From positions 64,001-128,000 of the forward strand of contig JBBRLI010000008.1 of NCBI GenBank assembly GCA_038231455.1: a stretch of DNA of 64,000 bases, written 5' to 3'. The stretch is from Vulcanimicrobiales bacterium (GTDB lineage: Bacteria; Vulcanimicrobiota; Vulcanimicrobiia; Vulcanimicrobiales; Vulcanimicrobiaceae). Positions 1 to 64,000 of this stretch are shown here, one piece after another (within the stretch, counting starts at the first letter, position 1; each line of letters starts with the position of its first letter). Both the position numbers and the translations under genes were made by a program. The notes under the pieces are model-generated. The model had not been told where the DNA came from. It ran no database searches and saw nothing but the letters and a program-made list of their open reading frames with translations.

Positions 1-1
1 C

Positions 2-820
2 TACGAAGCCGAGGGGCTGACCGACTACGTCCTCAAGCAAAACGATTTAGGCGATAAGGACGTCGATCCGGCGGTATTCGCCGATGATGGCAAGCGCTAC
101 GGGGCCTACGAATCGTACGAGAAGGGCCGTGAAGCGACGGTCAGCTGCGCGTGCCACTGGACCGTGAACATGGCGGCTTCTGCCGATCACGGCACGCTTT
201 GGGGTGACTGTTATTCCATCACACCGGGCGCGATCATGGTTCCGCCCGAATCGCCGCTCCGCTCGCCCGCGGATCTCGCTGGCGTTGAAGTTGCCGTCGG
301 CTACCATTCGGGCAGCCACTACGCGACGATTCAGGCGCTTGAGAAATATCTGCGGCCGGATGAGATCAAGCTGCGCTTTGGCGGTGTTCCGGACGAACGC
401 GTCGATGCGATGATCGCGCGCGACGTGCCGGCCGCCGATGTCTTCGGAATGCAACTCTACGTGCTCGAGCAACTCGGGTTTCGCAAGATTACGGATACGA
501 CGTTCATGATTGCCGGCATGGTTTCCAAGGATGCGAACATGGATGATGTCCGAAAATACTATGCGGCACTGCGCCGCGCGCAAGCGGACATCGATCTGAT
601 GCACCAAGAGTACGTTCGCTTCTACGCAAACGAATTGCCGAAGCGCTTTGCGGATCTCGTCGATGTCGGGCGATTCGGTCCCGGCGAGCGACTCGTGTTC
701 GAGCCGTATACGAAAACGATGTACGAAGACACGCACCGCTGGGTTGAAGAGCGCGGAATCTTCGAGGAATCGGCCGTGGGTCGCGCGGCGTTCGAAGACG
801 CCGTCGTCGCCGTACGCTAA
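2..820 (+). CDS. ABC-type substrate-binding protein (NMT1/SsuA-like), 5' end outside window
   Basis: Frame is open from base 2 to TAA at 820. The 'SPLRSPADLAG..VAVG' and 'FMI' pattern is typical of SsuA/THI5-like binding proteins. Confidence 0.55.
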   Translation, partial: YEAEGLTDYVLKQNDLGDKDVDPAVFADDGKRYGAYESYEKGREATVSCACHWTVNMAASADHGTLWGDCYSITPGAIMVPPESPLRSPADLAGVEVAVGYHSGSHYATIQALEKYLRPDEIKLRFGGVPDERVDAMIARDVPAADVFGMQLYVLEQLGFRKITDTTFMIAGMVSKDANMDDVRKYYAALRRAQADIDLMHQEYVRFYANELPKRFADLVDVGRFGPGERLVFEPYTKTMYEDTHRWVEERGIFEESAVGRAAFEDAVVAVR

Positions 821-837
821 TCGAACCGGAGCCCGAA

Positions 838-1272
838 GTGACTGCGGATTTCGATCCGCAGCACCGTGTCGGACATCTGCTGCGGCGCGCGTACGCGATT
901 GCGAAAGCGAACACCACAGCGCGCCTCAAAGCCTCTGGCATAACGCCGATGCAGGCGGCGGCGATCATGGCGCTACGCCGCGACGGTGCTATTTCGCAGG
1001 CCGATCTCGGTCGCGCGATTGGGATGGAGCCGGCCAACATTCACGGCCTGATCGCGCGCCTACAACTGCAGAAGCTCGTCGAAGTAGAAGCGCATCCAAC
1101 CGATCAGCGTCAACTGCTCGTTCGGTTGTCGACCAAAGGCGAAAAAAGAGCGAGTGTGGTCGCCATTGCAAGCGATGAATCAGGGGCTGAGACGCTCGCT
1201 GCGCTAACGGAAGAAGAGCGGCACATGTTCCTAACCTTGCTCTCGCGCATCGTGACGTCGGAGCATTCGTAA
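838..1272 (+). CDS. MarR-family transcriptional regulator
   Basis: wHTH 'SQADLGRAIGMEPANIHGLIARL...DQR..LVRLSTKG'. Confidence 0.9.
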   Translation: MTADFDPQHRVGHLLRRAYAIAKANTTARLKASGITPMQAAAIMALRRDGAISQADLGRAIGMEPANIHGLIARLQLQKLVEVEAHPTDQRQLLVRLSTKGEKRASVVAIASDESGAETLAALTEEERHMFLTLLSRIVTSEHS

Positions 1273-1278
1273 ATCTCG

Positions 1279-2388
1279 CTACTTGGTAACGCGCGTTAGG
1301 GAATAGCTCGTACTGCGACCGCCCGATTCATCTTGGCGCAAGATCCCAACGTCTACTAAGGCACGAATGTCGCGAAGTGCCGTGTCCGCGGATGTCTTCG
1401 TTATGTTCGCCCACTTCGATGTTGTGAGCTTTCCCTCGAATCCATCGAGCAATTTGTTCAGCATAAGCTTTTGTCGTTCGTTGAAATTCGCTTGGCGATT
1501 CGTTTCCCAAAACGTTGCCTTGGTAAGCACGGTTTTGAGTTCACCTTCGGCTTCTTCTAGTGCGCGATGAAAACAGCGTAGGAACCAGCCGATCCACGCC
1601 GTTACATCGAGGTCGCCCTTTTGGGCCGCTTCGAGTTGATCGTAATAGGCCGATCGCTCATCGCGTATACGTCGCGACATGCTATAAAATCGCTGTGCCG
1701 TCCCTTCGGAACGCGCGAGGATCAGATCGGTGAGCGCGCGAGCGATCCGCCCATTCCCATCGTCGAACGGGTGGATCGTTACGAACCAAAGATGCGCGAT
1801 CGCGGCTTGCACAACGGGATCGAGATCCGCCGTCGGCTCGGCGAGCCAGGCAAGAAGTGCCTCCATCTCCCGATCGATCTCGGAGGCTGGCGGTGCTTGG
1901 TAGTGCACGTACTCGCTGCCGATTCGACCGGAAACGACCTGCATCGGGCCCAATCGATCGTCGCGCCATGCGCCAACGGTAATGCGATTCACTCCGCTCC
2001 GCCCCGTCGGGAAGAGCGCGGCATGCCATCCAAAAAGCCGATCGGCAGTCACCGGCTCATCGTACTTTTGGGTCGCGTCGAGCGTCATCGCAACGACGCC
2101 GTCGACGTTGCGATCGCTGGAAACGAGCGCGCCGATTTCAATGCCAAGGCGTCGAGCGATGGACGACCGTACTTGGCTCCGGTCGAGGGTCTCGCCCTCG
2201 ATTTCCGTTGAGGTTAGGACCTCGTCCGTTAGGCTCAGGAGCGTCGCCTCCGCTCGTGCCAGAAAGCCGAGCCCCTCCATGCGGCCAAGCAAGCGGCCTT
2301 GTAGGTGGCGTGCCGCTGCGAGCGGTACCGACAATCGGTCCCGGTCAAAAGCAAACTGCGGCAATGATGGCCGTTCGTAGACGTACAT
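1279..2388 (-). CDS. Fic-family protein (DUF4172 N-terminus, C-terminal HTH)
   Basis: Fic motif HPFDDGNGRIAR; C-terminal 'DTALRDI..LV..GIL....GGRSTSY'. Confidence 0.92.
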   Translation of the reverse strand: MYVYERPSLPQFAFDRDRLSVPLAAARHLQGRLLGRMEGLGFLARAEATLLSLTDEVLTSTEIEGETLDRSQVRSSIARRLGIEIGALVSSDRNVDGVVAMTLDATQKYDEPVTADRLFGWHAALFPTGRSGVNRITVGAWRDDRLGPMQVVSGRIGSEYVHYQAPPASEIDREMEALLAWLAEPTADLDPVVQAAIAHLWFVTIHPFDDGNGRIARALTDLILARSEGTAQRFYSMSRRIRDERSAYYDQLEAAQKGDLDVTAWIGWFLRCFHRALEEAEGELKTVLTKATFWETNRQANFNERQKLMLNKLLDGFEGKLTTSKWANITKTSADTALRDIRALVDVGILRQDESGGRSTSYSLTRVTK

Positions 2389-2398
2389 GCCCTAATCT

Positions 2399-2466
2399 CC
2401 GCACTTTATGCGGCTATTATAGGGCAAATGAACCGCTGTGGCAAATAATCCCCGCATTAAATGCGG
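2399..2466 (-). promoter_or_regulatory. Sigma70-type promoter of the Fic gene flanked by two CCGCA-N5-TGCGG palindromes
   Basis: Minus strand TTGCCA (2444-2439), 17 bp, TATAAT (2421-2416). Palindromes at 2399-2413 and 2452-2466. Confidence 0.7.
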
Positions 2467-2513
2467 CGTTTAGGAGCGATATTCGCCGCATGCACGTCGC
2501 CGATATCGGCTGG

Positions 2514-2843
2514 CTAGCGCCGGAGCGATGCCGCCGCGCCGATGGCCGTGAGCATCACGAAAATCATGAATCCCATTGACGTCCAGGTGTTTGGATTGAG
2601 GTCACCGCCTATCCAGAACGCGAGAGCGACGAAGCCGCACGTGATCGTGCGCTTGAGGATCGTCCGCTGCGGCGGAAGCTCGCGCGCCCCGAAGATCACG
2701 CTTGCTAGGAACAGCGTGATCGCGAAGATCGCGATTCGGCCGAGCGTCGATCGGCTCGTATCCCGCAGGTCTTCGATACTGACCATGATGAGCGCAAAGA
2801 TGCGCGTCCGTGTAAGGCCGGCGCTCCCCCCGGCTATTTGCAT
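2514..2843 (-). CDS. Small hypothetical membrane protein
   Basis: 109-aa ORF with several hydrophobic stretches. Its start overlaps the stop of the upstream ORF. Confidence 0.5.
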   Translation of the reverse strand: MQIAGGSAGLTRTRIFALIMVSIEDLRDTSRSTLGRIAIFAITLFLASVIFGARELPPQRTILKRTITCGFVALAFWIGGDLNPNTWTSMGFMIFVMLTAIGAAASLRR

Positions 2844-3385
2844 TCGATCGTGACGTCGCTAGTCGCGTCTTTGAAATGCGCCGATTTAACGTGTCCACTC
2901 GCGCACGCCGCAACCGCCTGCGCTGCAGCGCCGCCGCCTTCACTTTTATGGCCGGGCGGATGGATGATGGCATCCGCGATCGTGCCGATCGCGAGCTCGC
3001 GAGCGAGGCCCTTTCCGTGCTCTAAGAAGAAGGCGCCGATTTTCTTTGCAAAAGGAACGGCCGTCGCGGCAGCGCTCGTCGCGACGGCTCCCCCCGCGGT
3101 TCTGGCTGCGACCGCACCACCGGCTGCGGCCGCGCCTTCGAGCGCCGCGCCGCCGCCGACCGCTGCCGCCCCCGCATCGACGGCAAGGTCGAGACCCGGG
3201 ACGAATTGCACGGCGATCGCGCCGAGCACGACCGCCCCGGTAATAAGCCCGCGATTTTCCGGTGCTCCGCGATCGATACGATCGACGCCGAGGGTCGGCC
3301 GCGGCGGCGACGGCGGCTGGGGCGCGGGGCCTGCACGTGGAGTCGGGGTCGCCGAGATCGGGTCGGTTCGCAGAACGGTCGGCAT
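2834..3385 (-). CDS. Hypothetical Pro/Ala/Gly-rich protein with a hydrophobic segment
   Basis: GAGGTG RBS before the ATG; 183 aa; divergent from the puf operon. Confidence 0.5.
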   Translation of the reverse strand: MPTVLRTDPISATPTPRAGPAPQPPSPPRPTLGVDRIDRGAPENRGLITGAVVLGAIAVQFVPGLDLAVDAGAAAVGGGAALEGAAAAGGAVAARTAGGAVATSAAATAVPFAKKIGAFFLEHGKGLARELAIGTIADAIIHPPGHKSEGGGAAAQAVAACASGHVKSAHFKDATSDVTIECK

Positions 3386-3505
3386 CGCGCACCTCGCAAA
3401 ATCGAGTTTGGTGCCCGCCGTTCACGATTCGCGGTTCCGTCGACTAGGGTCGGGAGTCGCCGCGCCTCGTCGTTTTCGCCTAGCGCAAAAACTAGGTGTC
3501 GGAAC

Positions 3506-3549
3506 AGTAGCAGTGGCTACACCATCGACTTACCTGACACTGCTAACCT
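3506..3549 (+). promoter_or_regulatory. Putative puf promoter: GTAGC-N4-GCTAC palindrome plus extended -10 TGcTAACCT
   Basis: Palindrome 3507-3520 (centre 3513.5). TAACCT at 3544-3549, the same 30.5-bp spacing as the bch promoters. Confidence 0.55.
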
Positions 3550-3608
3550 TGGGAAAGAGCCGCGCCTCACGGGCCGGCCGACACGCACATCTGAATGGAG
3601 GGGTTCTC

Positions 3609-3791
3609 GTGGCTACGATGGATCCGAGCGCGGTTTATGAGGTCGGAAACGATCAGGTTCCGGAAGTCTACCGCGATTTTTTCAACAACGCCGACTGGAC
3701 CGCACACCGCTTCACGGTGTATGGCAGCTGGGTATTTTTCGTTGTCGCAGTCGTCGCTCACATTTTTGTGTGGGCCTGGCGTCCGTGGTAG
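3609..3791 (+). CDS. pufB: Light-harvesting antenna beta polypeptide
   Basis: GGAGG RBS, then GTG 3609 (alternative ATG 3618). 'FFNNADWTAH...AVVAHIFVWAWRPW' has the BChl-binding His and the C-terminal W-R-P-W. Hidden at the end of track ORF 2838..3791. Confidence 0.93.
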   Translation: MATMDPSAVYEVGNDQVPEVYRDFFNNADWTAHRFTVYGSWVFFVVAVVAHIFVWAWRPW

Positions 3792-3806
3792 CGGGAGGAT
3801 AAGCAT

Positions 3807-3992
3807 ATGATCGCACGTCGACCGTATAACTTCCGCGCAACCCTGGGGGCATACGTGCTCGCCGGAGTCGTTGTCGCCTTTTTAATCCACTTCATAGTAC
3901 TCTCGTCACCGAAGTACAACTGGATTTTCCCGCAAAATGGGATGACGACCGCGGGATCGACTCAAGTCAATCCGGCACCGGGCGCTAAGTAG
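3807..3992 (+). CDS. pufA: Light-harvesting antenna alpha polypeptide
   Basis: 'VVAFLIHFIVLSSPKYNW' is the LH alpha signature; GGAGG RBS. Confidence 0.95.
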   Translation: MIARRPYNFRATLGAYVLAGVVVAFLIHFIVLSSPKYNWIFPQNGMTTAGSTQVNPAPGAK

Positions 3993-4026
3993 CACCTGAT
4001 TCCTTACCCTCCGTGGTCTGAGCGTG

Positions 4027-4076
4027 GCGGATGCGTCCGTACGATTGTCGAGATGACGATCGTCCGGACGAACCGC
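4027..4076 (+). other. Intercistronic RNA stem-loop between pufA and pufL
   Basis: gcgg..cgtccg.acgattgtc-gagat-gacgatcgt.cggacg..ccgc pairs into a long hairpin with no U-tract. Confidence 0.7.
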
Positions 4077-4089
4077 ATGGAGAATCCCG

Positions 4090-4917
4090 ATGCTTGAGTT
4101 CGAAGCCGTCTATCGTAAACCCGGAAACACGCTCTTTCGGCACCTTTTAGGCACCGATCCATTTGATTGGTGGGCCGGCCGCTATTATGTGGGCCTCTGG
4201 GGCGTCGTCTCGATGCTCTTCACGCTCATCGGCGTTGCGGTACTTTTCACCGCCGTCGGACAGTATGGCGACTGGGATCTCTGGCGCGCGAACGTGCATG
4301 CGCCGCTTCGCACCTACGGCCTTGGCTTCGCACCGTTCCTTGATGGCGGCGCTTGGGCAGTCGTGGTTATTTGTGCGACCGGAGCGTTTGTCTCGTGGCT
4401 GCTGCGCGAAATCGATATCTGCCGCAAGCTTGAGATGGGCTATCACGTCCCGCTCATGTTTGGCTTTGCAATTTCCGCCTGGGTAACGCTGCAGATCATC
4501 CGTCCTCTATGGATGGGTTGCTGGTGTGAGGGATTCGATCTCTCGTTCACCGGCCACTTAACGTGGGTCAGCAACACCGGCTTCCGCTATCAAAACTTTT
4601 ATCTCAATCCGTTCCACGCGCTCGGCGTCACCGGTTTCTTCTTAACGGCCATGGTGCTCGCGATGCACGGCAGCGCGATTCTGGGCACGTACAACACCTC
4701 GAAAAATCCGGTGCAAGAAGAAGCCAACGTCGATAACTTTTGGCGCGACTATATCGGATACTCGATCGGCGAGTACGGCATTCACTGGCTCGGGTTCTGG
4801 CTTGCGATCTTTACGCTCGTCGTCTCGGACCTCTGCATCCTAACCTCCGGCACGATCTTCTACGACTGGGTCGAGTTCTGGCAGTTCCAGCACCTCCCGG
4901 CCTTCTGGCTTCACTAG
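4090..4917 (+). CDS. pufL: Type-II photosynthetic reaction centre L subunit
   Basis: DPFDWW..YYVG, REIDICRKLEMGYHVP, HLTWVSN, NPFH, MHGS, GYSIG..GIH: all His ligands present. Confidence 0.98.
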   Translation: MLEFEAVYRKPGNTLFRHLLGTDPFDWWAGRYYVGLWGVVSMLFTLIGVAVLFTAVGQYGDWDLWRANVHAPLRTYGLGFAPFLDGGAWAVVVICATGAFVSWLLREIDICRKLEMGYHVPLMFGFAISAWVTLQIIRPLWMGCWCEGFDLSFTGHLTWVSNTGFRYQNFYLNPFHALGVTGFFLTAMVLAMHGSAILGTYNTSKNPVQEEANVDNFWRDYIGYSIGEYGIHWLGFWLAIFTLVVSDLCILTSGTIFYDWVEFWQFQHLPAFWLH

Positions 4918-4930
4918 GAGAGCGCGCGAT

Positions 4931-5935
4931 ATGGCAACCGTCATCACTCGTCCGGTCATCGAGATGCCGCCGGTGCAGCATCCCGACCCGAGCCCGCTCG
5001 ATCACAACGATTTACTCGGCGTCCGCATCGGCGAACCGTTCCGCGTCCCGTTCTTAAAACGGTTTGGCGTTGACACGCAACTCGGAACGCTGTGGCTCGG
5101 TACGTGGGGCATTCTCTCGGTGATGCTTTTCGTCGCGGGACTCGGTGTGCAGTTCCTCGCCGGCGTGACCGCGATGAACGGCGACATTCTTTCCTACCTG
5201 CACTATTTTGCCAACATTCAGCTGCTGCCGCCGGATGGTCTCGGACCCGCGAAGAGCCTCTCGGCCGGCGGGTTCTGGCAGATCAACGTGTTGCTGTGGG
5301 CGGGATCCGTTCTCTGCTGGGCTGGCCGCTGTTACGAGCGCCTCATGCGCTACCAGTGGCGCCCGTATCTCTTCTTCGCGTGGCTCTCGGCGATTCTGCT
5401 GACGGCCACGATCTGGGTCTTCCGTCCGCTGCTCATGGGCACGTGGGCCGAAGCTCCGGCGATGGGCCTCAACGGCGATCTCGACTGGGCGCAAAACTTC
5501 AGCGTCCTCTGGGGCAACCTGTATTACAACCCCTGGCACATGCTCGCGATCTTCTTCCTGTTCGGATCGACGATGCTCTGGGGTATGCACGGCGCAACGA
5601 TTCTTGCAACGTCGGCTGAGGGCAGCCATCACGAAGTCGCCGAGATCAAAGACATGCACTCGGGCTCGCACAAGTCGATGCTCTTCTGGCGCTGGGTAAT
5701 GGGCTTCAATGCGAACCCCAAAACGATTCACGATTGGATCTGGTGGTTCTCCGTTGGTGTGGTTGTCAGCTCGGCGATCGGCATCATCACGACCGGCACG
5801 TTCGTCAATGATTGGTACGTCTGGGGTGTCGACCACGGCATCGTTGCACAGTACGGCGATATGACGCGCGATGCGGTCAATCAACGGCCGGTTCCGATGG
5901 ATGTCAACGTCATCACGGGCATGCCGCGGCCTTAG
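4931..5935 (+). CDS. pufM: Type-II photosynthetic reaction centre M subunit
   Basis: GNLYYNPWHM, MHGATILA, FWRWVMGFNA, TIHDW, GTFVNDWYVW. Confidence 0.98.
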   Translation: MATVITRPVIEMPPVQHPDPSPLDHNDLLGVRIGEPFRVPFLKRFGVDTQLGTLWLGTWGILSVMLFVAGLGVQFLAGVTAMNGDILSYLHYFANIQLLPPDGLGPAKSLSAGGFWQINVLLWAGSVLCWAGRCYERLMRYQWRPYLFFAWLSAILLTATIWVFRPLLMGTWAEAPAMGLNGDLDWAQNFSVLWGNLYYNPWHMLAIFFLFGSTMLWGMHGATILATSAEGSHHEVAEIKDMHSGSHKSMLFWRWVMGFNANPKTIHDWIWWFSVGVVVSSAIGIITTGTFVNDWYVWGVDHGIVAQYGDMTRDAVNQRPVPMDVNVITGMPRP

Positions 5936-5947
5936 GGATACAACAGA

Positions 5948-6880
5948 ATGAATATGAAACGTTTGCTCGGTCCGCTCGTCATCGTCTGCACGCTTGCCCT
6001 CGCGGGCATCGCACAGCCGCTGCTCGATACGGCGCGCGCCGCAAGTCCGGATAAACCGATTACGGGCAATAATAGCCCGCTCGGTGTCGGGCACTTCGAT
6101 CGTAATCCGGCGGCAGCCGAAAAAGGCTACGGACCGGTCGACCAAACCGTGCCGATGGACTTCTCAACCCAGAATGCGAACGTGCCGAAGAACTACGTTC
6201 CGGGCAAACTCTACAACGTACAAGTGCTCAAAAAGTACACGTACGCAACGCTTTTGAACCAAATGAACTACTACACGCAGTCGCTCGGCGTGCAGTGCAC
6301 CTACTGCCACAACGTGCAGAACTTCGCGTACGATACGGGCACGAAAAAGATCGCTCGCACGATGCAAATCATGTCGAACGAAGTCGCCTCAGGCTGGGTC
6401 GATCCGGTCAAACACGACTACCCCAATTACAGCGTGAGCGGGGCCGTCGGCTGCGTCACCTGCCACCGCGGCGCACCGCGCATGGGCGTGAAGTGGAACA
6501 TCGTCCCCGTCGCCTATCTGGACTACAAGGCAAAGACGACAAAGCAAGCCGGCTACGTTGTGAACTCGATGTACTCTGCGGCAAAGTCGCTTGGCGTGAA
6601 CTGCCTGTTCTGCCACAATACGGCGGACTTCGTCTCGCTGCAGTACTACCCGACGAACAAAATCGCGCACCGCATGTGGGCGATGGTCGACAAAATCAAT
6701 CACGAATATTTGCCAGCAAATGTTAAGGCTGTCACCTGCTATACGTGTCACCAGGGTGCGAAATGGCCCCAGGCGCTCGTGACAGCGGGACTCGATCAAA
6801 CGCCGGTGGAAGCGCATGCATCTCACCCGGAAGTTCACGAGAATCCCGGTGCTCATCTCGCGTCTGGAGCAGCACACTGA
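5948..6880 (+). CDS. pufC: Reaction-centre-associated tetraheme cytochrome c
   Basis: Four CxxCH motifs (CTYCH, CVTCH, CLFCH, CYTCH), N-terminal signal/anchor, directly after pufM. Confidence 0.93.
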   Translation: MNMKRLLGPLVIVCTLALAGIAQPLLDTARAASPDKPITGNNSPLGVGHFDRNPAAAEKGYGPVDQTVPMDFSTQNANVPKNYVPGKLYNVQVLKKYTYATLLNQMNYYTQSLGVQCTYCHNVQNFAYDTGTKKIARTMQIMSNEVASGWVDPVKHDYPNYSVSGAVGCVTCHRGAPRMGVKWNIVPVAYLDYKAKTTKQAGYVVNSMYSAAKSLGVNCLFCHNTADFVSLQYYPTNKIAHRMWAMVDKINHEYLPANVKAVTCYTCHQGAKWPQALVTAGLDQTPVEAHASHPEVHENPGAHLASGAAH

Positions 6881-7561
6881 TTGGACGTATTTTGGAGCCT
6901 ACCCAATGTTGGCGAACTCCGCGGCTTACATGAACCGCTCGCGGAGCTGTTCGTAAGCCAAGGTCAGTCGCGTCGGTTTGAATCCGACGCGTCGATCTCG
7001 GATCCCGACACCCGGCCCGCGCGCACGTTCACGTGCACCTCGGGCACCCTCAAAGTCACCAAGCTCTTAGCGAGCGGCCGTGAGATCCTCATAACGATCT
7101 TACAGGGCGGCTCGCTTTGGAGTGACCGCGCCATTCTCAATGGCTACTGGAAAGACGTCTTCATCGAAGCGATGGAGCCGGCCGAGATCGTCTCGGTCGA
7201 TAACGACGTCTTCGAAAAAATGGTCCGCGCCCGCCCTGAGCTGGTCGCGGATTTCATGTTGAACATTTCCGGCCAGGTCTCCGACGCACTGACCCTGCTC
7301 GATGACTTCCGCGGCCGCGATGTTGCCTCACGCCTCGCTCGCGTGCTCGTGAAATTCTCCAAGCAGTACGGCGTGCAGACCGAGTCCGGCGTGCGCATCG
7401 ACTTGCCGGTAACCCACCAGGACCTCGCCAACATGATCGGGACCGCCCGCGAGACCGTCTCGCGCAACATGGCCCGCTTCCGGCAACAGGGCCTCGTCCG
7501 CGACGGCCAGCAGTCGCTGGAAATCACCAACCTCAGCAGTCTCGAACAACTGATCGCCTAA
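6881..7561 (+). CDS. CRP/FNR-family transcriptional regulator
   Basis: C-terminal HTH 'VTHQDLANMIGTARETVSR'. The TTG start abuts the pufC stop. Confidence 0.92.
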   Translation: MDVFWSLPNVGELRGLHEPLAELFVSQGQSRRFESDASISDPDTRPARTFTCTSGTLKVTKLLASGREILITILQGGSLWSDRAILNGYWKDVFIEAMEPAEIVSVDNDVFEKMVRARPELVADFMLNISGQVSDALTLLDDFRGRDVASRLARVLVKFSKQYGVQTESGVRIDLPVTHQDLANMIGTARETVSRNMARFRQQGLVRDGQQSLEITNLSSLEQLIA

Positions 7562-7588
7562 CCCGGCGATCGATCCGGTAGCTATGAA

Positions 7589-7616
7589 GAAGCGGCGCCA
7601 AGAGGCGCCGCTTTTC
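7589..7616 (+). terminator. Rho-independent terminator ending the puf-crp operon
   Basis: aagcggcgcc-aaga-ggcgccgctt followed by ttc. Confidence 0.75.
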
Positions 7617-7633
7617 GTTCCCTTGTCCTCTGG

Positions 7634-7649
7634 GGTGACGACTATCACC
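7634..7649 (+). promoter_or_regulatory. CRP-like box GGTGA-cgacta-TCACC upstream of bchF
   Basis: Centre 7641.5; -10-like TACGAT at 7671-7676. Confidence 0.8.
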
Positions 7650-7685
7650 GTGGTCTGAGAGGGGGTCCCGTACGATGATGGGGTC

Positions 7686-8159
7686 ATGCCGCTCACCAGT
7701 ATTGAAGAAGTCCGTGCTCGGCGCAAGGCAAGCGTGTGGACCAAGATCCACCCCATCTTTGCGCTCGGACAACTTCTCGCGTTTTTTGTTAGCGTCGGCC
7801 TCCTGGTCGCCTATTTCTTTGGGCGTGTCTCCTTTGCCGTCGTTCACGACGCGGTCATGACCAAGATCGGCCTGATGGTCGGGGCGGTCATCACCGGCGC
7901 CCTTTGGGAAAAAGACGTTTTCGGCTCGTACTGGTTTGCCGCCGAGTTTTTGGTTGAAGATGTCATGACGGTCAACGTCTTCATCTTGCAAATCGCCTAC
8001 GTGCTCATGGCCTACACGCACCCGGAGAACCTGGGTGTGATTCTCTGGGTCCTGGGCCTGGCGTACTTCGTCTATGTCGGCAACGTCGCGCAGTACATCG
8101 TGCGCACCGCCAACATGGGCAAGAAGCCGAACCCCGCCGCTTTGCAGATCGCTGCATGA
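7686..8159 (+). CDS. bchF: 3-vinyl bacteriochlorophyllide hydratase
   Basis: 'SVWT...Q...TGALWEKDVFG.YWFA.EF..EDV' family motif. Confidence 0.93.
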   Translation: MPLTSIEEVRARRKASVWTKIHPIFALGQLLAFFVSVGLLVAYFFGRVSFAVVHDAVMTKIGLMVGAVITGALWEKDVFGSYWFAAEFLVEDVMTVNVFILQIAYVLMAYTHPENLGVILWVLGLAYFVYVGNVAQYIVRTANMGKKPNPAALQIAA

Positions 8160-9121
8160 ACGGCGACCGCGCCGCGCGCGCCGTCGTCTTTGCAGAAGCT
8201 GGCCGCTTGGATCTTCGCGCGGTCACCCTGCGCGACTGCGCGCCCGATGAGGTGATCGTCGAGACGCGCTATTCCTCGATCTCTGCCGGCACCGAGCGCG
8301 TGCTGCTCGATGGCAAACTGCCGCCGATCCCGCACCTGGGCTATCCGCTTGTGCCGGGCTACGAAGCGGCGGGCGTCGTTACGCACTGCGGCGATGATGT
8401 CACCGAAGTCCACGTCGGCGATGAAGTCTTTGTCGGCGGCAGCATGTGCTACACCGATGTTGGCGCATTTTTCGGCGGCCAGTCCTCGCGGCTGATCAAG
8501 AAGGCCGCACAAGTTATTCCGCTGCACGGGATTCCGCTGGCGCATGCGCCGCTGCTCGCACTCGCGGCGACCTCGCTGCACGGCGTTCGGCGGGGCGGCG
8601 ACCTTGCTGGCAAATCGGTTGCCATCGTCGGCATGGGCGCGATCGGTCAGTTCGCTGCGCGCTTCGTTGCGACGATGGAGCCGGGCATGCTCTTCGAGGC
8701 CGACAAAAATCCGCAACGCCTCGGCCGCATCCCCGGTGCTCAAAGCCTTGACGTCAACGTGCAGACGCTGGCGGAAGCTGCGCCTGGTGGCGTCGATGTG
8801 ATTTTCGAGGGTACGGGCCACGGTCCGAATCTCGCCAATTGTGCAAAGGCCCTCAAGCCGGGCGGCACGATCGTCTTGCTGTCGTATTACGACACGCTCG
8901 AGACGCCGTTCATGGATCTCTTTGTCAAAGAAGCGACGCTCGTGACCGCTAAGGAATGGTCGCATGTCGACCTGCTCGGCGCGCGCGATTTGATTGCGAA
9001 CGGTGACGTCTCCGTCGCCGACCTCGCGGAAACGCTGTACCCCGTAGAACGCTACCAAGCGGCCTACGATGCAGCATTCGGAGACCCCTCAACCGTAAAG
9101 GTGATTCTGCAATGGGCGTAA
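8156..9121 (+). CDS. bchC: 3-hydroxyethyl bacteriochlorophyllide a dehydrogenase
   Basis: MDR fold 'ISAGTE..GYPLVPGYE', 'LLALAAT', between bchF and bchX. Confidence 0.9.
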   Translation: MNGDRAARAVVFAEAGRLDLRAVTLRDCAPDEVIVETRYSSISAGTERVLLDGKLPPIPHLGYPLVPGYEAAGVVTHCGDDVTEVHVGDEVFVGGSMCYTDVGAFFGGQSSRLIKKAAQVIPLHGIPLAHAPLLALAATSLHGVRRGGDLAGKSVAIVGMGAIGQFAARFVATMEPGMLFEADKNPQRLGRIPGAQSLDVNVQTLAEAAPGGVDVIFEGTGHGPNLANCAKALKPGGTIVLLSYYDTLETPFMDLFVKEATLVTAKEWSHVDLLGARDLIANGDVSVADLAETLYPVERYQAAYDAAFGDPSTVKVILQWA

Positions 9122-10122
9122 GCAAAAATTCGACAGTCGCGGTGTATGGCAAAGGCGGCGCGGGGAAATCGTTCCTCACCTCCATGACGGCCAAGGCACT
9201 GACCGCGCGCGACAAACGCGTGTTGCAGATGGGCTGCGATCCCAAGCACGACTCGGTCGTGACGCACTTCGGCGGCGCGCTGATTCCCACGGTGCTCGGC
9301 ACGTGGGCGCAGTACGAAGCCGAAGGTAAAGCAGAAGAGCTCGCACCCGAACACATCATCTTTAAAGGCGGCGGCGTGTACTGCATCGAGCTCGGTGGAC
9401 CCGAGTCGGCGCGCGGTTGCGGCGGTCGCGGAATTACCTTCGGTTTCCAACTACTCGAGAAGTGGGGACTCTCGGAGTGGAACTTCGATTACATGCTGCT
9501 CGACTTCTTAGGTGACGTCGTCTGCGGCGGTTTCGGGACGCCGATCGCGCGTTCGATGGCCGACAAACTCATCATCGTCTGCAGCAACGAAGGCCAGTCG
9601 ATGTACGCTGCCAACAACATCGCCTCGGCCGTGCGCTACTTCGCCGATCAAGGCGGAAAGACGCGTTGCCTCGGCCTTGTCGTGAACAAAGACGACGGCT
9701 CGGGTAAAGCGGCAAAGATGGCCGAGTGGCTCGGAATTCCGGTCCTCGCGCACATGCCGCTCATCGATCAAGATAAAGTTCTTGTCGACGGCGTGCCGCA
9801 TCAGTCGATTCAAGACGCAGTCGCAAAAGTGATCACGGCAATCGACGAAGCGCCGACGTTCAATCCGAATAAAGTCGACTTCGTGCAATTCATGATGCAT
9901 CTCTCGGGCAACGCTGCGGAGATGGACGGGACCGCCGTCACGTCGGATGAACTCTGGAGCCTTCCCGAAATTATCAAGATGCCGGAAATGGCCGGCATTC
10001 CGAACGGCGGCGCAGCGGATCATCGCTACCTCGAAGCCGAGGGTGATGCAGACAAAGTGTTGATCCCGACCATCGTCAGCGTCGGCGGCGGCAACGTGCC
10101 CGCAGCCGCCTGGGAGAAGTAG
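9112..10122 (+). CDS. bchX: Chlorophyllide a reductase Fe protein
   Basis: [42 protein letters not shown]. Confidence 0.95.
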   Translation: MGVSKNSTVAVYGKGGAGKSFLTSMTAKALTARDKRVLQMGCDPKHDSVVTHFGGALIPTVLGTWAQYEAEGKAEELAPEHIIFKGGGVYCIELGGPESARGCGGRGITFGFQLLEKWGLSEWNFDYMLLDFLGDVVCGGFGTPIARSMADKLIIVCSNEGQSMYAANNIASAVRYFADQGGKTRCLGLVVNKDDGSGKAAKMAEWLGIPVLAHMPLIDQDKVLVDGVPHQSIQDAVAKVITAIDEAPTFNPNKVDFVQFMMHLSGNAAEMDGTAVTSDELWSLPEIIKMPEMAGIPNGGAADHRYLEAEGDADKVLIPTIVSVGGGNVPAAAWEK

Positions 10123-10144
10123 CATCTCAAAACAAGCGTCGTCG

Positions 10145-11461
10145 ATGTGCCCCGCGTTCGGGGCGATTCGCAATCTCTTGCGCATGGAAGATTCCATGCC
10201 GATCGTGATTTCGAGCGGCGATGGCTGTTTGTACGGACACACGTTCGTCGCGCACTTCTACGTTGCCAACCGGCCGGTGTTCTCACCAGGCGTGAGTTCG
10301 GAGATCTGGGCCAAAGGCTCGATGTTCGATGAACTCAAAGCGATGGTGCATCAGATGGCCGAGGAACATCAGCCCTCGATCATTCCGATCTGCTCGCTGT
10401 GCGTCTCCGATACCGTCGGTCTGCCGTTCGACTTGCTGCCCAAGCAAATCGGCAACACCGAGATTATTTACGTTCCGCTCCCCGCCTATAGCGTGCATAC
10501 GCACGCGCGCGCGAAAGACATCGTTGTCGATTCGCTCACCTGGCGTCTGCCCGCGCAGCGCAAGGCGCGTTCGGGGGTGAACCTGATTGGCGAAGTTTTC
10601 CCGAGCGATCCGATCAAAATCGATGAAGTGCTGCGCAAAATCGGCACGCACGTCAATACGCACGTCCCCGGCCCCAAATGGACGGACTACGTTGCGATGG
10701 TCGACGGCGCGATCAACGCACCGCTTCATCCATTTTACAGCGAATCGGTCAAGCGCATGAAGATGAAACAGGGACTGCCTTTCATCGAAGGCGCGCCGGT
10801 TGGTATCGACGGCACCTACACCTGGATCACGGGCGTTGCTGAGGCGATGAAGCTCGATGCGAAGACTGCTCTGTCCGTTGCGACCGAAGAACGCGAAAAA
10901 GTAAAAGCCGCGATGGCGGATTATCCGCTGCAAGGCCTCACGATGATGGTCGCGGGCTATGAAGGCCACGAGTTCTTGCTCGTACGCCTCTTGATCGAAG
11001 CCGGTGCCAAGGTTCCGTATCTCTCGACGTCCGTGAATACCAACCCGCTCGCACGTGTTGAAGAAGCCTGGCTTGCCGAACGCGGTTGCAAAGTGCTTTA
11101 CGGCGCAAACTTCGACGATGAAATCGGTGCCCTCACCGATCATCCGTACGATGTGGTCATCGGCACGACGCCGCTCTGCGCGCACGCAAAAGAACTCGGC
11201 ATCCCCTCGATTTACTACACGAACGCCCTTGCGACGCGCTCGATGATGTTTGCCGAAGGCGCCGCCGACATTCTCCAGCTCGTGATGCAGACGTACCGCG
11301 CGAAAGACCGTTACGACAAAATCGCGCGCTTCTTTGCCGATGGCGCAAAGCCAGTCCAGACGTACTCCGCGTGGGCGCCGAAGATCGATCTCACGACGCA
11401 CCTCATCGCGAACGACGCGATCGTCTCTCACGATGCAGCCGTTCCGAAAGCCGGCGTTTAG
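10145..11461 (+). CDS. bchY: Chlorophyllide a reductase subunit Y
   Basis: MCPAFG, GCLYG, LCV Cys ligands; GYEGHE.L..RLLIEAGA; YYTN...RS.M. Confidence 0.93.
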   Translation: MCPAFGAIRNLLRMEDSMPIVISSGDGCLYGHTFVAHFYVANRPVFSPGVSSEIWAKGSMFDELKAMVHQMAEEHQPSIIPICSLCVSDTVGLPFDLLPKQIGNTEIIYVPLPAYSVHTHARAKDIVVDSLTWRLPAQRKARSGVNLIGEVFPSDPIKIDEVLRKIGTHVNTHVPGPKWTDYVAMVDGAINAPLHPFYSESVKRMKMKQGLPFIEGAPVGIDGTYTWITGVAEAMKLDAKTALSVATEEREKVKAAMADYPLQGLTMMVAGYEGHEFLLVRLLIEAGAKVPYLSTSVNTNPLARVEEAWLAERGCKVLYGANFDDEIGALTDHPYDVVIGTTPLCAHAKELGIPSIYYTNALATRSMMFAEGAADILQLVMQTYRAKDRYDKIARFFADGAKPVQTYSAWAPKIDLTTHLIANDAIVSHDAAVPKAGV

Positions 11462-13047
11462 TGGCGATCACCCCGCCCCGCACGCGCGCATCGAGCGAGC
11501 TGCAATCGGATGTCATCAATACCCCGATTCGTAAACGCGTCACCGACCTCGATCACGCCGGCGGCGATACGGGTGCGATGCAAGTGTTCGCCTCGCTCGG
11601 CGATGCCAACGTCGTGCTCGATGGACCCGTTGGCTGCCACGTCATGCCGGCGGTCGCCGTCATCAACTATACCGACTGCATTCCGTATTTGCAGAACGTT
11701 ACGTGCTCGGAACTCTCCGAGACCGAAGTAACGATCGCCGGAACGCTCGGTGCGCTCAAAGAAAAAGTTGCGCGCTCGCAAGTAGAAGGCCGGCAGGTCT
11801 TCATCGTCAGTACGCCCGTTTCCGAACTTATTGGCGCGTCGTGGACCACGATGGAAGCCCATATCAAAGGCTCCGCGCTGTTCTTTGATTCACATTCGCT
11901 CGATGATGATGAGTGGAAATCGCGCGACCGCGCGCTTTTGTTCCTCTGGGAGCACCGCGACCACTTCGTGCGGCCGGCCGACGTCGCGCCGCATCCCGCG
12001 AAGACGAAGCCGCGCGTCAATATCATCGGGCCGACGTACGGCAACTTTAATTCCTACAGCGATATCGCCGAACTCAAGCGGCTCATCGCCGGCATCGGCG
12101 CCGAGATCAATTTGATCTACCCGTTCGAATCGAAGGCGTACGACACGCCGCATCTCTCCGACGCCGATGCGACGATCGTGATGTACGAAGAGTACGGAAA
12201 ATCGATCGCACGCGAGATCGGGCTACCGACATTCAGCGGCCCAATCGGTCTTGAAGCGACGACGGAGTTTTTAGAAGGCCTCGGCAAAACACTTGGGCTC
12301 GAAGCCGAAGTCGCGGCGTTCATCTCGCACGAGAAGAAGACGACGCTTGCGGCCTGGCAAGATATCTGGCGTTCGACGCACAGCGATTTCTTCGCGAACA
12401 GCCCGATCGCCATCGTCGCGCCGCCAACGTATAAAGACGGCCTTACGAAATATCTTGGCGACGAACTCGGCCTGCCGATCGTGTATAGCGCGTATCGGAC
12501 CGGACCCGAGAGCACGCCGAGCGAAGAGGTTCGCATCGCTCTTCGCGAGCTAAGCCCTTCGCCAATGATGGTGTTCGGCTCGATCAACGAGCGCATGATT
12601 CTCGCGCAAGAAAAGATGCCAACGCGTTTTTCGCAGTGTTCGTTCCCCGGCGCCGTCGTGCGTCGCGCGACGGGAACGCCGTTTATGGGCTATGCAGGTG
12701 CCGTGTGGCTCTTGCAGCTCGTGTGCGAGATTCTCTTCGATACGCTCTTTGCGAACTTGCCGACCTCTGCATCGCCGCCGGTAAAAGCGACGATGCCGAC
12801 CGCGCAGTTGATGACGTCTGCAAGCGACGCAGAAGCCGGCGCAAAAGGCCGCAACAGCGTGCTGAGCTGGACCGATGAGGCAAAAGCCCTCACCGAGAAG
12901 ACGCTCAAGCGCGTTCCGTTCTTCGTACGCGTCTCGGTCAACAAGAAACTGCGTGCCGAGGCCGAATCGCTCGCACGCGAACGCGGGACGGACGTAGATC
13001 TTGCGGTGATCGAAGAGGTCACCGCGCGCTACGCTCCCGGGCGTTAG
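11461..13047 (+). CDS. bchZ: Chlorophyllide a reductase subunit Z
   Basis: DHAGG..GA, DGPVGC, TGTPFMGYAGA and a C-terminal PCP_red-like domain. GTG start at 11461 inferred. Confidence 0.93.
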   Translation: MAITPPRTRASSELQSDVINTPIRKRVTDLDHAGGDTGAMQVFASLGDANVVLDGPVGCHVMPAVAVINYTDCIPYLQNVTCSELSETEVTIAGTLGALKEKVARSQVEGRQVFIVSTPVSELIGASWTTMEAHIKGSALFFDSHSLDDDEWKSRDRALLFLWEHRDHFVRPADVAPHPAKTKPRVNIIGPTYGNFNSYSDIAELKRLIAGIGAEINLIYPFESKAYDTPHLSDADATIVMYEEYGKSIAREIGLPTFSGPIGLEATTEFLEGLGKTLGLEAEVAAFISHEKKTTLAAWQDIWRSTHSDFFANSPIAIVAPPTYKDGLTKYLGDELGLPIVYSAYRTGPESTPSEEVRIALRELSPSPMMVFGSINERMILAQEKMPTRFSQCSFPGAVVRRATGTPFMGYAGAVWLLQLVCEILFDTLFANLPTSASPPVKATMPTAQLMTSASDAEAGAKGRNSVLSWTDEAKALTEKTLKRVPFFVRVSVNKKLRAEAESLARERGTDVDLAVIEEVTARYAPGR

Positions 13048-13075
13048 CTCTCTCTCGCCCATCGACGACGACGCG

Positions 13076-13882
13076 TTGGTTCTCTTTGCCGCGACACGCC
13101 TGCGTGTGGGTGCGCGACGTTTGCGTGCACTCGCGCACGGCGATGCCGCTTCGGTGCGCGAATTCGTTCAGAATGATTCGGCACTCCGGCTTGCCGAAGC
13201 GCGCCGTGACGCGCGATCGGACCTCGAAGCACTTTACGCAGCGGGGGCGCGCGTGGTGACGATTCGTGATTGCGCCTACCCCGCCGGTTTGCTCGATCTT
13301 GCCGACCCCCCGGCGTTCTTATGCGTACGCGGCGCGTTGCCCGCGCGCGGGATCGCGGTTGTCGGAACACGCCGTCCGACGGACGCCGCACGCGTCTACA
13401 CGGAGAGGCTTGCGCGAGAGCTTAGGATGCCGATCGTGAGCGGTCTTGCGCTTGGGATCGATGCCGCCGCGCACCGTGGAGCGCTTGCCTCGGGCACGCC
13501 AACCATCGCGTATGTCGCCACCGGAATCGGGCAAACGTATCCACCCGAACACGCCGATCTCGCCGCCGAAATCGTCTCCGCCGGCGGAGCGATCGCAAGC
13601 GAGTTCTTACCCACGGCACGCCCGACGGCTTGGACATTCGTTCGGCGCGACCGGTTGCAGGCCGCGCATGCGCTGGCCACCGTGCTCGTCCAGAGCGAAC
13701 GTGACGGCGGCGCGATGCATACAATGGCAAGCGCCGAGCGCCTAAAGCGCAATCGTTTTGCGCTTTTGTCGAATGGAGATGCCGCATTTGCGGGGAACGC
13801 AGCATCGATCGCTCACGGCGCGACCCCGCTCTCCGATGATCCGTCCCATGCCGCTCGCGCGATCGCGCAGACTACGCACTAG
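13076..13882 (+). CDS. dprA: DNA-processing protein DprA/Smf (compact)
   Basis: 'YPAGL.DL.DPP..L.VRG', 'IAVVGTR', 'VSGLALGIDAAAH'. Confidence 0.85.
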   Translation: MVLFAATRLRVGARRLRALAHGDAASVREFVQNDSALRLAEARRDARSDLEALYAAGARVVTIRDCAYPAGLLDLADPPAFLCVRGALPARGIAVVGTRRPTDAARVYTERLARELRMPIVSGLALGIDAAAHRGALASGTPTIAYVATGIGQTYPPEHADLAAEIVSAGGAIASEFLPTARPTAWTFVRRDRLQAAHALATVLVQSERDGGAMHTMASAERLKRNRFALLSNGDAAFAGNAASIAHGATPLSDDPSHAARAIAQTTH

Positions 13883-13893
13883 AGGAGTCCGAC

Positions 13894-14310
13894 TTGTCTT
13901 CCCGCTTCAACGCGTTCGATCTCGAACGAGCAAAACGTCTGCATGGCGACGATCTCGACGTGCTTCCGTTTGGCGTGATCGTCGTCGATAAAAACGGCAC
14001 GGTCGTTGAGTACAACGCCTACGAGCGCGAGATGGCGAACATGGGAACGCGTCCGGTGATCGGGCTCAATTTTTTCCGGGACATCGCTCCCTGCACGGCG
14101 ATTCAGGAATTCCAGGGACGATTCAGAGAATTTCTCTTATCGACCGATACGAGCATCGAACCGTTTGAATTTCTCTTTCCGTTTTCGCGTGGGCCGCAAA
14201 AAGTCACCGTCGTCTTCGTGCGCCTCAGTAACGATAACGAACTCGGCACGATCTGCGTGATTCGCACCGACGCTCCAGAAGCGGCCGAAGAAATCGCCGC
14301 GGAGGCGTAA
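13894..14310 (+). CDS. pyp: Photoactive yellow protein homologue (PAS domain)
   Basis: 'LD.LPFGVI.VD.NG.V.EYNAYE...VIG.NFF.DIAPCT' keeps Tyr42, Glu46 and Cys69 in register with canonical PYP; GAGGAG RBS. Confidence 0.82.
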   Translation: MSSRFNAFDLERAKRLHGDDLDVLPFGVIVVDKNGTVVEYNAYEREMANMGTRPVIGLNFFRDIAPCTAIQEFQGRFREFLLSTDTSIEPFEFLFPFSRGPQKVTVVFVRLSNDNELGTICVIRTDAPEAAEEIAAEA

Positions 14311-15612
14311 ATGATCGCAAGCGGCTCACCGATCTTCGCGCGCGCCCGCGATGTTATTGCGGGCGGCGTCGATTCGCCGGTGCGTTCGGGTTGGGCCGTT
14401 GGCGGAGAACCGTTCATCCAAGCGCGCGGTTCGGGTGCCTATGCCTACGACCCGGCTGGCCGACGGTACATCGACTATCTCATGGCGTATGGTCCGCTCT
14501 TGCTCGGACACGGACACCCCGCGCTCACGCGGGGCCTGGAATCGGTGCTCGCCGCGGGTGCCGTCTTCGGCTCGACGCACGAAAGCGAGATCACACTCGC
14601 CGAGCGCGTACGCGGGCATCTCCCCTCGCTCGAGCGATTGCGCTTTACGACGACGGGTAGCGAAGCCGTCAGCGGCGCGATCCGCGTCGCACGCGCGTTC
14701 ACCGGCCGCGATGCGGTCCTAAAATTTGCGGGAAACTATCACGGTCACTTTGACCTTGCGCTGCTCGATGCGGGCGCATCGGCACACACGAGCGACGCGG
14801 CGCGGTCCGGCATTCCGCAGGCCGTCACGCACGATCTTGCTGTATCGCGCTACAACGATCTAGCCGATGTCGATCGGGCGCTCGGTCTCATCGATGATCG
14901 GCTTGCGGCGATCGTCGTCGAACCCATCGTCGGCAACATGGGCCTGGTCATGCCGCAGGCGGGTTTTCTTGCCGGTCTCATCGCGCGCGCACATGCACGC
15001 GGCGCACTCGTCATCTTCGATGAGATCATCACTTGGCTACGGCTCGGACTCGGCGGTGCGCAAGGTCGACTGGATCTTGCGCCGGACATGACGACGATTG
15101 GCAAAATTCTCGGTGGCGGTGTGCCGCTTGCGGCATTCGGCGGTCGTGCCGACGTGATGGCGATGCTCGCGCCGGATGGGCCGTGTTTTACCGGAGGAAC
15201 ACACGCCGGCAATCCGTTCTCCATCGCCCTTGGGCATCGGGTTCTGGATTTTCTCGAAAGCCGTCCCGCGGCATACACGCAGATGAATGCGCGAGCGGCG
15301 CGCCTCGCCGCGGGAATTCGCATGCTGCTGGCAGAGCGCTCGCTCGATTATGCCGTGCTGCAGCTCGAGAGCATCGTCGACTTCAAATTTCGCCCGGGGC
15401 CGCCGACCGCAAATTACGATGATGCGCGCGCAGCAGACAAGCGCGCGTTCGCCGCGTTCTATCATGCGATGCGCGAGCGTGGTATTCTCTTGGCACCCTC
15501 GCAAAATGAAGTGATGTTTCTCTCGACCGAGCACTCGGATGCCGACATCGAAGAAACGCTGCTCGCAATCGCCGGGTCGCTCGACGCCCTGCGCGCACAA
15601 GGACTCATCTGA
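14311..15612 (+). CDS. hemL: Glutamate-1-semialdehyde 2,1-aminomutase
   Basis: GGVDSPVR, YHGH.D, EPIVGNMG, GKILGGG.P, GT..GNP. Confidence 0.93.
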   Translation: MIASGSPIFARARDVIAGGVDSPVRSGWAVGGEPFIQARGSGAYAYDPAGRRYIDYLMAYGPLLLGHGHPALTRGLESVLAAGAVFGSTHESEITLAERVRGHLPSLERLRFTTTGSEAVSGAIRVARAFTGRDAVLKFAGNYHGHFDLALLDAGASAHTSDAARSGIPQAVTHDLAVSRYNDLADVDRALGLIDDRLAAIVVEPIVGNMGLVMPQAGFLAGLIARAHARGALVIFDEIITWLRLGLGGAQGRLDLAPDMTTIGKILGGGVPLAAFGGRADVMAMLAPDGPCFTGGTHAGNPFSIALGHRVLDFLESRPAAYTQMNARAARLAAGIRMLLAERSLDYAVLQLESIVDFKFRPGPPTANYDDARAADKRAFAAFYHAMRERGILLAPSQNEVMFLSTEHSDADIEETLLAIAGSLDALRAQGLI

Positions 15613-15908
15613 TGGAAAAAACACAACTCATCGACACGATCGAAATTGCGACGCGTTTACAAGCCGAACTTCCCGGTTGGGTCTTTGGCGAGCAGTCGGC
15701 GCTGGAGAAGACGTTCGACTGCAAAAACTTCGACGGCTCGATCGCCTTCGTGAATGCGATCGCGAAGGTGTCAAACGAAGCGGATCATCACCCGAACTTG
15801 CGCGTTGAATGGAACGACGTGACGGTCATCCTTTCATCGCACGACGCCGGTGGCGTCACCGACCGTGATTTCGCACTCGCAAAGACGATCGAAAAACTCG
15901 CTATCTAG
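15612..15908 (+). CDS. phhB: Pterin-4-alpha-carbinolamine dehydratase
   Basis: DHHP motif, SHDAGGVTDRD. Confidence 0.9.
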   Translation: MEKTQLIDTIEIATRLQAELPGWVFGEQSALEKTFDCKNFDGSIAFVNAIAKVSNEADHHPNLRVEWNDVTVILSSHDAGGVTDRDFALAKTIEKLAI

Positions 15909-17275
15909 CGAACGAGCGTCGGGAACGAGACGATGCTTTTGTGTCCTTGGGTATCAACGGCACGAACGCCGAATTGGTAGTTGTCTTTGGTCAGGTTCAG
16001 AGCGGTGTATGACGTCACGTTGCCGACGTTGCGGGCGTTGGTCCACTGCGATTCACTCGAACGTCGCCACACGACTTCGTAGCTGGCCGCGCCGCTGCTG
16101 GCGATCCACTTCAGAACCGTATCGTACACGTAGGGCGGATTCGTGGTCGTCACGCGTTTCGGTTTTGCGGGTGCCGACGCGAGCGATGCCATGATCGAGG
16201 CATTGATCTGTGTGACGCGCGCGAGGTAATCGAAATCCATGAACTCCAGTAAATCACCGTACTGGATACCGTTTTCGACGCGAACGTCTTGATGCTGATG
16301 ATCGAAATTTTCCGCGGCCTCGGTGAAGCGCACGGCGGCAAAGCCCTGCTCGTTGAATGCTTCGTGATCGCCGCCGCGACCGTAGCGATCGGCTCGGTAC
16401 TGCATGTCCACGTGCATCGTCGGCACGTACGCTTCGCCGATTTCTTTTGAGAAGCGGGCCACCTGGCGCGATGGCGAGTCGTTTTCTAAGCCGTAGAGAT
16501 TGACGTCTTTGAGTACGGCTGAGGGCGGAAGCGATTCGCTAAAGAGTCGGACGAGATTGCCGCGTTTGATGCCGTCGTGCCCGACCGAGGCACCCATGAT
16601 GTCGTTGTTGATATCCGCATCGACCGTTGTTTTTGCCGCCGAGAGCGAGCGCGCAAGATGCTCCGCACCGAGTAGTCCCTGTTCTTCGGAATCGAACGTA
16701 CAGAAGAGAATCGTTCCTCGGAAGTGCAGCGGCGCAAGGACGCGTGCGGCCTCGACGACCGCGGAGGATCCCGAACCGTTGTCATCGGCGCCCGGAGCGT
16801 CTTTGATCGCGTCATCGTTCGATGAATTGCGCGAATCCATATGCGAGGTCATGAGGTAGATCGGCCCGGTGGGATCGTCGCCTTTGAGCGTCGCAACGAC
16901 GCTCGAAATAAGGACGTCGCGCGGGATCCGATTGGCATCGGCTGGTTGAACGTGTTCGTCGTATGCGACCGTCAGTCGACCACCCGAGCTCTTCGCTATC
17001 TCGCGGAACTGCGATGCAATGAAGTCGCGCGCGGCAAAGATGCCGCGCTTTGGGCCCATGGCCTCGGAAAACGTACTGCGCGTCCCAAACGCGACGAGCT
17101 TCGTGTCGAACGTGCGTAGACGTTCGGGCGACACCTTTGCGATTGCCGCAGCGATAGCGGGATCGATTGTGACGGCCGGAAGCGGATCGGCAGACTGCGC
17201 CGATGCAAGCGAGGGAAGCAACAGAGCGGCGGCCGCGGCGGCGCCGAGTACGCGCGAAATGAACGGTGTGGTCAT
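15905..17275 (-). CDS. Secreted M28-family metallopeptidase
   Basis: Signal peptide; SHMDS, GADDNGSG, SEEQGLLG, GGDH. Confidence 0.88.
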   Translation of the reverse strand: MTTPFISRVLGAAAAAALLLPSLASAQSADPLPAVTIDPAIAAAIAKVSPERLRTFDTKLVAFGTRSTFSEAMGPKRGIFAARDFIASQFREIAKSSGGRLTVAYDEHVQPADANRIPRDVLISSVVATLKGDDPTGPIYLMTSHMDSRNSSNDDAIKDAPGADDNGSGSSAVVEAARVLAPLHFRGTILFCTFDSEEQGLLGAEHLARSLSAAKTTVDADINNDIMGASVGHDGIKRGNLVRLFSESLPPSAVLKDVNLYGLENDSPSRQVARFSKEIGEAYVPTMHVDMQYRADRYGRGGDHEAFNEQGFAAVRFTEAAENFDHQHQDVRVENGIQYGDLLEFMDFDYLARVTQINASIMASLASAPAKPKRVTTTNPPYVYDTVLKWIASSGAASYEVVWRRSSESQWTNARNVGNVTSYTALNLTKDNYQFGVRAVDTQGHKSIVSFPTLVR

Positions 17276-17319
17276 AGACGCGCCTTCGCAAGCGTGCGGC
17301 GCGTCCCTGTTCGTGCCAG

Positions 17320-17529
17320 CTAGTGGCTTGCGGTGATCAACGGTGTTCCGTAGCGGTCGGTGTCGCTATCCCGGTCGACTTTGCGCGTCAAGCGAGGTGC
17401 GAGGCCGTCGAGTTCTGCTTTTCCGCGTGCGATCATTAGGAGCATCACGCCGTGGACGGCGACCACGCTCAGCAGTGCCGCTCCCATGAGCACTTCGTTC
17501 ACGAGGGTGAGTCCGCGATTGTCTTTCAT
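17320..17529 (-). CDS. Small single-TM hypothetical protein (69 aa)
   Basis: Strong GAGGAG RBS before ATG 17529; one hydrophobic helix containing a His. Confidence 0.6.
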   Translation of the reverse strand: MKDNRGLTLVNEVLMGAALLSVVAVHGVMLLMIARGKAELDGLAPRLTRKVDRDSDTDRYGTPLITASH

Positions 17530-17645
17530 GTGGTATCTCCTCAGACTCAAGGCTACCGCGCGGACGTCCGCCCTTCGTGAACGCGCTGTTCGCAGGCCCT
17601 GAGAGCTCTTCGCGCGCCGTTCTCAACCATCGGTCAAGCGGGCGA

Positions 17646-27629: not shown

Positions 27630-27757
27630 TGCTTTCGCTTCTTTCGTCGATGTGTTCTCGACTCACATCGTAGCATTTTGTTCGTGTGAGACTTGAGCGA
27701 AACGAAAGTGGATTCACCTTTGGCGGGCAACAGATTGAACACCGCGAAGCGGCTCCC

Positions 27758-28477
27758 ATGAATCGACTATACGAACGAATTACCCTGACCGTTTGCGCCA
27801 TTGCTTTAAGTGCAATTGCTCTTCATGTCGTCGTGGTACCGCATTCCGCGGAGGCGGCGTCTCGAGCGCCAATTGAAGAACTCACCGTAAAGCGTTTGCG
27901 CGTGGTCGATGCATCGGGCGTCGTGCGCTTGTTGCTTAGCGGAAAGCCACAGCCAGAGGGGATGATCGATGGCAAGGTTCTTTCAAATCCCGGCGAGCCA
28001 CGATCGAGAGCTGGGTTACTCTTCTATAACGAACATGGTGATGAACAAGGCGGGATATCTTTCGAGGGGTCTGATGGTCACCAGAGCGCCAATCTTTCGT
28101 TCGATGCTTGGCACCAAGATCAAGCCCTCGAAATTCAGCATGGCGACAACTCTTCGCAAAGTGATTCGTATATCGCGGGAAACGATCTGCCGAAAGCTTC
28201 AATAGTCAAAACGTCGCCGCTGGTGCTCGAAGCCCTTAAGAAAGCGTCAACGCAAGACGAACGCAACGCAGTCTTTAAAGAGCTGCGTGCCAAAGGCTTG
28301 TATCGAAACCGACGATTTGTTCTCGGGGAAATCAACCACGTTTCTCAACTCGGTTTGAGCGACGATCAGGGACGCGCTCGCATCCGTCTCACCGTTACGC
28401 CCCAAGGCGACGCGGCGATCGAGTTCCTCGACACTGAGGGGAAAGTCGTAAAGACCGTTTCGCCGGCGAACGGTTAA
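27758..28477 (+). CDS. Hypothetical exported protein, visibly more AT-rich than its neighbours
   Basis: N-terminal hydrophobic signal; repeated 'L...D..G..R..L' beta-strand pattern. Confidence 0.65.
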   Translation: MNRLYERITLTVCAIALSAIALHVVVVPHSAEAASRAPIEELTVKRLRVVDASGVVRLLLSGKPQPEGMIDGKVLSNPGEPRSRAGLLFYNEHGDEQGGISFEGSDGHQSANLSFDAWHQDQALEIQHGDNSSQSDSYIAGNDLPKASIVKTSPLVLEALKKASTQDERNAVFKELRAKGLYRNRRFVLGEINHVSQLGLSDDQGRARIRLTVTPQGDAAIEFLDTEGKVVKTVSPANG

Positions 28478-28565
28478 GGGTTTTGTCGGCCACCCGAGTT
28501 TTTAGCTACCGCGCTCCTCAATCCGACGCCGCGGCGTGGGCTGCATTTCTGTAATTCGGCCCCGC

Positions 28566-29429
28566 TCAGCTAGCGTGAAGATGCGCGAAGACGCGACGGG
28601 AGATCGCAGCGATGCCGGCGTTCCCGGCGCCTTCGTTGCGCAGACCTTTTGTCAGCACCACTAAGATATACGGAATCTCACCGGCCGGATCGACGATCGC
28701 AACGTCGTTACGGACGCCGTCGATTTCACCGGTTTTATTCGCAATCGCGATCCCCCGAGGAACGCCGCGCGGGATCTTCGTGCGGTCTTCCTGTCCGAGC
28801 ATTGTTGCGATCATCGCGCGACATGACGCGACGCTTGCAACCGTGTCGATCCCTTCGCGCGCACCGCGTTCGAGCGCGTGCACGAGCGATCCGAGGTCGC
28901 GGGCGGTAGTGACGTTTTCATTGTGTTTCACGATAGCAAGATAGTCGAGAAAATGCCGTGCGAGTTTGGTGCGCGTCATTCCGGCTGATTGAATGGCCTG
29001 GTTGATCCGCGTAAAGCCAAAATGGGAAATCAGCATGTTCGATGCGCCGTTGTCGCTCTGTTGGATCATGGCTTTGATCAAGAACGCCATCTGGTAATGC
29101 TGGCCGACGCGCGCATAGCCAAGCGACGGCGAGCCGCCAACGAGGTCGCCGGTATTGACGCGTACCGCCGTGTGCGGCGTCGCCGTCCCGTTCTCGTACG
29201 CGTGATAAGCGGTGAGCATGATCGCAAGTTTGATCGTCGACGCTGCCGAGAACCGCTCGTCTTGGCGAATCGTTGCGAGCGGCGGGCCTTCGTCCATCGT
29301 TCGCACGTAGACACTCGTCGTACCCGGGATCTCCGCAATAAGATCCCCGAGCGGAATCGCTGCAGCGTCGGCGCGGTTGGGGAAGGCCAGTGCAGCAAGC
29401 GTGCCGCCGATGAAGAGCGATCGTTGCAT
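28566..29429 (-). CDS. Class A beta-lactamase-like serine hydrolase
   Basis: S-T-I-K, SDN and KTG motifs. Confidence 0.88.
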   Translation of the reverse strand: MQRSLFIGGTLAALAFPNRADAAAIPLGDLIAEIPGTTSVYVRTMDEGPPLATIRQDERFSAASTIKLAIMLTAYHAYENGTATPHTAVRVNTGDLVGGSPSLGYARVGQHYQMAFLIKAMIQQSDNGASNMLISHFGFTRINQAIQSAGMTRTKLARHFLDYLAIVKHNENVTTARDLGSLVHALERGAREGIDTVASVASCRAMIATMLGQEDRTKIPRGVPRGIAIANKTGEIDGVRNDVAIVDPAGEIPYILVVLTKGLRNEGAGNAGIAAISRRVFAHLHAS

Positions 29430-29483
29430 GCGTGCCCGTTCGTGCGAGAAGGTCCACGTCCTTGAGACAGAAGCGAGTGCTCG

Positions 29484-30104
29484 ATGATCGGACTTGTATC
29501 ACTTGTCCTAAGCGGCACGCTCTTCGTTGTCGATCCGGGGCACGGCACGCGCTACCCCGATGGTCGATCGCTGAACGTCGGCGCGGTTTCCAAAAGTGGG
29601 ATTCGCGAAGCCGCGGTTACGCTCGCGGTTGGCGAACGGCTTGCGGCATTGCTGCGCGAGCGCGGAGCGAAGGTCGTGCTCACGCGCAGCTTCGCGGAGC
29701 CGTACCGGATTGCGACGAACAAAAATCGCGATAATCGGGCACGTGCGGCACTGGCGAACAAAATCGGTGCGACCGCGTTCATCGCCGTGCACTGCGATGC
29801 ATCGCTCGACCCCCGCGCACGCGGCACGTCGGTCTTTTGGCTTAAGTCAAACGGCGCCGGTCTTGCCAACGCCATCCGTCATCGGCTTGCGCCGCTCGCA
29901 CTTGGCGAGTCCCAGTTTCGCGCCCGCGACCTCGCCGTGACGAGCGAAGCAACCGTGCCGGCGGTCCTTGTGGAACTCGGCTTTATTACCAACCCAACGC
30001 AAGCACGTACGCTTACCGATCCCATTTTTCAAGCGCGCGAAGCGCGGGCGCTCGCGGACGCGCTCGCCGAGCGTTTCGGCGCGCACCCGGAGGCAGCTCA
30101 CTAG
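29484..30104 (+). CDS. N-acetylmuramoyl-L-alanine amidase (Amidase_3)
   Basis: VDPGHG, E, R...AN, AVHCD, PAVLVELGFITN. Confidence 0.9.
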   Translation: MIGLVSLVLSGTLFVVDPGHGTRYPDGRSLNVGAVSKSGIREAAVTLAVGERLAALLRERGAKVVLTRSFAEPYRIATNKNRDNRARAALANKIGATAFIAVHCDASLDPRARGTSVFWLKSNGAGLANAIRHRLAPLALGESQFRARDLAVTSEATVPAVLVELGFITNPTQARTLTDPIFQAREARALADALAERFGAHPEAAH

Positions 30105-32128
30105 TGGCTCTCACACCAAGCGATCTCTATGCGTTCGTCGGCGTCTCCGATCCGAATATCGTGCGCGTGGGTTCGACGGTGTATTACGCGCGCACGACGT
30201 TCGATCGCGCAGCCGACGCGCAGTTCTCGACGATCTGGCGCGTCGATCACGATGCATCGACGGCGCGCGCGTTTACCTCGGGCACCAAAGATCGTCTGCC
30301 GCGGCCATCGCCGACGGGGACGACGCTTGCCTTCGTCGCCGAACGCGATGGTAGCACGCGCATCCATCTCATGCCGACCAGCGGCGGCGAAGCGCGTCCG
30401 CTCGGTGAATCGTACAAGACGGTGACGAGTCTTGTCTGGTCGCCGGATGGCACAAAACTCGCGTTCACCGCGACGACCGCACACGAACCGACGACCGCCA
30501 AGATCTTTCACGACGAGGTCTCCGGAGCGCGACACATTCGCGCGCTACCCTTTAAGAGTGATGACGATGGGTTGCTCGACGGCACGCGCAAACATCTCTT
30601 TGTCTTCGACGTCGCGAGCGGTGCGTGCGAACGCATAACCAGCGGCGACTTCGATGTTAGCGCACCGGCGTGGTCGCCCGATGGTACGCGCATCGCCTTC
30701 GGCGCGTCGATCGGCCTGCCCGAGTGGAGTTTCCGCTCCGACGTCCACGTTGTAACGCTCGCGAGCAAAGCGATCGTCGCGATCACGCATGGCGAAGGAC
30801 AACAGTCCGACCCGGCATTTTCGAACGACGGCGAGCAGATCGCGTTCGTCGGGCATCGACACGGGGATGCGGGCGGTCGGGTCGATACCGAACTCTATGT
30901 CGTTCCGGCAACCGGCGGCGAACCGGTGTCGCTCTCGCCTTCGCGCGGGCGCACGATGGGCTTTGTGATCGCAAGCGATCTCCGCGCAGGCCCGGTAACG
31001 ACGGCTCCCGTCTGGTCGCCTGATGACCGCGAGGTTTTCGTTCTGGTCAGCGATGAAGGCACCACGGCGATCGAAGCGTATCCGCGCGCGGGTGGCGCGC
31101 ATCGGACCGTTGCCGGCGGAGAGCGTGCGGTGGCGGCTTTTTCATGTGCCGATGACGGATCGGTGGCACTCGCTTACGTGACGCCGACGATCCCATGCGA
31201 TCTTGCGCTCGTGCGCGCGGGGCGCGAGACGCGGCTCACGCACGTCAACGACGCACTCCTCGAAGAGAAAGGCGTGATCGCGCCGACACGCCTGCGTCCG
31301 ATGACGCCCGACGGCGTGAAACTTGACTTGTGGATTCTCCAACCGCCACATGCGGAGTCACCACCGCCGTTCGTGCTAGAAGTGCACGGTGGTCCACATG
31401 CTGCGTATGGGTACGCATTCTTCCTAGAATTTCAAATTCTCGCCGCGATGGGATTCGTCGTGGCATACGGTAACCCGCGCGGTGGACAGAGTTACGGCGC
31501 CGCATTCTCCGATGCGATTACCGGCGACTGGGGCGGGATAGACGTTGCCGACGTGCTCACGATTCTCGACGCCGCGATCGCCCACACGAGCCCCGATCCC
31601 AAGCGGATCGGCATCGCCGGCGGCTCGTACGGCGGCTTCATGACGACGTGGTTGCTCGGACATAGCGATCGTTTTGCCGCCGGTGTCTCAATGCGCGCCG
31701 TCAACGATTTTGTCAGCGAAGTCGGCGCCTCGGACCTCGGTTGGTTTTTGGAACCGGAAGTCGGTGCGCCGTACGAAGCCGACATGGGCCGCAAGCTCTT
31801 CGAGAATTCACCGATGCGTGCGGCCGACAAGATTACCGCTCCGCTCCTGGTGGAACATTCCGAACGCGACTATCGCTGTCCGATCGATCAAGGCGAGCAA
31901 CTCTTCACGCTGCTTCGCCGGTTCGGACGCTCGAACGTCGAGTTCGTGCGCTTCACGGGCGACGGGCACAATCTCTCGCGCACCGGCAAACCGCGCAACC
32001 GCGTCCTGCGCTTGCGGGCGATCGCGCACTGGTTTCTGCGGCATCTGAGGCCCACGGGAATCGACGTCCCCGCCGACTCCGCAGGCGTGCTGTTCGCTGC
32101 GCTCCCCGGCGAGGTCGAACCGGTTTAG
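30104..32128 (+). CDS. S9-family (acylaminoacyl/prolyl) peptidase
   Basis: WSPDG propeller repeats; HGGP, GGSYGG, D-Y-R-C and GH catalytic motifs. Confidence 0.92.
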   Translation: MALTPSDLYAFVGVSDPNIVRVGSTVYYARTTFDRAADAQFSTIWRVDHDASTARAFTSGTKDRLPRPSPTGTTLAFVAERDGSTRIHLMPTSGGEARPLGESYKTVTSLVWSPDGTKLAFTATTAHEPTTAKIFHDEVSGARHIRALPFKSDDDGLLDGTRKHLFVFDVASGACERITSGDFDVSAPAWSPDGTRIAFGASIGLPEWSFRSDVHVVTLASKAIVAITHGEGQQSDPAFSNDGEQIAFVGHRHGDAGGRVDTELYVVPATGGEPVSLSPSRGRTMGFVIASDLRAGPVTTAPVWSPDDREVFVLVSDEGTTAIEAYPRAGGAHRTVAGGERAVAAFSCADDGSVALAYVTPTIPCDLALVRAGRETRLTHVNDALLEEKGVIAPTRLRPMTPDGVKLDLWILQPPHAESPPPFVLEVHGGPHAAYGYAFFLEFQILAAMGFVVAYGNPRGGQSYGAAFSDAITGDWGGIDVADVLTILDAAIAHTSPDPKRIGIAGGSYGGFMTTWLLGHSDRFAAGVSMRAVNDFVSEVGASDLGWFLEPEVGAPYEADMGRKLFENSPMRAADKITAPLLVEHSERDYRCPIDQGEQLFTLLRRFGRSNVEFVRFTGDGHNLSRTGKPRNRVLRLRAIAHWFLRHLRPTGIDVPADSAGVLFAALPGEVEPV

Positions 32129-32922
32129 CTTCCCGTGCCTTGGTACTTATCGAGTCCGACGCGCCACAGCAGATATGCGGCCCCAAGCCAGATCGCGCCG
32201 ACGATTGGTGTCAGCAGGCCGACGGCGGGGTTGAGCTGCAAGCCGGATTCGACTTTGTGCAAGAGATACGTTGCCGGGAAATAGTTCATGAAGGCAAACG
32301 GGAAGATGAACGCCATGACCACGCGCACGCCACGGTTGTAAATCGAGATCGGATAGCGCGAAAAATCTTGCTCGAGTGACATCATCACCCACGTGAGTGC
32401 GTCGATCTTCACAAACCAAAACGATGCCGCAGCGATTGCGACGCCGATACCGGCATCGATGAGCGCGCCTCCGAGCGCGACGAGCGGCACGTACAAGACA
32501 AAGATCGCATCGACGTGTACCTGACTATACACCGTGACGACGCAGAAATAGACGATCGCTAAGATCAACTCGTCCGGAAAGATTTGTTGTGGAACGGTGA
32601 TCGTTTGGAAAAGCGTATCGAGCGGGCGTACGAGGAAGCGATCGAAACGTCCCTCGCGCACGAATTCCGGCACGTTTCTTACGCTCGCGAAGAGCGTGTT
32701 GTTGAGCGAGTGCCCGAGCATCCACAAACCGTACATGAACGCCGACTCTTTAAAGCTCCAACCGTTGAGCGAAGGGAACTGATGGAGCGTCACCCACAGC
32801 GCGAACACGGCCGTCGCATGGTAGATGATCGAGAAGCCGAACCACATGATGAAGTTGGCCCGGTATTCGAGCATCGTCAGGAGGTTAATACGCCAATATT
32901 GGATGTAGGCGGCGAGGCTCAC
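32125..32922 (-). CDS. ABC-2 family transporter permease
   Basis: 'EYRANF', 'VREG.FDRFLVRP', 'YPISIY', 'YQGTGS'. Confidence 0.88.
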   Translation of the reverse strand: MSLAAYIQYWRINLLTMLEYRANFIMWFGFSIIYHATAVFALWVTLHQFPSLNGWSFKESAFMYGLWMLGHSLNNTLFASVRNVPEFVREGRFDRFLVRPLDTLFQTITVPQQIFPDELILAIVYFCVVTVYSQVHVDAIFVLYVPLVALGGALIDAGIGVAIAAASFWFVKIDALTWVMMSLEQDFSRYPISIYNRGVRVVMAFIFPFAFMNYFPATYLLHKVESGLQLNPAVGLLTPIVGAIWLGAAYLLWRVGLDKYQGTGS

Positions 32923-32924
32923 AC

Positions 32925-33815
32925 GTGGTGAGTTCGACGAGGATCGCCGTGCGACCGCCGTACCGCCTCGACCTCACCGCGACGGCACTGCGCCGCCTCT
33001 CGACGAATGTCGTGGACGTCTTCGGCGAGGACGGCCGCTACCGGCGCGCCTTCGCCGATACGCACGGCCGCTCTCTCGTTACCGTGCATCAACCGAACCC
33101 GACCGAACTCGTCGTCGCATGCGAAGGCGACGCGCACGTCGATGCCGTTGCGCTGGCCCAGCGCATGCTCGGCGTCAACGTCGACCTCGAACCGTTTTAC
33201 ACGGCGAGCGCGGCCTATCCGTGGCTGCACCGGCTCGTCGTGCAAATGCGCGGCGTGAAATCGCCGCGCTATCCGACGCTCTGGGAGGCGATCGTGAACG
33301 CGATCGTTTTCCAGCAAATCTCGATTCACGCTGCCGGTGCGATTCTGCGCCGCATCATCGAGCGCTACGAAACGCCAACACTGGTCGGCGAGGTACGTTT
33401 GTACCCGTTCCCCGAACCGCACATCATCGCCGATGCGGATGCAGAAGAGCTGCGCGCGCTCGGTCTCTCGATCAATAAAGTCATTGCGCTGCGCGGGCTT
33501 GCGCGAGCGCTCATCGACGGAGCAATCGTCGAAGCGGATTTGACCCCGCTACGCACGCCGGAGGTGATCGAGCGCCTTATCATCCACCGCGGAATCGGTC
33601 CGTGGACCGCGGCGGTCATCTCGCTGCGGGGCCTCGGGCGGCTCGATATTTTCCCCGAGAAAGACTCGGGCGTCGCGGTCAGCCTCAAAGCGCTCTCGGG
33701 TGAGGCGGAGGTGGACGCGCCGGGGATTCTGGCGACGCTCGGCAGCCAGCGCGGCATGCTCTACTACCACTTGCTCCTTGGACGCCTCGCCGCACGTGGA
33801 GAGATCGTCCCGTAG
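32925..33815 (+). CDS. DNA-3-methyladenine glycosylase (AlkA-like, HhH-GPD)
   Basis: AIVFQQIS, RGIGPWTA, D.FP..D. Confidence 0.88.
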   Translation: MVSSTRIAVRPPYRLDLTATALRRLSTNVVDVFGEDGRYRRAFADTHGRSLVTVHQPNPTELVVACEGDAHVDAVALAQRMLGVNVDLEPFYTASAAYPWLHRLVVQMRGVKSPRYPTLWEAIVNAIVFQQISIHAAGAILRRIIERYETPTLVGEVRLYPFPEPHIIADADAEELRALGLSINKVIALRGLARALIDGAIVEADLTPLRTPEVIERLIIHRGIGPWTAAVISLRGLGRLDIFPEKDSGVAVSLKALSGEAEVDAPGILATLGSQRGMLYYHLLLGRLAARGEIVP

Positions 33816-33848
33816 AACCGGTGCAACCGTGCCCGGGTTATAGAGAGC

Positions 33849-34571
33849 ATGAGCACCACGGCATCGTCTTTTATCGTCCAGCGGAGCGCGGAGCGCTACC
33901 ACGGGGACCACGGCTGGCTGAGCACCTACCATTCGTTCAGCTTTGCCGACTACTTCGACCCGAACAACCTGAATTGGGGCGCGCTTCGCGTCTTCAATGA
34001 CGACCGTGTGCTCAAAGGCAAGGGCTTTGGGACCCATCCGCACCGCGACATGGAGATCGTCACCTACGTCATCGACGGTGAACTCGAACACAAAGATTCG
34101 ATGGGCAATCACGGCGTTGTGAAGCCGGGCGGCATCCAGTATCTGAGCGCCGGTACCGGGCTCACCCATAGCGAGTTCAATCATTCGAAAGATAACGACG
34201 TACACTTCGTGCAGATGTGGGTGCTGCCGCGCTCGGCGGGTCTCAAACCCAACTACGGTCAGCAGCAGTTCGAACGCGCCGACCGCCTCAATGCGTGGTT
34301 GACGGTCGCAAGCGGTCAACCGGACGTCCTCGCGCCGGTCGCGTTGCTTGCCGATGCCTCGATGCACGTCACGCGTTTGGAGAACGGCGATGTCACCTAT
34401 CACTACGGTGCGGACCGTTTTGGATTCGTCTTTGTCGCCGAGGGCGAGGTGGAAATCAACGGCGAGAAACTCTCGGCTGGTGATAGCGTGCGCGTGCACG
34501 GTGTCGAGACGGTAACGGCAAGAGGCAACGGTGAACTCGTGCTCTGGGATGTCCCGCCGGCGGCCGCGTGA
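33849..34571 (+). CDS. Pirin-family protein (YhhW-like)
   Basis: HSFSFA.Y.DP, HPHRDMEIVTY, HSEFN. Confidence 0.92.
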   Translation: MSTTASSFIVQRSAERYHGDHGWLSTYHSFSFADYFDPNNLNWGALRVFNDDRVLKGKGFGTHPHRDMEIVTYVIDGELEHKDSMGNHGVVKPGGIQYLSAGTGLTHSEFNHSKDNDVHFVQMWVLPRSAGLKPNYGQQQFERADRLNAWLTVASGQPDVLAPVALLADASMHVTRLENGDVTYHYGADRFGFVFVAEGEVEINGEKLSAGDSVRVHGVETVTARGNGELVLWDVPPAAA

Positions 34572-34828
34572 ACTCGGCCTGCACGCACACTGCAACGATT
34601 CACAAGGTGAAGCCGAGCGCGGATGGGTGCGCGGAGTGTCTCAAACTCGGCGATACCTGGGTGCATCTTCGTATGTGCCTCGAATGCGGTAACGTCGCGT
34701 GCTGCGACTCGAGTAAGAACAAGCACGCGACCAAACACTTCCACGCATCCAAACACCCGATCATCACCTCGCGCCAGCCCGGCGAGACGTGGAAGTGGTG
34801 TTACGTTGACGAGATCGGCTGGGAATAG
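34568..34828 (+). CDS. UBP-type zinc-finger protein
   Basis: C..C...W.HLR.C..CG...CCDSS...HA.KH...W.WCY.D. Confidence 0.88.
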   Translation: MNSACTHTATIHKVKPSADGCAECLKLGDTWVHLRMCLECGNVACCDSSKNKHATKHFHASKHPIITSRQPGETWKWCYVDEIGWE

Positions 34829-34883
34829 GGCCCTTCGCCAATTGGCGCAAGGGAGAAGGCGTCGCAAGCGAGCAACTCGCCGA

Positions 34884-36500
34884 ATGTTTTTGACGATGTC
34901 GCGCGTTGTTGCGCTCGGGCTTCTCACATCGCTTGCCGCGTGCAGCGCGGTCTCGACGACCACGACCAGCGCGAGCGGACGTCACTCCTGGACGATCCCC
35001 GATACACTGCGGATTGGAACGGGCGTCGTGCCGCGTACGCTCAACCCCATTCTCGCAACGCAAACAATCGAATCGTCGCTCTCGCGTCTCTCAACCGACA
35101 TCCTCGTCTCGGTCGATGACAAAGGCAACTTCGTCCCCACGCTTGCGAGCGTCGTGCCGACGCAGCAGAACGGCGGCATTAGCGCCGACGGACGCACGAT
35201 CACCTATCATCTCCGCAGCGGCGTAAGGTGGCACGACGGCGTTCCGTTTTCCAGTAAAGACGTCAAGTTCACGTACGATGCGATCATGAATCCGAACAAC
35301 GACGTCGTATCGCGACACGGCTACGATTTGATCGATCGCGTGCTAACGCCCGATGCGAACACCGTGACGTTTCACTTGAAGACGGCATTTGCGCCCGCGA
35401 TCGGGACGATCTTCGGCGAGAGCGATTCACCGTACGGCATTCTGCCCGAACATGTTCTGGCGAAGTACAAGAGCATCAACGACGTGCCGTACAATTCTGC
35501 GCCGATCGGGACGGGGCCGTTCAAATTCGTTTCCTGGCAGCGCGGCGATCGCATCACCTACACGCGCAATGACGACTATTTCCTCGGCAAACCCAAGCTC
35601 AAGTCGGTGGTCGTGCGCCTGGTTCCCGATGAGAATACGCTGGTCACCCAGTTGCGCACGCACGAAATCGACTGGTTCTATGAGCCGACCGTGAACGCGT
35701 ATCGCTCGATCAAAACGCTCCAAGATACAAAGATCGTGCTCACGCCGTTCAACGGCTATCAGTCGGTAATGTTCAACAATGGAAAAGGCCCGGCAAGCGA
35801 TCCACGAATCCGGCGCGCGATTACGATGGCAATCGACAAGAAGCGGCTCGCCGATACGATCACCTTCGGCACGGCCGTGCAAGCGACGGAAGATTTACCG
35901 TCGTTCCTGTGGGCATACGATCCGACGGTGCCGGAGATCAAATACGATTTGGTCGGCGCCAAGGCGCTCTTGGCGCAGGCCGGATACGGTCCCGGGCTCA
36001 AACCGCTCGATCTGAATTTGGTCTTCGAACAGAGTTCGGCGACGAACAAAACGCTCGCCGTTCAGTTGCAGTCGACGCTCAAAGCGCTCAACATCAATCT
36101 GAATCTCCGTTCGGAACTGAGTTCGGTGATCTACGGCGGCTACGGTGCCGGCGGCACGCTCGCGCGAGGCAAGTACGACCTTGCAATCTACCTCTGGATC
36201 GCGGGTATCGATCCCGATAACTCGGCGCAGTTCACGTGCGCGAACCGTCCGCCCGCGGGATTTAATCACAGCTACTTCTGCGCGAAAGCCATGGACGACG
36301 CCCAGGCGATTGCGCTGGGCTCGTTCGACCAAGCGAAACGCAAAGCTGCGTACCGCACGATTGAGGCGACGCTTGCGAAGGATGCCGGTCAGGATTTTCT
36401 CTGGTGGCCGCGCTGGCCGCAGGCGATCAACCCGGATCTCAAACATTTCGATCCGAATCCCGTCGTTGAGACCTGGGATATCCGGCAGTGGGAGATTTAG
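34884..36500 (+). CDS. Peptide ABC transporter substrate-binding lipoprotein (family 5)
   Basis: Lipobox LAAC; WHDG.PF...DV.FT, PIGTGPF. Confidence 0.9.
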   Translation: MFLTMSRVVALGLLTSLAACSAVSTTTTSASGRHSWTIPDTLRIGTGVVPRTLNPILATQTIESSLSRLSTDILVSVDDKGNFVPTLASVVPTQQNGGISADGRTITYHLRSGVRWHDGVPFSSKDVKFTYDAIMNPNNDVVSRHGYDLIDRVLTPDANTVTFHLKTAFAPAIGTIFGESDSPYGILPEHVLAKYKSINDVPYNSAPIGTGPFKFVSWQRGDRITYTRNDDYFLGKPKLKSVVVRLVPDENTLVTQLRTHEIDWFYEPTVNAYRSIKTLQDTKIVLTPFNGYQSVMFNNGKGPASDPRIRRAITMAIDKKRLADTITFGTAVQATEDLPSFLWAYDPTVPEIKYDLVGAKALLAQAGYGPGLKPLDLNLVFEQSSATNKTLAVQLQSTLKALNINLNLRSELSSVIYGGYGAGGTLARGKYDLAIYLWIAGIDPDNSAQFTCANRPPAGFNHSYFCAKAMDDAQAIALGSFDQAKRKAAYRTIEATLAKDAGQDFLWWPRWPQAINPDLKHFDPNPVVETWDIRQWEI

Positions 36501-37345
36501 CCGCCCTGCACCACGACGCGTCGTGACGCCGCGCGCCACACGATGAGTGCCACGACGCTAAAGACGGCGAGCCACACGCACTGCACGAGCAGCGTGCGCG
36601 CGTAGTCGGCCGGTTTGATCACGCCGACGTAGATGAGTAGCGGTGCCGAGTAAATCGCGGCAAATGGCAAATCGAGTACGATGCGCTGGAAGATCCCGGG
36701 GAAGAAGATGAGCGGGATGATCTGACCGCTCAGCAGGTCGGAGACCCAGCGCACCATCAGTTGGATCGCGAACGTCTCGAGCGTCCAAAACGCGATCGAA
36801 TTCATCAAGAAATTCAGCAAGAAATTGACGAGATATCCGATCGCAAAACTCAACACGAAGACGGCGAAGGCAAGCGGTGATGGGATGTCGACGTGAACGA
36901 TGAAGAGCGCGAAGAGCAACGTTGGGAAGATCATGAGCGCGTGGAACGCCGTGCTGCCGAAGCCGTCGCTAAAGAAGTAGAACGGCAGACTGATCGGCTT
37001 CATCAAATCCGTTGCGATCGTACCTTCTCGGACTTTCTCGCGGATCGCACGCGTGCCGTCGATTTCCAAGACGAGCGACATGAGTAGTGCGACGGTCGCA
37101 TAGGTAATCATCGCGTGCAGCGGGACGCCGGTTGGCGCCGCGTTCTGCGCGTACAGCGCGACCCAAAGCATGCGCAGAAGGTAGACACGGACCAGGACCG
37201 AGGCGATGTTGGTGAAGACGTCCATTCGGTACGTCGCTTCGCGCGCGAACGCTTTCTTCGCAAACTCGAGGTACGGTTCAAGCCGCCATGCCGGTAATCG
37301 TGGGCGGAACGGCCCGGGTCGTTCGCGCGTCTCGATGGTAGGCAT
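36497..37345 (-). CDS. ABC-2 family transporter permease (partner type)
   Basis: 'YR.D', 'VREG.IA.DL.KP', 'LSG.IIPL.FFP', C-terminal VVQGG. Confidence 0.88.
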   Translation of the reverse strand: MPTIETRERPGPFRPRLPAWRLEPYLEFAKKAFAREATYRMDVFTNIASVLVRVYLLRMLWVALYAQNAAPTGVPLHAMITYATVALLMSLVLEIDGTRAIREKVREGTIATDLMKPISLPFYFFSDGFGSTAFHALMIFPTLLFALFIVHVDIPSPLAFAVFVLSFAIGYLVNFLLNFLMNSIAFWTLETFAIQLMVRWVSDLLSGQIIPLIFFPGIFQRIVLDLPFAAIYSAPLLIYVGVIKPADYARTLLVQCVWLAVFSVVALIVWRAASRRVVVQGG

Positions 37346-37352
37346 GAACAAC

Positions 37353-38906
37353 ATGAGTTCGGCGGCGGAGGGCGATTCGCTTCGTACGACGGTCTGGATC
37401 ACGGGCGATCAGTGCTCGCCGTTCAACTCGGCTCTGGTGGGCGCCGATCCGGCTCGCACCCGCGTGCTGATGATCGAATCGACGACCCGCGCTCGCATCC
37501 GGCCGTACCACAAGCGCAAGCTCGTGCTCATCTATGCGGTGATGCGCCATTTCGCAGGCGACCTGCGTGCGGCTGGCTGGACGGTGGATTACTACGCCGA
37601 GTGTGCCGACTATCTCGGCGCACTCGATGCGCACCTTGCCGCCTGGCAGCCCCGGCAGCTGCGAATGATGGCACAGTCCGAATTCGGCGTCACCGAGAGG
37701 CTTCTCGCGCTTGCAACGGAGCGAGGCCTGCCGTACGAGGTTCTGCCGCATTGCAACTTCATCTCGGAGGCAAGCGACTTCGACCGCCTGGCCAAAACGG
37801 AATCGTCTCGCGTGACGATGGAAAATTTCTATCGCGGCATGCGCAAGAAAACGGGCTTCCTGATGGACGGGGGCGCGCCCATTGGAGGGGCGTGGAACTA
37901 CGACGCCGAGAATCGCGAACCGCCCAAAGCCGGGATGCGATTTCCCGCAGCGCTCGCCTTCAAACCCGACGAAATCACCCGCGATGTCATCGCGATGGTC
38001 GAGCGTCAATTTGCCGACCACCCCGGTACCATCGGCATGTGGAGCCTACCGGTTACACGGCGCGATGCGCTCGAGCTGCTCGATGATTTTATCGCCAACC
38101 GGCTCGACGGATTCGGTCCGCACCAAGACGCGATGATCCTCGGCGAACGCACGATGAATCACTCCTTGCTTTCCGCCGCGATCAATGTCGGTTTGCTGCA
38201 TCCGCTCGAATGTTGCGAGCGCGCGGAGCTTGCCTACCGTAGCGGCGATGCGCGGCTGCAGTCGGTCGAGGGGTTCATCCGCCAGGTCATCGGTTGGCGC
38301 GAATACATCTGGCGTATTTACTGGAAGATGATGCCGGAGTACCGCACACGCAACGTCCTCGGCGCCACGTTGCCGTTGCCGAGATTCTTTTGGACCGGCG
38401 AGACCGACATGAATTGCCTGCGCGAGTCGCTCGCGCACGTACGCGAAACGGCCTACGCGCACCACATCTTACGACTGATGATCCTTGGCAACTTCGCCCT
38501 GATCGCCGGTTTCGAACCGCAAGAAACCAACGACTGGTTTTGGGCGATGTTCGTTGACGGCTACGACTGGGTGATGGTCCCCAACGTCATCGGGATGACC
38601 TTGCATGCCGATGGCGGTTACGTCGGCACGAAGCCGTACGCGGCCTCGGCCAATTATATCAACAAGATGTCCAACTATTGCCGCCCGTGCCGCTACGACC
38701 CAAAACAGACGACGGGCGACGACGCGTGCCCGTTCAACAGCCTCTACTGGGATTTTCTCGACCGCAACGATGTGCGCTTCTCCAAAAATATGCGCATGGC
38801 AATGGTGATGAAAAATTGGCAGCGTCGGCCGGACGCCGGGAAGGTCGCGGTGCGGTCGCAAGCCGCGCTCATCCGCGAGCGCTTGCGCAAAAACGATCCC
38901 GTCTAG
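37353..38906 (+). CDS. Fe-S bacterial cryptochrome/(6-4) photolyase (CryB/PhrB class)
   Basis: GDQ, HKRKL....MRHFA, GG.WNYD.ENR, EGFIRQ.IGWRE, YAHHI.RLM, four Cys (MNC, YC..C, ACPF). Confidence 0.92.
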   Translation: MSSAAEGDSLRTTVWITGDQCSPFNSALVGADPARTRVLMIESTTRARIRPYHKRKLVLIYAVMRHFAGDLRAAGWTVDYYAECADYLGALDAHLAAWQPRQLRMMAQSEFGVTERLLALATERGLPYEVLPHCNFISEASDFDRLAKTESSRVTMENFYRGMRKKTGFLMDGGAPIGGAWNYDAENREPPKAGMRFPAALAFKPDEITRDVIAMVERQFADHPGTIGMWSLPVTRRDALELLDDFIANRLDGFGPHQDAMILGERTMNHSLLSAAINVGLLHPLECCERAELAYRSGDARLQSVEGFIRQVIGWREYIWRIYWKMMPEYRTRNVLGATLPLPRFFWTGETDMNCLRESLAHVRETAYAHHILRLMILGNFALIAGFEPQETNDWFWAMFVDGYDWVMVPNVIGMTLHADGGYVGTKPYAASANYINKMSNYCRPCRYDPKQTTGDDACPFNSLYWDFLDRNDVRFSKNMRMAMVMKNWQRRPDAGKVAVRSQAALIRERLRKNDPV

Positions 38907-38996
38907 GCCGAATCTTTACGGAGAATAAGCAAAAAGTCACCGTTTTGGTCGCTTGCATCCAGGGCGGCAAGCGCTGTCTGCCGATACCTCCAGTGT

Positions 38997-40832
38997 ATGG
39001 ACGTCCGTCCTTCGTCCTCGCGATCGGTCAATCGTGATGGGCTGAGTCTGCTTCTCGGAAATCTGGTCCCTTCGTTCGAGCTTTTCGAGGGCTTAAATGA
39101 CGGTGTGGTTGTGTATGCTCCGGACGGTCGCTGGGCGGCTTGCAATCGGAAAGCGGCGCAACTCGTCGGATACGAGTCCGCCGACCTGATCGGACAGCAG
39201 CTCGGACGGTTCATTGCCGAGGTCGAGAAGCAGCGGATCGCGTCAATTTTCGAGACGACGCTGCGCGGCGAAGTACTTCCCGAGTTCGAAACGCATCTCG
39301 TCCACGCCGATGGCACGCGGGTCGAGATCATGCTGCGCCTGCTCCCGGCGACCTTCGACGGCGAGATCGTTGGCATCTATGGAATCGCCACCGACCTGCG
39401 CGCCCAGCGTTCGATCGAACGCGTCTTTGCAAACAACGCGCAGAAGTATCGCTCGCTGTTCGAACATCATACCGACGCGATCGTCATCGTTGATTCCAAA
39501 GGACGCTTTGCAGCGATCAACATCGCGGCGGAAGAGATGACGGGCTATCTCAACGAGGAAGTCGTCCACCAGCCGGTCGCGATGTTGTTTGATTCGGACG
39601 TCCCCGGCGTCACCGCCGGCGTTCTTGCCGCCACAACCCATACCGAGTCGACGCGCTACGTGCTGCCGCTGCTGCGCAAAGACGGAACGCACATCGACGT
39701 CGAGGGGGAGACGATCCCGATCATCATCGACGGTGTTGTCACGGGCTTCTTCGCCGTGTCGCGCGACGTAACCGAACGCGAGATCTTGGCAGAAGAGATT
39801 GCCACCAAGAGCCGCCGCATCCACCAACTCTATCGCATCGCATCCTCGGTCAAGGCGACACCGGACGAACAAATCGCCCGCGCGCTCGAGCTGGGTCTCG
39901 AAGAGCTTGGATACGAGTGGGGCGAAATCGGACGGGTCGGAGACGGCGTCCTTACCGTTACGCATAGTGTCGGTAAGGATAACGAATTTCAAGTCGGCTT
40001 TACGGCGCCGATCGGCCAGACGCTCGCGCGCCACGTGATCGCGAACGATGAAATGCTGGTGATCGAAGACCTTTCACAGCCGCCGTGGTTGACCGACCGT
40101 TCCGGACGTGCAAAAAAATACAGCTCGTTCGTCGGCGTTCCGATTCACTACGATGGCGCACCCGGTGTCGTTTCGCTCTACGGCTCGAAGCCGCGCTCGC
40201 TCACGGAAACCGACCGCGATTATATCGCCGCAATCGTCGCGCTTGCGACGACGTCGGTCGCGCGCAGTCTCCACCACGAACGACTCGATGCGCTCGCTTT
40301 TGCCGATACGCTCACCGGTTTACCGAACCGGCTGCTCTTCATGGACCGGCTCGAACAGCAACTGAATTTTGCGAAACGCCAGAAGCGTTCGTTTGCCGTG
40401 CTCTACGTCGATTTCGATCACTTCAAATCCGTCAACGATACCTACGGTCATGCGATCGGCGATGCGTTTCTCATCGAGATGGCAAAACGATTCCTCGCCG
40501 TCGCACGCGAGAGCGACACCGTCGCGAGAATCGGCGGCGACGAGTTCGTTATTCTCCAGCCGGAGATTACCGATGCCGAACGCGCAACGGAGTTTGCCAC
40601 GCGCCTCCTCGAGGCCACGCGCAAACCGCTGATCTTCGACACCGTCACGATCGTACCGTCGATCAGCATCGGGATTTCCGTCTATCCGCACGATGGCGTA
40701 CGTTCGGAGTCGCTCCTGGGCAATGCCGACACGGCACTCTATTGCGTCAAGGCTGCGGGGCGCAACAATTTTGCGCTCTACGATCCGAAAATGGAGGCGC
40801 GTCCGCGCCCCCGAGGGATGACGACCGGCTAG
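38997..40832 (+). CDS. PAS-PAS-GAF diguanylate cyclase
   Basis: Two PAS domains, a GAF domain, D.LTGLPNR and an intact GGDEF. Confidence 0.92.
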
Positions 40833-41665
40833 ACGGCCATCGCCGGTGCCGGAATATCCGGCGAGCGGACGTAGTCGGCACCGAGCTGGGTGAAGAGTTC
40901 GCGCTCGGGGATCGGTGTCGGAATAACGAGCGGCACGCCATCGAGCATGCGCTGCGCCAGATCCATCCACGGCGCGCCGATGAAGCCTGTCGGGTCCTGT
41001 TCGAACACCGTCTGCGCCGTCAGACGCGACTTCCGTACGCCGTCGTTTTCCGGAATACACAGCAGGCACGTCGATCCAATGCGCTCGGCGAACGGTCCGA
41101 CGAGTTCGGCGTTCGAGGCGCGGTTGGCCACGATACCGGCAAGCGTTCCGCCACCGGTCTTTTGTTTGATGGTGATCGCCGTAGCGATGCGGTTCGCCGC
41201 GAAAATCGAGTCGAAGTCGTTGGTCGCAACGATGATGACTTGCTCCGAATGCTGGAGCGGTGCGGAGAAACCGCCGCACACGACGTCACCGAGAACATCG
41301 AAGATCATCACTTCGTAGTCTTTGTAGACGCCGAATTTTTCGAGCAGCTTGACGGTCTCGCCGACGACGTAGCCGCCGCAACCGGCGCCCGCCGGCGGTC
41401 CGCCCGCCTCGACGCAATCGACGCCATATTTGCCTTTGAAGATGATCTCGTCTTTTTCGATCTCTTCGCTCTTGAACTTATAGGAGCTGAGGACTTCGAC
41501 GACCGTCGGGATGAGGTTTCCCGTGAGCGTGAACGTCGAGTCGTGCTTCGGGTCGCAACCGACTTGGATCGTCTTTTTGCCTAAGATTCCGAACGCGGCC
41601 GAGAGGTTCGATGAGAACGTGCTCTTCCCGATCCCGCCCTTGCCATAGACCGCAATTTTCAGCAT
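40829..41665 (-). CDS. bchL: Dark-operative protochlorophyllide reductase Fe protein
   Basis: [59 protein letters not shown]. Confidence 0.96.
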
Positions 41666-41743
41666 ACCGGACTCCCAACCGTCGACGGACACGGCGATGC
41701 CGCGTCTTACAGTGGACCGTACACCTCTTGAGGCTCGGGGGAC

Positions 41744-41759
41744 GGTGATAAACGTCACC
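41744..41759 (-). promoter_or_regulatory. CRP-like box upstream of bchL (GGTGA-cgttta-TCACC on the minus strand)
   Basis: Centre 41751.5; -10-like TACGGT at 41721-41716. Confidence 0.8.
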
Positions 41760-41814
41760 CAGGCGAAGTCCACGCCTCGATACCCCACACATCACGCTCG
41801 AATGGAGCCACTTC

Positions 41815-41946
41815 GTGAGCAACGTCCCGGTCGTTTTTTGGATCCTCGGCATCTTTCTTGTCGGCGCCCTCGGTGGATTTTTCGTGATGCCGCCGCTGCT
41901 CGATCGGATCGATCGCGTCGGCAAAGTCGGGATCATGGGCTGGTAG
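41815..41946 (+). CDS. 43-aa single-TM protein absent from the ORF track
   Basis: GGAG RBS, 7 nt, then GTG; MSNVPVVFWILGIFLVGALGGFFVMPPLLDRIDRVGKVGIMGW. Confidence 0.6.
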   Translation: MSNVPVVFWILGIFLVGALGGFFVMPPLLDRIDRVGKVGIMGW

Positions 41947-41962
41947 TCGCGAAGCCCGCGCG

Positions 41963-42583
41963 GTGATCGTCACCATCTCGCGGGCCTACGGTGCGGCGGC
42001 AAACGCCGTCGCCGCGGAACTGGCCGCCCGCCTCGACTACCGGGTCGTCGCCGACCAGCTCCCGCGCGTGATCGCGGAGCGCCTGGGCTCCTCGGCCGGC
42101 ATGGTCGAGGGGATCGAGGCGACCACGCCGCCCCTTGGCGAGCGTCTGCTGCGTGGGCTCGTTGCGGTGCCCGAGATGGGGATTGCGCTTGCGGCGCCGA
42201 CCGACGCGTATACGACGGCGTATCGGCGTGAAATCGAGCAGCTCGTCCGCGAAGAAGCGGATCGCGGAGATGCGATCATCGTCGGCCGCGCAGCGAACGT
42301 TATCCTCGGACGCCGACCGGAGATCCTCAGCGTCTTTTTGACCGCGCCGCTCGAGTGGCGCACCCAGTACGTCGCAGAATCCCTCGGCATTCCGCCCGCA
42401 CGGGCGTCCGCCGAGATCGCGCGCATCGACAAGGCACGCCGGGCATACACGCGCGACCAATATAAACTCACCTGGGGCGATCGTCGCAATTACGATCTCA
42501 TGCTGGATACGGCGCGCTTTGGGATCGACGGCGTAGCCGAGCTCATCGTTGCCGCCGTACGTTTGGCGCAGAGCGCACGATGA
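41963..42583 (+). CDS. Cytidylate kinase-like family protein
   Basis: IVTISR.YG, IIVGRAAN, D..R..Y, YDL.LDT. Confidence 0.85.
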   Translation: MIVTISRAYGAAANAVAAELAARLDYRVVADQLPRVIAERLGSSAGMVEGIEATTPPLGERLLRGLVAVPEMGIALAAPTDAYTTAYRREIEQLVREEADRGDAIIVGRAANVILGRRPEILSVFLTAPLEWRTQYVAESLGIPPARASAEIARIDKARRAYTRDQYKLTWGDRRNYDLMLDTARFGIDGVAELIVAAVRLAQSAR

Positions 42584-43842
42584 AGAGTCTTCCGCCGCCG
42601 CGCACGGCCGAACCACGCATTTCCTCAGAACGGCCGGCGTTACTGGGCGCGTTTCAATTTCGCGATTTTCGGCTCTTGTGGTTCGGGCTGCTCGTGAGCA
42701 ATCTTGGCACGTGGATGCAATTTACCGCACTCGGTTATTATGTTGTCAAAATCGCGCCGACGCCGTCGCTCGCGCCGCTCTACGTCGGTCTCATCGGTGC
42801 CTCGCGCGCGATTCCCGTGTTGCTGCTCTCGCCGATCGCCGGCGTCATCGCCGATCGTTATCCACGGCGGCGCGTGCTGCTGATCACCAATGTCGTCATC
42901 GCGCTGCTCGCGCTGTTGCTTGCCGTAGTGATGGCCCGAAACGAGGCATCGATCGGCGTGCTTATGGCGATCTCGACGTTGCAGGCGGGGACGCAGGCGT
43001 TCGATTCGCCCGCGCGCCAGAGTTGGATTCCCCTGATGGTCGGGCGCGAATACGTCGGCAATGCGATCGGTCTGAATTCGTTTGCGTTCAATTCACCGAG
43101 CATCGTCGGACCGCCGATCGCGGGTATTCTCATCGCATCGGCGGGCGTGGCAACGTGCGCCTTCATCAACGCCGCGGCCACGCTTGCCGTCGTCGCGGCG
43201 CTGCTGTTGATGAAACCGGTCGGCGTACTCGAAGGCAAGCGCGAGCCGTTCGTTCGGCAGATTCTCGATGGCGTGCGGTTTCTTGCACGCGATCCGGTGC
43301 TGCGTTGGGTCGTGCTCTCGCTCGTCGTGACGTCGCTTTTTGTCCGGCCGTATACGTTCTTGATGCCGGCGTACGCCGCGCACATCGTTCACACCGATGC
43401 GCGCGGCCTTGGGATTTTGCTTGCAGCAAGCGGCCTCGGCGCGATCGGCGGCGCATTCGTAACGGCGATGATTCGCGGCGAACGGCGCTCGGCGATTTGG
43501 TTCTGGTCGTGCGCGACGATGTCGCTGCTCTTCGCGGTGCTCGGGACGATCGATAACGTCCCCTTCGCGCTGCCCGTGCTCGTCGTGCTGGGTAGCGCAT
43601 CGCTCACGTACATCGGAACGGCGAACTTTCTCTTGCAGACGCTCGCACCGGATGAGATGCGCGGTCGCGCGATCTCCGTCTACTCGATGATCCTTTTGGG
43701 ACTCGTGCCGGCCGGCTCGCTGCTCCTCGGCGCCATCGCCTCGATCTTCGATCTACACGTGTCGATGATCGGTGGCGGGGCGATCTCGCTTGTCTGCGCG
43801 CTCTGGTTCTATCTTGCGCACCCACGACTGCGCGAGGCCTAG
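42580..43842 (+). CDS. MFS transporter (EntS/DHA3-like)
   Basis: 'FRLLW.G..VSN.GTWMQ', 'G.IADR..RR'; about 12 TM. Confidence 0.9.
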   Translation: MKSLPPPRTAEPRISSERPALLGAFQFRDFRLLWFGLLVSNLGTWMQFTALGYYVVKIAPTPSLAPLYVGLIGASRAIPVLLLSPIAGVIADRYPRRRVLLITNVVIALLALLLAVVMARNEASIGVLMAISTLQAGTQAFDSPARQSWIPLMVGREYVGNAIGLNSFAFNSPSIVGPPIAGILIASAGVATCAFINAAATLAVVAALLLMKPVGVLEGKREPFVRQILDGVRFLARDPVLRWVVLSLVVTSLFVRPYTFLMPAYAAHIVHTDARGLGILLAASGLGAIGGAFVTAMIRGERRSAIWFWSCATMSLLFAVLGTIDNVPFALPVLVVLGSASLTYIGTANFLLQTLAPDEMRGRAISVYSMILLGLVPAGSLLLGAIASIFDLHVSMIGGGAISLVCALWFYLAHPRLREA

Positions 43843-43845
43843 GAC

Positions 43846-45438
43846 ATGTCCGCGCTGATCGTACTGTTCCTCACCTCGATCGTTGTCCTCGCACTCCTGG
43901 CAAAACGCATTGCGATACCGTATCCGATCGTCTTGACGCTCGGCGGTGCCGCGATCGGCATGATCCCCGGCATTCCGAAAATAGAACTGAAGCCGGAATT
44001 GATCTTTACCATTTTTCTCCCTCCGCTTCTCTATGGCGGCGGATGGGCAACCGATTGGGGGGCTTTCCGCGCGAACCTCAGACCCATCGGCTTGCTCTCA
44101 ACCGGATGCGTGATCTTCACGACGATCCTCGTCGCCGTCGCCGCGCATGCCGTCGTTCCGGAAATGCCGTGGGCCGTCGCCTTCGTCCTGGGCGCAATCG
44201 TCTCGCCGACCGATACCATTGCGGCCCTGACCGTTCTTGAATCGTTCGAAATCCCACGTCGGATTGTAACCATTCTCGAAGGCGAGAGTTTGGTCAACGA
44301 TTCAAGCGCGCTCGTGCTCTACCGGTTCGCCGTCGCTGCAGTCATGACGGGTACGTTCACCTGGTGGCAAGCCGGAGCCCAGTTCGTCTTCGTGAGTGTC
44401 GGCGGCATCGCAATCGGTTTACTCATCGGTTTTCTCAGCGTCGCTCTTTTGCGGTTCATCAATCGCAAGCATTTGACCGACCGTCTGATCGACAACGTTC
44501 TGTATTTTGTCTTTCCCTATGCGGCGTATCTTTCGGCCGAGGAACTTCACGTTTCCGGCGTCCTCGCGGCCGTCGTTGCCGGCATCTACGCCAGCCGCAA
44601 CCGTGCGAAATTCCAAAATGCGGAGGCTCGACTCATCGCCTTCGCGATTTGGGATATGCTGCTGTTCTGCATCAACGCCACGCTCTTCGTTCTTTTGGGA
44701 ATGCAGCTGCCGCGCATTATCGCAAGCCTCCACGGATACACCCCAAGTCTGCTCATCATCGAAGGCCTCGCGGTCGTTGCGGCGGTTGCGATCACGCGCC
44801 TGATCTGGATTTATCCGGCGTCGTATTTCTCTCGGCTTGCCGTCGCAGTTGTGCGACGCGCTCCGATGGAAAGCGTCGCTTGGCAATCGACGACGCTCAT
44901 TGGCTGGACCGGGATGCGCGGGATCATTTCCCTTGCCGCGGCCCTCGCCATTCCCGAAACGATCGGCGGCTCGACGCCGTTTCCGGCGCGCGGAATCGTC
45001 ATCTACCTGACCTTCTGCACCATCTTCGGCACGCTTATCGTCCAAGGGCTGACGCTCGGTCCGCTGATCCGCGCGCTCGGCATCAAACCCGATGGCGACC
45101 CCGAGCGGGAGATCACCGAGGCGCGCGCGCGTATCGCGGAAGCCGGCATGCGGCGTCTCCACGACATGGAGCCCGAGTTCACGACCCCGCATCACTGGGA
45201 AGTCGCCGGGAATATTCGCGCCGACTACGAGCAGCGAATCGAGCACTTTCAATCGCATACCGGGCGCGTACTCTCGGATGATGAAGAAGCGCTCGCGGTG
45301 TATCACCGGTTGCGTCGGTCGACGCTCGATGCCGAACGCTCGTCCGTGATCGCGATGCGTGAGAGCGGCGAAATCAACGACGATGTGTATCGTGCCCTCG
45401 AATACGATCTGGACCTCGCCGAATCCCAAATCGAATAA
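43846..45438 (+). CDS. CPA1 Na+/H+ antiporter
   Basis: FLPPLL, VSPTD, EGESLVND, GMRG..SLAAAL. Confidence 0.92.
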   Translation: MSALIVLFLTSIVVLALLAKRIAIPYPIVLTLGGAAIGMIPGIPKIELKPELIFTIFLPPLLYGGGWATDWGAFRANLRPIGLLSTGCVIFTTILVAVAAHAVVPEMPWAVAFVLGAIVSPTDTIAALTVLESFEIPRRIVTILEGESLVNDSSALVLYRFAVAAVMTGTFTWWQAGAQFVFVSVGGIAIGLLIGFLSVALLRFINRKHLTDRLIDNVLYFVFPYAAYLSAEELHVSGVLAAVVAGIYASRNRAKFQNAEARLIAFAIWDMLLFCINATLFVLLGMQLPRIIASLHGYTPSLLIIEGLAVVAAVAITRLIWIYPASYFSRLAVAVVRRAPMESVAWQSTTLIGWTGMRGIISLAAALAIPETIGGSTPFPARGIVIYLTFCTIFGTLIVQGLTLGPLIRALGIKPDGDPEREITEARARIAEAGMRRLHDMEPEFTTPHHWEVAGNIRADYEQRIEHFQSHTGRVLSDDEEALAVYHRLRRSTLDAERSSVIAMRESGEINDDVYRALEYDLDLAESQIE

Positions 45439-45466
45439 AAAAATCCCGGCACGCGCCGGGATTTTT
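45437..45466. terminator. Bidirectional terminator
   Basis: aaaaaaatcccggc-acgc-gccgggattttt between convergent genes. Confidence 0.85.
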
Positions 45467-45471
45467 ATCGC

Positions 45472-46464
<993 letters not shown>

Positions 46465-46554
46465 GAAGCCTCCAGTTGATGATGGTCCGGCAAGCGAACG
46501 AGCGCTAGTCGTCCGGCAATAGGCGATCGTACGACAAAGTTCCCGCTGGAGTTG

Positions 46555-46586
46555 AAAAACGACCGGGCATCGCTGCCCGGCCGTTC
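46555..46586 (-). terminator. Rho-independent terminator after bchH
   Basis: Minus strand cggccgggca-gcga-tgcccggtcg-ttttt. Confidence 0.75.
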
Positions 46587-46610
46587 CGCTTCTGCCTCTT
46601 TACGCGGGCG

Positions 46611-49600
46611 TTAATCCCCGGCGGAACCCGAGAGTTGACGACGGTAGGTCGTGAGTTCCACATCGGCGTCGAGCTCGTTGAGTTTGTCTTTGAGGGCTTG
46701 CTCGAGGTCGGCATCGGCCCACATGCCACGCCGCTGGGTATCGAGCAGAATGTTGCCGAGATCGCGCGTTTTGTGGACGTTGGCATCCGAGATGCGGTCC
46801 CACTCGGAGAGCGTGACTTCGACGGTGCGTTTCCACAGTTCGGGCGAGATCGTATTGCCGAGCGCGGCTTCGGTGGAACGCATCGCCTTAAAGATGTCGC
46901 CGAATTCCATGACGCCGGAATAGCCGTGTTCCATCATCTTGTCGCGCCACGCTTGCGAGTGGAAGCGCGTGAGCACGCCGTTGACGACGATGTTGCGGAA
47001 GTTCTTGACTTTGGGATCGCGACGTGTGAGGTCGCTGACGACGATCATCGTATCCTCGTGTCCCATCGTGCGTTTGGCCGCGCCGAACGCCGAGGTGAAC
47101 GAGGCGAACATGTCTTCCTTGACCGGTCCGCCAGCCGCCATCTGGACGAGCGGCTGTTGGATAACCTCCACGGTCTCCACAAGATAGCGTTGAATGTCTG
47201 CGGCCGGTTTGATGAGGATGCTCGCAAACTCGGGGATATAGGCGTTGCTATTGTCGCTCATCCAGGCTGCACCGATGTCGTTGAAATCGGTGAAGTTGCC
47301 GGTGTCGAGCATCGCGCCGACCTGACCCATGAATGCATCTTCACCCATGCCGAAGCAGCGGGCTTTCGCAAGCTCCGGATCCATGCCGTTTGCGATCATG
47401 TGGTCGGTATGCTTCTTGACGAAGTTCCACTCGTACGGTTCGTCGGCGTTTGATGCAAGAACCGCGGCATCGTGGATCAACCGAATCGCCCCGGGGAACG
47501 TATTTTTGAAAACGGTCGACGTGTTGGCGAGGATGTCGATGCGCGGGCGACCGAGTTCGTCGAGAGAAATCAGCTCGACGCGTTCGGCGCGGTTGAAGCG
47601 GTCTTTCTGGACGCGTACGCCCATAAGATCGAGCGCCTGCGCGATGCCGACGCCGTCGCTTTCGAGGACTTCCGAGCCCCAGAGGACGACGCCGACGGTT
47701 GCCGGATAGTGTCCGCGCTCGGCGACGGCCGCTTCGAGAATTTGCTCGACGGTGCGGCGTGCTTTGCGGCAGGCAGCTTCCCGCGGCAGCATACGGACAT
47801 CGGTCGAGGCCATGTTGCGGCCGGTCGGGAGCACGTTCCAATTGCCGACCGGTTCGCCGCCCGCTGAGGGCTCGAGGTACTTGCCGTCAAGGGCCGTGAG
47901 CAGGCCTTTGCGTTCGCCATCGCCGACGCGACCGAGCTCCGCATAGAGCGTGCGCGCGCGTTCGATGAACGTCGTGAGCTCACCGAGTTCGTACGGGTTT
48001 TTCGCAAGCGTATGTCCGGCGATCGGACGCGTGCTCAAGATGCCGACAATCGCCGCTTGACCGACTTTGCCGCTGGGACGCAGCACTTCGGCCGAAACGA
48101 TTTCTTTGCCGGCTTCTTTAATCTCATCGAGGATTTCGTGGTTGTAGAGACCGTCTGCCGTGCGGCCGTGTTGATCGGCCATCAGTTTGTCGTACGGGAT
48201 GCCGTAGCAGCCCGCGATCAAGCGATAGAAGTCCACGTCCGAGAATTCGAGGCAAGCGTAGAACGTCGAGAGCTGATCTTCGGGTGAGAGGTTGCGGCCG
48301 AAGACGTGCTGACCCGCGGGCGCAAATTCGCCTTCGAGCGAGACGAGTTCGTCGTGGACGCGCGCGACGTACTTGCGCTGTTCGTCTTCGTTTGCCCAAC
48401 GCACGTCGATACCGCCGCGTTCGTCCGGAACGCGGGCCGGCGGAAGAAGCGGCTGTTGTCCCGCAGCTTCCGTCCGAATACCGCTGCGCTCGACAACTTC
48501 GACGACTTCCGAGGCGATGTCCGAGCGTTTCTCGACGTCGCTGGAGTTCGTATTGTAGTAGTCGTGCACGAGGCGATGCAGGTTACGCAAATCTTCGCTG
48601 CCGTCGACAGAGACGAGCGGCGGGCAGAGGTGCGAGAGAATCGTTGCATACGAACGGCGCCGCGCGATCGAGGCTTCGACCGGATCGACGACGTTGAAGA
48701 TGTACGCGTGCGGCGTCGAGTCGACTAAGAACTCCGGATAGTCGCCCGCAGCAGGGCACCACTCTTTGCCTTTCGCCCATTCGACGAGTCCGTGCGTGCC
48801 GACGTGGACGATCGCATCGGCGTTGAAGCGGCGCGTAGCGTAGCGATACGATGCGAGCAGCCACGGCGAAGGCGGTGCGCCTTTGTCGTGGATGGCGCTA
48901 AGGTCTTCCATGCCCTGCATGTCTTGCAGCAGCACCAGAATGTTGCCGAAGCGCAGACCTTTGATTGGAATCGTCGCCGGCGGTTGGCCCCACACGTCGT
49001 AAAAGTACGATTCGAACTTCGTCGGAAGATCGTGCACCCAGTCGCGGATCTCCGCGCTCGAGACAGCGCCGACGGTGTGATACCCGGCGTACATGTCTTG
49101 CAGTTTTTTGGAGATTTCAAGATCCGTCGCGTCGATATCGCCCGTGCGGTAGCCGTTCTCTTGCAGCGTCTCGAGCATCGTACGAATGGAGCCGGCGATA
49201 TCGAGGAAGAGCGCGACGCCGATGTTCCCAGGTCCCGGCGGGAAGTTGTAGATAAACGCCGCGATCTTCTTTTCGTCATTTTTGAGGTGGCGCAGCTTGA
49301 GCCAACGGGTCGAAATCTCAGCGAGGTTTTCGACGCGATCGGGGATCGGTTCGAGCGCACTAATATCGGCGTTTGTTGCTTCGCGCGAGCAGATCGGCGG
49401 CATCGGTTGAATGCCTTCGGTCTCGGGGGTGACGATGTTGCCGATGTATTCGAGCGATGCGACGCCGAATTTCGATGCCGCAAGATCGGCGCGCGACATC
49501 GCGGCGTTTACGGGTGAGGTGTAGACGCGCGGATCGCCGAGATCGTGAATGAGATCGATCGACGGCTCGGGTGCGCCCGCGAACATCGAACCCGCAAGAT

Positions 49601-50579
49601 AGAGCGGAACGTTGTGATAGACGGCGTTGACCAGCGGTTGCTGCGTTTTCGTCGCGAGCAAATGTTTACGCGAAACGATGTGCGCGTTGAACACCGCGGT
49701 CATCGAGGTGATAACGCCGAGGCCGCGCTTCTCCCACGCTTCGATTGCGGCGTTGAGCACGGGATGGTTCCACTCAACGAGGAAGAGATCGTGCGTAATG
49801 AAGCCGATGCGATCCCAGGGCTTCTTGCCGTACGTTTTTTCAAAATACGGTTCGTACCACGCGAGATACTCTTCCGGTGTTTGGAAGAGCCCCTTGTGTG
49901 CGGGGTGGTAGATGCCTTCGTTCTCGACCTTGGCGGGGAGCGGAACGACGCCTTTGTAGGCGTTGTTCATGAAGTTCTGCATCAGGTACAAGAACATGTT
50001 TTCCACGTTCTCGACGCTGCGGTTATTCCAGTAACCGATCATGACGAGATTTTTGAAGACCGGCTTCTTGAGAAGCTTGGCCATGAGCGGGGCCGCACCG
50101 ACCATCTTCTGCATCCCGAGGAAACCTTGGCGCGCTTCCCAGAGCTCGTCGATGACTTCGTTCTTTGCTTTTGCCTGATAGCGTTTGATCGCCATCGACA
50201 TCTCGCGCATTGGGTTGGACTTGTTCATGTCGAACTCGAAGCCCAGCGACTTGAACATCATGTTCTGCAGGCGCGGATCGGGAATGTCGTACCACAGGAA
50301 TTTGACCTTGTTCAATTCCCCGGCGCGGTCCATCTCGACCACCAGCTGGGCCAGGCGCTCGACCGTATCGTGCGTCATCGCCTGCCAGCCGACGAAGATG
50401 TCGGCACCCTTGATCGACTCCCGCAGGCGCCCGAGGGCGGCGGGGTCGTTGAAGTCGGCCGCACCATAGTGCTCTAGCTCCCACGGCTGACCCGTCTTCT
50501 CGCGCAGATTGTGAAAGGCGAGACGCATAGCATTCGCGCGCTCGTCCGGGGCCCATGAGGAATAGCCGACAACCTTCAT
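46611..50579 (-). CDS. bchH: Magnesium chelatase subunit H (CobN/BchH family)
   Basis: 1322 aa; YNFPP..GN.G.A..LD, HVGTHG..EW, E..IARRR..A, LPTGRN, LGRPRID. Photosynthetic context and the shared upstream box favour BchH over CobN. Confidence 0.85.
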   Translation of the reverse strand: MKVVGYSSWAPDERANAMRLAFHNLREKTGQPWELEHYGAADFNDPAALGRLRESIKGADIFVGWQAMTHDTVERLAQLVVEMDRAGELNKVKFLWYDIPDPRLQNMMFKSLGFEFDMNKSNPMREMSMAIKRYQAKAKNEVIDELWEARQGFLGMQKMVGAAPLMAKLLKKPVFKNLVMIGYWNNRSVENVENMFLYLMQNFMNNAYKGVVPLPAKVENEGIYHPAHKGLFQTPEEYLAWYEPYFEKTYGKKPWDRIGFITHDLFLVEWNHPVLNAAIEAWEKRGLGVITSMTAVFNAHIVSRKHLLATKTQQPLVNAVYHNVPLYLAGSMFAGAPEPSIDLIHDLGDPRVYTSPVNAAMSRADLAASKFGVASLEYIGNIVTPETEGIQPMPPICSREATNADISALEPIPDRVENLAEISTRWLKLRHLKNDEKKIAAFIYNFPPGPGNIGVALFLDIAGSIRTMLETLQENGYRTGDIDATDLEISKKLQDMYAGYHTVGAVSSAEIRDWVHDLPTKFESYFYDVWGQPPATIPIKGLRFGNILVLLQDMQGMEDLSAIHDKGAPPSPWLLASYRYATRRFNADAIVHVGTHGLVEWAKGKEWCPAAGDYPEFLVDSTPHAYIFNVVDPVEASIARRRSYATILSHLCPPLVSVDGSEDLRNLHRLVHDYYNTNSSDVEKRSDIASEVVEVVERSGIRTEAAGQQPLLPPARVPDERGGIDVRWANEDEQRKYVARVHDELVSLEGEFAPAGQHVFGRNLSPEDQLSTFYACLEFSDVDFYRLIAGCYGIPYDKLMADQHGRTADGLYNHEILDEIKEAGKEIVSAEVLRPSGKVGQAAIVGILSTRPIAGHTLAKNPYELGELTTFIERARTLYAELGRVGDGERKGLLTALDGKYLEPSAGGEPVGNWNVLPTGRNMASTDVRMLPREAACRKARRTVEQILEAAVAERGHYPATVGVVLWGSEVLESDGVGIAQALDLMGVRVQKDRFNRAERVELISLDELGRPRIDILANTSTVFKNTFPGAIRLIHDAAVLASNADEPYEWNFVKKHTDHMIANGMDPELAKARCFGMGEDAFMGQVGAMLDTGNFTDFNDIGAAWMSDNSNAYIPEFASILIKPAADIQRYLVETVEVIQQPLVQMAAGGPVKEDMFASFTSAFGAAKRTMGHEDTMIVVSDLTRRDPKVKNFRNIVVNGVLTRFHSQAWRDKMMEHGYSGVMEFGDIFKAMRSTEAALGNTISPELWKRTVEVTLSEWDRISDANVHKTRDLGNILLDTQRRGMWADADLEQALKDKLNELDADVELTTYRRQLSGSAGD

Positions 50580-50613
50580 ATAAGGAGGCTACGCCCACGG
50601 GGGGGCCCGGGAC

Positions 50614-50629
50614 GGTGATAGCTATCACC
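50614..50629 (-). promoter_or_regulatory. Perfect palindromic CRP-like box GGTGATAGCTATCACC upstream of bchH
   Basis: Centre 50621.5; -10-like TAGCCT at 50591-50586. Confidence 0.82.
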
Positions 50630-50781
50630 CAGCCGACTGCTGTGCCAGAAATTTTGGCATACCGACGCGACCCAACAGCCTCCGGACCGACTTTGAGGCA
50701 CCGTTACGGGCGATGCATCGTTTTCGTCTGGGTGCGAGGTTGTACACTACGCCCCACCCGTTTTTCTGTCGAGGAGTTTTT

Positions 50782-51180
50782 GTGCCGTTCGTTCGTATCG
50801 ATGTTGCTGAGGGAAAATCCGCTGAGGAGCTTACCGCGATTGGTGACGGCGTTCATTCCGCGCTGATCGAAGCGATCGACATTCCCAAAGACGATCGTTT
50901 CCAAGTGATCAACGTGGTACCCGCAGCGCAGCTGATCTACGATCGTGCGTATTTCGAGATCAATCGCAGCGATGCAACGGTGTTCGTTCAGATTACGCTG
51001 CGGCCCGGACGCACCGAGGATCAGAAGCGCAAACTCTATCATCTCATCGCAACGCAGCTCTGGCGCAAAGCCAAAGTGCGTGCGGAAGATGTGTTTATTA
51101 CGCTTGTGGAGATTCCGGGTGAGAACTGGTCCTTTGGTGGCGGCATCGCACAGTATGCGCCGTCGGTCAAGTCCGAGTAG
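50782..51180 (+). CDS. Tautomerase-family protein
   Basis: GAGGAG RBS, GTG-Pro1; 'DRFQ', 'GRT..QK..LY', 'ENWSFG.G'. Confidence 0.88.
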   Translation: MPFVRIDVAEGKSAEELTAIGDGVHSALIEAIDIPKDDRFQVINVVPAAQLIYDRAYFEINRSDATVFVQITLRPGRTEDQKRKLYHLIATQLWRKAKVRAEDVFITLVEIPGENWSFGGGIAQYAPSVKSE

Positions 51181-51889
51181 GCCCACCGTTTTCGCGCGCG
51201 TGCCGCTTTGCTTGAAAGTAATAATCCGCTAGTCGAAATCCCGCGCGCTCGAGCGCGCTGCGATCGCGACCTTCAGGTGTTTCGGTTGCCGCGCACACGA
51301 GCCGTCCGCCGGCTTCGAGTTGATCCGCGCGTTTAGCGAGGATCGCCGCGCCGTGTCCGCGGCCGCGTTGCGCGGGATACACGAAGGTGCGCACTTCCGT
51401 CCAGTGACCGTCGAGCGGCTCGCTCATGACCACACCGACGACGTCATCGCCCCGCTGTGCGAGCAAAACTTCGGGCGTGGAAAAACCGCGGCCGTATTCT
51501 TTTGCTATTTCATTGATCGAGATCCGGTCCAGCGCCGAGGGTGGTCGCAGCACCACATCGCTCCGGTCGATCGTCGACTCGGCATGATGGATGAACGCCG
51601 CGCCCGTCGGCGCGAAGGCGAGATTCAGATCGCTGGCCCCGCGACGCGCGGCATGGTCGCCCCCATAGAACCAAATGCTACGCGCCCCGAGCGCCGCAAA
51701 CGCTTCGGCCAGACGCCGGGCCGGATCCTCGGAGTCGGCGATGTCGAATCGCACGATACAGTCCGAGGCAAAGATGCTGCCATCGCTCTTGAAGGCGACG
51801 CCGACCGCGCGGCCATCGTCGCGCAGCGCGATTCCGCGAGCGCTTTCGCGAACCATCCGGGCGAGTGAGAGAACCGGTAAACTATCCAT
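51167..51889 (-). CDS. GNAT-family acetyltransferase
   Basis: 'V.PAQRGRGHG', 'LERAGF'. Confidence 0.7.
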   Translation of the reverse strand: MDSLPVLSLARMVRESARGIALRDDGRAVGVAFKSDGSIFASDCIVRFDIADSEDPARRLAEAFAALGARSIWFYGGDHAARRGASDLNLAFAPTGAAFIHHAESTIDRSDVVLRPPSALDRISINEIAKEYGRGFSTPEVLLAQRGDDVVGVVMSEPLDGHWTEVRTFVYPAQRGRGHGAAILAKRADQLEAGGRLVCAATETPEGRDRSALERAGFRLADYYFQAKRHARENGGPTRT

Positions 51890-51991
51890 GCTGCGATCTC
51901 GAGTCCGGGCAAAAAAAAGCGAGTCGATATCTCACGACTCGCATTTCGAAAAAGTGTTACCCCGGCCTGCGCCGGGCTAACACGATCGACC

Positions 51992-52363
51992 TTAAGCGGA
52001 GGCTTTTGCCTTGCGGACGGTCTTCTTGCCCGAAGCCTTGCGGCGCGGCGACGCTTTACGCGCAGCCTTCTTCACGCCTTTTTTGCGACCGGCGGTCTTT
52101 TTACGACCGGCAGTCTTTTTGCGTGCCGTTACTTTACGGGCGGTTTTCTTGCGACCAGCGGTTTTCTTTTTGGCTGTTTTCTTGCGGGTCGTCTTTTTGG
52201 CGCTCGTCGATTTGCGGGTTGAGGTCTTCTTACGAGCGGTCTTCTTGGCGGCCGTCTTCTTGCGCGGAGCCGCTTTGCGGGCCGTGCTCTTCTTACGGCT
52301 GGTGGACTTGCGCGTCGAGGTTTTCTTGGCCGCGCTCTTCTTGGCGGTACGTTTCACTGCCAT
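51992..52363 (-). CDS. Histone H1-like Lys/Arg/Ala/Thr-rich protein
   Basis: Repeating (R/K)KKTA / RKSTS pentamers over 123 aa. Confidence 0.75.
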   Translation of the reverse strand: MAVKRTAKKSAAKKTSTRKSTSRKKSTARKAAPRKKTAAKKTARKKTSTRKSTSAKKTTRKKTAKKKTAGRKKTARKVTARKKTAGRKKTAGRKKGVKKAARKASPRRKASGKKTVRKAKASA

Positions 52364-52447
52364 TGTTTTGGTAGCTCAACTTTCTATCCGCGTCGCTATG
52401 GAGGCGGATGGAAACCGGCATGTGCCGGGGATGTTACCAATGTTATA

Positions 52448-54334
52448 TCACCCGGAGGAAATTTTCGCAACAACGTCGGTTATTGCGTAGTACCGGCCGC
52501 GCGAATTTTCGGCCAATTCTCGCATCAACGGATAGGCTTCGAACTCGTCCAAATTCACAAATGTCATCGCCGCGCGACCCGCGATCGCGCCCGCAATCGC
52601 CCGGCATTGTTCGCCCGCAACGGCGACGAGTTGGCGCGGATCGCCGTTTTTGAGCGCTGCGGAAATCTCGTTTTCGGCACCGAGCGGAACGTTCGCGCGG
52701 CCGTCGGAGAAGATTGCGACGTCGACTTGCGCGCCGGAATTCGCTCGTAAAAAGCGTTCCGTGATCCGGCGCACGTGTTCGAGCGCACCCGCAAGCGGGG
52801 TCAGCGCTTTGCCCTCGCCGGCTTCTAAATCGAGCAGACGCGAAGCGACGAGATCGATATTTCGGCCCGTGTTCTCATCAACGACGACCTCGGCGCTCGG
52901 CCCCCAACACGATACCAGCGCCGCGCGTTCGCGCTCCGTATAGATGGGTCGCAAGAGTTCGCGGCACGCCGCGCGGACGAGCTCCGCAGATTTTTTGGTG
53001 GAGAGCGATGCATCCACGACGAGTACCGTCAGCCGCGGCGGGACGGCCGCATCGACTTGTTCGCGCGGCTCGGCCGGCATTGCTGCGGCGCGCGCGACAC
53101 TGCGATCGACCAGCGTAGCGGCGATGTCGAGCCGGCCGTTCGCGAGCGGCTGCGTCGCGATCGTTTGTCCCTCGATTGCGGACTGCGGTCGTTTTTTCAA
53201 ACTCGCGCGCTGCGTTAACTCGGGCGAAACAATCGTCGTTGGACCCTGCGGCGGCGGCTCGTTCTCGGCATCGCTCTCGCCTTCGCCCATCGTTTGATCG
53301 AGTGCCGCTTCGATCGCTGCATCTTCGGCCATGTGCTCCGAGAGCGCTTCGACTTTGAGTCGCGAGCGGCGCAAGCGCGCAGCAAGCGGCAGGACGCGCG
53401 CGACGTCCTCGCGCGTTACTTCTTTGCGGTTCTCCCAGGCCGCATACGCCGCGGCCGCTTCCAGCGTGACGATCTCCGTGCGGTGCGAATCGATGCCGAG
53501 GCGCGCGATCGTCTCGATCGCCGTGCGCTCTGCGTCTTCGTTGATGCGCACGTTCGGCAAGAGCTTGATCGCGCGCGCCAGGCGCGTGCGCAGCGCTTTT
53601 GTTTTGCTTTCGTAAAGCGCGGCAAAACCGCGTGGGTCGCGGGCGAACGCCGCGTTGCGGCGATAAATCTCGACGCGTTCGTCATAGCTGCCGGCCGCGC
53701 GAATGAAGACGCGCAGGCCGATACGGTCCGTGATCTGCGGACGCAGTTCGCCTTCTTCGGGATTCATCGTGCCGATGAGCGTGAAGCGCGAGGGGTAGTC
53801 GATCGCGTGCTGACCGCGCTTGACGTGCACGACGCCTTGCGCTGCGGCATCGAGCAGCGCATCGACCGCAACGTCCGCGAGCAAGTTGATTTCATCAACG
53901 TAGAGCACGTTGCGATTCGCGCCTGCGAGGAGACCAGGACGGAAACCGACGGCATTCTTCTCGAGCGCCGCGCGCAAGTCGATCGCACCCACGAGATCGT
54001 CGAGTTGGACGCTTGCGGGAAGTTCGACGATCTCGCCGCGCGTTTTACGCGTCTTCGGCCGTTCGCCGCGTTCGATCTGCGCCGCGCATGCCTCGCACAG
54101 ATTGGCGCCGTCGGGGTCGCAGCCGTACGCGCACGTCGCGCGTTCGAGGACCGGCAAGAGTTCTGCGGCGCTGCGAACGAGCGTCGTCTTGCCCGTTCCT
54201 TTGGGGCCGGAGAAGAGCACGCCCCCGACGCGCGGATTGATCGCGGCAAGGGTGAGAGCGAGTTTGGGTTCGTCTTGACCGACGATTGCAACGAATGGGA
54301 ACGGGATGTAAGCGGCTCGACTGGATTGCGGCAT
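52448..54334 (-). CDS. bchD: Magnesium chelatase AAA+ / vWA subunit (BchD/ChlD-type with an intact BchI-like AAA module)
   Basis: FPF.AIVGQ, GPKGTGKT, LYVDEINLL, GTMNPEEGELRPQ, acidic/Pro linker, vWA DASLS and SDGRAN. Confidence 0.78.
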   Translation of the reverse strand: MPQSSRAAYIPFPFVAIVGQDEPKLALTLAAINPRVGGVLFSGPKGTGKTTLVRSAAELLPVLERATCAYGCDPDGANLCEACAAQIERGERPKTRKTRGEIVELPASVQLDDLVGAIDLRAALEKNAVGFRPGLLAGANRNVLYVDEINLLADVAVDALLDAAAQGVVHVKRGQHAIDYPSRFTLIGTMNPEEGELRPQITDRIGLRVFIRAAGSYDERVEIYRRNAAFARDPRGFAALYESKTKALRTRLARAIKLLPNVRINEDAERTAIETIARLGIDSHRTEIVTLEAAAAYAAWENRKEVTREDVARVLPLAARLRRSRLKVEALSEHMAEDAAIEAALDQTMGEGESDAENEPPPQGPTTIVSPELTQRASLKKRPQSAIEGQTIATQPLANGRLDIAATLVDRSVARAAAMPAEPREQVDAAVPPRLTVLVVDASLSTKKSAELVRAACRELLRPIYTERERAALVSCWGPSAEVVVDENTGRNIDLVASRLLDLEAGEGKALTPLAGALEHVRRITERFLRANSGAQVDVAIFSDGRANVPLGAENEISAALKNGDPRQLVAVAGEQCRAIAGAIAGRAAMTFVNLDEFEAYPLMRELAENSRGRYYAITDVVAKISSG

Positions 54335-54386
54335 ATCGCGAACTTTGTGGATGGGATGCCGTCGCCCTCGCGCGAAGTGCCGCTTG

Positions 54387-55196
54387 ATGAACATTCCGAT
54401 CGACGGCGGGTCCTTAAACTTCACCGATGCCGGCAGCGGCGAGGCACTGGTATTACTCCACGGATTCCCGCTCGATCATCGCTCGTGGCAAGCACAAGCA
54501 GACGACCTTTCGAAAACATACCGCGTGATCTGTCCCGATCTGCGCGGTTCCGGACGCTCGTCCGTCACGCCGGGTCCGTATTTGATGGAGACGCTCGCCG
54601 GGGATCTTCTCGATCTGCTCGATGCGCTTCATATCGAACGCGCCGCGTTTGCAGCGCCCTCCATCGGCAGTTACGTCCAGGCCGCGTTCTTTCGGATGTA
54701 CAGCGAACGGGTGAGCGGCTTCGCGCTCGTTGCGGGAAACACGTTTGCCGATACGCCGGCGATTCTCGCCGGGCGCGGACCGCTTGCGGATCGCGCCGAG
54801 CGCGACGGTATGCAGCCGGTGATCGATGCGTATCTCCCGCGTTACTACGCCAAACATTTTTATCGCGACCAGCCCGAGATGATCGAAGAAGGCCGCCGCT
54901 GGATGAGCGAGCAGAACCCGCTCGGCGTCGCCGCGCAGATTCGCGGTATGGCCGAACGCGTCAGCGCCGACGATCTTCTCGAAGACATTCACGTCCCGGC
55001 GCTGGTGCTTGCGCCAAGCGAAGATTCCTGGATTCCGGTCGCCCATCTGCGCGGGGTTGCGGGCCACCTTGCCGATTGCGAATTCCTCGAAGTCCCCGCC
55101 TGCGGACATATGCCGATGCGCGAACATCCCACGATCGTTACCTCGGCGCTCCGCCGCCTCATGGAGCGCGTGAGCGCTCACGAACGCGCGATGTAG
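54387..55196 (+). CDS. Alpha/beta hydrolase
   Basis: LLHGFPLD, PDLRG.G.S, nucleophile elbow APSIG, GH. Confidence 0.85.
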   Translation: MNIPIDGGSLNFTDAGSGEALVLLHGFPLDHRSWQAQADDLSKTYRVICPDLRGSGRSSVTPGPYLMETLAGDLLDLLDALHIERAAFAAPSIGSYVQAAFFRMYSERVSGFALVAGNTFADTPAILAGRGPLADRAERDGMQPVIDAYLPRYYAKHFYRDQPEMIEEGRRWMSEQNPLGVAAQIRGMAERVSADDLLEDIHVPALVLAPSEDSWIPVAHLRGVAGHLADCEFLEVPACGHMPMREHPTIVTSALRRLMERVSAHERAM

Positions 55197-55681
55197 AACG
55201 CGATCCGCGGATCGGGGTGCGGCTCGCGCCGCATGCCAACGCGCTCGGCCGTCGCGATCGACGCGAGGTTCTCGCGTTCGATCGGCGCGATCACTTCGCT
55301 CACGGCCGTCTGCGCGAGCGCCCAGGTAAGGATCGTTCCGATCGCCTCCGCCGCGTATCCGCGACGACGCATCGAGGCAACGATCCCGTACCCGACTTCG
55401 ACGCGACCGCGGTCATCTGGGAAGCCTTTGAGATTGACGAGCCCCACGACGATGCGTTTCTTGCGGTCGACGACGATGCGTCCTGAAAACGGTAAGACGG
55501 ATGGGTCGCCCCGCAACCGCGCGAGTTGAATAGGGAACACGCGTTCGATGAGAATCGCATCGGGCCACTCGACGGGCAGATCGGCGCCGATGAGGCGGCG
55601 CGCGTCTTCACGTTTTCCCGCAAGCAGTGATTCGAGAATCGGGAGATCGGCGAGGACGAAGTCGAGGCGGGCCGATTGCAT
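55178..55681 (-). CDS. GNAT (RimJ/RimL-like) acetyltransferase
   Basis: VEVGYGI..RRRGYA.EA, N.AS...ER.G. Confidence 0.85.
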   Translation of the reverse strand: MQSARLDFVLADLPILESLLAGKREDARRLIGADLPVEWPDAILIERVFPIQLARLRGDPSVLPFSGRIVVDRKKRIVVGLVNLKGFPDDRGRVEVGYGIVASMRRRGYAAEAIGTILTWALAQTAVSEVIAPIERENLASIATAERVGMRREPHPDPRIAFYIARS

Positions 55682-55683
55682 CG

Positions 55684-56403
55684 CTAGGCGTCCACGGATC
55701 CGCCAAGATAAATCGCGCGCACGCGCGGATCCTCGGCGAGTTCTCCGGCGCTGCCCTTGAGTGCGATCTCGCCATTCTCCATGACGTAGGCGCGGTTGGC
55801 GTGTTTAAGGGTGAGAAACGCGTTCTGCTCGACCAGCAGCACGGCCGTTCCATCGGCGACGAGTGAAGCGATCAGCGCGAAGAGCTGCTCGACGATGAGC
55901 GGCGCAAGGCCGGTCGATGGTTCGTCCAGGCACAACAGCTTGGGCTTGGCCATAAGGGCGCGCCCGATCGCGAGCATCTGCTGCTCGCCACCGGAGAGCG
56001 AGAAGGCTGTTGCGTTCTTGCGTGCGGCAAGGGCCGGGAACCGTTCGTACATCGCGCGGAGTTCCGCCTCGATGTCGCGGCGATCGCGCGCGTATGCACC
56101 GAGGCGCAAGTTATCGTCGACCGAGAGTTCGGTGAAGAGCTGACGACCTTCGGGGACGTGCGAGAGTCCGTAGCGCACGACGCTCTCAACCGATGCCGCG
56201 ATCAGGTCGTGACCATCAAAGCTGATGCTCCCGGACCGTACGCGCGTCTCGTACCGCGAGATCGTCCGCAGGAGCGTGCTCTTGCCGGCACCGTTCGCAC
56301 CGAGCACGGCGACGATCTCGCCCGCCGCGACATGCAGTGAAACGCCGCGTAACACATCGATCGCGCCATAGCCGGCGTGCAGGTCGTCGATCGCAAGCAA
56401 CAT
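55684..56403 (-). CDS. livF: Branched-chain amino acid ABC ATPase (LivF-like)
   Basis: GANGAGKST, VPEGR, LSGGEQQMLAIGRALM, VEQN. Confidence 0.88.
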   Translation of the reverse strand: MLLAIDDLHAGYGAIDVLRGVSLHVAAGEIVAVLGANGAGKSTLLRTISRYETRVRSGSISFDGHDLIAASVESVVRYGLSHVPEGRQLFTELSVDDNLRLGAYARDRRDIEAELRAMYERFPALAARKNATAFSLSGGEQQMLAIGRALMAKPKLLCLDEPSTGLAPLIVEQLFALIASLVADGTAVLLVEQNAFLTLKHANRAYVMENGEIALKGSAGELAEDPRVRAIYLGGSVDA

Positions 56404-58163
56404 TATCCGGTCGTTCCCAAATAGGCGGAGACCACGGCGGGATCGTTGCGAACGCTCGTTGCATCACCATCCGCGATCTTCACGCCGAATTTGAGCACCA
56501 TCACGCGGTCGCTGATCGCCATCACGAGTTTCATGTCGTGCTCGATGAGCAACAGGGTCATACCGCGCTCGCGCAGCGCGAGAAGATCGTCTTGCAACAT
56601 TGCGCGTTCGCGGGCGTTGAGGCCGGCGGCGGGTTCGTCGACGAGCAGCATCCACGGATCGGCGGCAATCGCGCGCGCGAGTTCGACGCGCCGCCGTTCG
56701 CCAAATGGTAAATCGCGCGCTTCCATTCCGGCGATCGATTCGAGCCCCAGTCGCGCGAGCGTCGCGCGAGCACGATCCGTCGATTCGCGTTGCGCGTGTC
56801 GCGATGCAGGGAGCGCGAGCAGATCGGCGCCGAACGATGTCCGCTCGCTGCGAATGAGTCCGGCGACGACATTTTCGAGGACCGTCATCTCATCGAAGAG
56901 ACGCGCGTTTTGAAACGTGCGACCAACGCCGAGCGAGGCGATCCGGTGCGGCTGCCAGCCCGTGACATCGCGACCGGCGATGTTCACGTTGCCTGCGCTG
57001 AGCTTGCCGACCCCACAAATCGCATTGAAGAGCGTGGTCTTCCCCGCGCCGTTCGGCCCGATGAGCGATGTGAGCGATCCCCGTTCGAGCGTGAAGTTTA
57101 CCGCATCGACGGCTGTCAGTCCACCGAAGCGTTTGGTCACGTCGTGGACGACGAGCGGCGAATCCAAATTTAGCGGACGAACGGGAGCTGCAGCAACCGG
57201 GAGCGTGGTAAGACCGGGAGCGGCGCGCGCTTCGCGCTTGGTGCGACGGAAGAGACCGATCACGCCACCCGGCGCGGCGATCACGACGATGATGACGAGT
57301 ACGCCATAGGCGACTTCGCGCCAATTTTCGTATGCGTGGCCGGAGATATCGAGAAAGCCGATGAGAGCGGCGCCGATGAGGGCGCCGCTGACGCCACCTT
57401 GTCCGCCGAGCACCACCATCAAGAGAATGTCGATCGAGAGCGCGGCGCCGACGGCGTCGGGTACGATCAATCCGAGATACGCGGCATAGATCGCGCCGCT
57501 CAGTCCCGCCAGTGCCCCGGCGTAGGCGAACGCGAGAATCTTATAGCGCCGGGTAGCAACACCGATGACGTCGGCGGCGAGTTCGTCGTTGCGAATCGTT
57601 TCAAATGCGCGCCCGGTGCGGCCCCGTAGCAGGTTGAGCGTGAGAAAAGCCGCGATCAGTGCAACGGCCCAGGCGAACCAGTAGGCGGCGTAACCGGAGA
57701 GCGAAAGCGAACCGATCGTCGCATACGGAATCGAGCTGATCCCGCTTGCTCCGCCAAAGAGTTTGGACTCATGAAAGAGACCGACGACGATCAGCCCAAA
57801 GCTGAGCGTTGCCATAGCAAGATAGTGGCCGCGAAAACGGAGCGCGATGAAGCCGACGCCGAGGCCCACCAGCGTCGCCGCGAACACACCGACGATTGCG
57901 GCCGGCCAAAACGGCCAGTTCAACGTGGACGTGAGATAGCCGACGACGTAGGCCCCGATCCCGAAGAAGCCCGCCTGCCCGATCGAAATCTGTTTGACGT
58001 TGCCGAGCAAGAGCGAGAGTCCGATCGCTGCAATCGCGTAGATCGCCGCATACGTGCCGGCTTGCGCGTAGGTCGCGTTGCGCGCGAGCGTTATTCCGAA
58101 GATGGCAACGATCAGCGCGAGGATCGGCAGTGCGCGGGCATCCGCGCGTAAACGCGCGATCAA
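56403..58163 (-). CDS. Fused LivM permease / LivG ATPase
   Basis: N-terminal 'YLAMATL', 'MVVLGG'; C-terminal GPNGAGKTT, IEHDM, AYLG. Confidence 0.88.
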   Translation of the reverse strand: MIARLRADARALPILALIVAIFGITLARNATYAQAGTYAAIYAIAAIGLSLLLGNVKQISIGQAGFFGIGAYVVGYLTSTLNWPFWPAAIVGVFAATLVGLGVGFIALRFRGHYLAMATLSFGLIVVGLFHESKLFGGASGISSIPYATIGSLSLSGYAAYWFAWAVALIAAFLTLNLLRGRTGRAFETIRNDELAADVIGVATRRYKILAFAYAGALAGLSGAIYAAYLGLIVPDAVGAALSIDILLMVVLGGQGGVSGALIGAALIGFLDISGHAYENWREVAYGVLVIIVVIAAPGGVIGLFRRTKREARAAPGLTTLPVAAAPVRPLNLDSPLVVHDVTKRFGGLTAVDAVNFTLERGSLTSLIGPNGAGKTTLFNAICGVGKLSAGNVNIAGRDVTGWQPHRIASLGVGRTFQNARLFDEMTVLENVVAGLIRSERTSFGADLLALPASRHAQRESTDRARATLARLGLESIAGMEARDLPFGERRRVELARAIAADPWMLLVDEPAAGLNARERAMLQDDLLALRERGMTLLLIEHDMKLVMAISDRVMVLKFGVKIADGDATSVRNDPAVVSAYLGTTG

Positions 58164-59038
58164 TCGCGCACCGCGGCGCGCGAACCAAAGAGTCCTTGCG
58201 GTCGCACGAGGAGCCCGATGAGCAGCAGCGAGTAAATCAGTGGATCGGCAACTCCGTACGAAAACTGTCCCTGAAGCAGTTTCTCGATAGTGCCGACGAG
58301 CAAACCGCCGACAACGCAGCCGACGGGTGATTCGAGACCACCAACAATCGCCCCGACGAAGCCCTTGATGGAGATTGCGACGCCGCCCGCGCCTCCCACG
58401 AGCGTGATCGGCCCGATGATCGTTCCGCCAAATGCCGCAAGTGCAATCGCAATCCCGACCGAAATCGCGCGCGCGCCGGTGATATCGATGCCGACCAGGC
58501 GCGCTCCCAGTGGATTGTTCGCCGCTGCACGGATTGCTTTTCCGTAGTATGTCTTCTCAAAGAAGAGATACATTGCGGCGAGCGCCGCGAGTAAGAGAAC
58601 GAAGACCCAGATCGATTGATAAGGAATCGAGAGGCCGCCGAGATTGAGCGCATCGGAGGCCTCGCCGGTAAACGCCGGGAGCGGCTGCGGCAGGCTTCCC
58701 CACCCCGGCACGAGCGCATGACCGTATAGTAAGATGAAAATCGTGCCGATCGTCGCGATGGTTAGCGAAATTTCGCCAAAGCGGGCGGCGGGTCGCAGAA
58801 TAACGCGTTCGTAGATCAGGCCAAGTCCGAAGCCGAGGATCGTTGCACCGGCAAGCGCCACCCAGGCGTTGACGTGGAACAACTGAACGATCGAGAGTGC
58901 GAAGAGGCCGCCGACGATCACGAACTCGCCCTGCGCGAAGTTCACGATGCGCGTGGCGCGCAAGATGATGTGTATTCCGAGTGCGACGAGGGCGTAGCCG
59001 CTGCCCACGGTTACGCCTGCCACAAGGAGTTGGAGCAT
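58160..59038 (-). CDS. livH: Branched-chain amino acid ABC permease (LivH-like)
   Basis: YALVALG, VNFAQGE, GKAIRA, RPQGLFG. Confidence 0.88.
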   Translation of the reverse strand: MLQLLVAGVTVGSGYALVALGIHIILRATRIVNFAQGEFVIVGGLFALSIVQLFHVNAWVALAGATILGFGLGLIYERVILRPAARFGEISLTIATIGTIFILLYGHALVPGWGSLPQPLPAFTGEASDALNLGGLSIPYQSIWVFVLLLAALAAMYLFFEKTYYGKAIRAAANNPLGARLVGIDITGARAISVGIAIALAAFGGTIIGPITLVGGAGGVAISIKGFVGAIVGGLESPVGCVVGGLLVGTIEKLLQGQFSYGVADPLIYSLLLIGLLVRPQGLFGSRAAVRD

Positions 59039-59099
59039 GCCCGGCCTAGAATCCGTATGGGGATTTGTTTCTCCTGTCGCTACAGACTAAGGAGTTTTT

Positions 59100-60248
59100 A
59101 TGGTTCGCATCGCCCGCGCGGCTCTTGCCGCCGCCGCCCTCATCGCGCTCGTCGCCCCACCGGTCACGGCAGCTCCGGCGGCACCCTCCGGAACGCCGAT
59201 CGTAATCGGAGCCGTGCTCTCGATTACCGGCAACTACGCGCCGCTCGGCGAGCCCGAGCGCAATGCACTCAAAATCGCCGAAGCCGAGATCAACGCCAGC
59301 GGCGGCGTTGCGGGTCATCCGCTTTCCATCAAGATCCTCGATGATGAAGGCAAGCCCGATACGGCGCAGCAGCTCACAACGCAACTCGTCGGCGAACATG
59401 TGGCGGCGATCATCGGTGGCACGCTCACGCCGACGACCCTTGCCATGACGCGCGTGACGAATGATGCAAAGATCGTCGAGATCTACATGAACCCGACAGA
59501 TTCGCTCTGGAATACGAAGAACGGCGTGATGAAGTATCTCTTCGAGTCAACGCCGCGCAACGAACTCGAAGCAACGAAGCTCATGGGCTATCTTAAGAAC
59601 AAACTCAAGCGAACGAAAATTGCGATCATGCACGATGAGGCACCGTACGGGACGACCGGCGCGCCGATCGTGGCCGCGGTTGCAAAATCACTCGGCCTTG
59701 AGGTAGTCGACGATGAATCGTACCCGGTCGCTGCGACCGACATGACGGCCCAACTGCAGAAGGCGATGAAGGCGGGCGCCGATGCGCTCGTGATCTGGAC
59801 GGCCGGGCCGGCGGCACCGATTCTCGTACGCCAGGCAAAACAATTCGGTTTCAAAGGCACGATAATGGGCTCGACCGGGATCGCATCGGATAACTTCCTC
59901 AAAGTTTCCGGCCGCGACGGTTACGACGTGTACGCCGATCTCGATCTGAACTACACGCATCCCGACGCCGGTCAGCGCAAATTCCTCGACCTCTATCGCA
60001 AAGCATATAACGCGCGCCCCTCCAACTTTGCTTCGTTTGCGTGGGACGCCGCGCACCTCTTGGCGTTTGCCATCGGAAAAACCAAAGGCGACGTCAGCGG
60101 CGATTCGCTCAGCGCTGCGCTCACGACGATGCATCCGTACCGGGGCACGACGGGGGAATTCAAGTTCACCGCGACCGACCACAACGGTTTGAAAATCGAG
60201 GCCGTCAAAATGTGTATCGAGCACGGTGCCTGGGTCATTATTGAATAA
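59100..60248 (+). CDS. Branched-chain amino acid ABC substrate-binding protein
   Basis: Signal peptide; 'S.TG.YA.LG', 'IN..GGV.G', 'DD...P'. Confidence 0.88.
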   Translation: MVRIARAALAAAALIALVAPPVTAAPAAPSGTPIVIGAVLSITGNYAPLGEPERNALKIAEAEINASGGVAGHPLSIKILDDEGKPDTAQQLTTQLVGEHVAAIIGGTLTPTTLAMTRVTNDAKIVEIYMNPTDSLWNTKNGVMKYLFESTPRNELEATKLMGYLKNKLKRTKIAIMHDEAPYGTTGAPIVAAVAKSLGLEVVDDESYPVAATDMTAQLQKAMKAGADALVIWTAGPAAPILVRQAKQFGFKGTIMGSTGIASDNFLKVSGRDGYDVYADLDLNYTHPDAGQRKFLDLYRKAYNARPSNFASFAWDAAHLLAFAIGKTKGDVSGDSLSAALTTMHPYRGTTGEFKFTATDHNGLKIEAVKMCIEHGAWVIIE

Positions 60249-61329
60249 GGACGCGGTGCGCGTTCACGAAGCCGACGAGCGCGCATATATCGAACGCGCG
60301 CTCACACACATCGGCGTGAGCGCTCAGCAGGCACGCGAGGTCGCAGACGTGCTCGTTGCCGCCGATATTCGCGGCATCGAATCGCACGGAATCGCACGGC
60401 TACGGTGGTTCTATGTGGATCGGATTCGACTTGGTACGATCAATGCGAATCCGAACTACATCGTCCTCAAGGATACGCCGACGTCGTATCTGCTCGATGC
60501 CGATAACGGTCTCGGGCACCCGGCTTCGATTCAAGCGATGCGCGCGGCGATCGAGAAAGCGCGCGATAGCGGGATCGCGTTCTCGGCCGTACGCAATTCC
60601 AATCACTACGGCATCGCCGCATACTATGCCATGATGGCGCTACCCGAGGATATGATCGGGATTTCGTCGACCGATTCCGCGCATTTCGCGGTGCCGACGT
60701 ACGGGCGCGAGAAGATGCAGGGCACGAACCCATTCGCATTCGCAATCCCAGCGGGCGAAGAGCCCGCGTTCGTCCTCGATTTTGCAACGACAACCGTAAC
60801 GTACGGAAAACTCGAAGTGTACGAACGTAAAGGCCTCAAACTCAAACCCGGTTGGGCAGTCGATCGCGACGGCAAAAGCACGGACGATCCGACGGAAGCG
60901 CGTTTCCACGGCGCGCTAACGCCACTCGGCGGGATCGGCACCGAGAACGGCGGTCACAAAGGCTACGGCCTAGGTGCACTCAGCGAAATCCTCACCGGCG
61001 TACTCGCCGGCGGCCTCTTTGGAATAGACTTGAGTATCCCCGAGGGGCCGAAGTCGCGCGGCGGGATCACCTCGCACTGGTTCGGCGCGCTGCGCATCGA
61101 CCGGATGCGCGACATCGCCGAATTCAAAGCCGACCTCGACCGCGAACTACGCCAATTCAAAGACAGCGTGAAGGCACCCGGCCAGGACCGCATCTACGTC
61201 GCAGGTGAAATCGAACACGAGACCACGATCGCTTACAAGCGCGACGGAATTCCACTCGTCGAAAAAATCTGGGAAGACCTCGATGCGATGGCGGGCGAAA
61301 TCGGTATTTCGAAACTCGCGCGGTTCTAG
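60226..61329 (+). CDS. Ldh_2 family (malate/L-lactate/ureidoglycolate-type) dehydrogenase
   Basis: D.RG..SHG, RNSNHYG, GTNP.A.A.P, D.AT, GHKGYGL. Confidence 0.88.
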   Translation: MPGSLLNKDAVRVHEADERAYIERALTHIGVSAQQAREVADVLVAADIRGIESHGIARLRWFYVDRIRLGTINANPNYIVLKDTPTSYLLDADNGLGHPASIQAMRAAIEKARDSGIAFSAVRNSNHYGIAAYYAMMALPEDMIGISSTDSAHFAVPTYGREKMQGTNPFAFAIPAGEEPAFVLDFATTTVTYGKLEVYERKGLKLKPGWAVDRDGKSTDDPTEARFHGALTPLGGIGTENGGHKGYGLGALSEILTGVLAGGLFGIDLSIPEGPKSRGGITSHWFGALRIDRMRDIAEFKADLDRELRQFKDSVKAPGQDRIYVAGEIEHETTIAYKRDGIPLVEKIWEDLDAMAGEIGISKLARF

Positions 61330-61447
61330 TATCGGGGAGGCGCCGGCGTATCGTCTCGACGTAGCTTCATGAGATTCTGGTGAAGGAAGCGCGTTTTGCG
61401 GTCCTGGCGGCGAACAATCGCAGCACCGGGTACGTTGGAGGATCGAC

Positions 61448-62131
61448 ATGAACAAATCACTCGCGCTCTTTTGCGGCCTTGTTTTGCTTAGCGGATCCCT
61501 AGCGGGCGCCGCGCGTGCAGACGAAATGCCCGGGATGACGATGGCATCCGGGCCGATGTCGCATATGTCGATGACGACGCTTCGAGCCTCGAACGCGGCC
61601 GACCGCGAGCGGGCCGCGGCGATCGTCGTTTCGGCGAAAGCCGTCATGGCGCAGTATACCGATGTCGCTAGCGCCACGCGCGATGGCTATAAGAAGTTTC
61701 TCCCGACGATCGAGCTGCCAATGGAGCATTTCACGAACGACGCGTATGCCGTGGAGGCGTACGGCGGACATTTGAATCCGGCCCATCCAACCTCGCTCAT
61801 CTACGAGCGGAAAGGCGCCCAGCTCCGCTTAGTCGGCGTGATGTATACCGCCGCGCGGACGGCAAGCGACGATCAACTCAATGCGATGGTCCCCTTGAGC
61901 GTAGCGCAGTGGCACAAACACGTGAATTACTGCTTCCCGCCCGCCGGTACCAAAGGCGATGCGCGATTTGGTCTTGGCGGGACGATCGCCTCGAAAGACG
62001 CCTGCGACGCCGTCGGTGGCCGTTGGATGCCGCAACTCTTCGGCTGGATGGTCCACGTCTGGCCGCTTGAATCCGATCCCAAAACACAGTGGGCCGTCGA
62101 CCATCCCGGCGACAGCCATCATTCGATGTAG
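61448..62131 (+). CDS. Secreted hypothetical protein (His/Met-rich)
   Basis: GGAGG RBS; signal peptide; 'P..L.Y...LVGVMY', 'WH.H..C', 'WMVHVW'. Confidence 0.7.
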   Translation: MNKSLALFCGLVLLSGSLAGAARADEMPGMTMASGPMSHMSMTTLRASNAADRERAAAIVVSAKAVMAQYTDVASATRDGYKKFLPTIELPMEHFTNDAYAVEAYGGHLNPAHPTSLIYERKGAQLRLVGVMYTAARTASDDQLNAMVPLSVAQWHKHVNYCFPPAGTKGDARFGLGGTIASKDACDAVGGRWMPQLFGWMVHVWPLESDPKTQWAVDHPGDSHHSM

Positions 62132-62137
62132 TCCCGC

Positions 62138-62593
62138 TTAGAGTTTGAGCACCATCTCGGTGCTCGGTCGAAAACCGAGCGCTGTGTAAAGTGGCCTCGC
62201 CTCATCGGTCGGCGAGAGCACGATCCGGTACGGAGCGCGTGCGCGCAAGTCGTCGATGAGTGCGTTGACCATTGCTTTGCCCACACCGCGTCTTCGATGA
62301 GGGGGGTCGACAAAGACGTTGTGTACGCGTGCTTCGGAGGTGTTGTGGTATCCCTCGCGCGGCAAGTACGGGCGCAGATACCCAACCGCGACAGCGATGG
62401 GATTCGCGCTCGATTCGGCGACCCACGCGATCACCTCGCCGGTCTGCATTCCCGCGAGAAAGAACGCTAGCCAACGGGCTTGAATCTCGACGTCCGATTC
62501 TTCGCCGTGGACTTCGCGTTGCAGACGAACGCGAAAGTTGACCAGCGTCGCGCAGTCCTCGGGCGACGCACGCCGAAGCGCGCCGATGTTCAC
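62138..62593 (-). CDS. GNAT-family acetyltransferase
   Basis: NVFVDP.HRRRGVG, LY..LGF. Confidence 0.85.
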   Translation of the reverse strand: MNIGALRRASPEDCATLVNFRVRLQREVHGEESDVEIQARWLAFFLAGMQTGEVIAWVAESSANPIAVAVGYLRPYLPREGYHNTSEARVHNVFVDPPHRRRGVGKAMVNALIDDLRARAPYRIVLSPTDEARPLYTALGFRPSTEMVLKL

Positions 62594-63390
62594 GCGCCGG
62601 TGAACATCGGCGGACGCTTGTTGCGGAATGCGTCGAGGCCTTCGGCAAAGTCACTGGTCGCCGCGGCGATCCCTTGCATCTCCGCTTCGAATGCAAGAGC
62701 GTCGGCGAGTTCGCCGATCCCGTTGTGCACGAGTTCCCGTTTGATGTAGCCGAGGGATTTCGGTCCGTGTGCGAGGGCATCGGCGAGCGCGCGCGCTTCG
62801 GTCATCAGGTTTTCAGGCGCGACAAGTTTGGTTGCGAGGCCGAGCAGGTCGGCTTTTTTCGCGTCGATTTTTTCTGAGAGCATCGTGAATTCCATCGCGC
62901 GACCGTAGCCGACGAAGCGCGGTAAGAGATAGGACGTGCCGCTATCGGGGACGAGGCCGATCTTCGCAAAGGCGGTCGTGAACGACGCTGCCTCGCTGAC
63001 AATGCGAAAATCGCACGCAAGCGCGATGCCGAATCCCGCGCCCGCCGCTACGCCGTTAACCGCAGCAACAACGGGCTTTTCGATGGTGAGAATTTCTAGG
63101 AGCAGCGGGTTAAAGCGGTCCGTCACGGAGCTTGCAAGTGCGCCGTCATTGCGTTCACCGAGCGTTCGTTCGTCATCGAGCGCTTGGCCCGCACAGAACC
63201 CTTTGCCGTTACCCGTCACGATGATCGAGCGCACGGTGTCGTTCGACTTTAACTGCTTGAACGTTGCGATGAGCGATTCGAGCAGATCGGCGGTCAGCGC
63301 GTTGTACGATGCCGGCCGGTCGAACGTGATCGTGGCGATAGCGCCGTCGATTGAGAGCGTGTGCTGAATGGTGGTCATTGATTTCTCCAA
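62590..63390 (-). CDS. Enoyl-CoA hydratase/isomerase (PaaG-like)
   Basis: GFCAGQ.L, AVNGVAAGAG, AF.KIGLVPDSG. Confidence 0.85.
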   Translation of the reverse strand: MEKSMTTIQHTLSIDGAIATITFDRPASYNALTADLLESLIATFKQLKSNDTVRSIIVTGNGKGFCAGQALDDERTLGERNDGALASSVTDRFNPLLLEILTIEKPVVAAVNGVAAGAGFGIALACDFRIVSEAASFTTAFAKIGLVPDSGTSYLLPRFVGYGRAMEFTMLSEKIDAKKADLLGLATKLVAPENLMTEARALADALAHGPKSLGYIKRELVHNGIGELADALAFEAEMQGIAAATSDFAEGLDAFRNKRPPMFTGA

Positions 63391-64000
63391 GTCGGCGAAC
63401 GGCGTTCGACAAATGCGGCGATCCCTTCGCGCGCGTCGTCAGTGGTGAGTAAGGCGAGGAAGTCGGCGCGTTCGGCCTGCAGGTTTTCGCCGAGCGAGGC
63501 TTCATAGGCACGGTCGAGCGCGTGTTTTGCAGTACGGATCGCGATCGGCGCTTTGGCGGCGATTTCGGCAGCCAGATCGAGAGCGGTCGAAAGCGTTTGG
63601 TCGGATGGAACGGATCGATTCGCGAGACCTCGCTCGCACGCTTCCCGGCCGCTGAGTTCGCGACCGACGAGGACCATCTCCATTGCGATGGTCTTGCCAA
63701 CCGCGCGGATGAGACGCTGGGTGCCTCCCGCGCCCGGCATGACGCCAAGATTGATCTCGGGCTGACCGAGCCGCGCGTCATCGGCGACGATGAAGAGATC
63801 GCAGCTCATGGCTAGCTCGAGGCCGCCTCCAAGTGCCAGACCGCGCACGGCGGCGATTCGCGGGAGCGGCGATGCCCAGAGGCGATCCCACTGCGTGAGA
63901 TCGGGTCCTTCGGTTTGAAATTCGACGATGTCGGCGCCGGCGGCAAAGGCACGTTCGTCGCCCGTAATCACCACCGCACGGGCCGTGCCGTCGGCGGCAA
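63375..64000 (-). CDS. Enoyl-CoA hydratase (PaaF-like), 5' end outside window
   Basis: AFAAGADI, ALGGGLELA, GQPEINLG.MPGAGGTQRL. Confidence 0.85.
   Translation of the reverse strand, partial: AADGTARAVVITGDERAFAAGADIVEFQTEGPDLTQWDRLWASPLPRIAAVRGLALGGGLELAMSCDLFIVADDARLGQPEINLGVMPGAGGTQRLIRAVGKTIAMEMVLVGRELSGREACERGLANRSVPSDQTLSTALDLAAEIAAKAPIAIRTAKHALDRAYEASLGENLQAERADFLALLTTDDAREGIAAFVERRSPTWRNQ

Follow-up and report, generated by a model that had tools for sequence, protein, structure and literature searches.

Gene content and layout of the photosynthesis cluster

The window (the whole stretch analysed, 64,000 nucleotides) contains 145 ORFs of at least 140 amino acids, which we scanned against NCBIfam; translations were also inspected. 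The relevant genes are listed below.

3618-3791, +: pufB, LH1 beta (NF040862, E 2.5e-10; PF00556), one His in the membrane helix
3807-3992, +: pufA, LH1 alpha (PF00556), one His in the membrane helix
4090-4917, +: pufL, type-II reaction-centre L subunit (TIGR01157; tree)
4931-5935, +: pufM, type-II reaction-centre M subunit (TIGR01115; tree)
5948-6880, +: pufC, tetrahaem cytochrome (NF040706, PF02276), four CxxCH motifs, N-terminal hydrophobic segment by hydropathy
6881..7561, +: crp1, CRP/FNR family (PF13545, PF00325, PF00027)
7686-8159, +: bchF (TIGR02020), first gene of the bchF-bchC-bchX-bchY-bchZ operon (7686..13047)
8156-9121, +: bchC (TIGR01202)
9112-10122, +: bchX (TIGR02016)
10145-11461, +: bchY (TIGR02015)
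11371-13047, +: bchZ (TIGR02014)
13076-13882, +: dprA-like gene downstream of bchZ
13894-14310, +: small PAS protein gene between the dprA-like gene and hemL
14311-15612, +: hemL, backbone gene
19468-20763, -: bchP (TIGR02023), in the bchN-bchB-bchG-bchP operon (19468..24972)
20767-21972, -: bchG (NF005742)
21740-23284, -: bchB (TIGR01278)
23281-24972 (ORF), -: bchN (TIGR01279)
24767-25234: anti-sigma-kinase-like ORF, directly beside the bchN box
37206-38903, +: photolyase/cryptochrome-related gene (PF04244 DPRP)
40829-41788 (ORF), -: bchL (TIGR01281, 359.6 bits, above cut-off)
46611-50579, -: bchH, large Mg-chelatase subunit (TIGR02025, E 1e-173)
52448-54424, -: fused bchI/bchD-type Mg-chelatase AAA+/vWA gene (TIGR02442, TIGR02030, TIGR02031)

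As an earlier note on this DNA had described, pufBALMC, bchFCXYZ, hemL, bchPGBN, bchL and bchH form separate units with non-photosynthetic genes between them; bchF adjoins bchC, and bchL lies 15.9 kb from bchN. The gene that the note called bchD is indeed a chelatase gene, but of the fused BchI/BchD type, with both a Walker A and a Walker B motif, a DASLS motif and a weak VWA_2 match, and it is the sole BchI-like gene genome-wide. No crt gene occurs inside the window, again as noted, but a crtI-like gene and crtB are found at C8:61097-63161, 0.8 to 2.9 kb before its start. Because acsF and bchM, which the note had proposed to search for, lie 4 to 6 kb beyond the window end (C8:131950-133867), the cluster spans about 73 kb, in about seven modules, rather than the 51 kb first given. 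Most of the reaction-centre and bch proteins score under the NCBIfam equivalog cut-offs (PufM, 261 vs 364; BchH, 580 vs 829), which fits a divergent lineage. Promoter alignment places the real start of bchN probably near 24,68x, below its box, and that of bchL is probably below its box as well. The photolyase/cryptochrome-related gene is present in 7 of 12 phototrophs, all in the PufM group of the window, and in 0 of 20 non-phototrophs.

By sequence, the photosynthesis gene cluster (PGC) encodes an LH1 antenna (PufBA) and a type-II reaction centre with separate L and M subunits and a tetrahaem cytochrome, without an H subunit. The encoded BChl a pathway is complete (BchH, fused BchI/D, BchM, AcsF, BchLNB, BchXYZ, BchF, BchC, BchG and BchP), with the aerobic AcsF as its cyclase. 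The lack of puhA, pucC and ppsR in the window extends to the host genome, in which, at 93.67% completeness (106 contigs, 3.7 Mb; absences are therefore not proof), we found no puhA (best, a 25-bit PRC-barrel match), no PpsR (best, 31 bits vs a cut-off of 275), no PucC family member, no bchE and no puhA/ppsR cluster elsewhere. The RuBisCO-like gene that sits within the V. alpinum cluster is missing here, and one RuBisCO large subunit is encoded on contig C27.

Conserved palindromes upstream of the bch and puf operons

Two types of palindrome mark the promoters of the cluster.

3507..3520: puf box GTAGCAGTGGCTAC, a GTA-N8-TAC palindrome 97 nt before the pufB ATG
3544-3549: TAACCT hexamer downstream of the puf box
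7634..7649: bch box GGTGACGACTATCACC, 36 nt before the bchF ATG, with TACGAT 21 nt downstream
24747..24762: bch box GGTGACCACTATCACC, upstream of bchN, directly after the anti-sigma-kinase-like ORF
41744..41759: bch box GGTGATAAACGTCACC, upstream of bchL, in the divergent region between bchL and a cmk-like gene
50614..50629: bch box GGTGATAGCTATCACC, 34 nt before the bchH ATG

The bch box, GGTGA-N6-TCACC, precedes bchF, bchN, bchL, bchH and bchM. Its core, GTGA-N6-TCAC, occurs four times in the window vs 0.66 expected (0 of 100 shuffles reached four), each time as a full 16-mer upstream of a bch operon, and five of the seven full 16-mers of the 3.7-Mb genome belong to the PGC. Across six genomes the box was present at all 28 covered bchF/N/L/H/M promoters, with fixed half-sites and a variable spacer, and was followed 21 to 22 nt downstream by an nAnnnT hexamer in each of them (TAnnnT in 22). 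The bchH promoter carried it in 7/7 further genomes, the divergent PufM group included. In that promoter, box and hexamer have the same geometry in 13/13 phototroph genomes; in the window the hexamer, TAGCCT, stops 6 nt short of the ATG, a distance that would suit a leaderless bchH transcript. A box at hemB was found in 8 of 13 phototrophs and with one mismatch in 2 more, was missing in 3, and did not occur in any of 18 non-phototrophs. An unbiased scan of 67 genes in the 6 genomes returned conserved boxes only at the genes named here and none at bchID, crtI, hemL or acsF, so that the control would not be cluster-wide. Full boxes outside promoters were observed upstream of bchX in one relative (G003), inside bchH in another (G004) and, in this genome, at C1:368271 and C17:63833.

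With regard to the puf box, the window contains two GTAG-N6-CTAC sites vs 0.09 expected (0 of 100 shuffles reached two), and a GTA-N8-TAC site is found roughly 100 nt ahead of pufB in 6/6 genomes and in 7/7 further puf loci. If the conserved nAnnnT hexamer is read as the -10 element, the transcription start can be inferred, and in all phototrophs examined both box types would be centred approximately 41.5 to 42.5 bp before it.

Two CRP-family genes restricted to phototrophs

The TTG start of crp1 abuts the pufC stop codon, and its product has a single Cys. An orthologue (at least 60% identity) is present in 12/12 phototrophs and 0/20 non-phototrophs. A second gene, crp2, lies beside bchM and is found in 11/12 phototrophs and 0/20 non-phototrophs; the two are the only CRP-family genes within the cluster. 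The recognition helix of crp2, NRVTVTR, resembles the TRVTVTR of NtcA chains, and that of crp1, ARETVSR, is of the CRP type and resembles the SRETVNK of GlxR. We paired regulators with boxes taking this helix likeness as the sole guide; taken as a whole, crp1 has its best match in NtcA (81 bits) rather than in CRP.

On balance, we lean towards a model in which two phototroph-restricted CRP-family activators coordinate transcription of the cluster. In this model crp2, through its RVTVTR helix, would bind GTA-N8-TAC at the puf promoter and turn on pufBALMC-crp1, and crp1, through RETVSR, would bind GGTGA-N6-TCACC near -41.5 of the bchF, bchN, bchL, bchH and bchM promoters and, in most phototrophs, also the hemB box. 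A tentative alternative, to which we give appreciable but clearly lesser weight, is that the palindromes are operators for a repressor that blocks RNA polymerase, a functional analogue of PpsR/CrtJ, or are bound by some other regulator, with crp1 and crp2 controlling something else. The expression data cited here from PMC9758169, in which V. alpinum bchM transcripts rise just ~2.9-fold in light, agree with this possibility, and each phototroph has four to eight CRP-family paralogues (E<=1e-10) as other candidates. However, crp1 and crp2 are the only such genes located in the cluster, they track phototrophy, and their helices fit the two box types. The boxes overlap the expected -35 position, which would suit either kind of regulator, repressor or activator, but the constant distance to a -10-like hexamer and the lack of a recognizable -35 in 28/28 promoters correspond to a class II activator layout. 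This layout is established for CRP, FNR and NtcA promoters.

Modules on a backbone shared with non-phototrophs

The window is collinear with G001, nucleotide identity being 83-91% across 53.2 of the 64 kb, and five further phototrophic members of the family (G001-G004 and G016) have the modules in the same order. Three non-phototrophs, G058, G074 and G041, retain many backbone genes in unchanged order: all three keep hemL, M28 peptidase, blaA, abc2a, abc2b, cmk-like, MFS and alpha/beta hydrolase genes, and G058 additionally keeps crtI-crtB, pcd, PPIase, S9 peptidase, alkA, pirin, nhaP and GNAT240. No puf or bch gene was found at this region in the three genomes, nor BchL or BchY anywhere in them, and the dprA-like and small PAS genes are missing in non-phototrophs along with their module. 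G058 aligns collinearly with G016 except for six module-sized gaps. A backbone tree (6 proteins; 9 genomes related to each other) places G058 inside the phototrophs as sister to G016 (100/100), and the PGC tree (15 proteins; 6 likewise related genomes) is compatible with it for the six phototrophs.

We consider it probable that in this clade cluster and backbone descended vertically together, and that the comparable modules, from pufB to bchID, were all lost by clean deletions in one lineage at least (G058). Alignment comparison revealed no puf/bch pseudogene relics in the non-phototrophs, so loss is deduced from tree position only, and the missing relics would also suit recent horizontal transfer within the phylum, with the whole 70-90 kb region swapped by homologous recombination. 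Phototrophy has a patchy distribution (11 of the 151 phylum genomes sampled, all of one family), the G016 PufM is 63% identical to that of the window, lower than its backbone rank predicts, and the trees discussed in the cited portion of Ward 2019 (PMC6664022) are incongruent between organism and phototrophy, within-phylum transfer being favoured there. We nevertheless regard such a transfer as unlikely. Besides the compatibility of the two trees, the backbone genes of G016 are nearest to its non-phototrophic congener G058 (78% identity, 100/100 support) and not to other phototrophs, the reverse of what whole-region replacement predicts, and vertical descent with losses is argued in the relevant section of a 2024 study (PMC11194577).

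Phylogenetic position of the reaction centre and its host

In a tree of PufL and PufM (90 rows), each subunit belongs to a Vulcanimicrobiota/Eremiobacterota clade of 19 rows (SH-aLRT 99 and 100), separate from the clade of Pseudomonadota, Gemmatimonadota and Myxococcota and from the Roseiflexaceae clade. PufM shares 69-90% identity with Vulcanimicrobiota MAGs and <=42% with all other sequences, and no proteobacterial sequence exceeds 42-47% identity to PufL and PufM. RpoB, from a different contig, is 98, 91, 88 and 83% identical to that of four MAGs of the phylum, with a fifth matching in fragments only (84-93%); its relatives there include Ca. Velthaea and Ca. Lustribacter. Among matches whose names point outside the phylum, identity is <=75%, and a record titled simply 'bacterium' stands at 79%. 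The Eremiobacterota/WPS-2 host proposed in the earlier note thus agrees with both markers, and all the checks that the note suggested favour its reading. Our best explanation as a whole, held with high confidence, is that the locus is the PGC of a phototrophic member of the Vulcanimicrobiota (Eremiobacterota/WPS-2), of the family of Ca. Velthaea and Ca. Lustribacter.

It is highly improbable that the contig derives, by mis-binning or transfer, from a proteobacterial or Chloroflexota photosynthesis cluster, or is a decaying, non-working relic, despite the many sub-cut-off scores and public MAGs with near-identical gene sets titled Rhodospirillales, Janthinobacterium, Armatimonadota and Alphaproteobacteria, given the separate PufL/PufM clade with its low identity to proteobacterial sequences, the interleaved backbone genes common to non-phototrophs of the same family, the open frame of every gene, the promoters and putative operators kept across 13 genomes and, from what is cited here of PMC9758169, the production of BChl a by a cultured relative with the same sub-clusters.

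Comparison with known systems

In PufL the residue at the Y162 position is F and that at the H168 position is Y, and PufM carries D at the H182 position, so that all three WPS-2 lineage marks cited from PMC6664022 (F in place of L-Y162, Y at L-H168 and a residue other than His at M-182) are present; the extra N-terminal helix in M predicted in that paper was not seen by Kyte-Doolittle hydropathy. The earlier note made novelty depend on the host's taxonomy, and the sections cited of Ward 2019 (PMC6664022) and Yabe 2022 (PMC9758169) already report phototrophy in this family, the scattered gene order, the BchID fusion and a reaction centre without the H subunit. The cluster layout is therefore of the known Eremiobacterota type and not new. 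Relative to those sections, our analysis adds the location of the modules on a backbone common to non-phototrophs, and two conserved promoter boxes together with two phototroph-restricted CRP-family regulator genes. The puf box resembles NtcA-activated promoters, in which, as described in the cited part of PMC3898017, GTA-N8-TAC is centred near -41.5. In purple bacteria the counterpart of the proposed control is PpsR/CrtJ, whose role the crp1/crp2 pair would fill, with the difference that it would do so via activation.

Gene content of the window and extent of the cluster

Genes were called by an NCBIfam scan of the 145 ORFs of at least 140 amino acids in the window, together with Pfam scans and direct translation. 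The photosynthesis genes listed in the earlier note were all recovered where it had placed them, with a reservation about bchD discussed below. The genes of the cluster, including those lying on the same contig (C8) outside the window, are the following.

Photosynthesis genes and CRP-family regulators of the cluster (window positions unless prefixed by C8)
C8:61097–63161, just before the window: crtI-like gene and crtB (Pfam)
3618–6880, plus strand: pufB, pufA, pufL, pufM, pufC (NCBIfam, Pfam, translation)
6881–7561: crp1, CRP/FNR family, with a TTG start adjoining the pufC stop (Pfam, translation)
7686–13047, plus strand: bchF, bchC, bchX, bchY, bchZ (NCBIfam, Pfam)
14311–15612, plus strand: hemL (NCBIfam, Pfam)
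19468–24972, minus strand: bchN, bchB, bchG, bchP (NCBIfam, Pfam)
40829–41788, minus strand: bchL (NCBIfam, Pfam)
46611–50579, minus strand: bchH (NCBIfam, Pfam)
52448–54424, minus strand: chelatase gene, 658 amino acids (NCBIfam, Pfam)
C8:131950–135357, past the window end: acsF, bchM, crp2 (profile searches, Pfam)
C8:134191–135357 (locus L112 6191–7357): crp2 itself, beside bchM

Translation showed that pufC encodes a tetrahaem protein with 4 CxxCH motifs. Most of the listed proteins missed the NCBIfam equivalog cut-offs (261 versus 364 bits for PufM, and 580 versus 829 for BchH), which indicates a divergent lineage. The gene previously named bchD is indeed a chelatase gene, but of a fused BchI/BchD type (bchID), with Walker A (GPKGTGKT), Walker B (LYVDE), and DASLS motifs and a weak VWA_2 match (19.6 bits, under the Pfam cut-off of 27). 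This fusion gene is the sole BchI-like locus genome-wide.

Contig C8 comprises 142,930 bases, of which the window is C8:64001–128000. Because crtI-crtB and acsF-bchM flank the window, the cluster spans approximately 73 kb and not the 51 kb proposed before, and the reported lack of crt genes is true of the window alone. The other absences were upheld in a search of the whole genome (3.71 Mb in 106 contigs), although at 93.67% completeness they are probable and not certain. For puhA, TIGR01150 gave only a 25-bit match to a PRC-barrel, of a kind also seen in Deinococcus, and PF03967 gave none; the best PpsR match in this genome, a PAS domain, reached 31 bits where the cut-off is 275; and the PucC family (PF03209) was not found. 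The same search located bchM and acsF, for which the earlier note had looked to the rest of the genome, and did not find bchE. A single RuBisCO-family gene, for a large subunit, is present in the genome and lies on contig C27. The MFS gene beside bchL was rejected as a PucC/LhaA analogue, being of the MFS_3/EntS type in a genome where PF03209 is absent.

A hidden gene in the 1.2-kb gap upstream of pufB (ORF 2838–3791, in frame with pufB) was also rejected, and the gap was taken as non-coding because it had no Pfam match and was equally conserved in all frames in a tblastx comparison with the phototrophic relative G001; its sequence is absent from 3 further phototrophic relatives (G002–G004). 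Between crtB and pufB lies a 4.4-kb insert (C8:63236–66388; window 1–2388 and 0.8 kb before it) that encodes a MarR regulator, a Fic/DOC-family protein, and 2 proteins of 203 and 294 amino acids whose family is unknown. This insert was not found at the matching place in G001, G003, G004, and G016, all phototrophic, where crtB adjoins pufB.

Several other genes lie among the photosynthesis modules. An anti-sigma-kinase-like gene (antisigma, HATPase_c_2; 24767–25234) precedes bchN, and a dprA-like gene and a gene for a 138-amino acid PAS protein (13076–14310) are located downstream of bchZ. These 3 genes accompany the modules, and G058 and G074, non-phototrophic relatives of the same family, lack both; an antisigma homologue is still present in a third such relative, G041. 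A HicB-like antitoxin ORF occupies 27211–27474. The class A beta-lactamase-like gene at 28566–29429 scores far under the resistance-family cut-offs and is a conserved member of the backbone (the non-photosynthetic genes between the modules) in phototrophs and non-phototrophs alike. A PF04244 photolyase/cryptochrome-related gene (DPRP, 37206–38903) was present in the cluster of 7/7 phototrophs with a window-like PufM and was not found in 5 genomes of a divergent PufM group (described below) or in 20 non-phototrophs, and may act as a light sensor. Because the annotated 5′ end overlaps the opposite-strand abc2b gene, translation probably begins near residue 30 to 60.

Relationships of the reaction centre and its host

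The 13 closest PufM loci in a species-level genome collection were 69% to 90% identical to that of the window, most of them titled Vulcanimicrobiota, Ca. Velthaea, or Ca. Lustribacter and a few Rhodospirillales or Janthinobacterium. A profile-guided PufM scan listed 80 loci, 6 of Eremiobacterota type with 63% to 71% identity and the remaining ones, from Pseudomonadota, Gemmatimonadota, and Myxococcota, with at most 42%; loci of Roseiflexaceae and of a divergent group of Eremiobacterota came from a motif scan. PufM identity is 63% to 90% within the clade (approximately 54% to the divergent group) and at most 42% outside it. Among 151 sampled genomes of the phylum, PufM was found in 11, all in one family.

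We built a joint PufL and PufM tree of 90 rows (IQ-TREE quick search, LG+C20, SH-aLRT) from the window, 18 Eremiobacterota-type, 6 Roseiflexaceae, and 20 Pseudomonadota, Gemmatimonadota, or Myxococcota loci. The tree omits L014, L017, and L023 (frameshifted M), L118, L119, L121, and L199 (partial), the duplicate copies of the divergent group, Thiodictyon-type extras, and approximately 57 remaining proteobacterial loci. The window fell in a 19-row Eremiobacterota clade (SH-aLRT 99 for L and 100 for M); the proteobacterial-type sequences formed a separate clade (98 and 89), as did Roseiflexaceae (100 and 100). In this tree, PufLM is nested neither within Proteobacteria nor within Chloroflexota, the latter represented by Roseiflexaceae only. 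The sister link between Eremiobacterota and Roseiflexaceae is weak (SH-aLRT 87 and 83, with a long-branch warning and no Chloroflexus sequence). In PDB sequence searches, Roseiflexus and purple-bacterial chains scored alike, with approximately 250 bits in the case of L; a reaction centre structure from Eremiobacterota was not found.

RpoB of this genome (contig C9) was 98%, 91%, 88%, and 83% identical to that of 4 genomes behind close PufM loci, whose titles name Vulcanimicrobiota, Ca. Velthaea, or Ca. Lustribacter, and it matched a further genome in fragments only (84% to 93%). Matches named outside the phylum reached at most 75% in a general RpoB scan, and one record titled only ‘bacterium’ reached 79%. 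This general scan, of genome contigs with full-length RpoB, returned no close kin, its matches being dominated by universally conserved motifs. The RpoB identities and the backbone genes common to the family support the previous assignment of the host to Eremiobacterota/WPS-2, the phylum Vulcanimicrobiota.

By translation, PufL reads HLTWVSNTGFRYQNFYLNPFH and PufM reads GDLDW. In the residue numbering of Rhodobacter sphaeroides, the window has F in place of L-Y162 and Tyr in place of L-H168, and position M-182 carries no His ligand. PufM contains 5 hydrophobic segments, none in residues 1–50, as judged from Kyte-Doolittle hydropathy, a crude measure and not a TM predictor.

The divergent Eremiobacterota group (loci L198, L202, L206, L207, L211–L215, and L217; genomes G050, G110, G131, G135, and G144) is approximately 54% identical to the window in PufM and 55% in PufL. 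Four of its genomes contain 2 to 3 identical pufLM copies, and G110 contains one; on one chromosome, the L frame is truncated in 2 of 3 copies (L213 and L217). All 5 genomes encode a BchH/CobN-like paralogue (29% to 30%) and a crp2 paralogue (34% to 43%), which, where positions could be compared, are at most tens of kb away from a puf copy. Eremiobacterota-type pufLM genes also occur in MAGs titled Janthinobacterium, Rhodospirillales, Armatimonadota, or Alphaproteobacteria (L013, L014, L015, L017, L119, L122, and L211), of which L013, L015, L122, L211, and L119 (the last duplicating L015) belong inside the Eremiobacterota clade and L014 and L017 are outside the tree sample. These bins are probably mislabelled.

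A conserved backbone with module-by-module absence

The window and G001 are collinear over 53.2 of 64 kb, with 83% to 91% nucleotide identity. We compared gene order by tblastn of 67 C8 proteins against the 80 to 100 kb around pufM in the 5 phototrophic relatives G001–G004 and G016. The common order is crtI-crtB, pufBALMC-crp1, bchFCXYZ-dprA-PAS-hemL-pcd, bchPGBN-antisigma, PPIase, abc2a-alkA, abc2b-DPRP, bchL / cmk-like-MFS, bchH, bchID, and acsF-bchM-crp2 / lhr. As exceptions, crtI-crtB were not found in the G002 region, and the G003 and G016 regions end before acsF-bchM.

The cmk-like gene was rejected as specific to the photosynthesis gene cluster (PGC), being present in 18/20 non-phototrophs, and because it is so common there we compared the matching regions of the non-phototrophs G058, G074, and G041. 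The hemL, M28 peptidase, blaA, abc2a, abc2b, cmk-like, MFS, and alpha/beta hydrolase genes are kept in order in all 3, and G058, the fullest, additionally keeps crtI-crtB, pcd, PPIase, S9 peptidase, alkA, pirin, nhaP, and GNAT240. No puf, bch, crp1, dprA-like, PAS, or DPRP genes were found in these regions, and BchL and BchY were absent from the 3 genomes as a whole (with G016 as positive control). G058 and the phototroph G016, which share a genus label, are collinear at 70% to 82% with 6 module-sized gaps: the puf-bchFCXYZ stretch measures 11.7 kb in G016 versus approximately 130 bp in G058, and bchID 2 kb versus 87 bp. A search for puf and bch gene relics in the non-phototroph regions found none; a 24-residue ‘DPRP’ match was rejected as a relic, being the antisense of the overlapping abc2b.

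In a tree of 6 backbone proteins (1876 columns), G058 was the sister of G016 (100/100), the pair being nested within the phototrophs, and G074 and G041 grouped outside them. A tree of 15 PGC proteins (6906 columns) was compatible, with full support for (G000,G001) and (G002,G016) and G003 unresolved. Ward and coworkers argue, in the available text of their 2019 study, that phototrophy spread by transfer within the phylum (PMC6664022); our trees instead favour vertical descent and loss in this clade, and descent with losses is also argued for in the accessible part of PMC11194577. We read these sequence comparisons, which cover few genomes, kin to each other, as pointing to vertical descent of PGC and backbone together in this clade and to a secondary loss in G058 of every comparable module, from pufB to bchID. 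The module-by-module absence on a common backbone and the nested non-phototroph bear on this dispute between transfer and inheritance with loss.

Conserved palindromes upstream of the bch and puf operons

A dyad search over promoter regions identified a palindrome, GGTGA-N6-TCACC (bch box). The window contains 4 GTGA-N6-TCAC sites versus 0.66 expected, a number reached in 0/100 shuffles, and all 4 are full 16-mers immediately 5′ of bchF, bchN, bchL, and bchH. A fifth full box precedes bchM, and the genome total is 7 full sites. In 6 genomes, the box was present at 28/28 covered bchF, bchN, bchL, bchH, and bchM promoters, with fixed half-sites and a variable spacer, and an nAnnnT hexamer followed 21 to 22 nt downstream in 28/28 (TAnnnT in 22/28). 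If this hexamer is the -10 element, the bch box would be centred at -41.5 to -42.5 relative to the inferred transcription start, and bchH would be leaderless. The boxed bchH promoter was also found in 7/7 further phototrophs, the divergent PufM group included. Upstream of pufB there is a different palindrome (puf box), and a near-perfect bch-type box precedes hemB on contig C4.

Boxes outside the bch operons
window 3507–3520: puf box (GTA-N8-TAC) upstream of pufB, with TAACCT at 3544–3549
C4:21776–21791 (locus L278 2000–2015): bch-type box CGTGATAGCTATCACC between a hemC/hemD fusion gene and hemB

At pufB, 22 nt separate the box (in its 16-mer frame) from the hexamer. The puf box lies approximately 100 nt upstream of pufB in 6/6 genomes and in 7/7 further puf loci, and its left half is GTAA in the 5 divergent-group genomes. 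The extended form GTAG-N6-CTAC occurs twice in the window versus 0.09 expected. The second site (46235–46248) is in the 5′ part of a papain-family peptidase ORF (45472–46464, minus strand) just downstream of bchH, a gene found at that place only in the window and in G001. The hemB box has the same position in 7/12 other phototrophs, with one mismatch in 2 more, and in 0/18 non-phototrophs. An unbiased scan of 67 genes in 6 genomes found conserved boxes only at bchF, bchN, bchL, bchH, bchM, and pufB, and none at bchID, crtI, hemL, or acsF. Stray full bch boxes also exist: G003 has one 5′ of bchX, G004 has one within bchH, and this genome has 2 at other places, and other genomic sites of both types are mostly within long ORFs. 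In collinear regions of non-phototrophs, no full bch box was found.

Two phototroph-specific CRP-family regulators and a predicted cascade

Two CRP-family genes belong to the cluster, crp1 and crp2. In a panel of 32 genomes, crp1 orthologues (60% to 99% identity) were found in 12/12 phototrophs and in 0/20 non-phototrophs, where the best paralogues reach at most 28%; crp2 was found in 11/12 and 0/20, respectively, the miss being G001, whose contig stops at bchM. Both regulators and operators are thus confined to phototrophs and not found in the non-phototrophic kin compared. Because it has a single cysteine, crp1 lacks an FNR-type cluster. N-terminal of its cNMP-like and HTH domains, crp2 carries an extension of approximately 190 residues that had no Pfam match at E≤1 and is possibly a sensor domain. 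In alignments to solved structures, NRVTVTR of crp2 resembles the NtcA helix TRVTVTR, and ARETVSR of crp1 resembles GlxR SRETVNK. Phototrophs contain 4 to 8 CRP-family matches to crp1 (E≤1e-10) and non-phototrophs 0 to 2, with none in 16/20, which looks like a CRP-family expansion tied to phototrophy.

On the basis of the helix likeness to NtcA and GlxR and of the matching NtcA and CRP boxes, we pair crp2 with puf and crp1 with bch. It is an evenly balanced proposal, drawn from sequence, that a two-step CRP-family cascade (crp2 to puf and crp1, and crp1 to bch) runs the photosystem genes of phototrophic Vulcanimicrobiota. In this model, crp2, with its NtcA-type helix and sensor-like N-terminal extension, would act on the GTA-N8-TAC box to switch on the puf operon. 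As the last gene of that operon (pufBALMC-crp1), crp1 would be expressed with puf and would in turn activate 5 bch operons through GGTGA-N6-TCACC boxes at approximately -41.5, some of the transcripts being leaderless, and also hemB in most phototrophs. That the boxes act as repressor operators instead also fits, since their position suits a repressor as well as an activator. The activator cascade would be, by analogy, the counterpart of the PpsR repressor regulon.

The main text of Ward and coworkers (2019) does not mention regulation, crp, fnr, ppsR, or transcription (PMC6664022), nor does that of Yabe and coworkers (2022) mention any ‘regulator’ (PMC9758169); among the literature matches listed, no paper linked these taxa to Crp, Fnr, or NtcA. 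If the cascade is true, the box motifs would provide a sequence signature for finding more genes of this little-known photosystem, and candidate regulon members may include an H-subunit replacement or assembly factors. With 2 operators and 2 phototroph-specific regulators, the model is directly testable in the cultured Vulcanimicrobium alpinum.

Comparison with known systems

The cluster shares with the PGC of purple bacteria the BChl a enzymes, the pufBALMC order, and a palindromic box, common to several bch promoters, that would coordinate pigment genes. It differs by the lack of puhA, ppsR, pucC, and bchE and by having bchF joined to bchCXYZ and not to bchNBHLM; as regards the features of a proteobacterial-type cluster, neither puhA nor ppsR/crtJ nor a bchFNBHLM superoperon was found, and PufLM did not group with the proteobacterial sequences. 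The PpsR box is TGT-N12-ACA, whereas the putative operator here is a 16-bp CRP-type palindrome with a predicted position of approximately -41.5, which would be an activator layout, and the putative regulators belong to the CRP/FNR family in contrast to the PpsR/CrtJ repressor system. With the reaction centres of Roseiflexus and Chloroflexus (PDB 8iug, 5yq7, and 8ydm), this one has in common the H-less type-II architecture, the tetrahaem cytochrome, an LH1-like antenna, and bch genes not in one compact cluster. However, identity is only 37% to 46%, the genes lie within 73 kb and not scattered over megabases, L and M are separate genes while those of Roseiflexus are fused, and PufLM did not fall inside the Chloroflexota clade, represented in the tree by Roseiflexaceae only.

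The E. coli CRP box is TGTGA-N6-TCACA, and the geometry of class II promoters is established. The boxes described here resemble those of NtcA and CRP class II promoters in sequence and as 14- to 16-bp palindromes, and their spacing to a putative TAnnnT -10 element would place them at approximately -41.5; the regulator helices are identical to that of NtcA (RVTVTR) or of the CRP/GlxR type (RETVxR). Unlike in those systems, the putative targets are puf and bch operons of another phylum, crp2 has its long extension without Pfam match, and crp1 has no FNR cysteine cluster. The cyanobacterial NtcA box is likewise described as GTA-N8-TAC near -41.5 in the available text of PMC3898017.

The closest likeness is with published members of the phylum. 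As far as its available text goes, the study of Ward, Cardona, and Holland-Moritz (2019) describes the WPS-2 reaction centre as a third type-II lineage without puhA and with pufC, MAG genes that are ‘somewhat clustered but spread’, with a reasonably constant order in which bchC stands between bchF and bchX, and a reaction centre with F in place of L-Y162, Tyr at position L-H168, and a BChl-M site that lacks a His ligand (PMC6664022). All these marks are present in the window as well; the sixth, N-terminal M helix predicted there is not evident here by hydropathy. Against the published description of V. alpinum WC8-2 (PMC9758169, in its accessible part), which reports a BchID fusion, acsF without bchE, and BChl a production in culture, the cluster shares the sub-clusters pufBALMC, bchFCXYZ, bchNBGP, and bchM-acsF, non-photosynthetic genes setting bchL apart, the lack of Mb-scale gaps, the BchI-BchD fusion, acsF without bchE, and a type-II reaction centre of the same deep clade. 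It differs in lacking the RuBisCO-like (form IV) gene located in V. alpinum between bchNBGP and bchL and in carrying the 4.4-kb insert (2 unknown ORFs, marR, and fic) between crtB and pufB. Because the available texts of these 2 papers report its traits, the gene set noted at the outset had already been described: the phototrophy of the lineage, the H-less reaction centre, the BchID fusion, and the loose gene order have been in print since the papers of 2019 and 2022, and this genome is one more example. What goes beyond those papers is the common backbone with its pattern of inferred module loss, together with the circuit of two regulators predicted here.

What the first reader, a model, noticed from the sequence alone, without database searches (positions are those of the whole stretch)
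6881..50629. Candidate photosynthesis regulon: GGTGA-N6-TCACC box before four scattered bch units, with a CRP/FNR regulator inside the puf operon
Seen: read in the direction of transcription, four sites match gGGTGA-N6-TCACCg: bchF 7634-7649 (tggGGTGAcgactaTCACCgt), bchN 24747-24762 (gcgGGTGAtagtggTCACCgg), bchL 41744-41759 (ctgGGTGAcgtttaTCACCgt) and bchH 50614-50629 (ctgGGTGAtagctaTCACCgt). All four are intergenic. Each is followed by a -10-like hexamer (TACGAT, CACAAT, TACGGT, TAGCCT) starting 29.5, 30.5, 30.5 and 30.5 bp from the box centre, which puts the centre at about -41.5/-42.5. Known: this is class II CRP/FNR activator geometry, and the recognition helix 'RETVSR' of ORF 6881-7561 is the CRP-type R-E-x3-R helix that reads GTGA-N6-TCAC. 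Inference: this regulator coordinates pigment genes spread over 43 kb, in place of the PpsR/RegA/FnrL circuitry of purple bacteria (none seen in this window). I do not know of a description of such a regulon.
Basis: partly seen in the sequence, partly recalled or inferred. Interest (0 to 1): 0.92.

Follow-up and report, generated by a model that had tools for sequence, protein, structure and literature searches.

The report
Bacteriochlorophyll regulon of a CRP-family activator
A newly recognised group of photosynthetic bacteria appears to switch on its scattered pigment-making genes through one conserved DNA box read by a dedicated CRP-type regulator, which gives the first testable model of how photosynthesis is controlled in this phylum.

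Summary
The window comes from a phototrophic Vulcanimicrobiota (Eremiobacterota) genome.

**The box in this genome**
- GGTGA-N6-TCACC occurs 4 times in the window (0 expected) and 7 times in the 3.7-Mb genome.
- Five of the 7 precede bchF, bchN, bchL, bchH and, 6 kb beyond the window, bchM-acsF.

**Conservation**
- The core GTGA-N6-TCAC sits at the same place in 25 of 25 orthologous promoters of five other phototrophs.
- It also sits before bchF/bchC in 27 of 27 further loci.
- A TAnnnT follows 22-23 nt after the core in 46 of 52 promoters and in 0 of 52 on the other side. No -35 is present. This is class II (-41.5) geometry.
- The full architecture occurs 4-5 times in each of the 7 reaction-centre genomes, and 28 of those 30 sites are bch promoters. 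The 53 other genomes average about 0.7.

**The regulator**
- The puf-linked regulator has orthologs only in those 7 of 61 genomes.
- Its helix GTARETVSR is invariant in 29 of 29 orthologs.

**New here**
- A second phototroph-linked CRP paralog sits beside bchM. It has a globin-like N-terminal domain and NtcA's helix RVTVTR.
- An NtcA-type box (GTA-N8-TAC) lies at -41.5 of every puf promoter examined.

Binding, activation and transcript starts remain untested. No description was found in print.

The parts
3507..3520 (+). NtcA-type box GTA-N8-TAC of the puf promoter. TAACCT follows 23 nt downstream.
   Evidence: Exactly one such box sits at the same place in 8 of 8 puf upstream regions from 6 genomes, each with TAnnnT 22-23 nt downstream.
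3620..6880 (+). puf genes: pufB (about 3620-3791), pufA (3807-3992), pufL (4090-4917), pufM (4931-5935), pufC (5948-6880).
   Evidence: Pfam Photo_RC and CytoC_RC. LHC matches at window 3705-3788 and 3849-3926. ORFs.
6881..7561 (+). crp1: CRP-family regulator with helix TARETVSR. Its TTG start abuts the pufC stop, making it the last gene of the puf operon.
   Evidence: Orthologs at 68-99% identity occur only in the 7 of 61 genomes with Photo_RC. Helix invariant in 29 of 29. pufC abuts it in 21 of 29 loci.
7590..7619 (+). Terminator-like G+C-rich hairpin followed by a T-rich run, after crp1.
   Evidence: Read by eye. No terminator scan was run.
7634..7649 (+). GGTGA-N6-TCACC box of the bchF promoter. 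-10-like TACGAT at 7671-7676, bchF ATG at 7686.
   Evidence: A core box at the same place before bchF/bchC in 27 of 27 loci.
7686..13047 (+). bchF, bchC, bchX, bchY, bchZ.
   Evidence: Pfam BCHF, ADH, Fer4_NifH, Oxidored_nitro and PCP_red.
24747..24762 (-). Box of the bchN promoter. Variant -10 CACAAT at 24724-24719, bchN GTG at 24684.
   Evidence: Core conserved in 5 of 5 relatives. All 6 bchN promoters lack TAnnnT and have cAnnAT-like hexamers instead.
19468..24684 (-). bchN, bchB, bchG-like (UbiA), bchP-like (geranylgeranyl reductase).
   Evidence: Pfam. bchN start read.
41744..41759 (-). Box of the bchL promoter. -10-like TACGGT at 41721-41716.
   Evidence: Core conserved in 5 of 5 relatives.
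40829..41665 (-). bchL.
   Evidence: Pfam Fer4_NifH, 294 bits. Relatives 87-91% identical.
50614..50629 (-). Box of the bchH promoter. -10-like TAGCCT at 50591-50586. The ATG at 50579 is 7 nt after the -10, so the mRNA is probably leaderless.
   Evidence: The box centre lies 41.5-43.5 nt from the start of the protein match in 4 relatives at PWM>=9. The G015 core sits at the same place.
46611..50579 (-). bchH.
   Evidence: Pfam CobN-Mg_chel, 695 bits.

Best explanation
The palindrome gGGTGA-N6-TCACCg is the operator of a regulon dedicated to bacteriochlorophyll synthesis in phototrophic Vulcanimicrobiota.

It sits where a -35 element would be, centred about 41.5 bp upstream of the inferred transcript start. 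It occurs at five promoters: bchFCXYZ, bchNBGP, bchL, bchH and bchM-acsF. None of these has a recognisable -35, so they should depend on an activator (class II CRP/FNR-type activation).

The most likely activator is CRP1, encoded at 6881-7561 as the last gene of the puf operon. It is a homodimeric CRP-family protein whose recognition helix R-E-T-V-S-R carries the Arg-Glu...Arg residues that read GTGA.

The puf operon itself, and therefore crp1, is driven by a different box: an NtcA-type GTA-N8-TAC at the same -41.5 position. That box fits the second phototroph-linked paralog, CRP2, which has a globin-like sensor domain plus a CRP module and the helix R-V-T-V-T-R.

Shown here: the boxes, their conservation, their fixed spacing to -10-like hexamers, and the co-occurrence of both regulators with phototrophy.

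Inferred, not shown: which protein binds which box, activation rather than repression, the transcript starts, and the signals sensed.
For: (1) Enrichment.
- 4 exact boxes in the window against 0.00 expected.
- 7 in the genome, 5 of them before bch operons, including bchM-acsF outside the window.
- In a weight-matrix scan the 5 sites score 22-26 bits, one hemB-proximal site scores 21.1, and everything else is 18 or lower.

(2) Conservation.
- Core GTGA-N6-TCAC is present at 25 of 25 orthologous promoters in G005, G015, G023, G025 and G031, with exactly one core per 200 nt upstream.
- It precedes bchF/bchC in 27 of 27 named-MAG loci.

(3) Geometry.
- TAnnnT lies 22-23 nt after the core in 46 of 52 promoters and 0 of 52 on the opposite side.
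- The -35 position reads C-C-G-N-N-N.
- At bchH the start codon lies 41.5-43.5 nt from the box centre, which fits a leaderless mRNA and gives the -41.5 position independently of the -10.

(4) Specificity.
- The full pattern occurs 4, 5, 4, 4, 5, 4 and 4 times in the 7 Photo_RC genomes. 28 of these 30 are bchF, bchL, bchH or bchM promoters.
- There are 37 hits in 53 other genomes.
- In G000 all 4 of 4 hits are bch promoters.

(5) Regulator.
- CRP1 orthologs (68-99% identity) occur in exactly the 7 of 61 genomes with Photo_RC. All other best hits are 32% or lower.
- Helix GTARETVSR is invariant in 29 of 29 orthologs, although overall identity falls to 54%.
- A box follows the gene in all cases where bchF or bchC is downstream.

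(6) Discrimination from CRP2.
- CRP2 has RVTVTR, identical to NtcA's helix (alignment).
- In NtcA, R186, V187, T190 and R191 contact the GTA-N8-TAC bases. V187 is Glu in CRP, and V187E abolishes binding (PMC11850224, passages read).
- The puf promoters carry GTA-N8-TAC in 8 of 8 regions and no GTGA box there.
- Two co-resident CRP paralogs told apart at motif positions 4 and 13 are documented for Cmr and CRP(Mt) (PMC5758884, passages).

(7) Discrimination from the housekeeping CRP.
- The bch boxes never carry the classical T/A flank: T at position 0 in 0 of 52 and A at +15 in 0 of 52.
- 11 of 37 sites in non-phototrophs end in TCACA (my count from the listing).

(8) Physiology.
- In cultured V. 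alpinus, bchM rises 2.9-fold and pufL 1.86-fold in light (PMC9758169, passages). So regulation exists, and no regulator is named there.
Against: - No binding, expression or transcript-start data exist for this organism. Public runs gave no RNA holder.
- Three proteins in the genome could read a GTGA-type box by helix alone: CRP1 (RETVSR), the housekeeping paralog on C13 (RETVNR), and, less well, others with R-E.
- CRP2 is as tightly linked to phototrophy as CRP1. It is in 6 of 7 Photo_RC genomes plus G018, and it lies directly upstream of the bchM box.
- The loose 16-mer is equally common in non-phototrophs (1-12 per genome).
- All six bchN promoters lack a TAnnnT.
- A site at -41.5 could also serve a repressor.
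- The cascade part is weak. Of 7 loci where crp1 is not attached to pufC, only 1 has a GTA-type box within 500 nt upstream.
- GTA-N8-TAC is a low-information pattern: 224 copies in the genome, and 6 in the window against 2 expected, a count reached by 2 of 100 shuffles.
- Core columns are invariant by construction, because the sites were picked by the core pattern.
Confidence: 0.62

Rival explanations
1. The box is real and regulatory, but it is read by CRP2, the globin-CRP paralog encoded directly upstream of bchM. CRP2 would read either this box alone or both box types. CRP1 would then have another target.
For: CRP2 orthologs track phototrophy: G000, G005, G015, G018, G023, G025 and G031. 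Its absence from G001 is explained by a contig end 135 nt from the bchM box. The gene always lies next to the bchM box. It carries a sensor-like domain, as expected of a primary regulator.
Against: Its helix RVTVTR equals NtcA's at all four base-contacting residues (PMC11850224). A Val/Glu swap at the second residue abolishes NtcA-box binding. That argues the two box types need different proteins. A matching GTA-N8-TAC box exists at 8 of 8 puf promoters. The G at core position 3 never varies to A at any of the 52 bch promoters collected.
Confidence: 0.12
2. The housekeeping cAMP-CRP-like paralog (C13:46254-46931, helix RETVNR) binds the bch boxes. Pigment synthesis would then be one branch of a global CRP regulon.
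For: It has an R-E-x3-R helix. Its best NCBIfam match is cAMP-CRP (120 bits, below the cut-off of 266). It is present in all 7 phototrophs.
Against: It is present in 37 of 61 genomes, including all 24 from the non-phototrophic families f2 and f3, so it does not co-vary with the boxes. In this genome the full box architecture occurs nowhere outside bch promoters, which is not the pattern of a global regulon. The bch boxes avoid the classical TGTGA/TCACA flank in 52 of 52 cases, whereas 11 of 37 sites in non-phototrophs have it.
Confidence: 0.08
3. The box is an operator for repression. A CRP-family dimer bound at -41.5 blocks RNA polymerase until a signal releases it.
For: A site overlapping the -35 region is compatible with occlusion. 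In purple bacteria the main photosynthesis regulator, PpsR/CrtJ, is a repressor (recalled; PMC5362033 abstract seen in the listing).
Against: No -35-like hexamer sits 17 nt upstream of the -10 in the 52 promoters: the position reads C-C-G-N-N-N. Without an activator these promoters should be weak. The spacing is held to 22-23 nt, as in NtcA- and CRP-activated class II promoters. NtcA boxes are centred at about -41.5 (PMC3898017 abstract).
Confidence: 0.12
4. The palindromes are chance matches or a repeat with no regulatory role.
For: The loose pattern occurs 1-12 times in every related genome, mostly elsewhere.
Against: 0 expected in the window. The position is conserved in 25 of 25 and 27 of 27 orthologous promoters, although the flanks have diverged. 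One-sided -10 spacing holds in 46 of 52 against 0 of 52.
Confidence: 0.01

Closest known systems
E. coli CRP (CAP) at class II promoters
   Same: Two-domain CRP-family protein (Pfam cNMP_binding + HTH_Crp_2). The helix has Arg-Glu...Arg. The palindrome contains GTGA-N6-TCAC. The site is centred about -41.5 and replaces the -35.
   Different: It is far below the cAMP-CRP equivalog cut-off (53.5 bits against 266). The flank is G/C (GGTGA...TCACC) and never T/A. The regulon looks dedicated to 5 pigment operons rather than global. The effector is unknown.
NtcA of cyanobacteria (GTA-N8-TAC centred -41.5)
   Same: It is the nearest solved structure to CRP1 by sequence (2xgx, E 1.3e-21). CRP2 shares NtcA's helix RVTVTR exactly. 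The puf promoters have GTA-N8-TAC, then 22-23 nt, then TAnnnT, which is the canonical NtcA promoter layout (PMC3898017 abstract).
   Different: Neither protein reaches the NtcA equivalog cut-off (73.5 and 66.8 bits against 244.95). CRP1 has Glu where NtcA has the discriminating Val187. CRP2 carries an extra globin-like N-terminal domain. The targets are photosynthesis genes, not nitrogen genes.
FnrL and CrpK of Rhodobacter sphaeroides (also RedB of R. capsulatus)
   Same: These are CRP/FNR-family factors that bind TGA-N6-TCA-type sites before photosynthesis genes such as bchE and hemA. CrpK, like CRP1, lacks the FNR cysteine cluster (PMC4263372, passages).
   Different: They are global: only 5 (about 6%) and 3 (about 10%) of their operons are photosynthetic. 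They act alongside PrrA and PpsR. Here every full-architecture site in the genome is a bch promoter, and PpsR was not found. NCBIfam FnrL scores 36.9 bits against 300.
Cmr and CRP(Mt) of Mycobacterium tuberculosis
   Same: Two co-resident CRP paralogs share motif positions 2, 3, 14 and 15 and are told apart at positions 4 and 13 (PMC5758884). Those are the base pairs that differ between the GTGA and GTA boxes here.
   Different: Different organisms, regulons and discriminating bases (C/G there, G/C against A/T here). Binding has been shown there and not here.
Globin-coupled sensors and the RsbR N-terminal domain (for CRP2)
   Same: The CRP2 N-terminal domain models as a globin fold (pLDDT 87.9). 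VIA Z is 10-12 over 125-138 residues to BpeGReg, DosC, AfGcHK, RsbR-N (2bnl) and pXO1-118.
   Different: The output module is a CRP-type ligand and HTH unit. I found no description of this (none of the 10 listed papers holds 'globin-coupled sensor' together with Crp). Only one His is conserved at 90% or more, so heme binding is uncertain. Foldseek E-values are weak (0.056 or higher).

Membership tests
CRP/FNR superfamily (CRP1, window 6881-7561) | C-terminal Crp-type helix-turn-helix domain | tested here: met
   PF13545 scores 75.7 bits (cut-off 27) and PF00325 scores 42 bits (cut-off 21).
CRP/FNR superfamily (CRP1) | N-terminal cNMP-binding-like beta-barrel domain | tested here: met
   PF00027 scores 29.5 bits (cut-off 27.5), just above the cut-off. 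Aligns over residues 18-223 to CRP, NtcA and CooA structures.
cAMP-CRP (NCBIfam NF008732 equivalog) | Score above the curated equivalog cut-off | tested here: not met
   53.5 bits against 266. cAMP-contact residues were not examined.
FNR (oxygen-sensing [4Fe-4S] type) | Cluster of four cysteines (three N-terminal and one central) | tested here: not met
   CRP1 has a single Cys (C52), conserved in 90% or more of 29 orthologs. NF008365 scores 46.5 bits against 228.
NtcA (TIGR03697 equivalog), tested for CRP1 | Helix residues R186, V187, T190, R191 that read GTA-N8-TAC | tested here: not met
   CRP1 has R-E-T-V-S-R, with Glu for Val187 and Ser for Thr190. 73.5 bits against 244.95.
NtcA (TIGR03697 equivalog), tested for CRP2 (L001:6188-7354, -) | Helix residues R186, V187, T190, R191 | tested here: met
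   RVTVTR is identical to NtcA in the 2xgx alignment and is nearly invariant in 39 family members.
NtcA (TIGR03697 equivalog), tested for CRP2 | Score above the equivalog cut-off and the two-domain NtcA architecture | tested here: not met
   66.8 bits against 244.95. An extra conserved N-terminal domain of about 150 residues is present.
Class II CRP/FNR-dependent promoter | Dimer site centred near -41.5, overlapping or replacing the -35 | tested here: met
   Measured relative to -10-like hexamers. TAnnnT lies 22-23 nt after the 14-bp core in 46 of 52 promoters and in 0 of 52 on the other side. The bchH start codon lies 41.5-43.5 nt from the centre.
Class II CRP/FNR-dependent promoter | Mapped transcript start and dependence on an activator | not testable with these tools
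   No RNA holder was listed, and the laid contigs come from relatives and cannot show starts.
PpsR/CrtJ repressor system of purple bacteria | A PpsR/CrtJ protein (TIGR02040) in the genome | tested here: not met
   Best match 31.4 bits against a cut-off of 275.4. The genome is 93.7% complete.
Globin-coupled sensor (CRP2 N-terminal domain) | Globin fold | tested here: met
   AF2 pLDDT 87.9. VIA Z 10-12, rmsd 2.5-4.6 over 125-138 residues, and all top rows are globin-fold. Caution: the tool notes that Z under about 13 can be a common arrangement for helical models. Pfam RsbRD_N reaches only E 0.076.
Globin-coupled sensor (CRP2 N-terminal domain) | Proximal histidine and heme binding | tested here: inconclusive
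   Only H41 is conserved at 90% or more. Its helix assignment was not established, and no residue-level superposition was available.

The most novel reading that the evidence does not exclude
Phototrophic Vulcanimicrobiota run photosynthesis on a two-tier circuit built only from CRP-family proteins. A globin-coupled CRP2 with an NtcA-type helix senses a tetrapyrrole-, O2- or redox-related signal. It then turns on GTA-N8-TAC promoters: the reaction-centre and antenna operon, and in some genera a pair of small PYYYGG membrane proteins. Because crp1 rides at the end of the puf operon, CRP1 then accumulates and switches on the five GTGA-box bacteriochlorophyll operons. Pigment synthesis is thereby tied to apoprotein synthesis. 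The two regulators are kept apart by a single base pair per half-site, read by Glu against Val.
Probability: 0.3. Interest if true: 0.82.

Novelty: new variant of a known kind. Interest (0 to 1): 0.68.

Why it matters
Vulcanimicrobiota (Eremiobacterota, WPS-2) are among the most recently recognised phototrophic phyla. Their reaction centres and pigment enzymes branch deeply.

Nothing was found in print about how they control photosynthesis:
- The two founding papers contain no occurrence of regulator, Crp, FNR or PpsR.
- A 2024 evolutionary study mentions regulation once, and only in a reference.

This finding supplies:
- a concrete cis-element;
- five target operons;
- two candidate regulators;
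- single-base predictions that can be tested by EMSA, DAP-seq or dRNA-seq in the cultured relative V. alpinus, where bchM is light-induced.

It would also be a rare case of a CRP-family protein with a small dedicated biosynthetic regulon, and of a globin domain wired to a CRP-type output. It shows that scattered photosynthesis genes can be co-ordinated without the PpsR/AerR/RegA machinery of purple bacteria.

Tried and rejected
1. Loose pattern as a phototroph marker. GGTGA-N6-TCACC occurs 1-12 times in all 61 genomes, and G005 has only 2. It does not discriminate, so I replaced it with the full architecture.

2. hemB as a sixth target.
- C4:21776 scores 21.1 bits and has GAGAAT at the right distance.
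- But it lies inside the hemC/D coding sequence, in a conserved G-S-V-x-A-I-T-E-Y motif.
- The core is kept in G005, G025 and G031, is partial in G015 and is lost in G023.
- It stays a candidate only.

3. Box at the puf promoter. No GGTGA-type site lies upstream of pufB.

4. A GTA-type promoter in front of uncoupled crp1 genes, as a test of the cascade. Only 1 of 7 has one.

5. RNA evidence. No RNA holder was listed. The four runs laid are contigs, mostly 90-95% alike (relatives), and show no starts or ends. They give no evidence either way.

7. Naming CRP2's N-terminal domain by sequence. Pfam gives only RsbRD_N at E 0.076, below the cut-off.

8. Foldseek against PDB gave no match at E of 0.001 or better. 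The globin call rests on VIA Z-scores.

9. A box before the BchI/D-like gene (52448-54424). None was found, only non-core 2-mismatch hits.

10. Not done:
- RegA/PrrA, FnrL, AerR and crt genes were not searched for.
- No terminator scan was run.
- No structure of CRP1 was predicted.
- Complex prediction was not used, because it takes no DNA.

11. Supplements of bioRxiv preprints are closed. PDF supplements of PMC4263372 (motif figures) were not seen.


Full report
**What is there**

The window is G000:C8:64001-128000 of a 3.71-Mb, 61% G+C assembly that is 93.7% complete. Named relatives of its genes are Vulcanimicrobiota (= Eremiobacterota, WPS-2) MAGs such as Candidatus Velthaea and Lustribacter.

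- pufL, pufM and pufC, followed by a CRP-family gene at 6881-7561.
- bchF, bchC, bchX, bchY and bchZ.
- bchN, bchB, bchG-like and bchP-like genes on the minus strand.
- bchL and bchH.

pufB and pufA lie just upstream of pufL. No puhA was found (that search rang in no control genome). This agrees with the report that WPS-2 reaction centres may lack an H subunit (PMC6664022, passages).

**The observation**

GGTGA-N6-TCACC occurs exactly four times in the window, at the stated coordinates, against 0.00 expected from 100 shuffles. The flanks and the -10-like hexamers are as described.

The genome holds 7 exact copies. Five are on contig C8 before bch operons. The fifth is at C8:133940 (L001:5940-5955), 6 kb beyond the window end, and precedes bchM and a rubrerythrin-family acsF-like gene.

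A symmetric weight matrix built from the five sites scores them at 22-26 bits. One further site scores 21.1, and everything else in 3.7 Mb scores 18 or lower.

The consensus half-site is GGTGATAG. The flanks are directional: G at -1 and G at +16, the latter in 50 of 52 promoters.

**Conservation**

Among 61 related genomes, Photo_RC (PF00124) is found in 7: G000, G001, G005, G015, G023, G025 and G031.

I fetched the promoters of bchN, bchL, bchH and bchM in the five more distant phototrophs. The bchF promoters came from the loci around the regulator.
- At a matrix threshold of 9 bits, a site lies at the matching distance in 16 of 20 promoters.
- The other 4 have a GTGA-N6-TCAC core at the same place.
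- All regulator loci have one downstream.
- In total, 25 of 25 promoters carry the core, with exactly one core per 200 nt upstream.

In a separate set of 29 named-MAG loci with orthologs of the regulator (54-99% identity; after that, identity drops to 34% or lower), 27 have bchF or bchC downstream. All 27 carry one core box at a fixed distance.

**Geometry**

Over 52 promoters, a TAnnnT lies 22 or 23 nt after the 14-bp core in 46. On the opposite side of the palindrome it does so in 0 of 52. The 6 exceptions are all bchN promoters, which have cAnnAT-like hexamers there.

This places the box centre 29.5-30.5 nt from the -10, that is near -41.5. The position where a -35 would lie reads C-C-G-N-N-N.

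At bchH the start codon follows the -10 by 7 nt in the window. In the relatives it lies 41.5-43.5 nt from the box centre. That fits a leaderless mRNA and gives the same -41.5 figure without relying on the -10.

One caveat: the core columns are invariant by construction. The real test is that every promoter examined had a core.

**Specificity**

The loose 16-mer does not separate phototrophs from others: every genome has 1-12 copies.

The full pattern GTGA-N6-TCAC-N22/23-TAnnnT does:
- The 7 Photo_RC genomes have 4, 5, 4, 4, 5, 4 and 4 hits. Of these 30, 28 are the bchF, bchL, bchH and bchM promoters.
- The 53 other genomes have 37 hits in total.
- G018 has 3 bch-like hits and a CRP2 ortholog but no Photo_RC. 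It is 80% complete and is probably an incompletely assembled phototroph.

In G000 all 4 of 4 hits are bch promoters. The tallies over 61 genomes include the rows the tool flags as unpublished (G009, G020, G022, G029, G030, G048, G059). None of the phototroph handles is flagged.

**Which protein reads the box?**

The genome has 12 Crp-type HTH proteins above the Pfam cut-off. Their helices are listed. Three matter.

- **CRP1 (window 6881-7561, RETVSR).**
  - Orthologs at 68-99% identity occur in exactly the 7 Photo_RC genomes. All other best hits are 32% or lower.
  - The helix region THQDLANMIGTARETVSRNM is invariant in 29 sequences, while overall identity falls to 54%.
  - The TTG start abuts the pufC stop here and in 21 of 29 loci.
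  - It has one Cys, so it is not an FNR-type Fe-S sensor.

- **CRP2 (L001:6188-7354, minus strand, RVTVTR).**
  - It lies directly upstream of the bchM box in every phototroph. It is found in G000, G005, G015, G018, G023, G025 and G031.
  - In G001 the contig ends 135 nt from the bchM box.

- **The C13 paralog (RETVNR).**
  - It occurs in 37 of 61 genomes, including all 24 from the non-phototrophic families f2 and f3.
  - Its best family match is cAMP-CRP. It is a housekeeping CRP.

**A second box separates CRP1 from CRP2**

The alignment of CRP1 to NtcA (PDB 2xgx) shows NtcA's helix as RVTVTR, the same as CRP2's.

The published NtcA-DNA structures establish several points (PMC11850224, passages):
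- R186, V187, T190 and R191 are the only base-contacting residues.
- Val187 is Glu in CRP and is 'an important discriminator'.
- The V-to-E change abolishes binding to GTA-N8-TAC.

The pufB upstream region has no GGTGA box. It does have GTAGCAGTGGCTAC at 3507-3520. Exactly one GTA-N8-TAC lies at the same place in 8 of 8 puf upstream regions, from 6 genomes (G005 and G031 have two puf operons each). Each is followed by TAnnnT at 22-23 nt. This is the canonical NtcA promoter layout, with GTAN8TAC centred at about -41.5 (PMC3898017, abstract).

So there are two box types with identical geometry. They differ at core positions 3 and 12 (G/C against A/T). There are also two phototroph-linked paralogs that differ at the residue known to read that base pair.

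Cmr and CRP(Mt) of M. tuberculosis set a precedent: they are discriminated at the same motif positions, 4 and 13 of the 16-mer (PMC5758884, passages).

The bch boxes also avoid the classical CRP flank. T at position 0 and A at +15 occur in 0 of 52. By my count, 11 of 37 full-pattern sites in non-phototrophs end in TCACA.

**CRP2's extra domain**

CRP2 orthologs share a conserved N-terminal extension of about 150 residues. It defines a family of 90 clusters, nearly all 350-365 aa. 88 of the 90 carry the Crp HTH; the other two are short entries (229 and 297 aa) annotated with only the cNMP domain. One member is the named V. alpinus protein WPS_24930.

The domain models with pLDDT 87.9 as seven helices.
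- Foldseek's best PDB hits are globin-coupled-sensor domains, at weak E-values of 0.056 or higher.
- VIA-align gives Z 10-12 over 125-138 residues to BpeGReg, DosC, AfGcHK, RsbR-N, pXO1-118 and phycobiliproteins. All are globin-fold.
- The tool warns that helical models can reach such Z values by arrangement alone.
- Pfam offers only RsbRD_N at E 0.076.
- Only one histidine is conserved at 90% or more, so heme binding is open.

**How it most likely works**

CRP1 dimers bind the GTGA box at -41.5 of five -35-less promoters and recruit RNA polymerase. This co-ordinates bacteriochlorophyll synthesis genes that lie scattered over about 62 kb.

crp1 is itself transcribed with pufBALMC from a GTA-box promoter that fits CRP2. 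That would make a two-step cascade.

The cascade is the weakest part:
- Where crp1 is not attached to pufC, only 1 of 7 loci shows a GTA-type box within 500 nt.
- GTA-N8-TAC is a low-information pattern, with 224 copies in the genome.
- Another GTA-type family, GTAAG-N4-CTTAC, lies near other CRP paralogs.

The signals are unknown. In cultured V. alpinus, bchM rises 2.9-fold and pufL 1.86-fold in light (PMC9758169, passages).

**Comparison with what is known**

CRP/FNR proteins at class II promoters are textbook. CRP/FNR-family control of some photosynthesis genes is known in purple bacteria. There, FnrL and CrpK recognise TGA-N6-TCA, and only about 6% and 10% of their operons are photosynthetic (PMC4263372, passages).

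Neither CRP1 nor CRP2 reaches any NCBIfam equivalog cut-off, including NtcA, CRP, Fnr, FixK and FnrL. PpsR/CrtJ was not found.

I found no description of regulators in this phylum:
- The V. alpinus paper and its 4 held supplement files have no occurrence of Crp, regulator, FNR, ppsR or promoter.
- In its gene table, one unlisted locus tag (WPS_26220) sits between pufC (WPS_26230) and bchF (WPS_26210). That is the slot crp1 occupies here. This is an inference from the numbering only.
- Ward et al. 2019 has no 'regulat' or 'crp'.
- The 2024 PNAS study has 'regulat' once, in a reference.
- Further searches turned up nothing on it.
- The search for a globin-coupled Crp-type regulator listed no paper holding both terms.

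**Verdict**

The regulon is strongly supported by comparative evidence. The assignment to CRP1 is well motivated but untested.

The finding is a new variant of a known kind of system. Its value is that it makes photosynthesis control in a new phototrophic phylum directly testable.

Noticed in passing
L001:6188-7354 (-) = G000:C8:134188-135354, outside the window: CRP2 is a second phototroph-linked CRP paralog directly upstream of the bchM box. It has NtcA's helix RVTVTR and a conserved N-terminal domain of about 150 residues that models as a globin fold. The family has 90 clusters, 88 of them with the Crp HTH.
   Followed up: yes
L003:5777-5792 = G000:C4:21776-21791: A near-perfect box (CGTGATAGCTATCACC, 21.1 bits) lies inside the 3' end of a hemC/hemD fusion gene, about 100-190 nt before hemB. 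GAGAAT sits at the -10 distance. The box uses a rare ATA codon in a conserved G-S-V-x-A-I-T-E-Y motif. The core is kept in 3 of 5 relatives.
   Followed up: partly
L130:44-57, L131:76-89, and matching sites in L132 and L133 (G005, G015, G031): A conserved GTA-type box, GTAGC(R)CAGGCTACA, with TAnnnT at 22-23 nt, precedes a pair of paralogous small membrane proteins that share PYYYGGYPGPPxWFWIL. They lie 1-5 kb upstream of puf. They have no Pfam match and were not found in G000 by tblastn. They may be unrecognised photosystem-associated subunits.
   Followed up: partly
G005:C1:2583258-2584981 and 2611797-2613520; G031:C5:93713-95436 and 120086-121809: Two relatives carry duplicated pufLM operons with identical Pfam scores for the two copies. 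Each copy has its own GTA-type promoter.
   Followed up: no
G000 C12:302, C12:3263, C20:644, C43:11622, C1:92338: Another palindrome family, GTAAGC-N4-(G/C)TTAC with a -10 at 22-23 nt, precedes genes for secreted proteins (e.g. MNRPAAALLTLAFT...). In relatives, similar GTAAG-N4-CTTAC sites lie beside other CRP paralogs (G025:516036, 518876, 523663; G005:848660-850533). This is probably a separate CRP-family regulon.
   Followed up: no
window 24767-25234 (-), 13894-14310 (+), 37206-38906 (+), 38997-40832 (+): Signalling genes are interleaved with the bch operons. An RsbW-like HATPase_c_2 kinase ends 5 nt before the bchN box. A single-PAS protein and a DprA-like gene follow bchZ. A photolyase-related DPRP protein and a PAS-PAS-GAF-GGDEF cyclase lie beside bchL.
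   Followed up: no
window 52448-54424 (-): The only BchI-like match in the genome (291.6 bits, below the cut-off of 467) is the N-terminal half of this 658-aa Mg-chelatase-like ORF. No separate bchI was found and no box precedes the gene.
   Followed up: partly
window 50579-50591 (-), and bchH loci L027-L031: The bchH start codon lies 7 nt after the -10-like hexamer here. In relatives it lies 41.5-43.5 nt from the box centre, which suggests a conserved leaderless bchH mRNA. bchF in the window (ATG 9 nt after the -10) looks similar.
   Followed up: partly
L050, L052, L053, L056, L064, L068 (titles): Several contigs that carry the Vulcanimicrobiota-type puf-crp1-bchF locus are titled Rhodospirillales, Alphaproteobacteria or Armatimonadota. 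These are probably mislabelled MAGs.
   Followed up: no
L002:16318-16362 = G000:C8:60318-60362: A homolog (45% identity) of the 150-aa protein that follows a GTA-type box upstream of puf in G025 lies 7 kb upstream of puf in G000. It is preceded by a one-mismatch half-conserved box (GAAGCGGCGACTAC), then 22 nt, then TATGAT.
   Followed up: partly
window 1279-2388 (-): A Fic/DOC-family gene with a DUF4172 domain lies just upstream of the puf promoter region.
   Followed up: no
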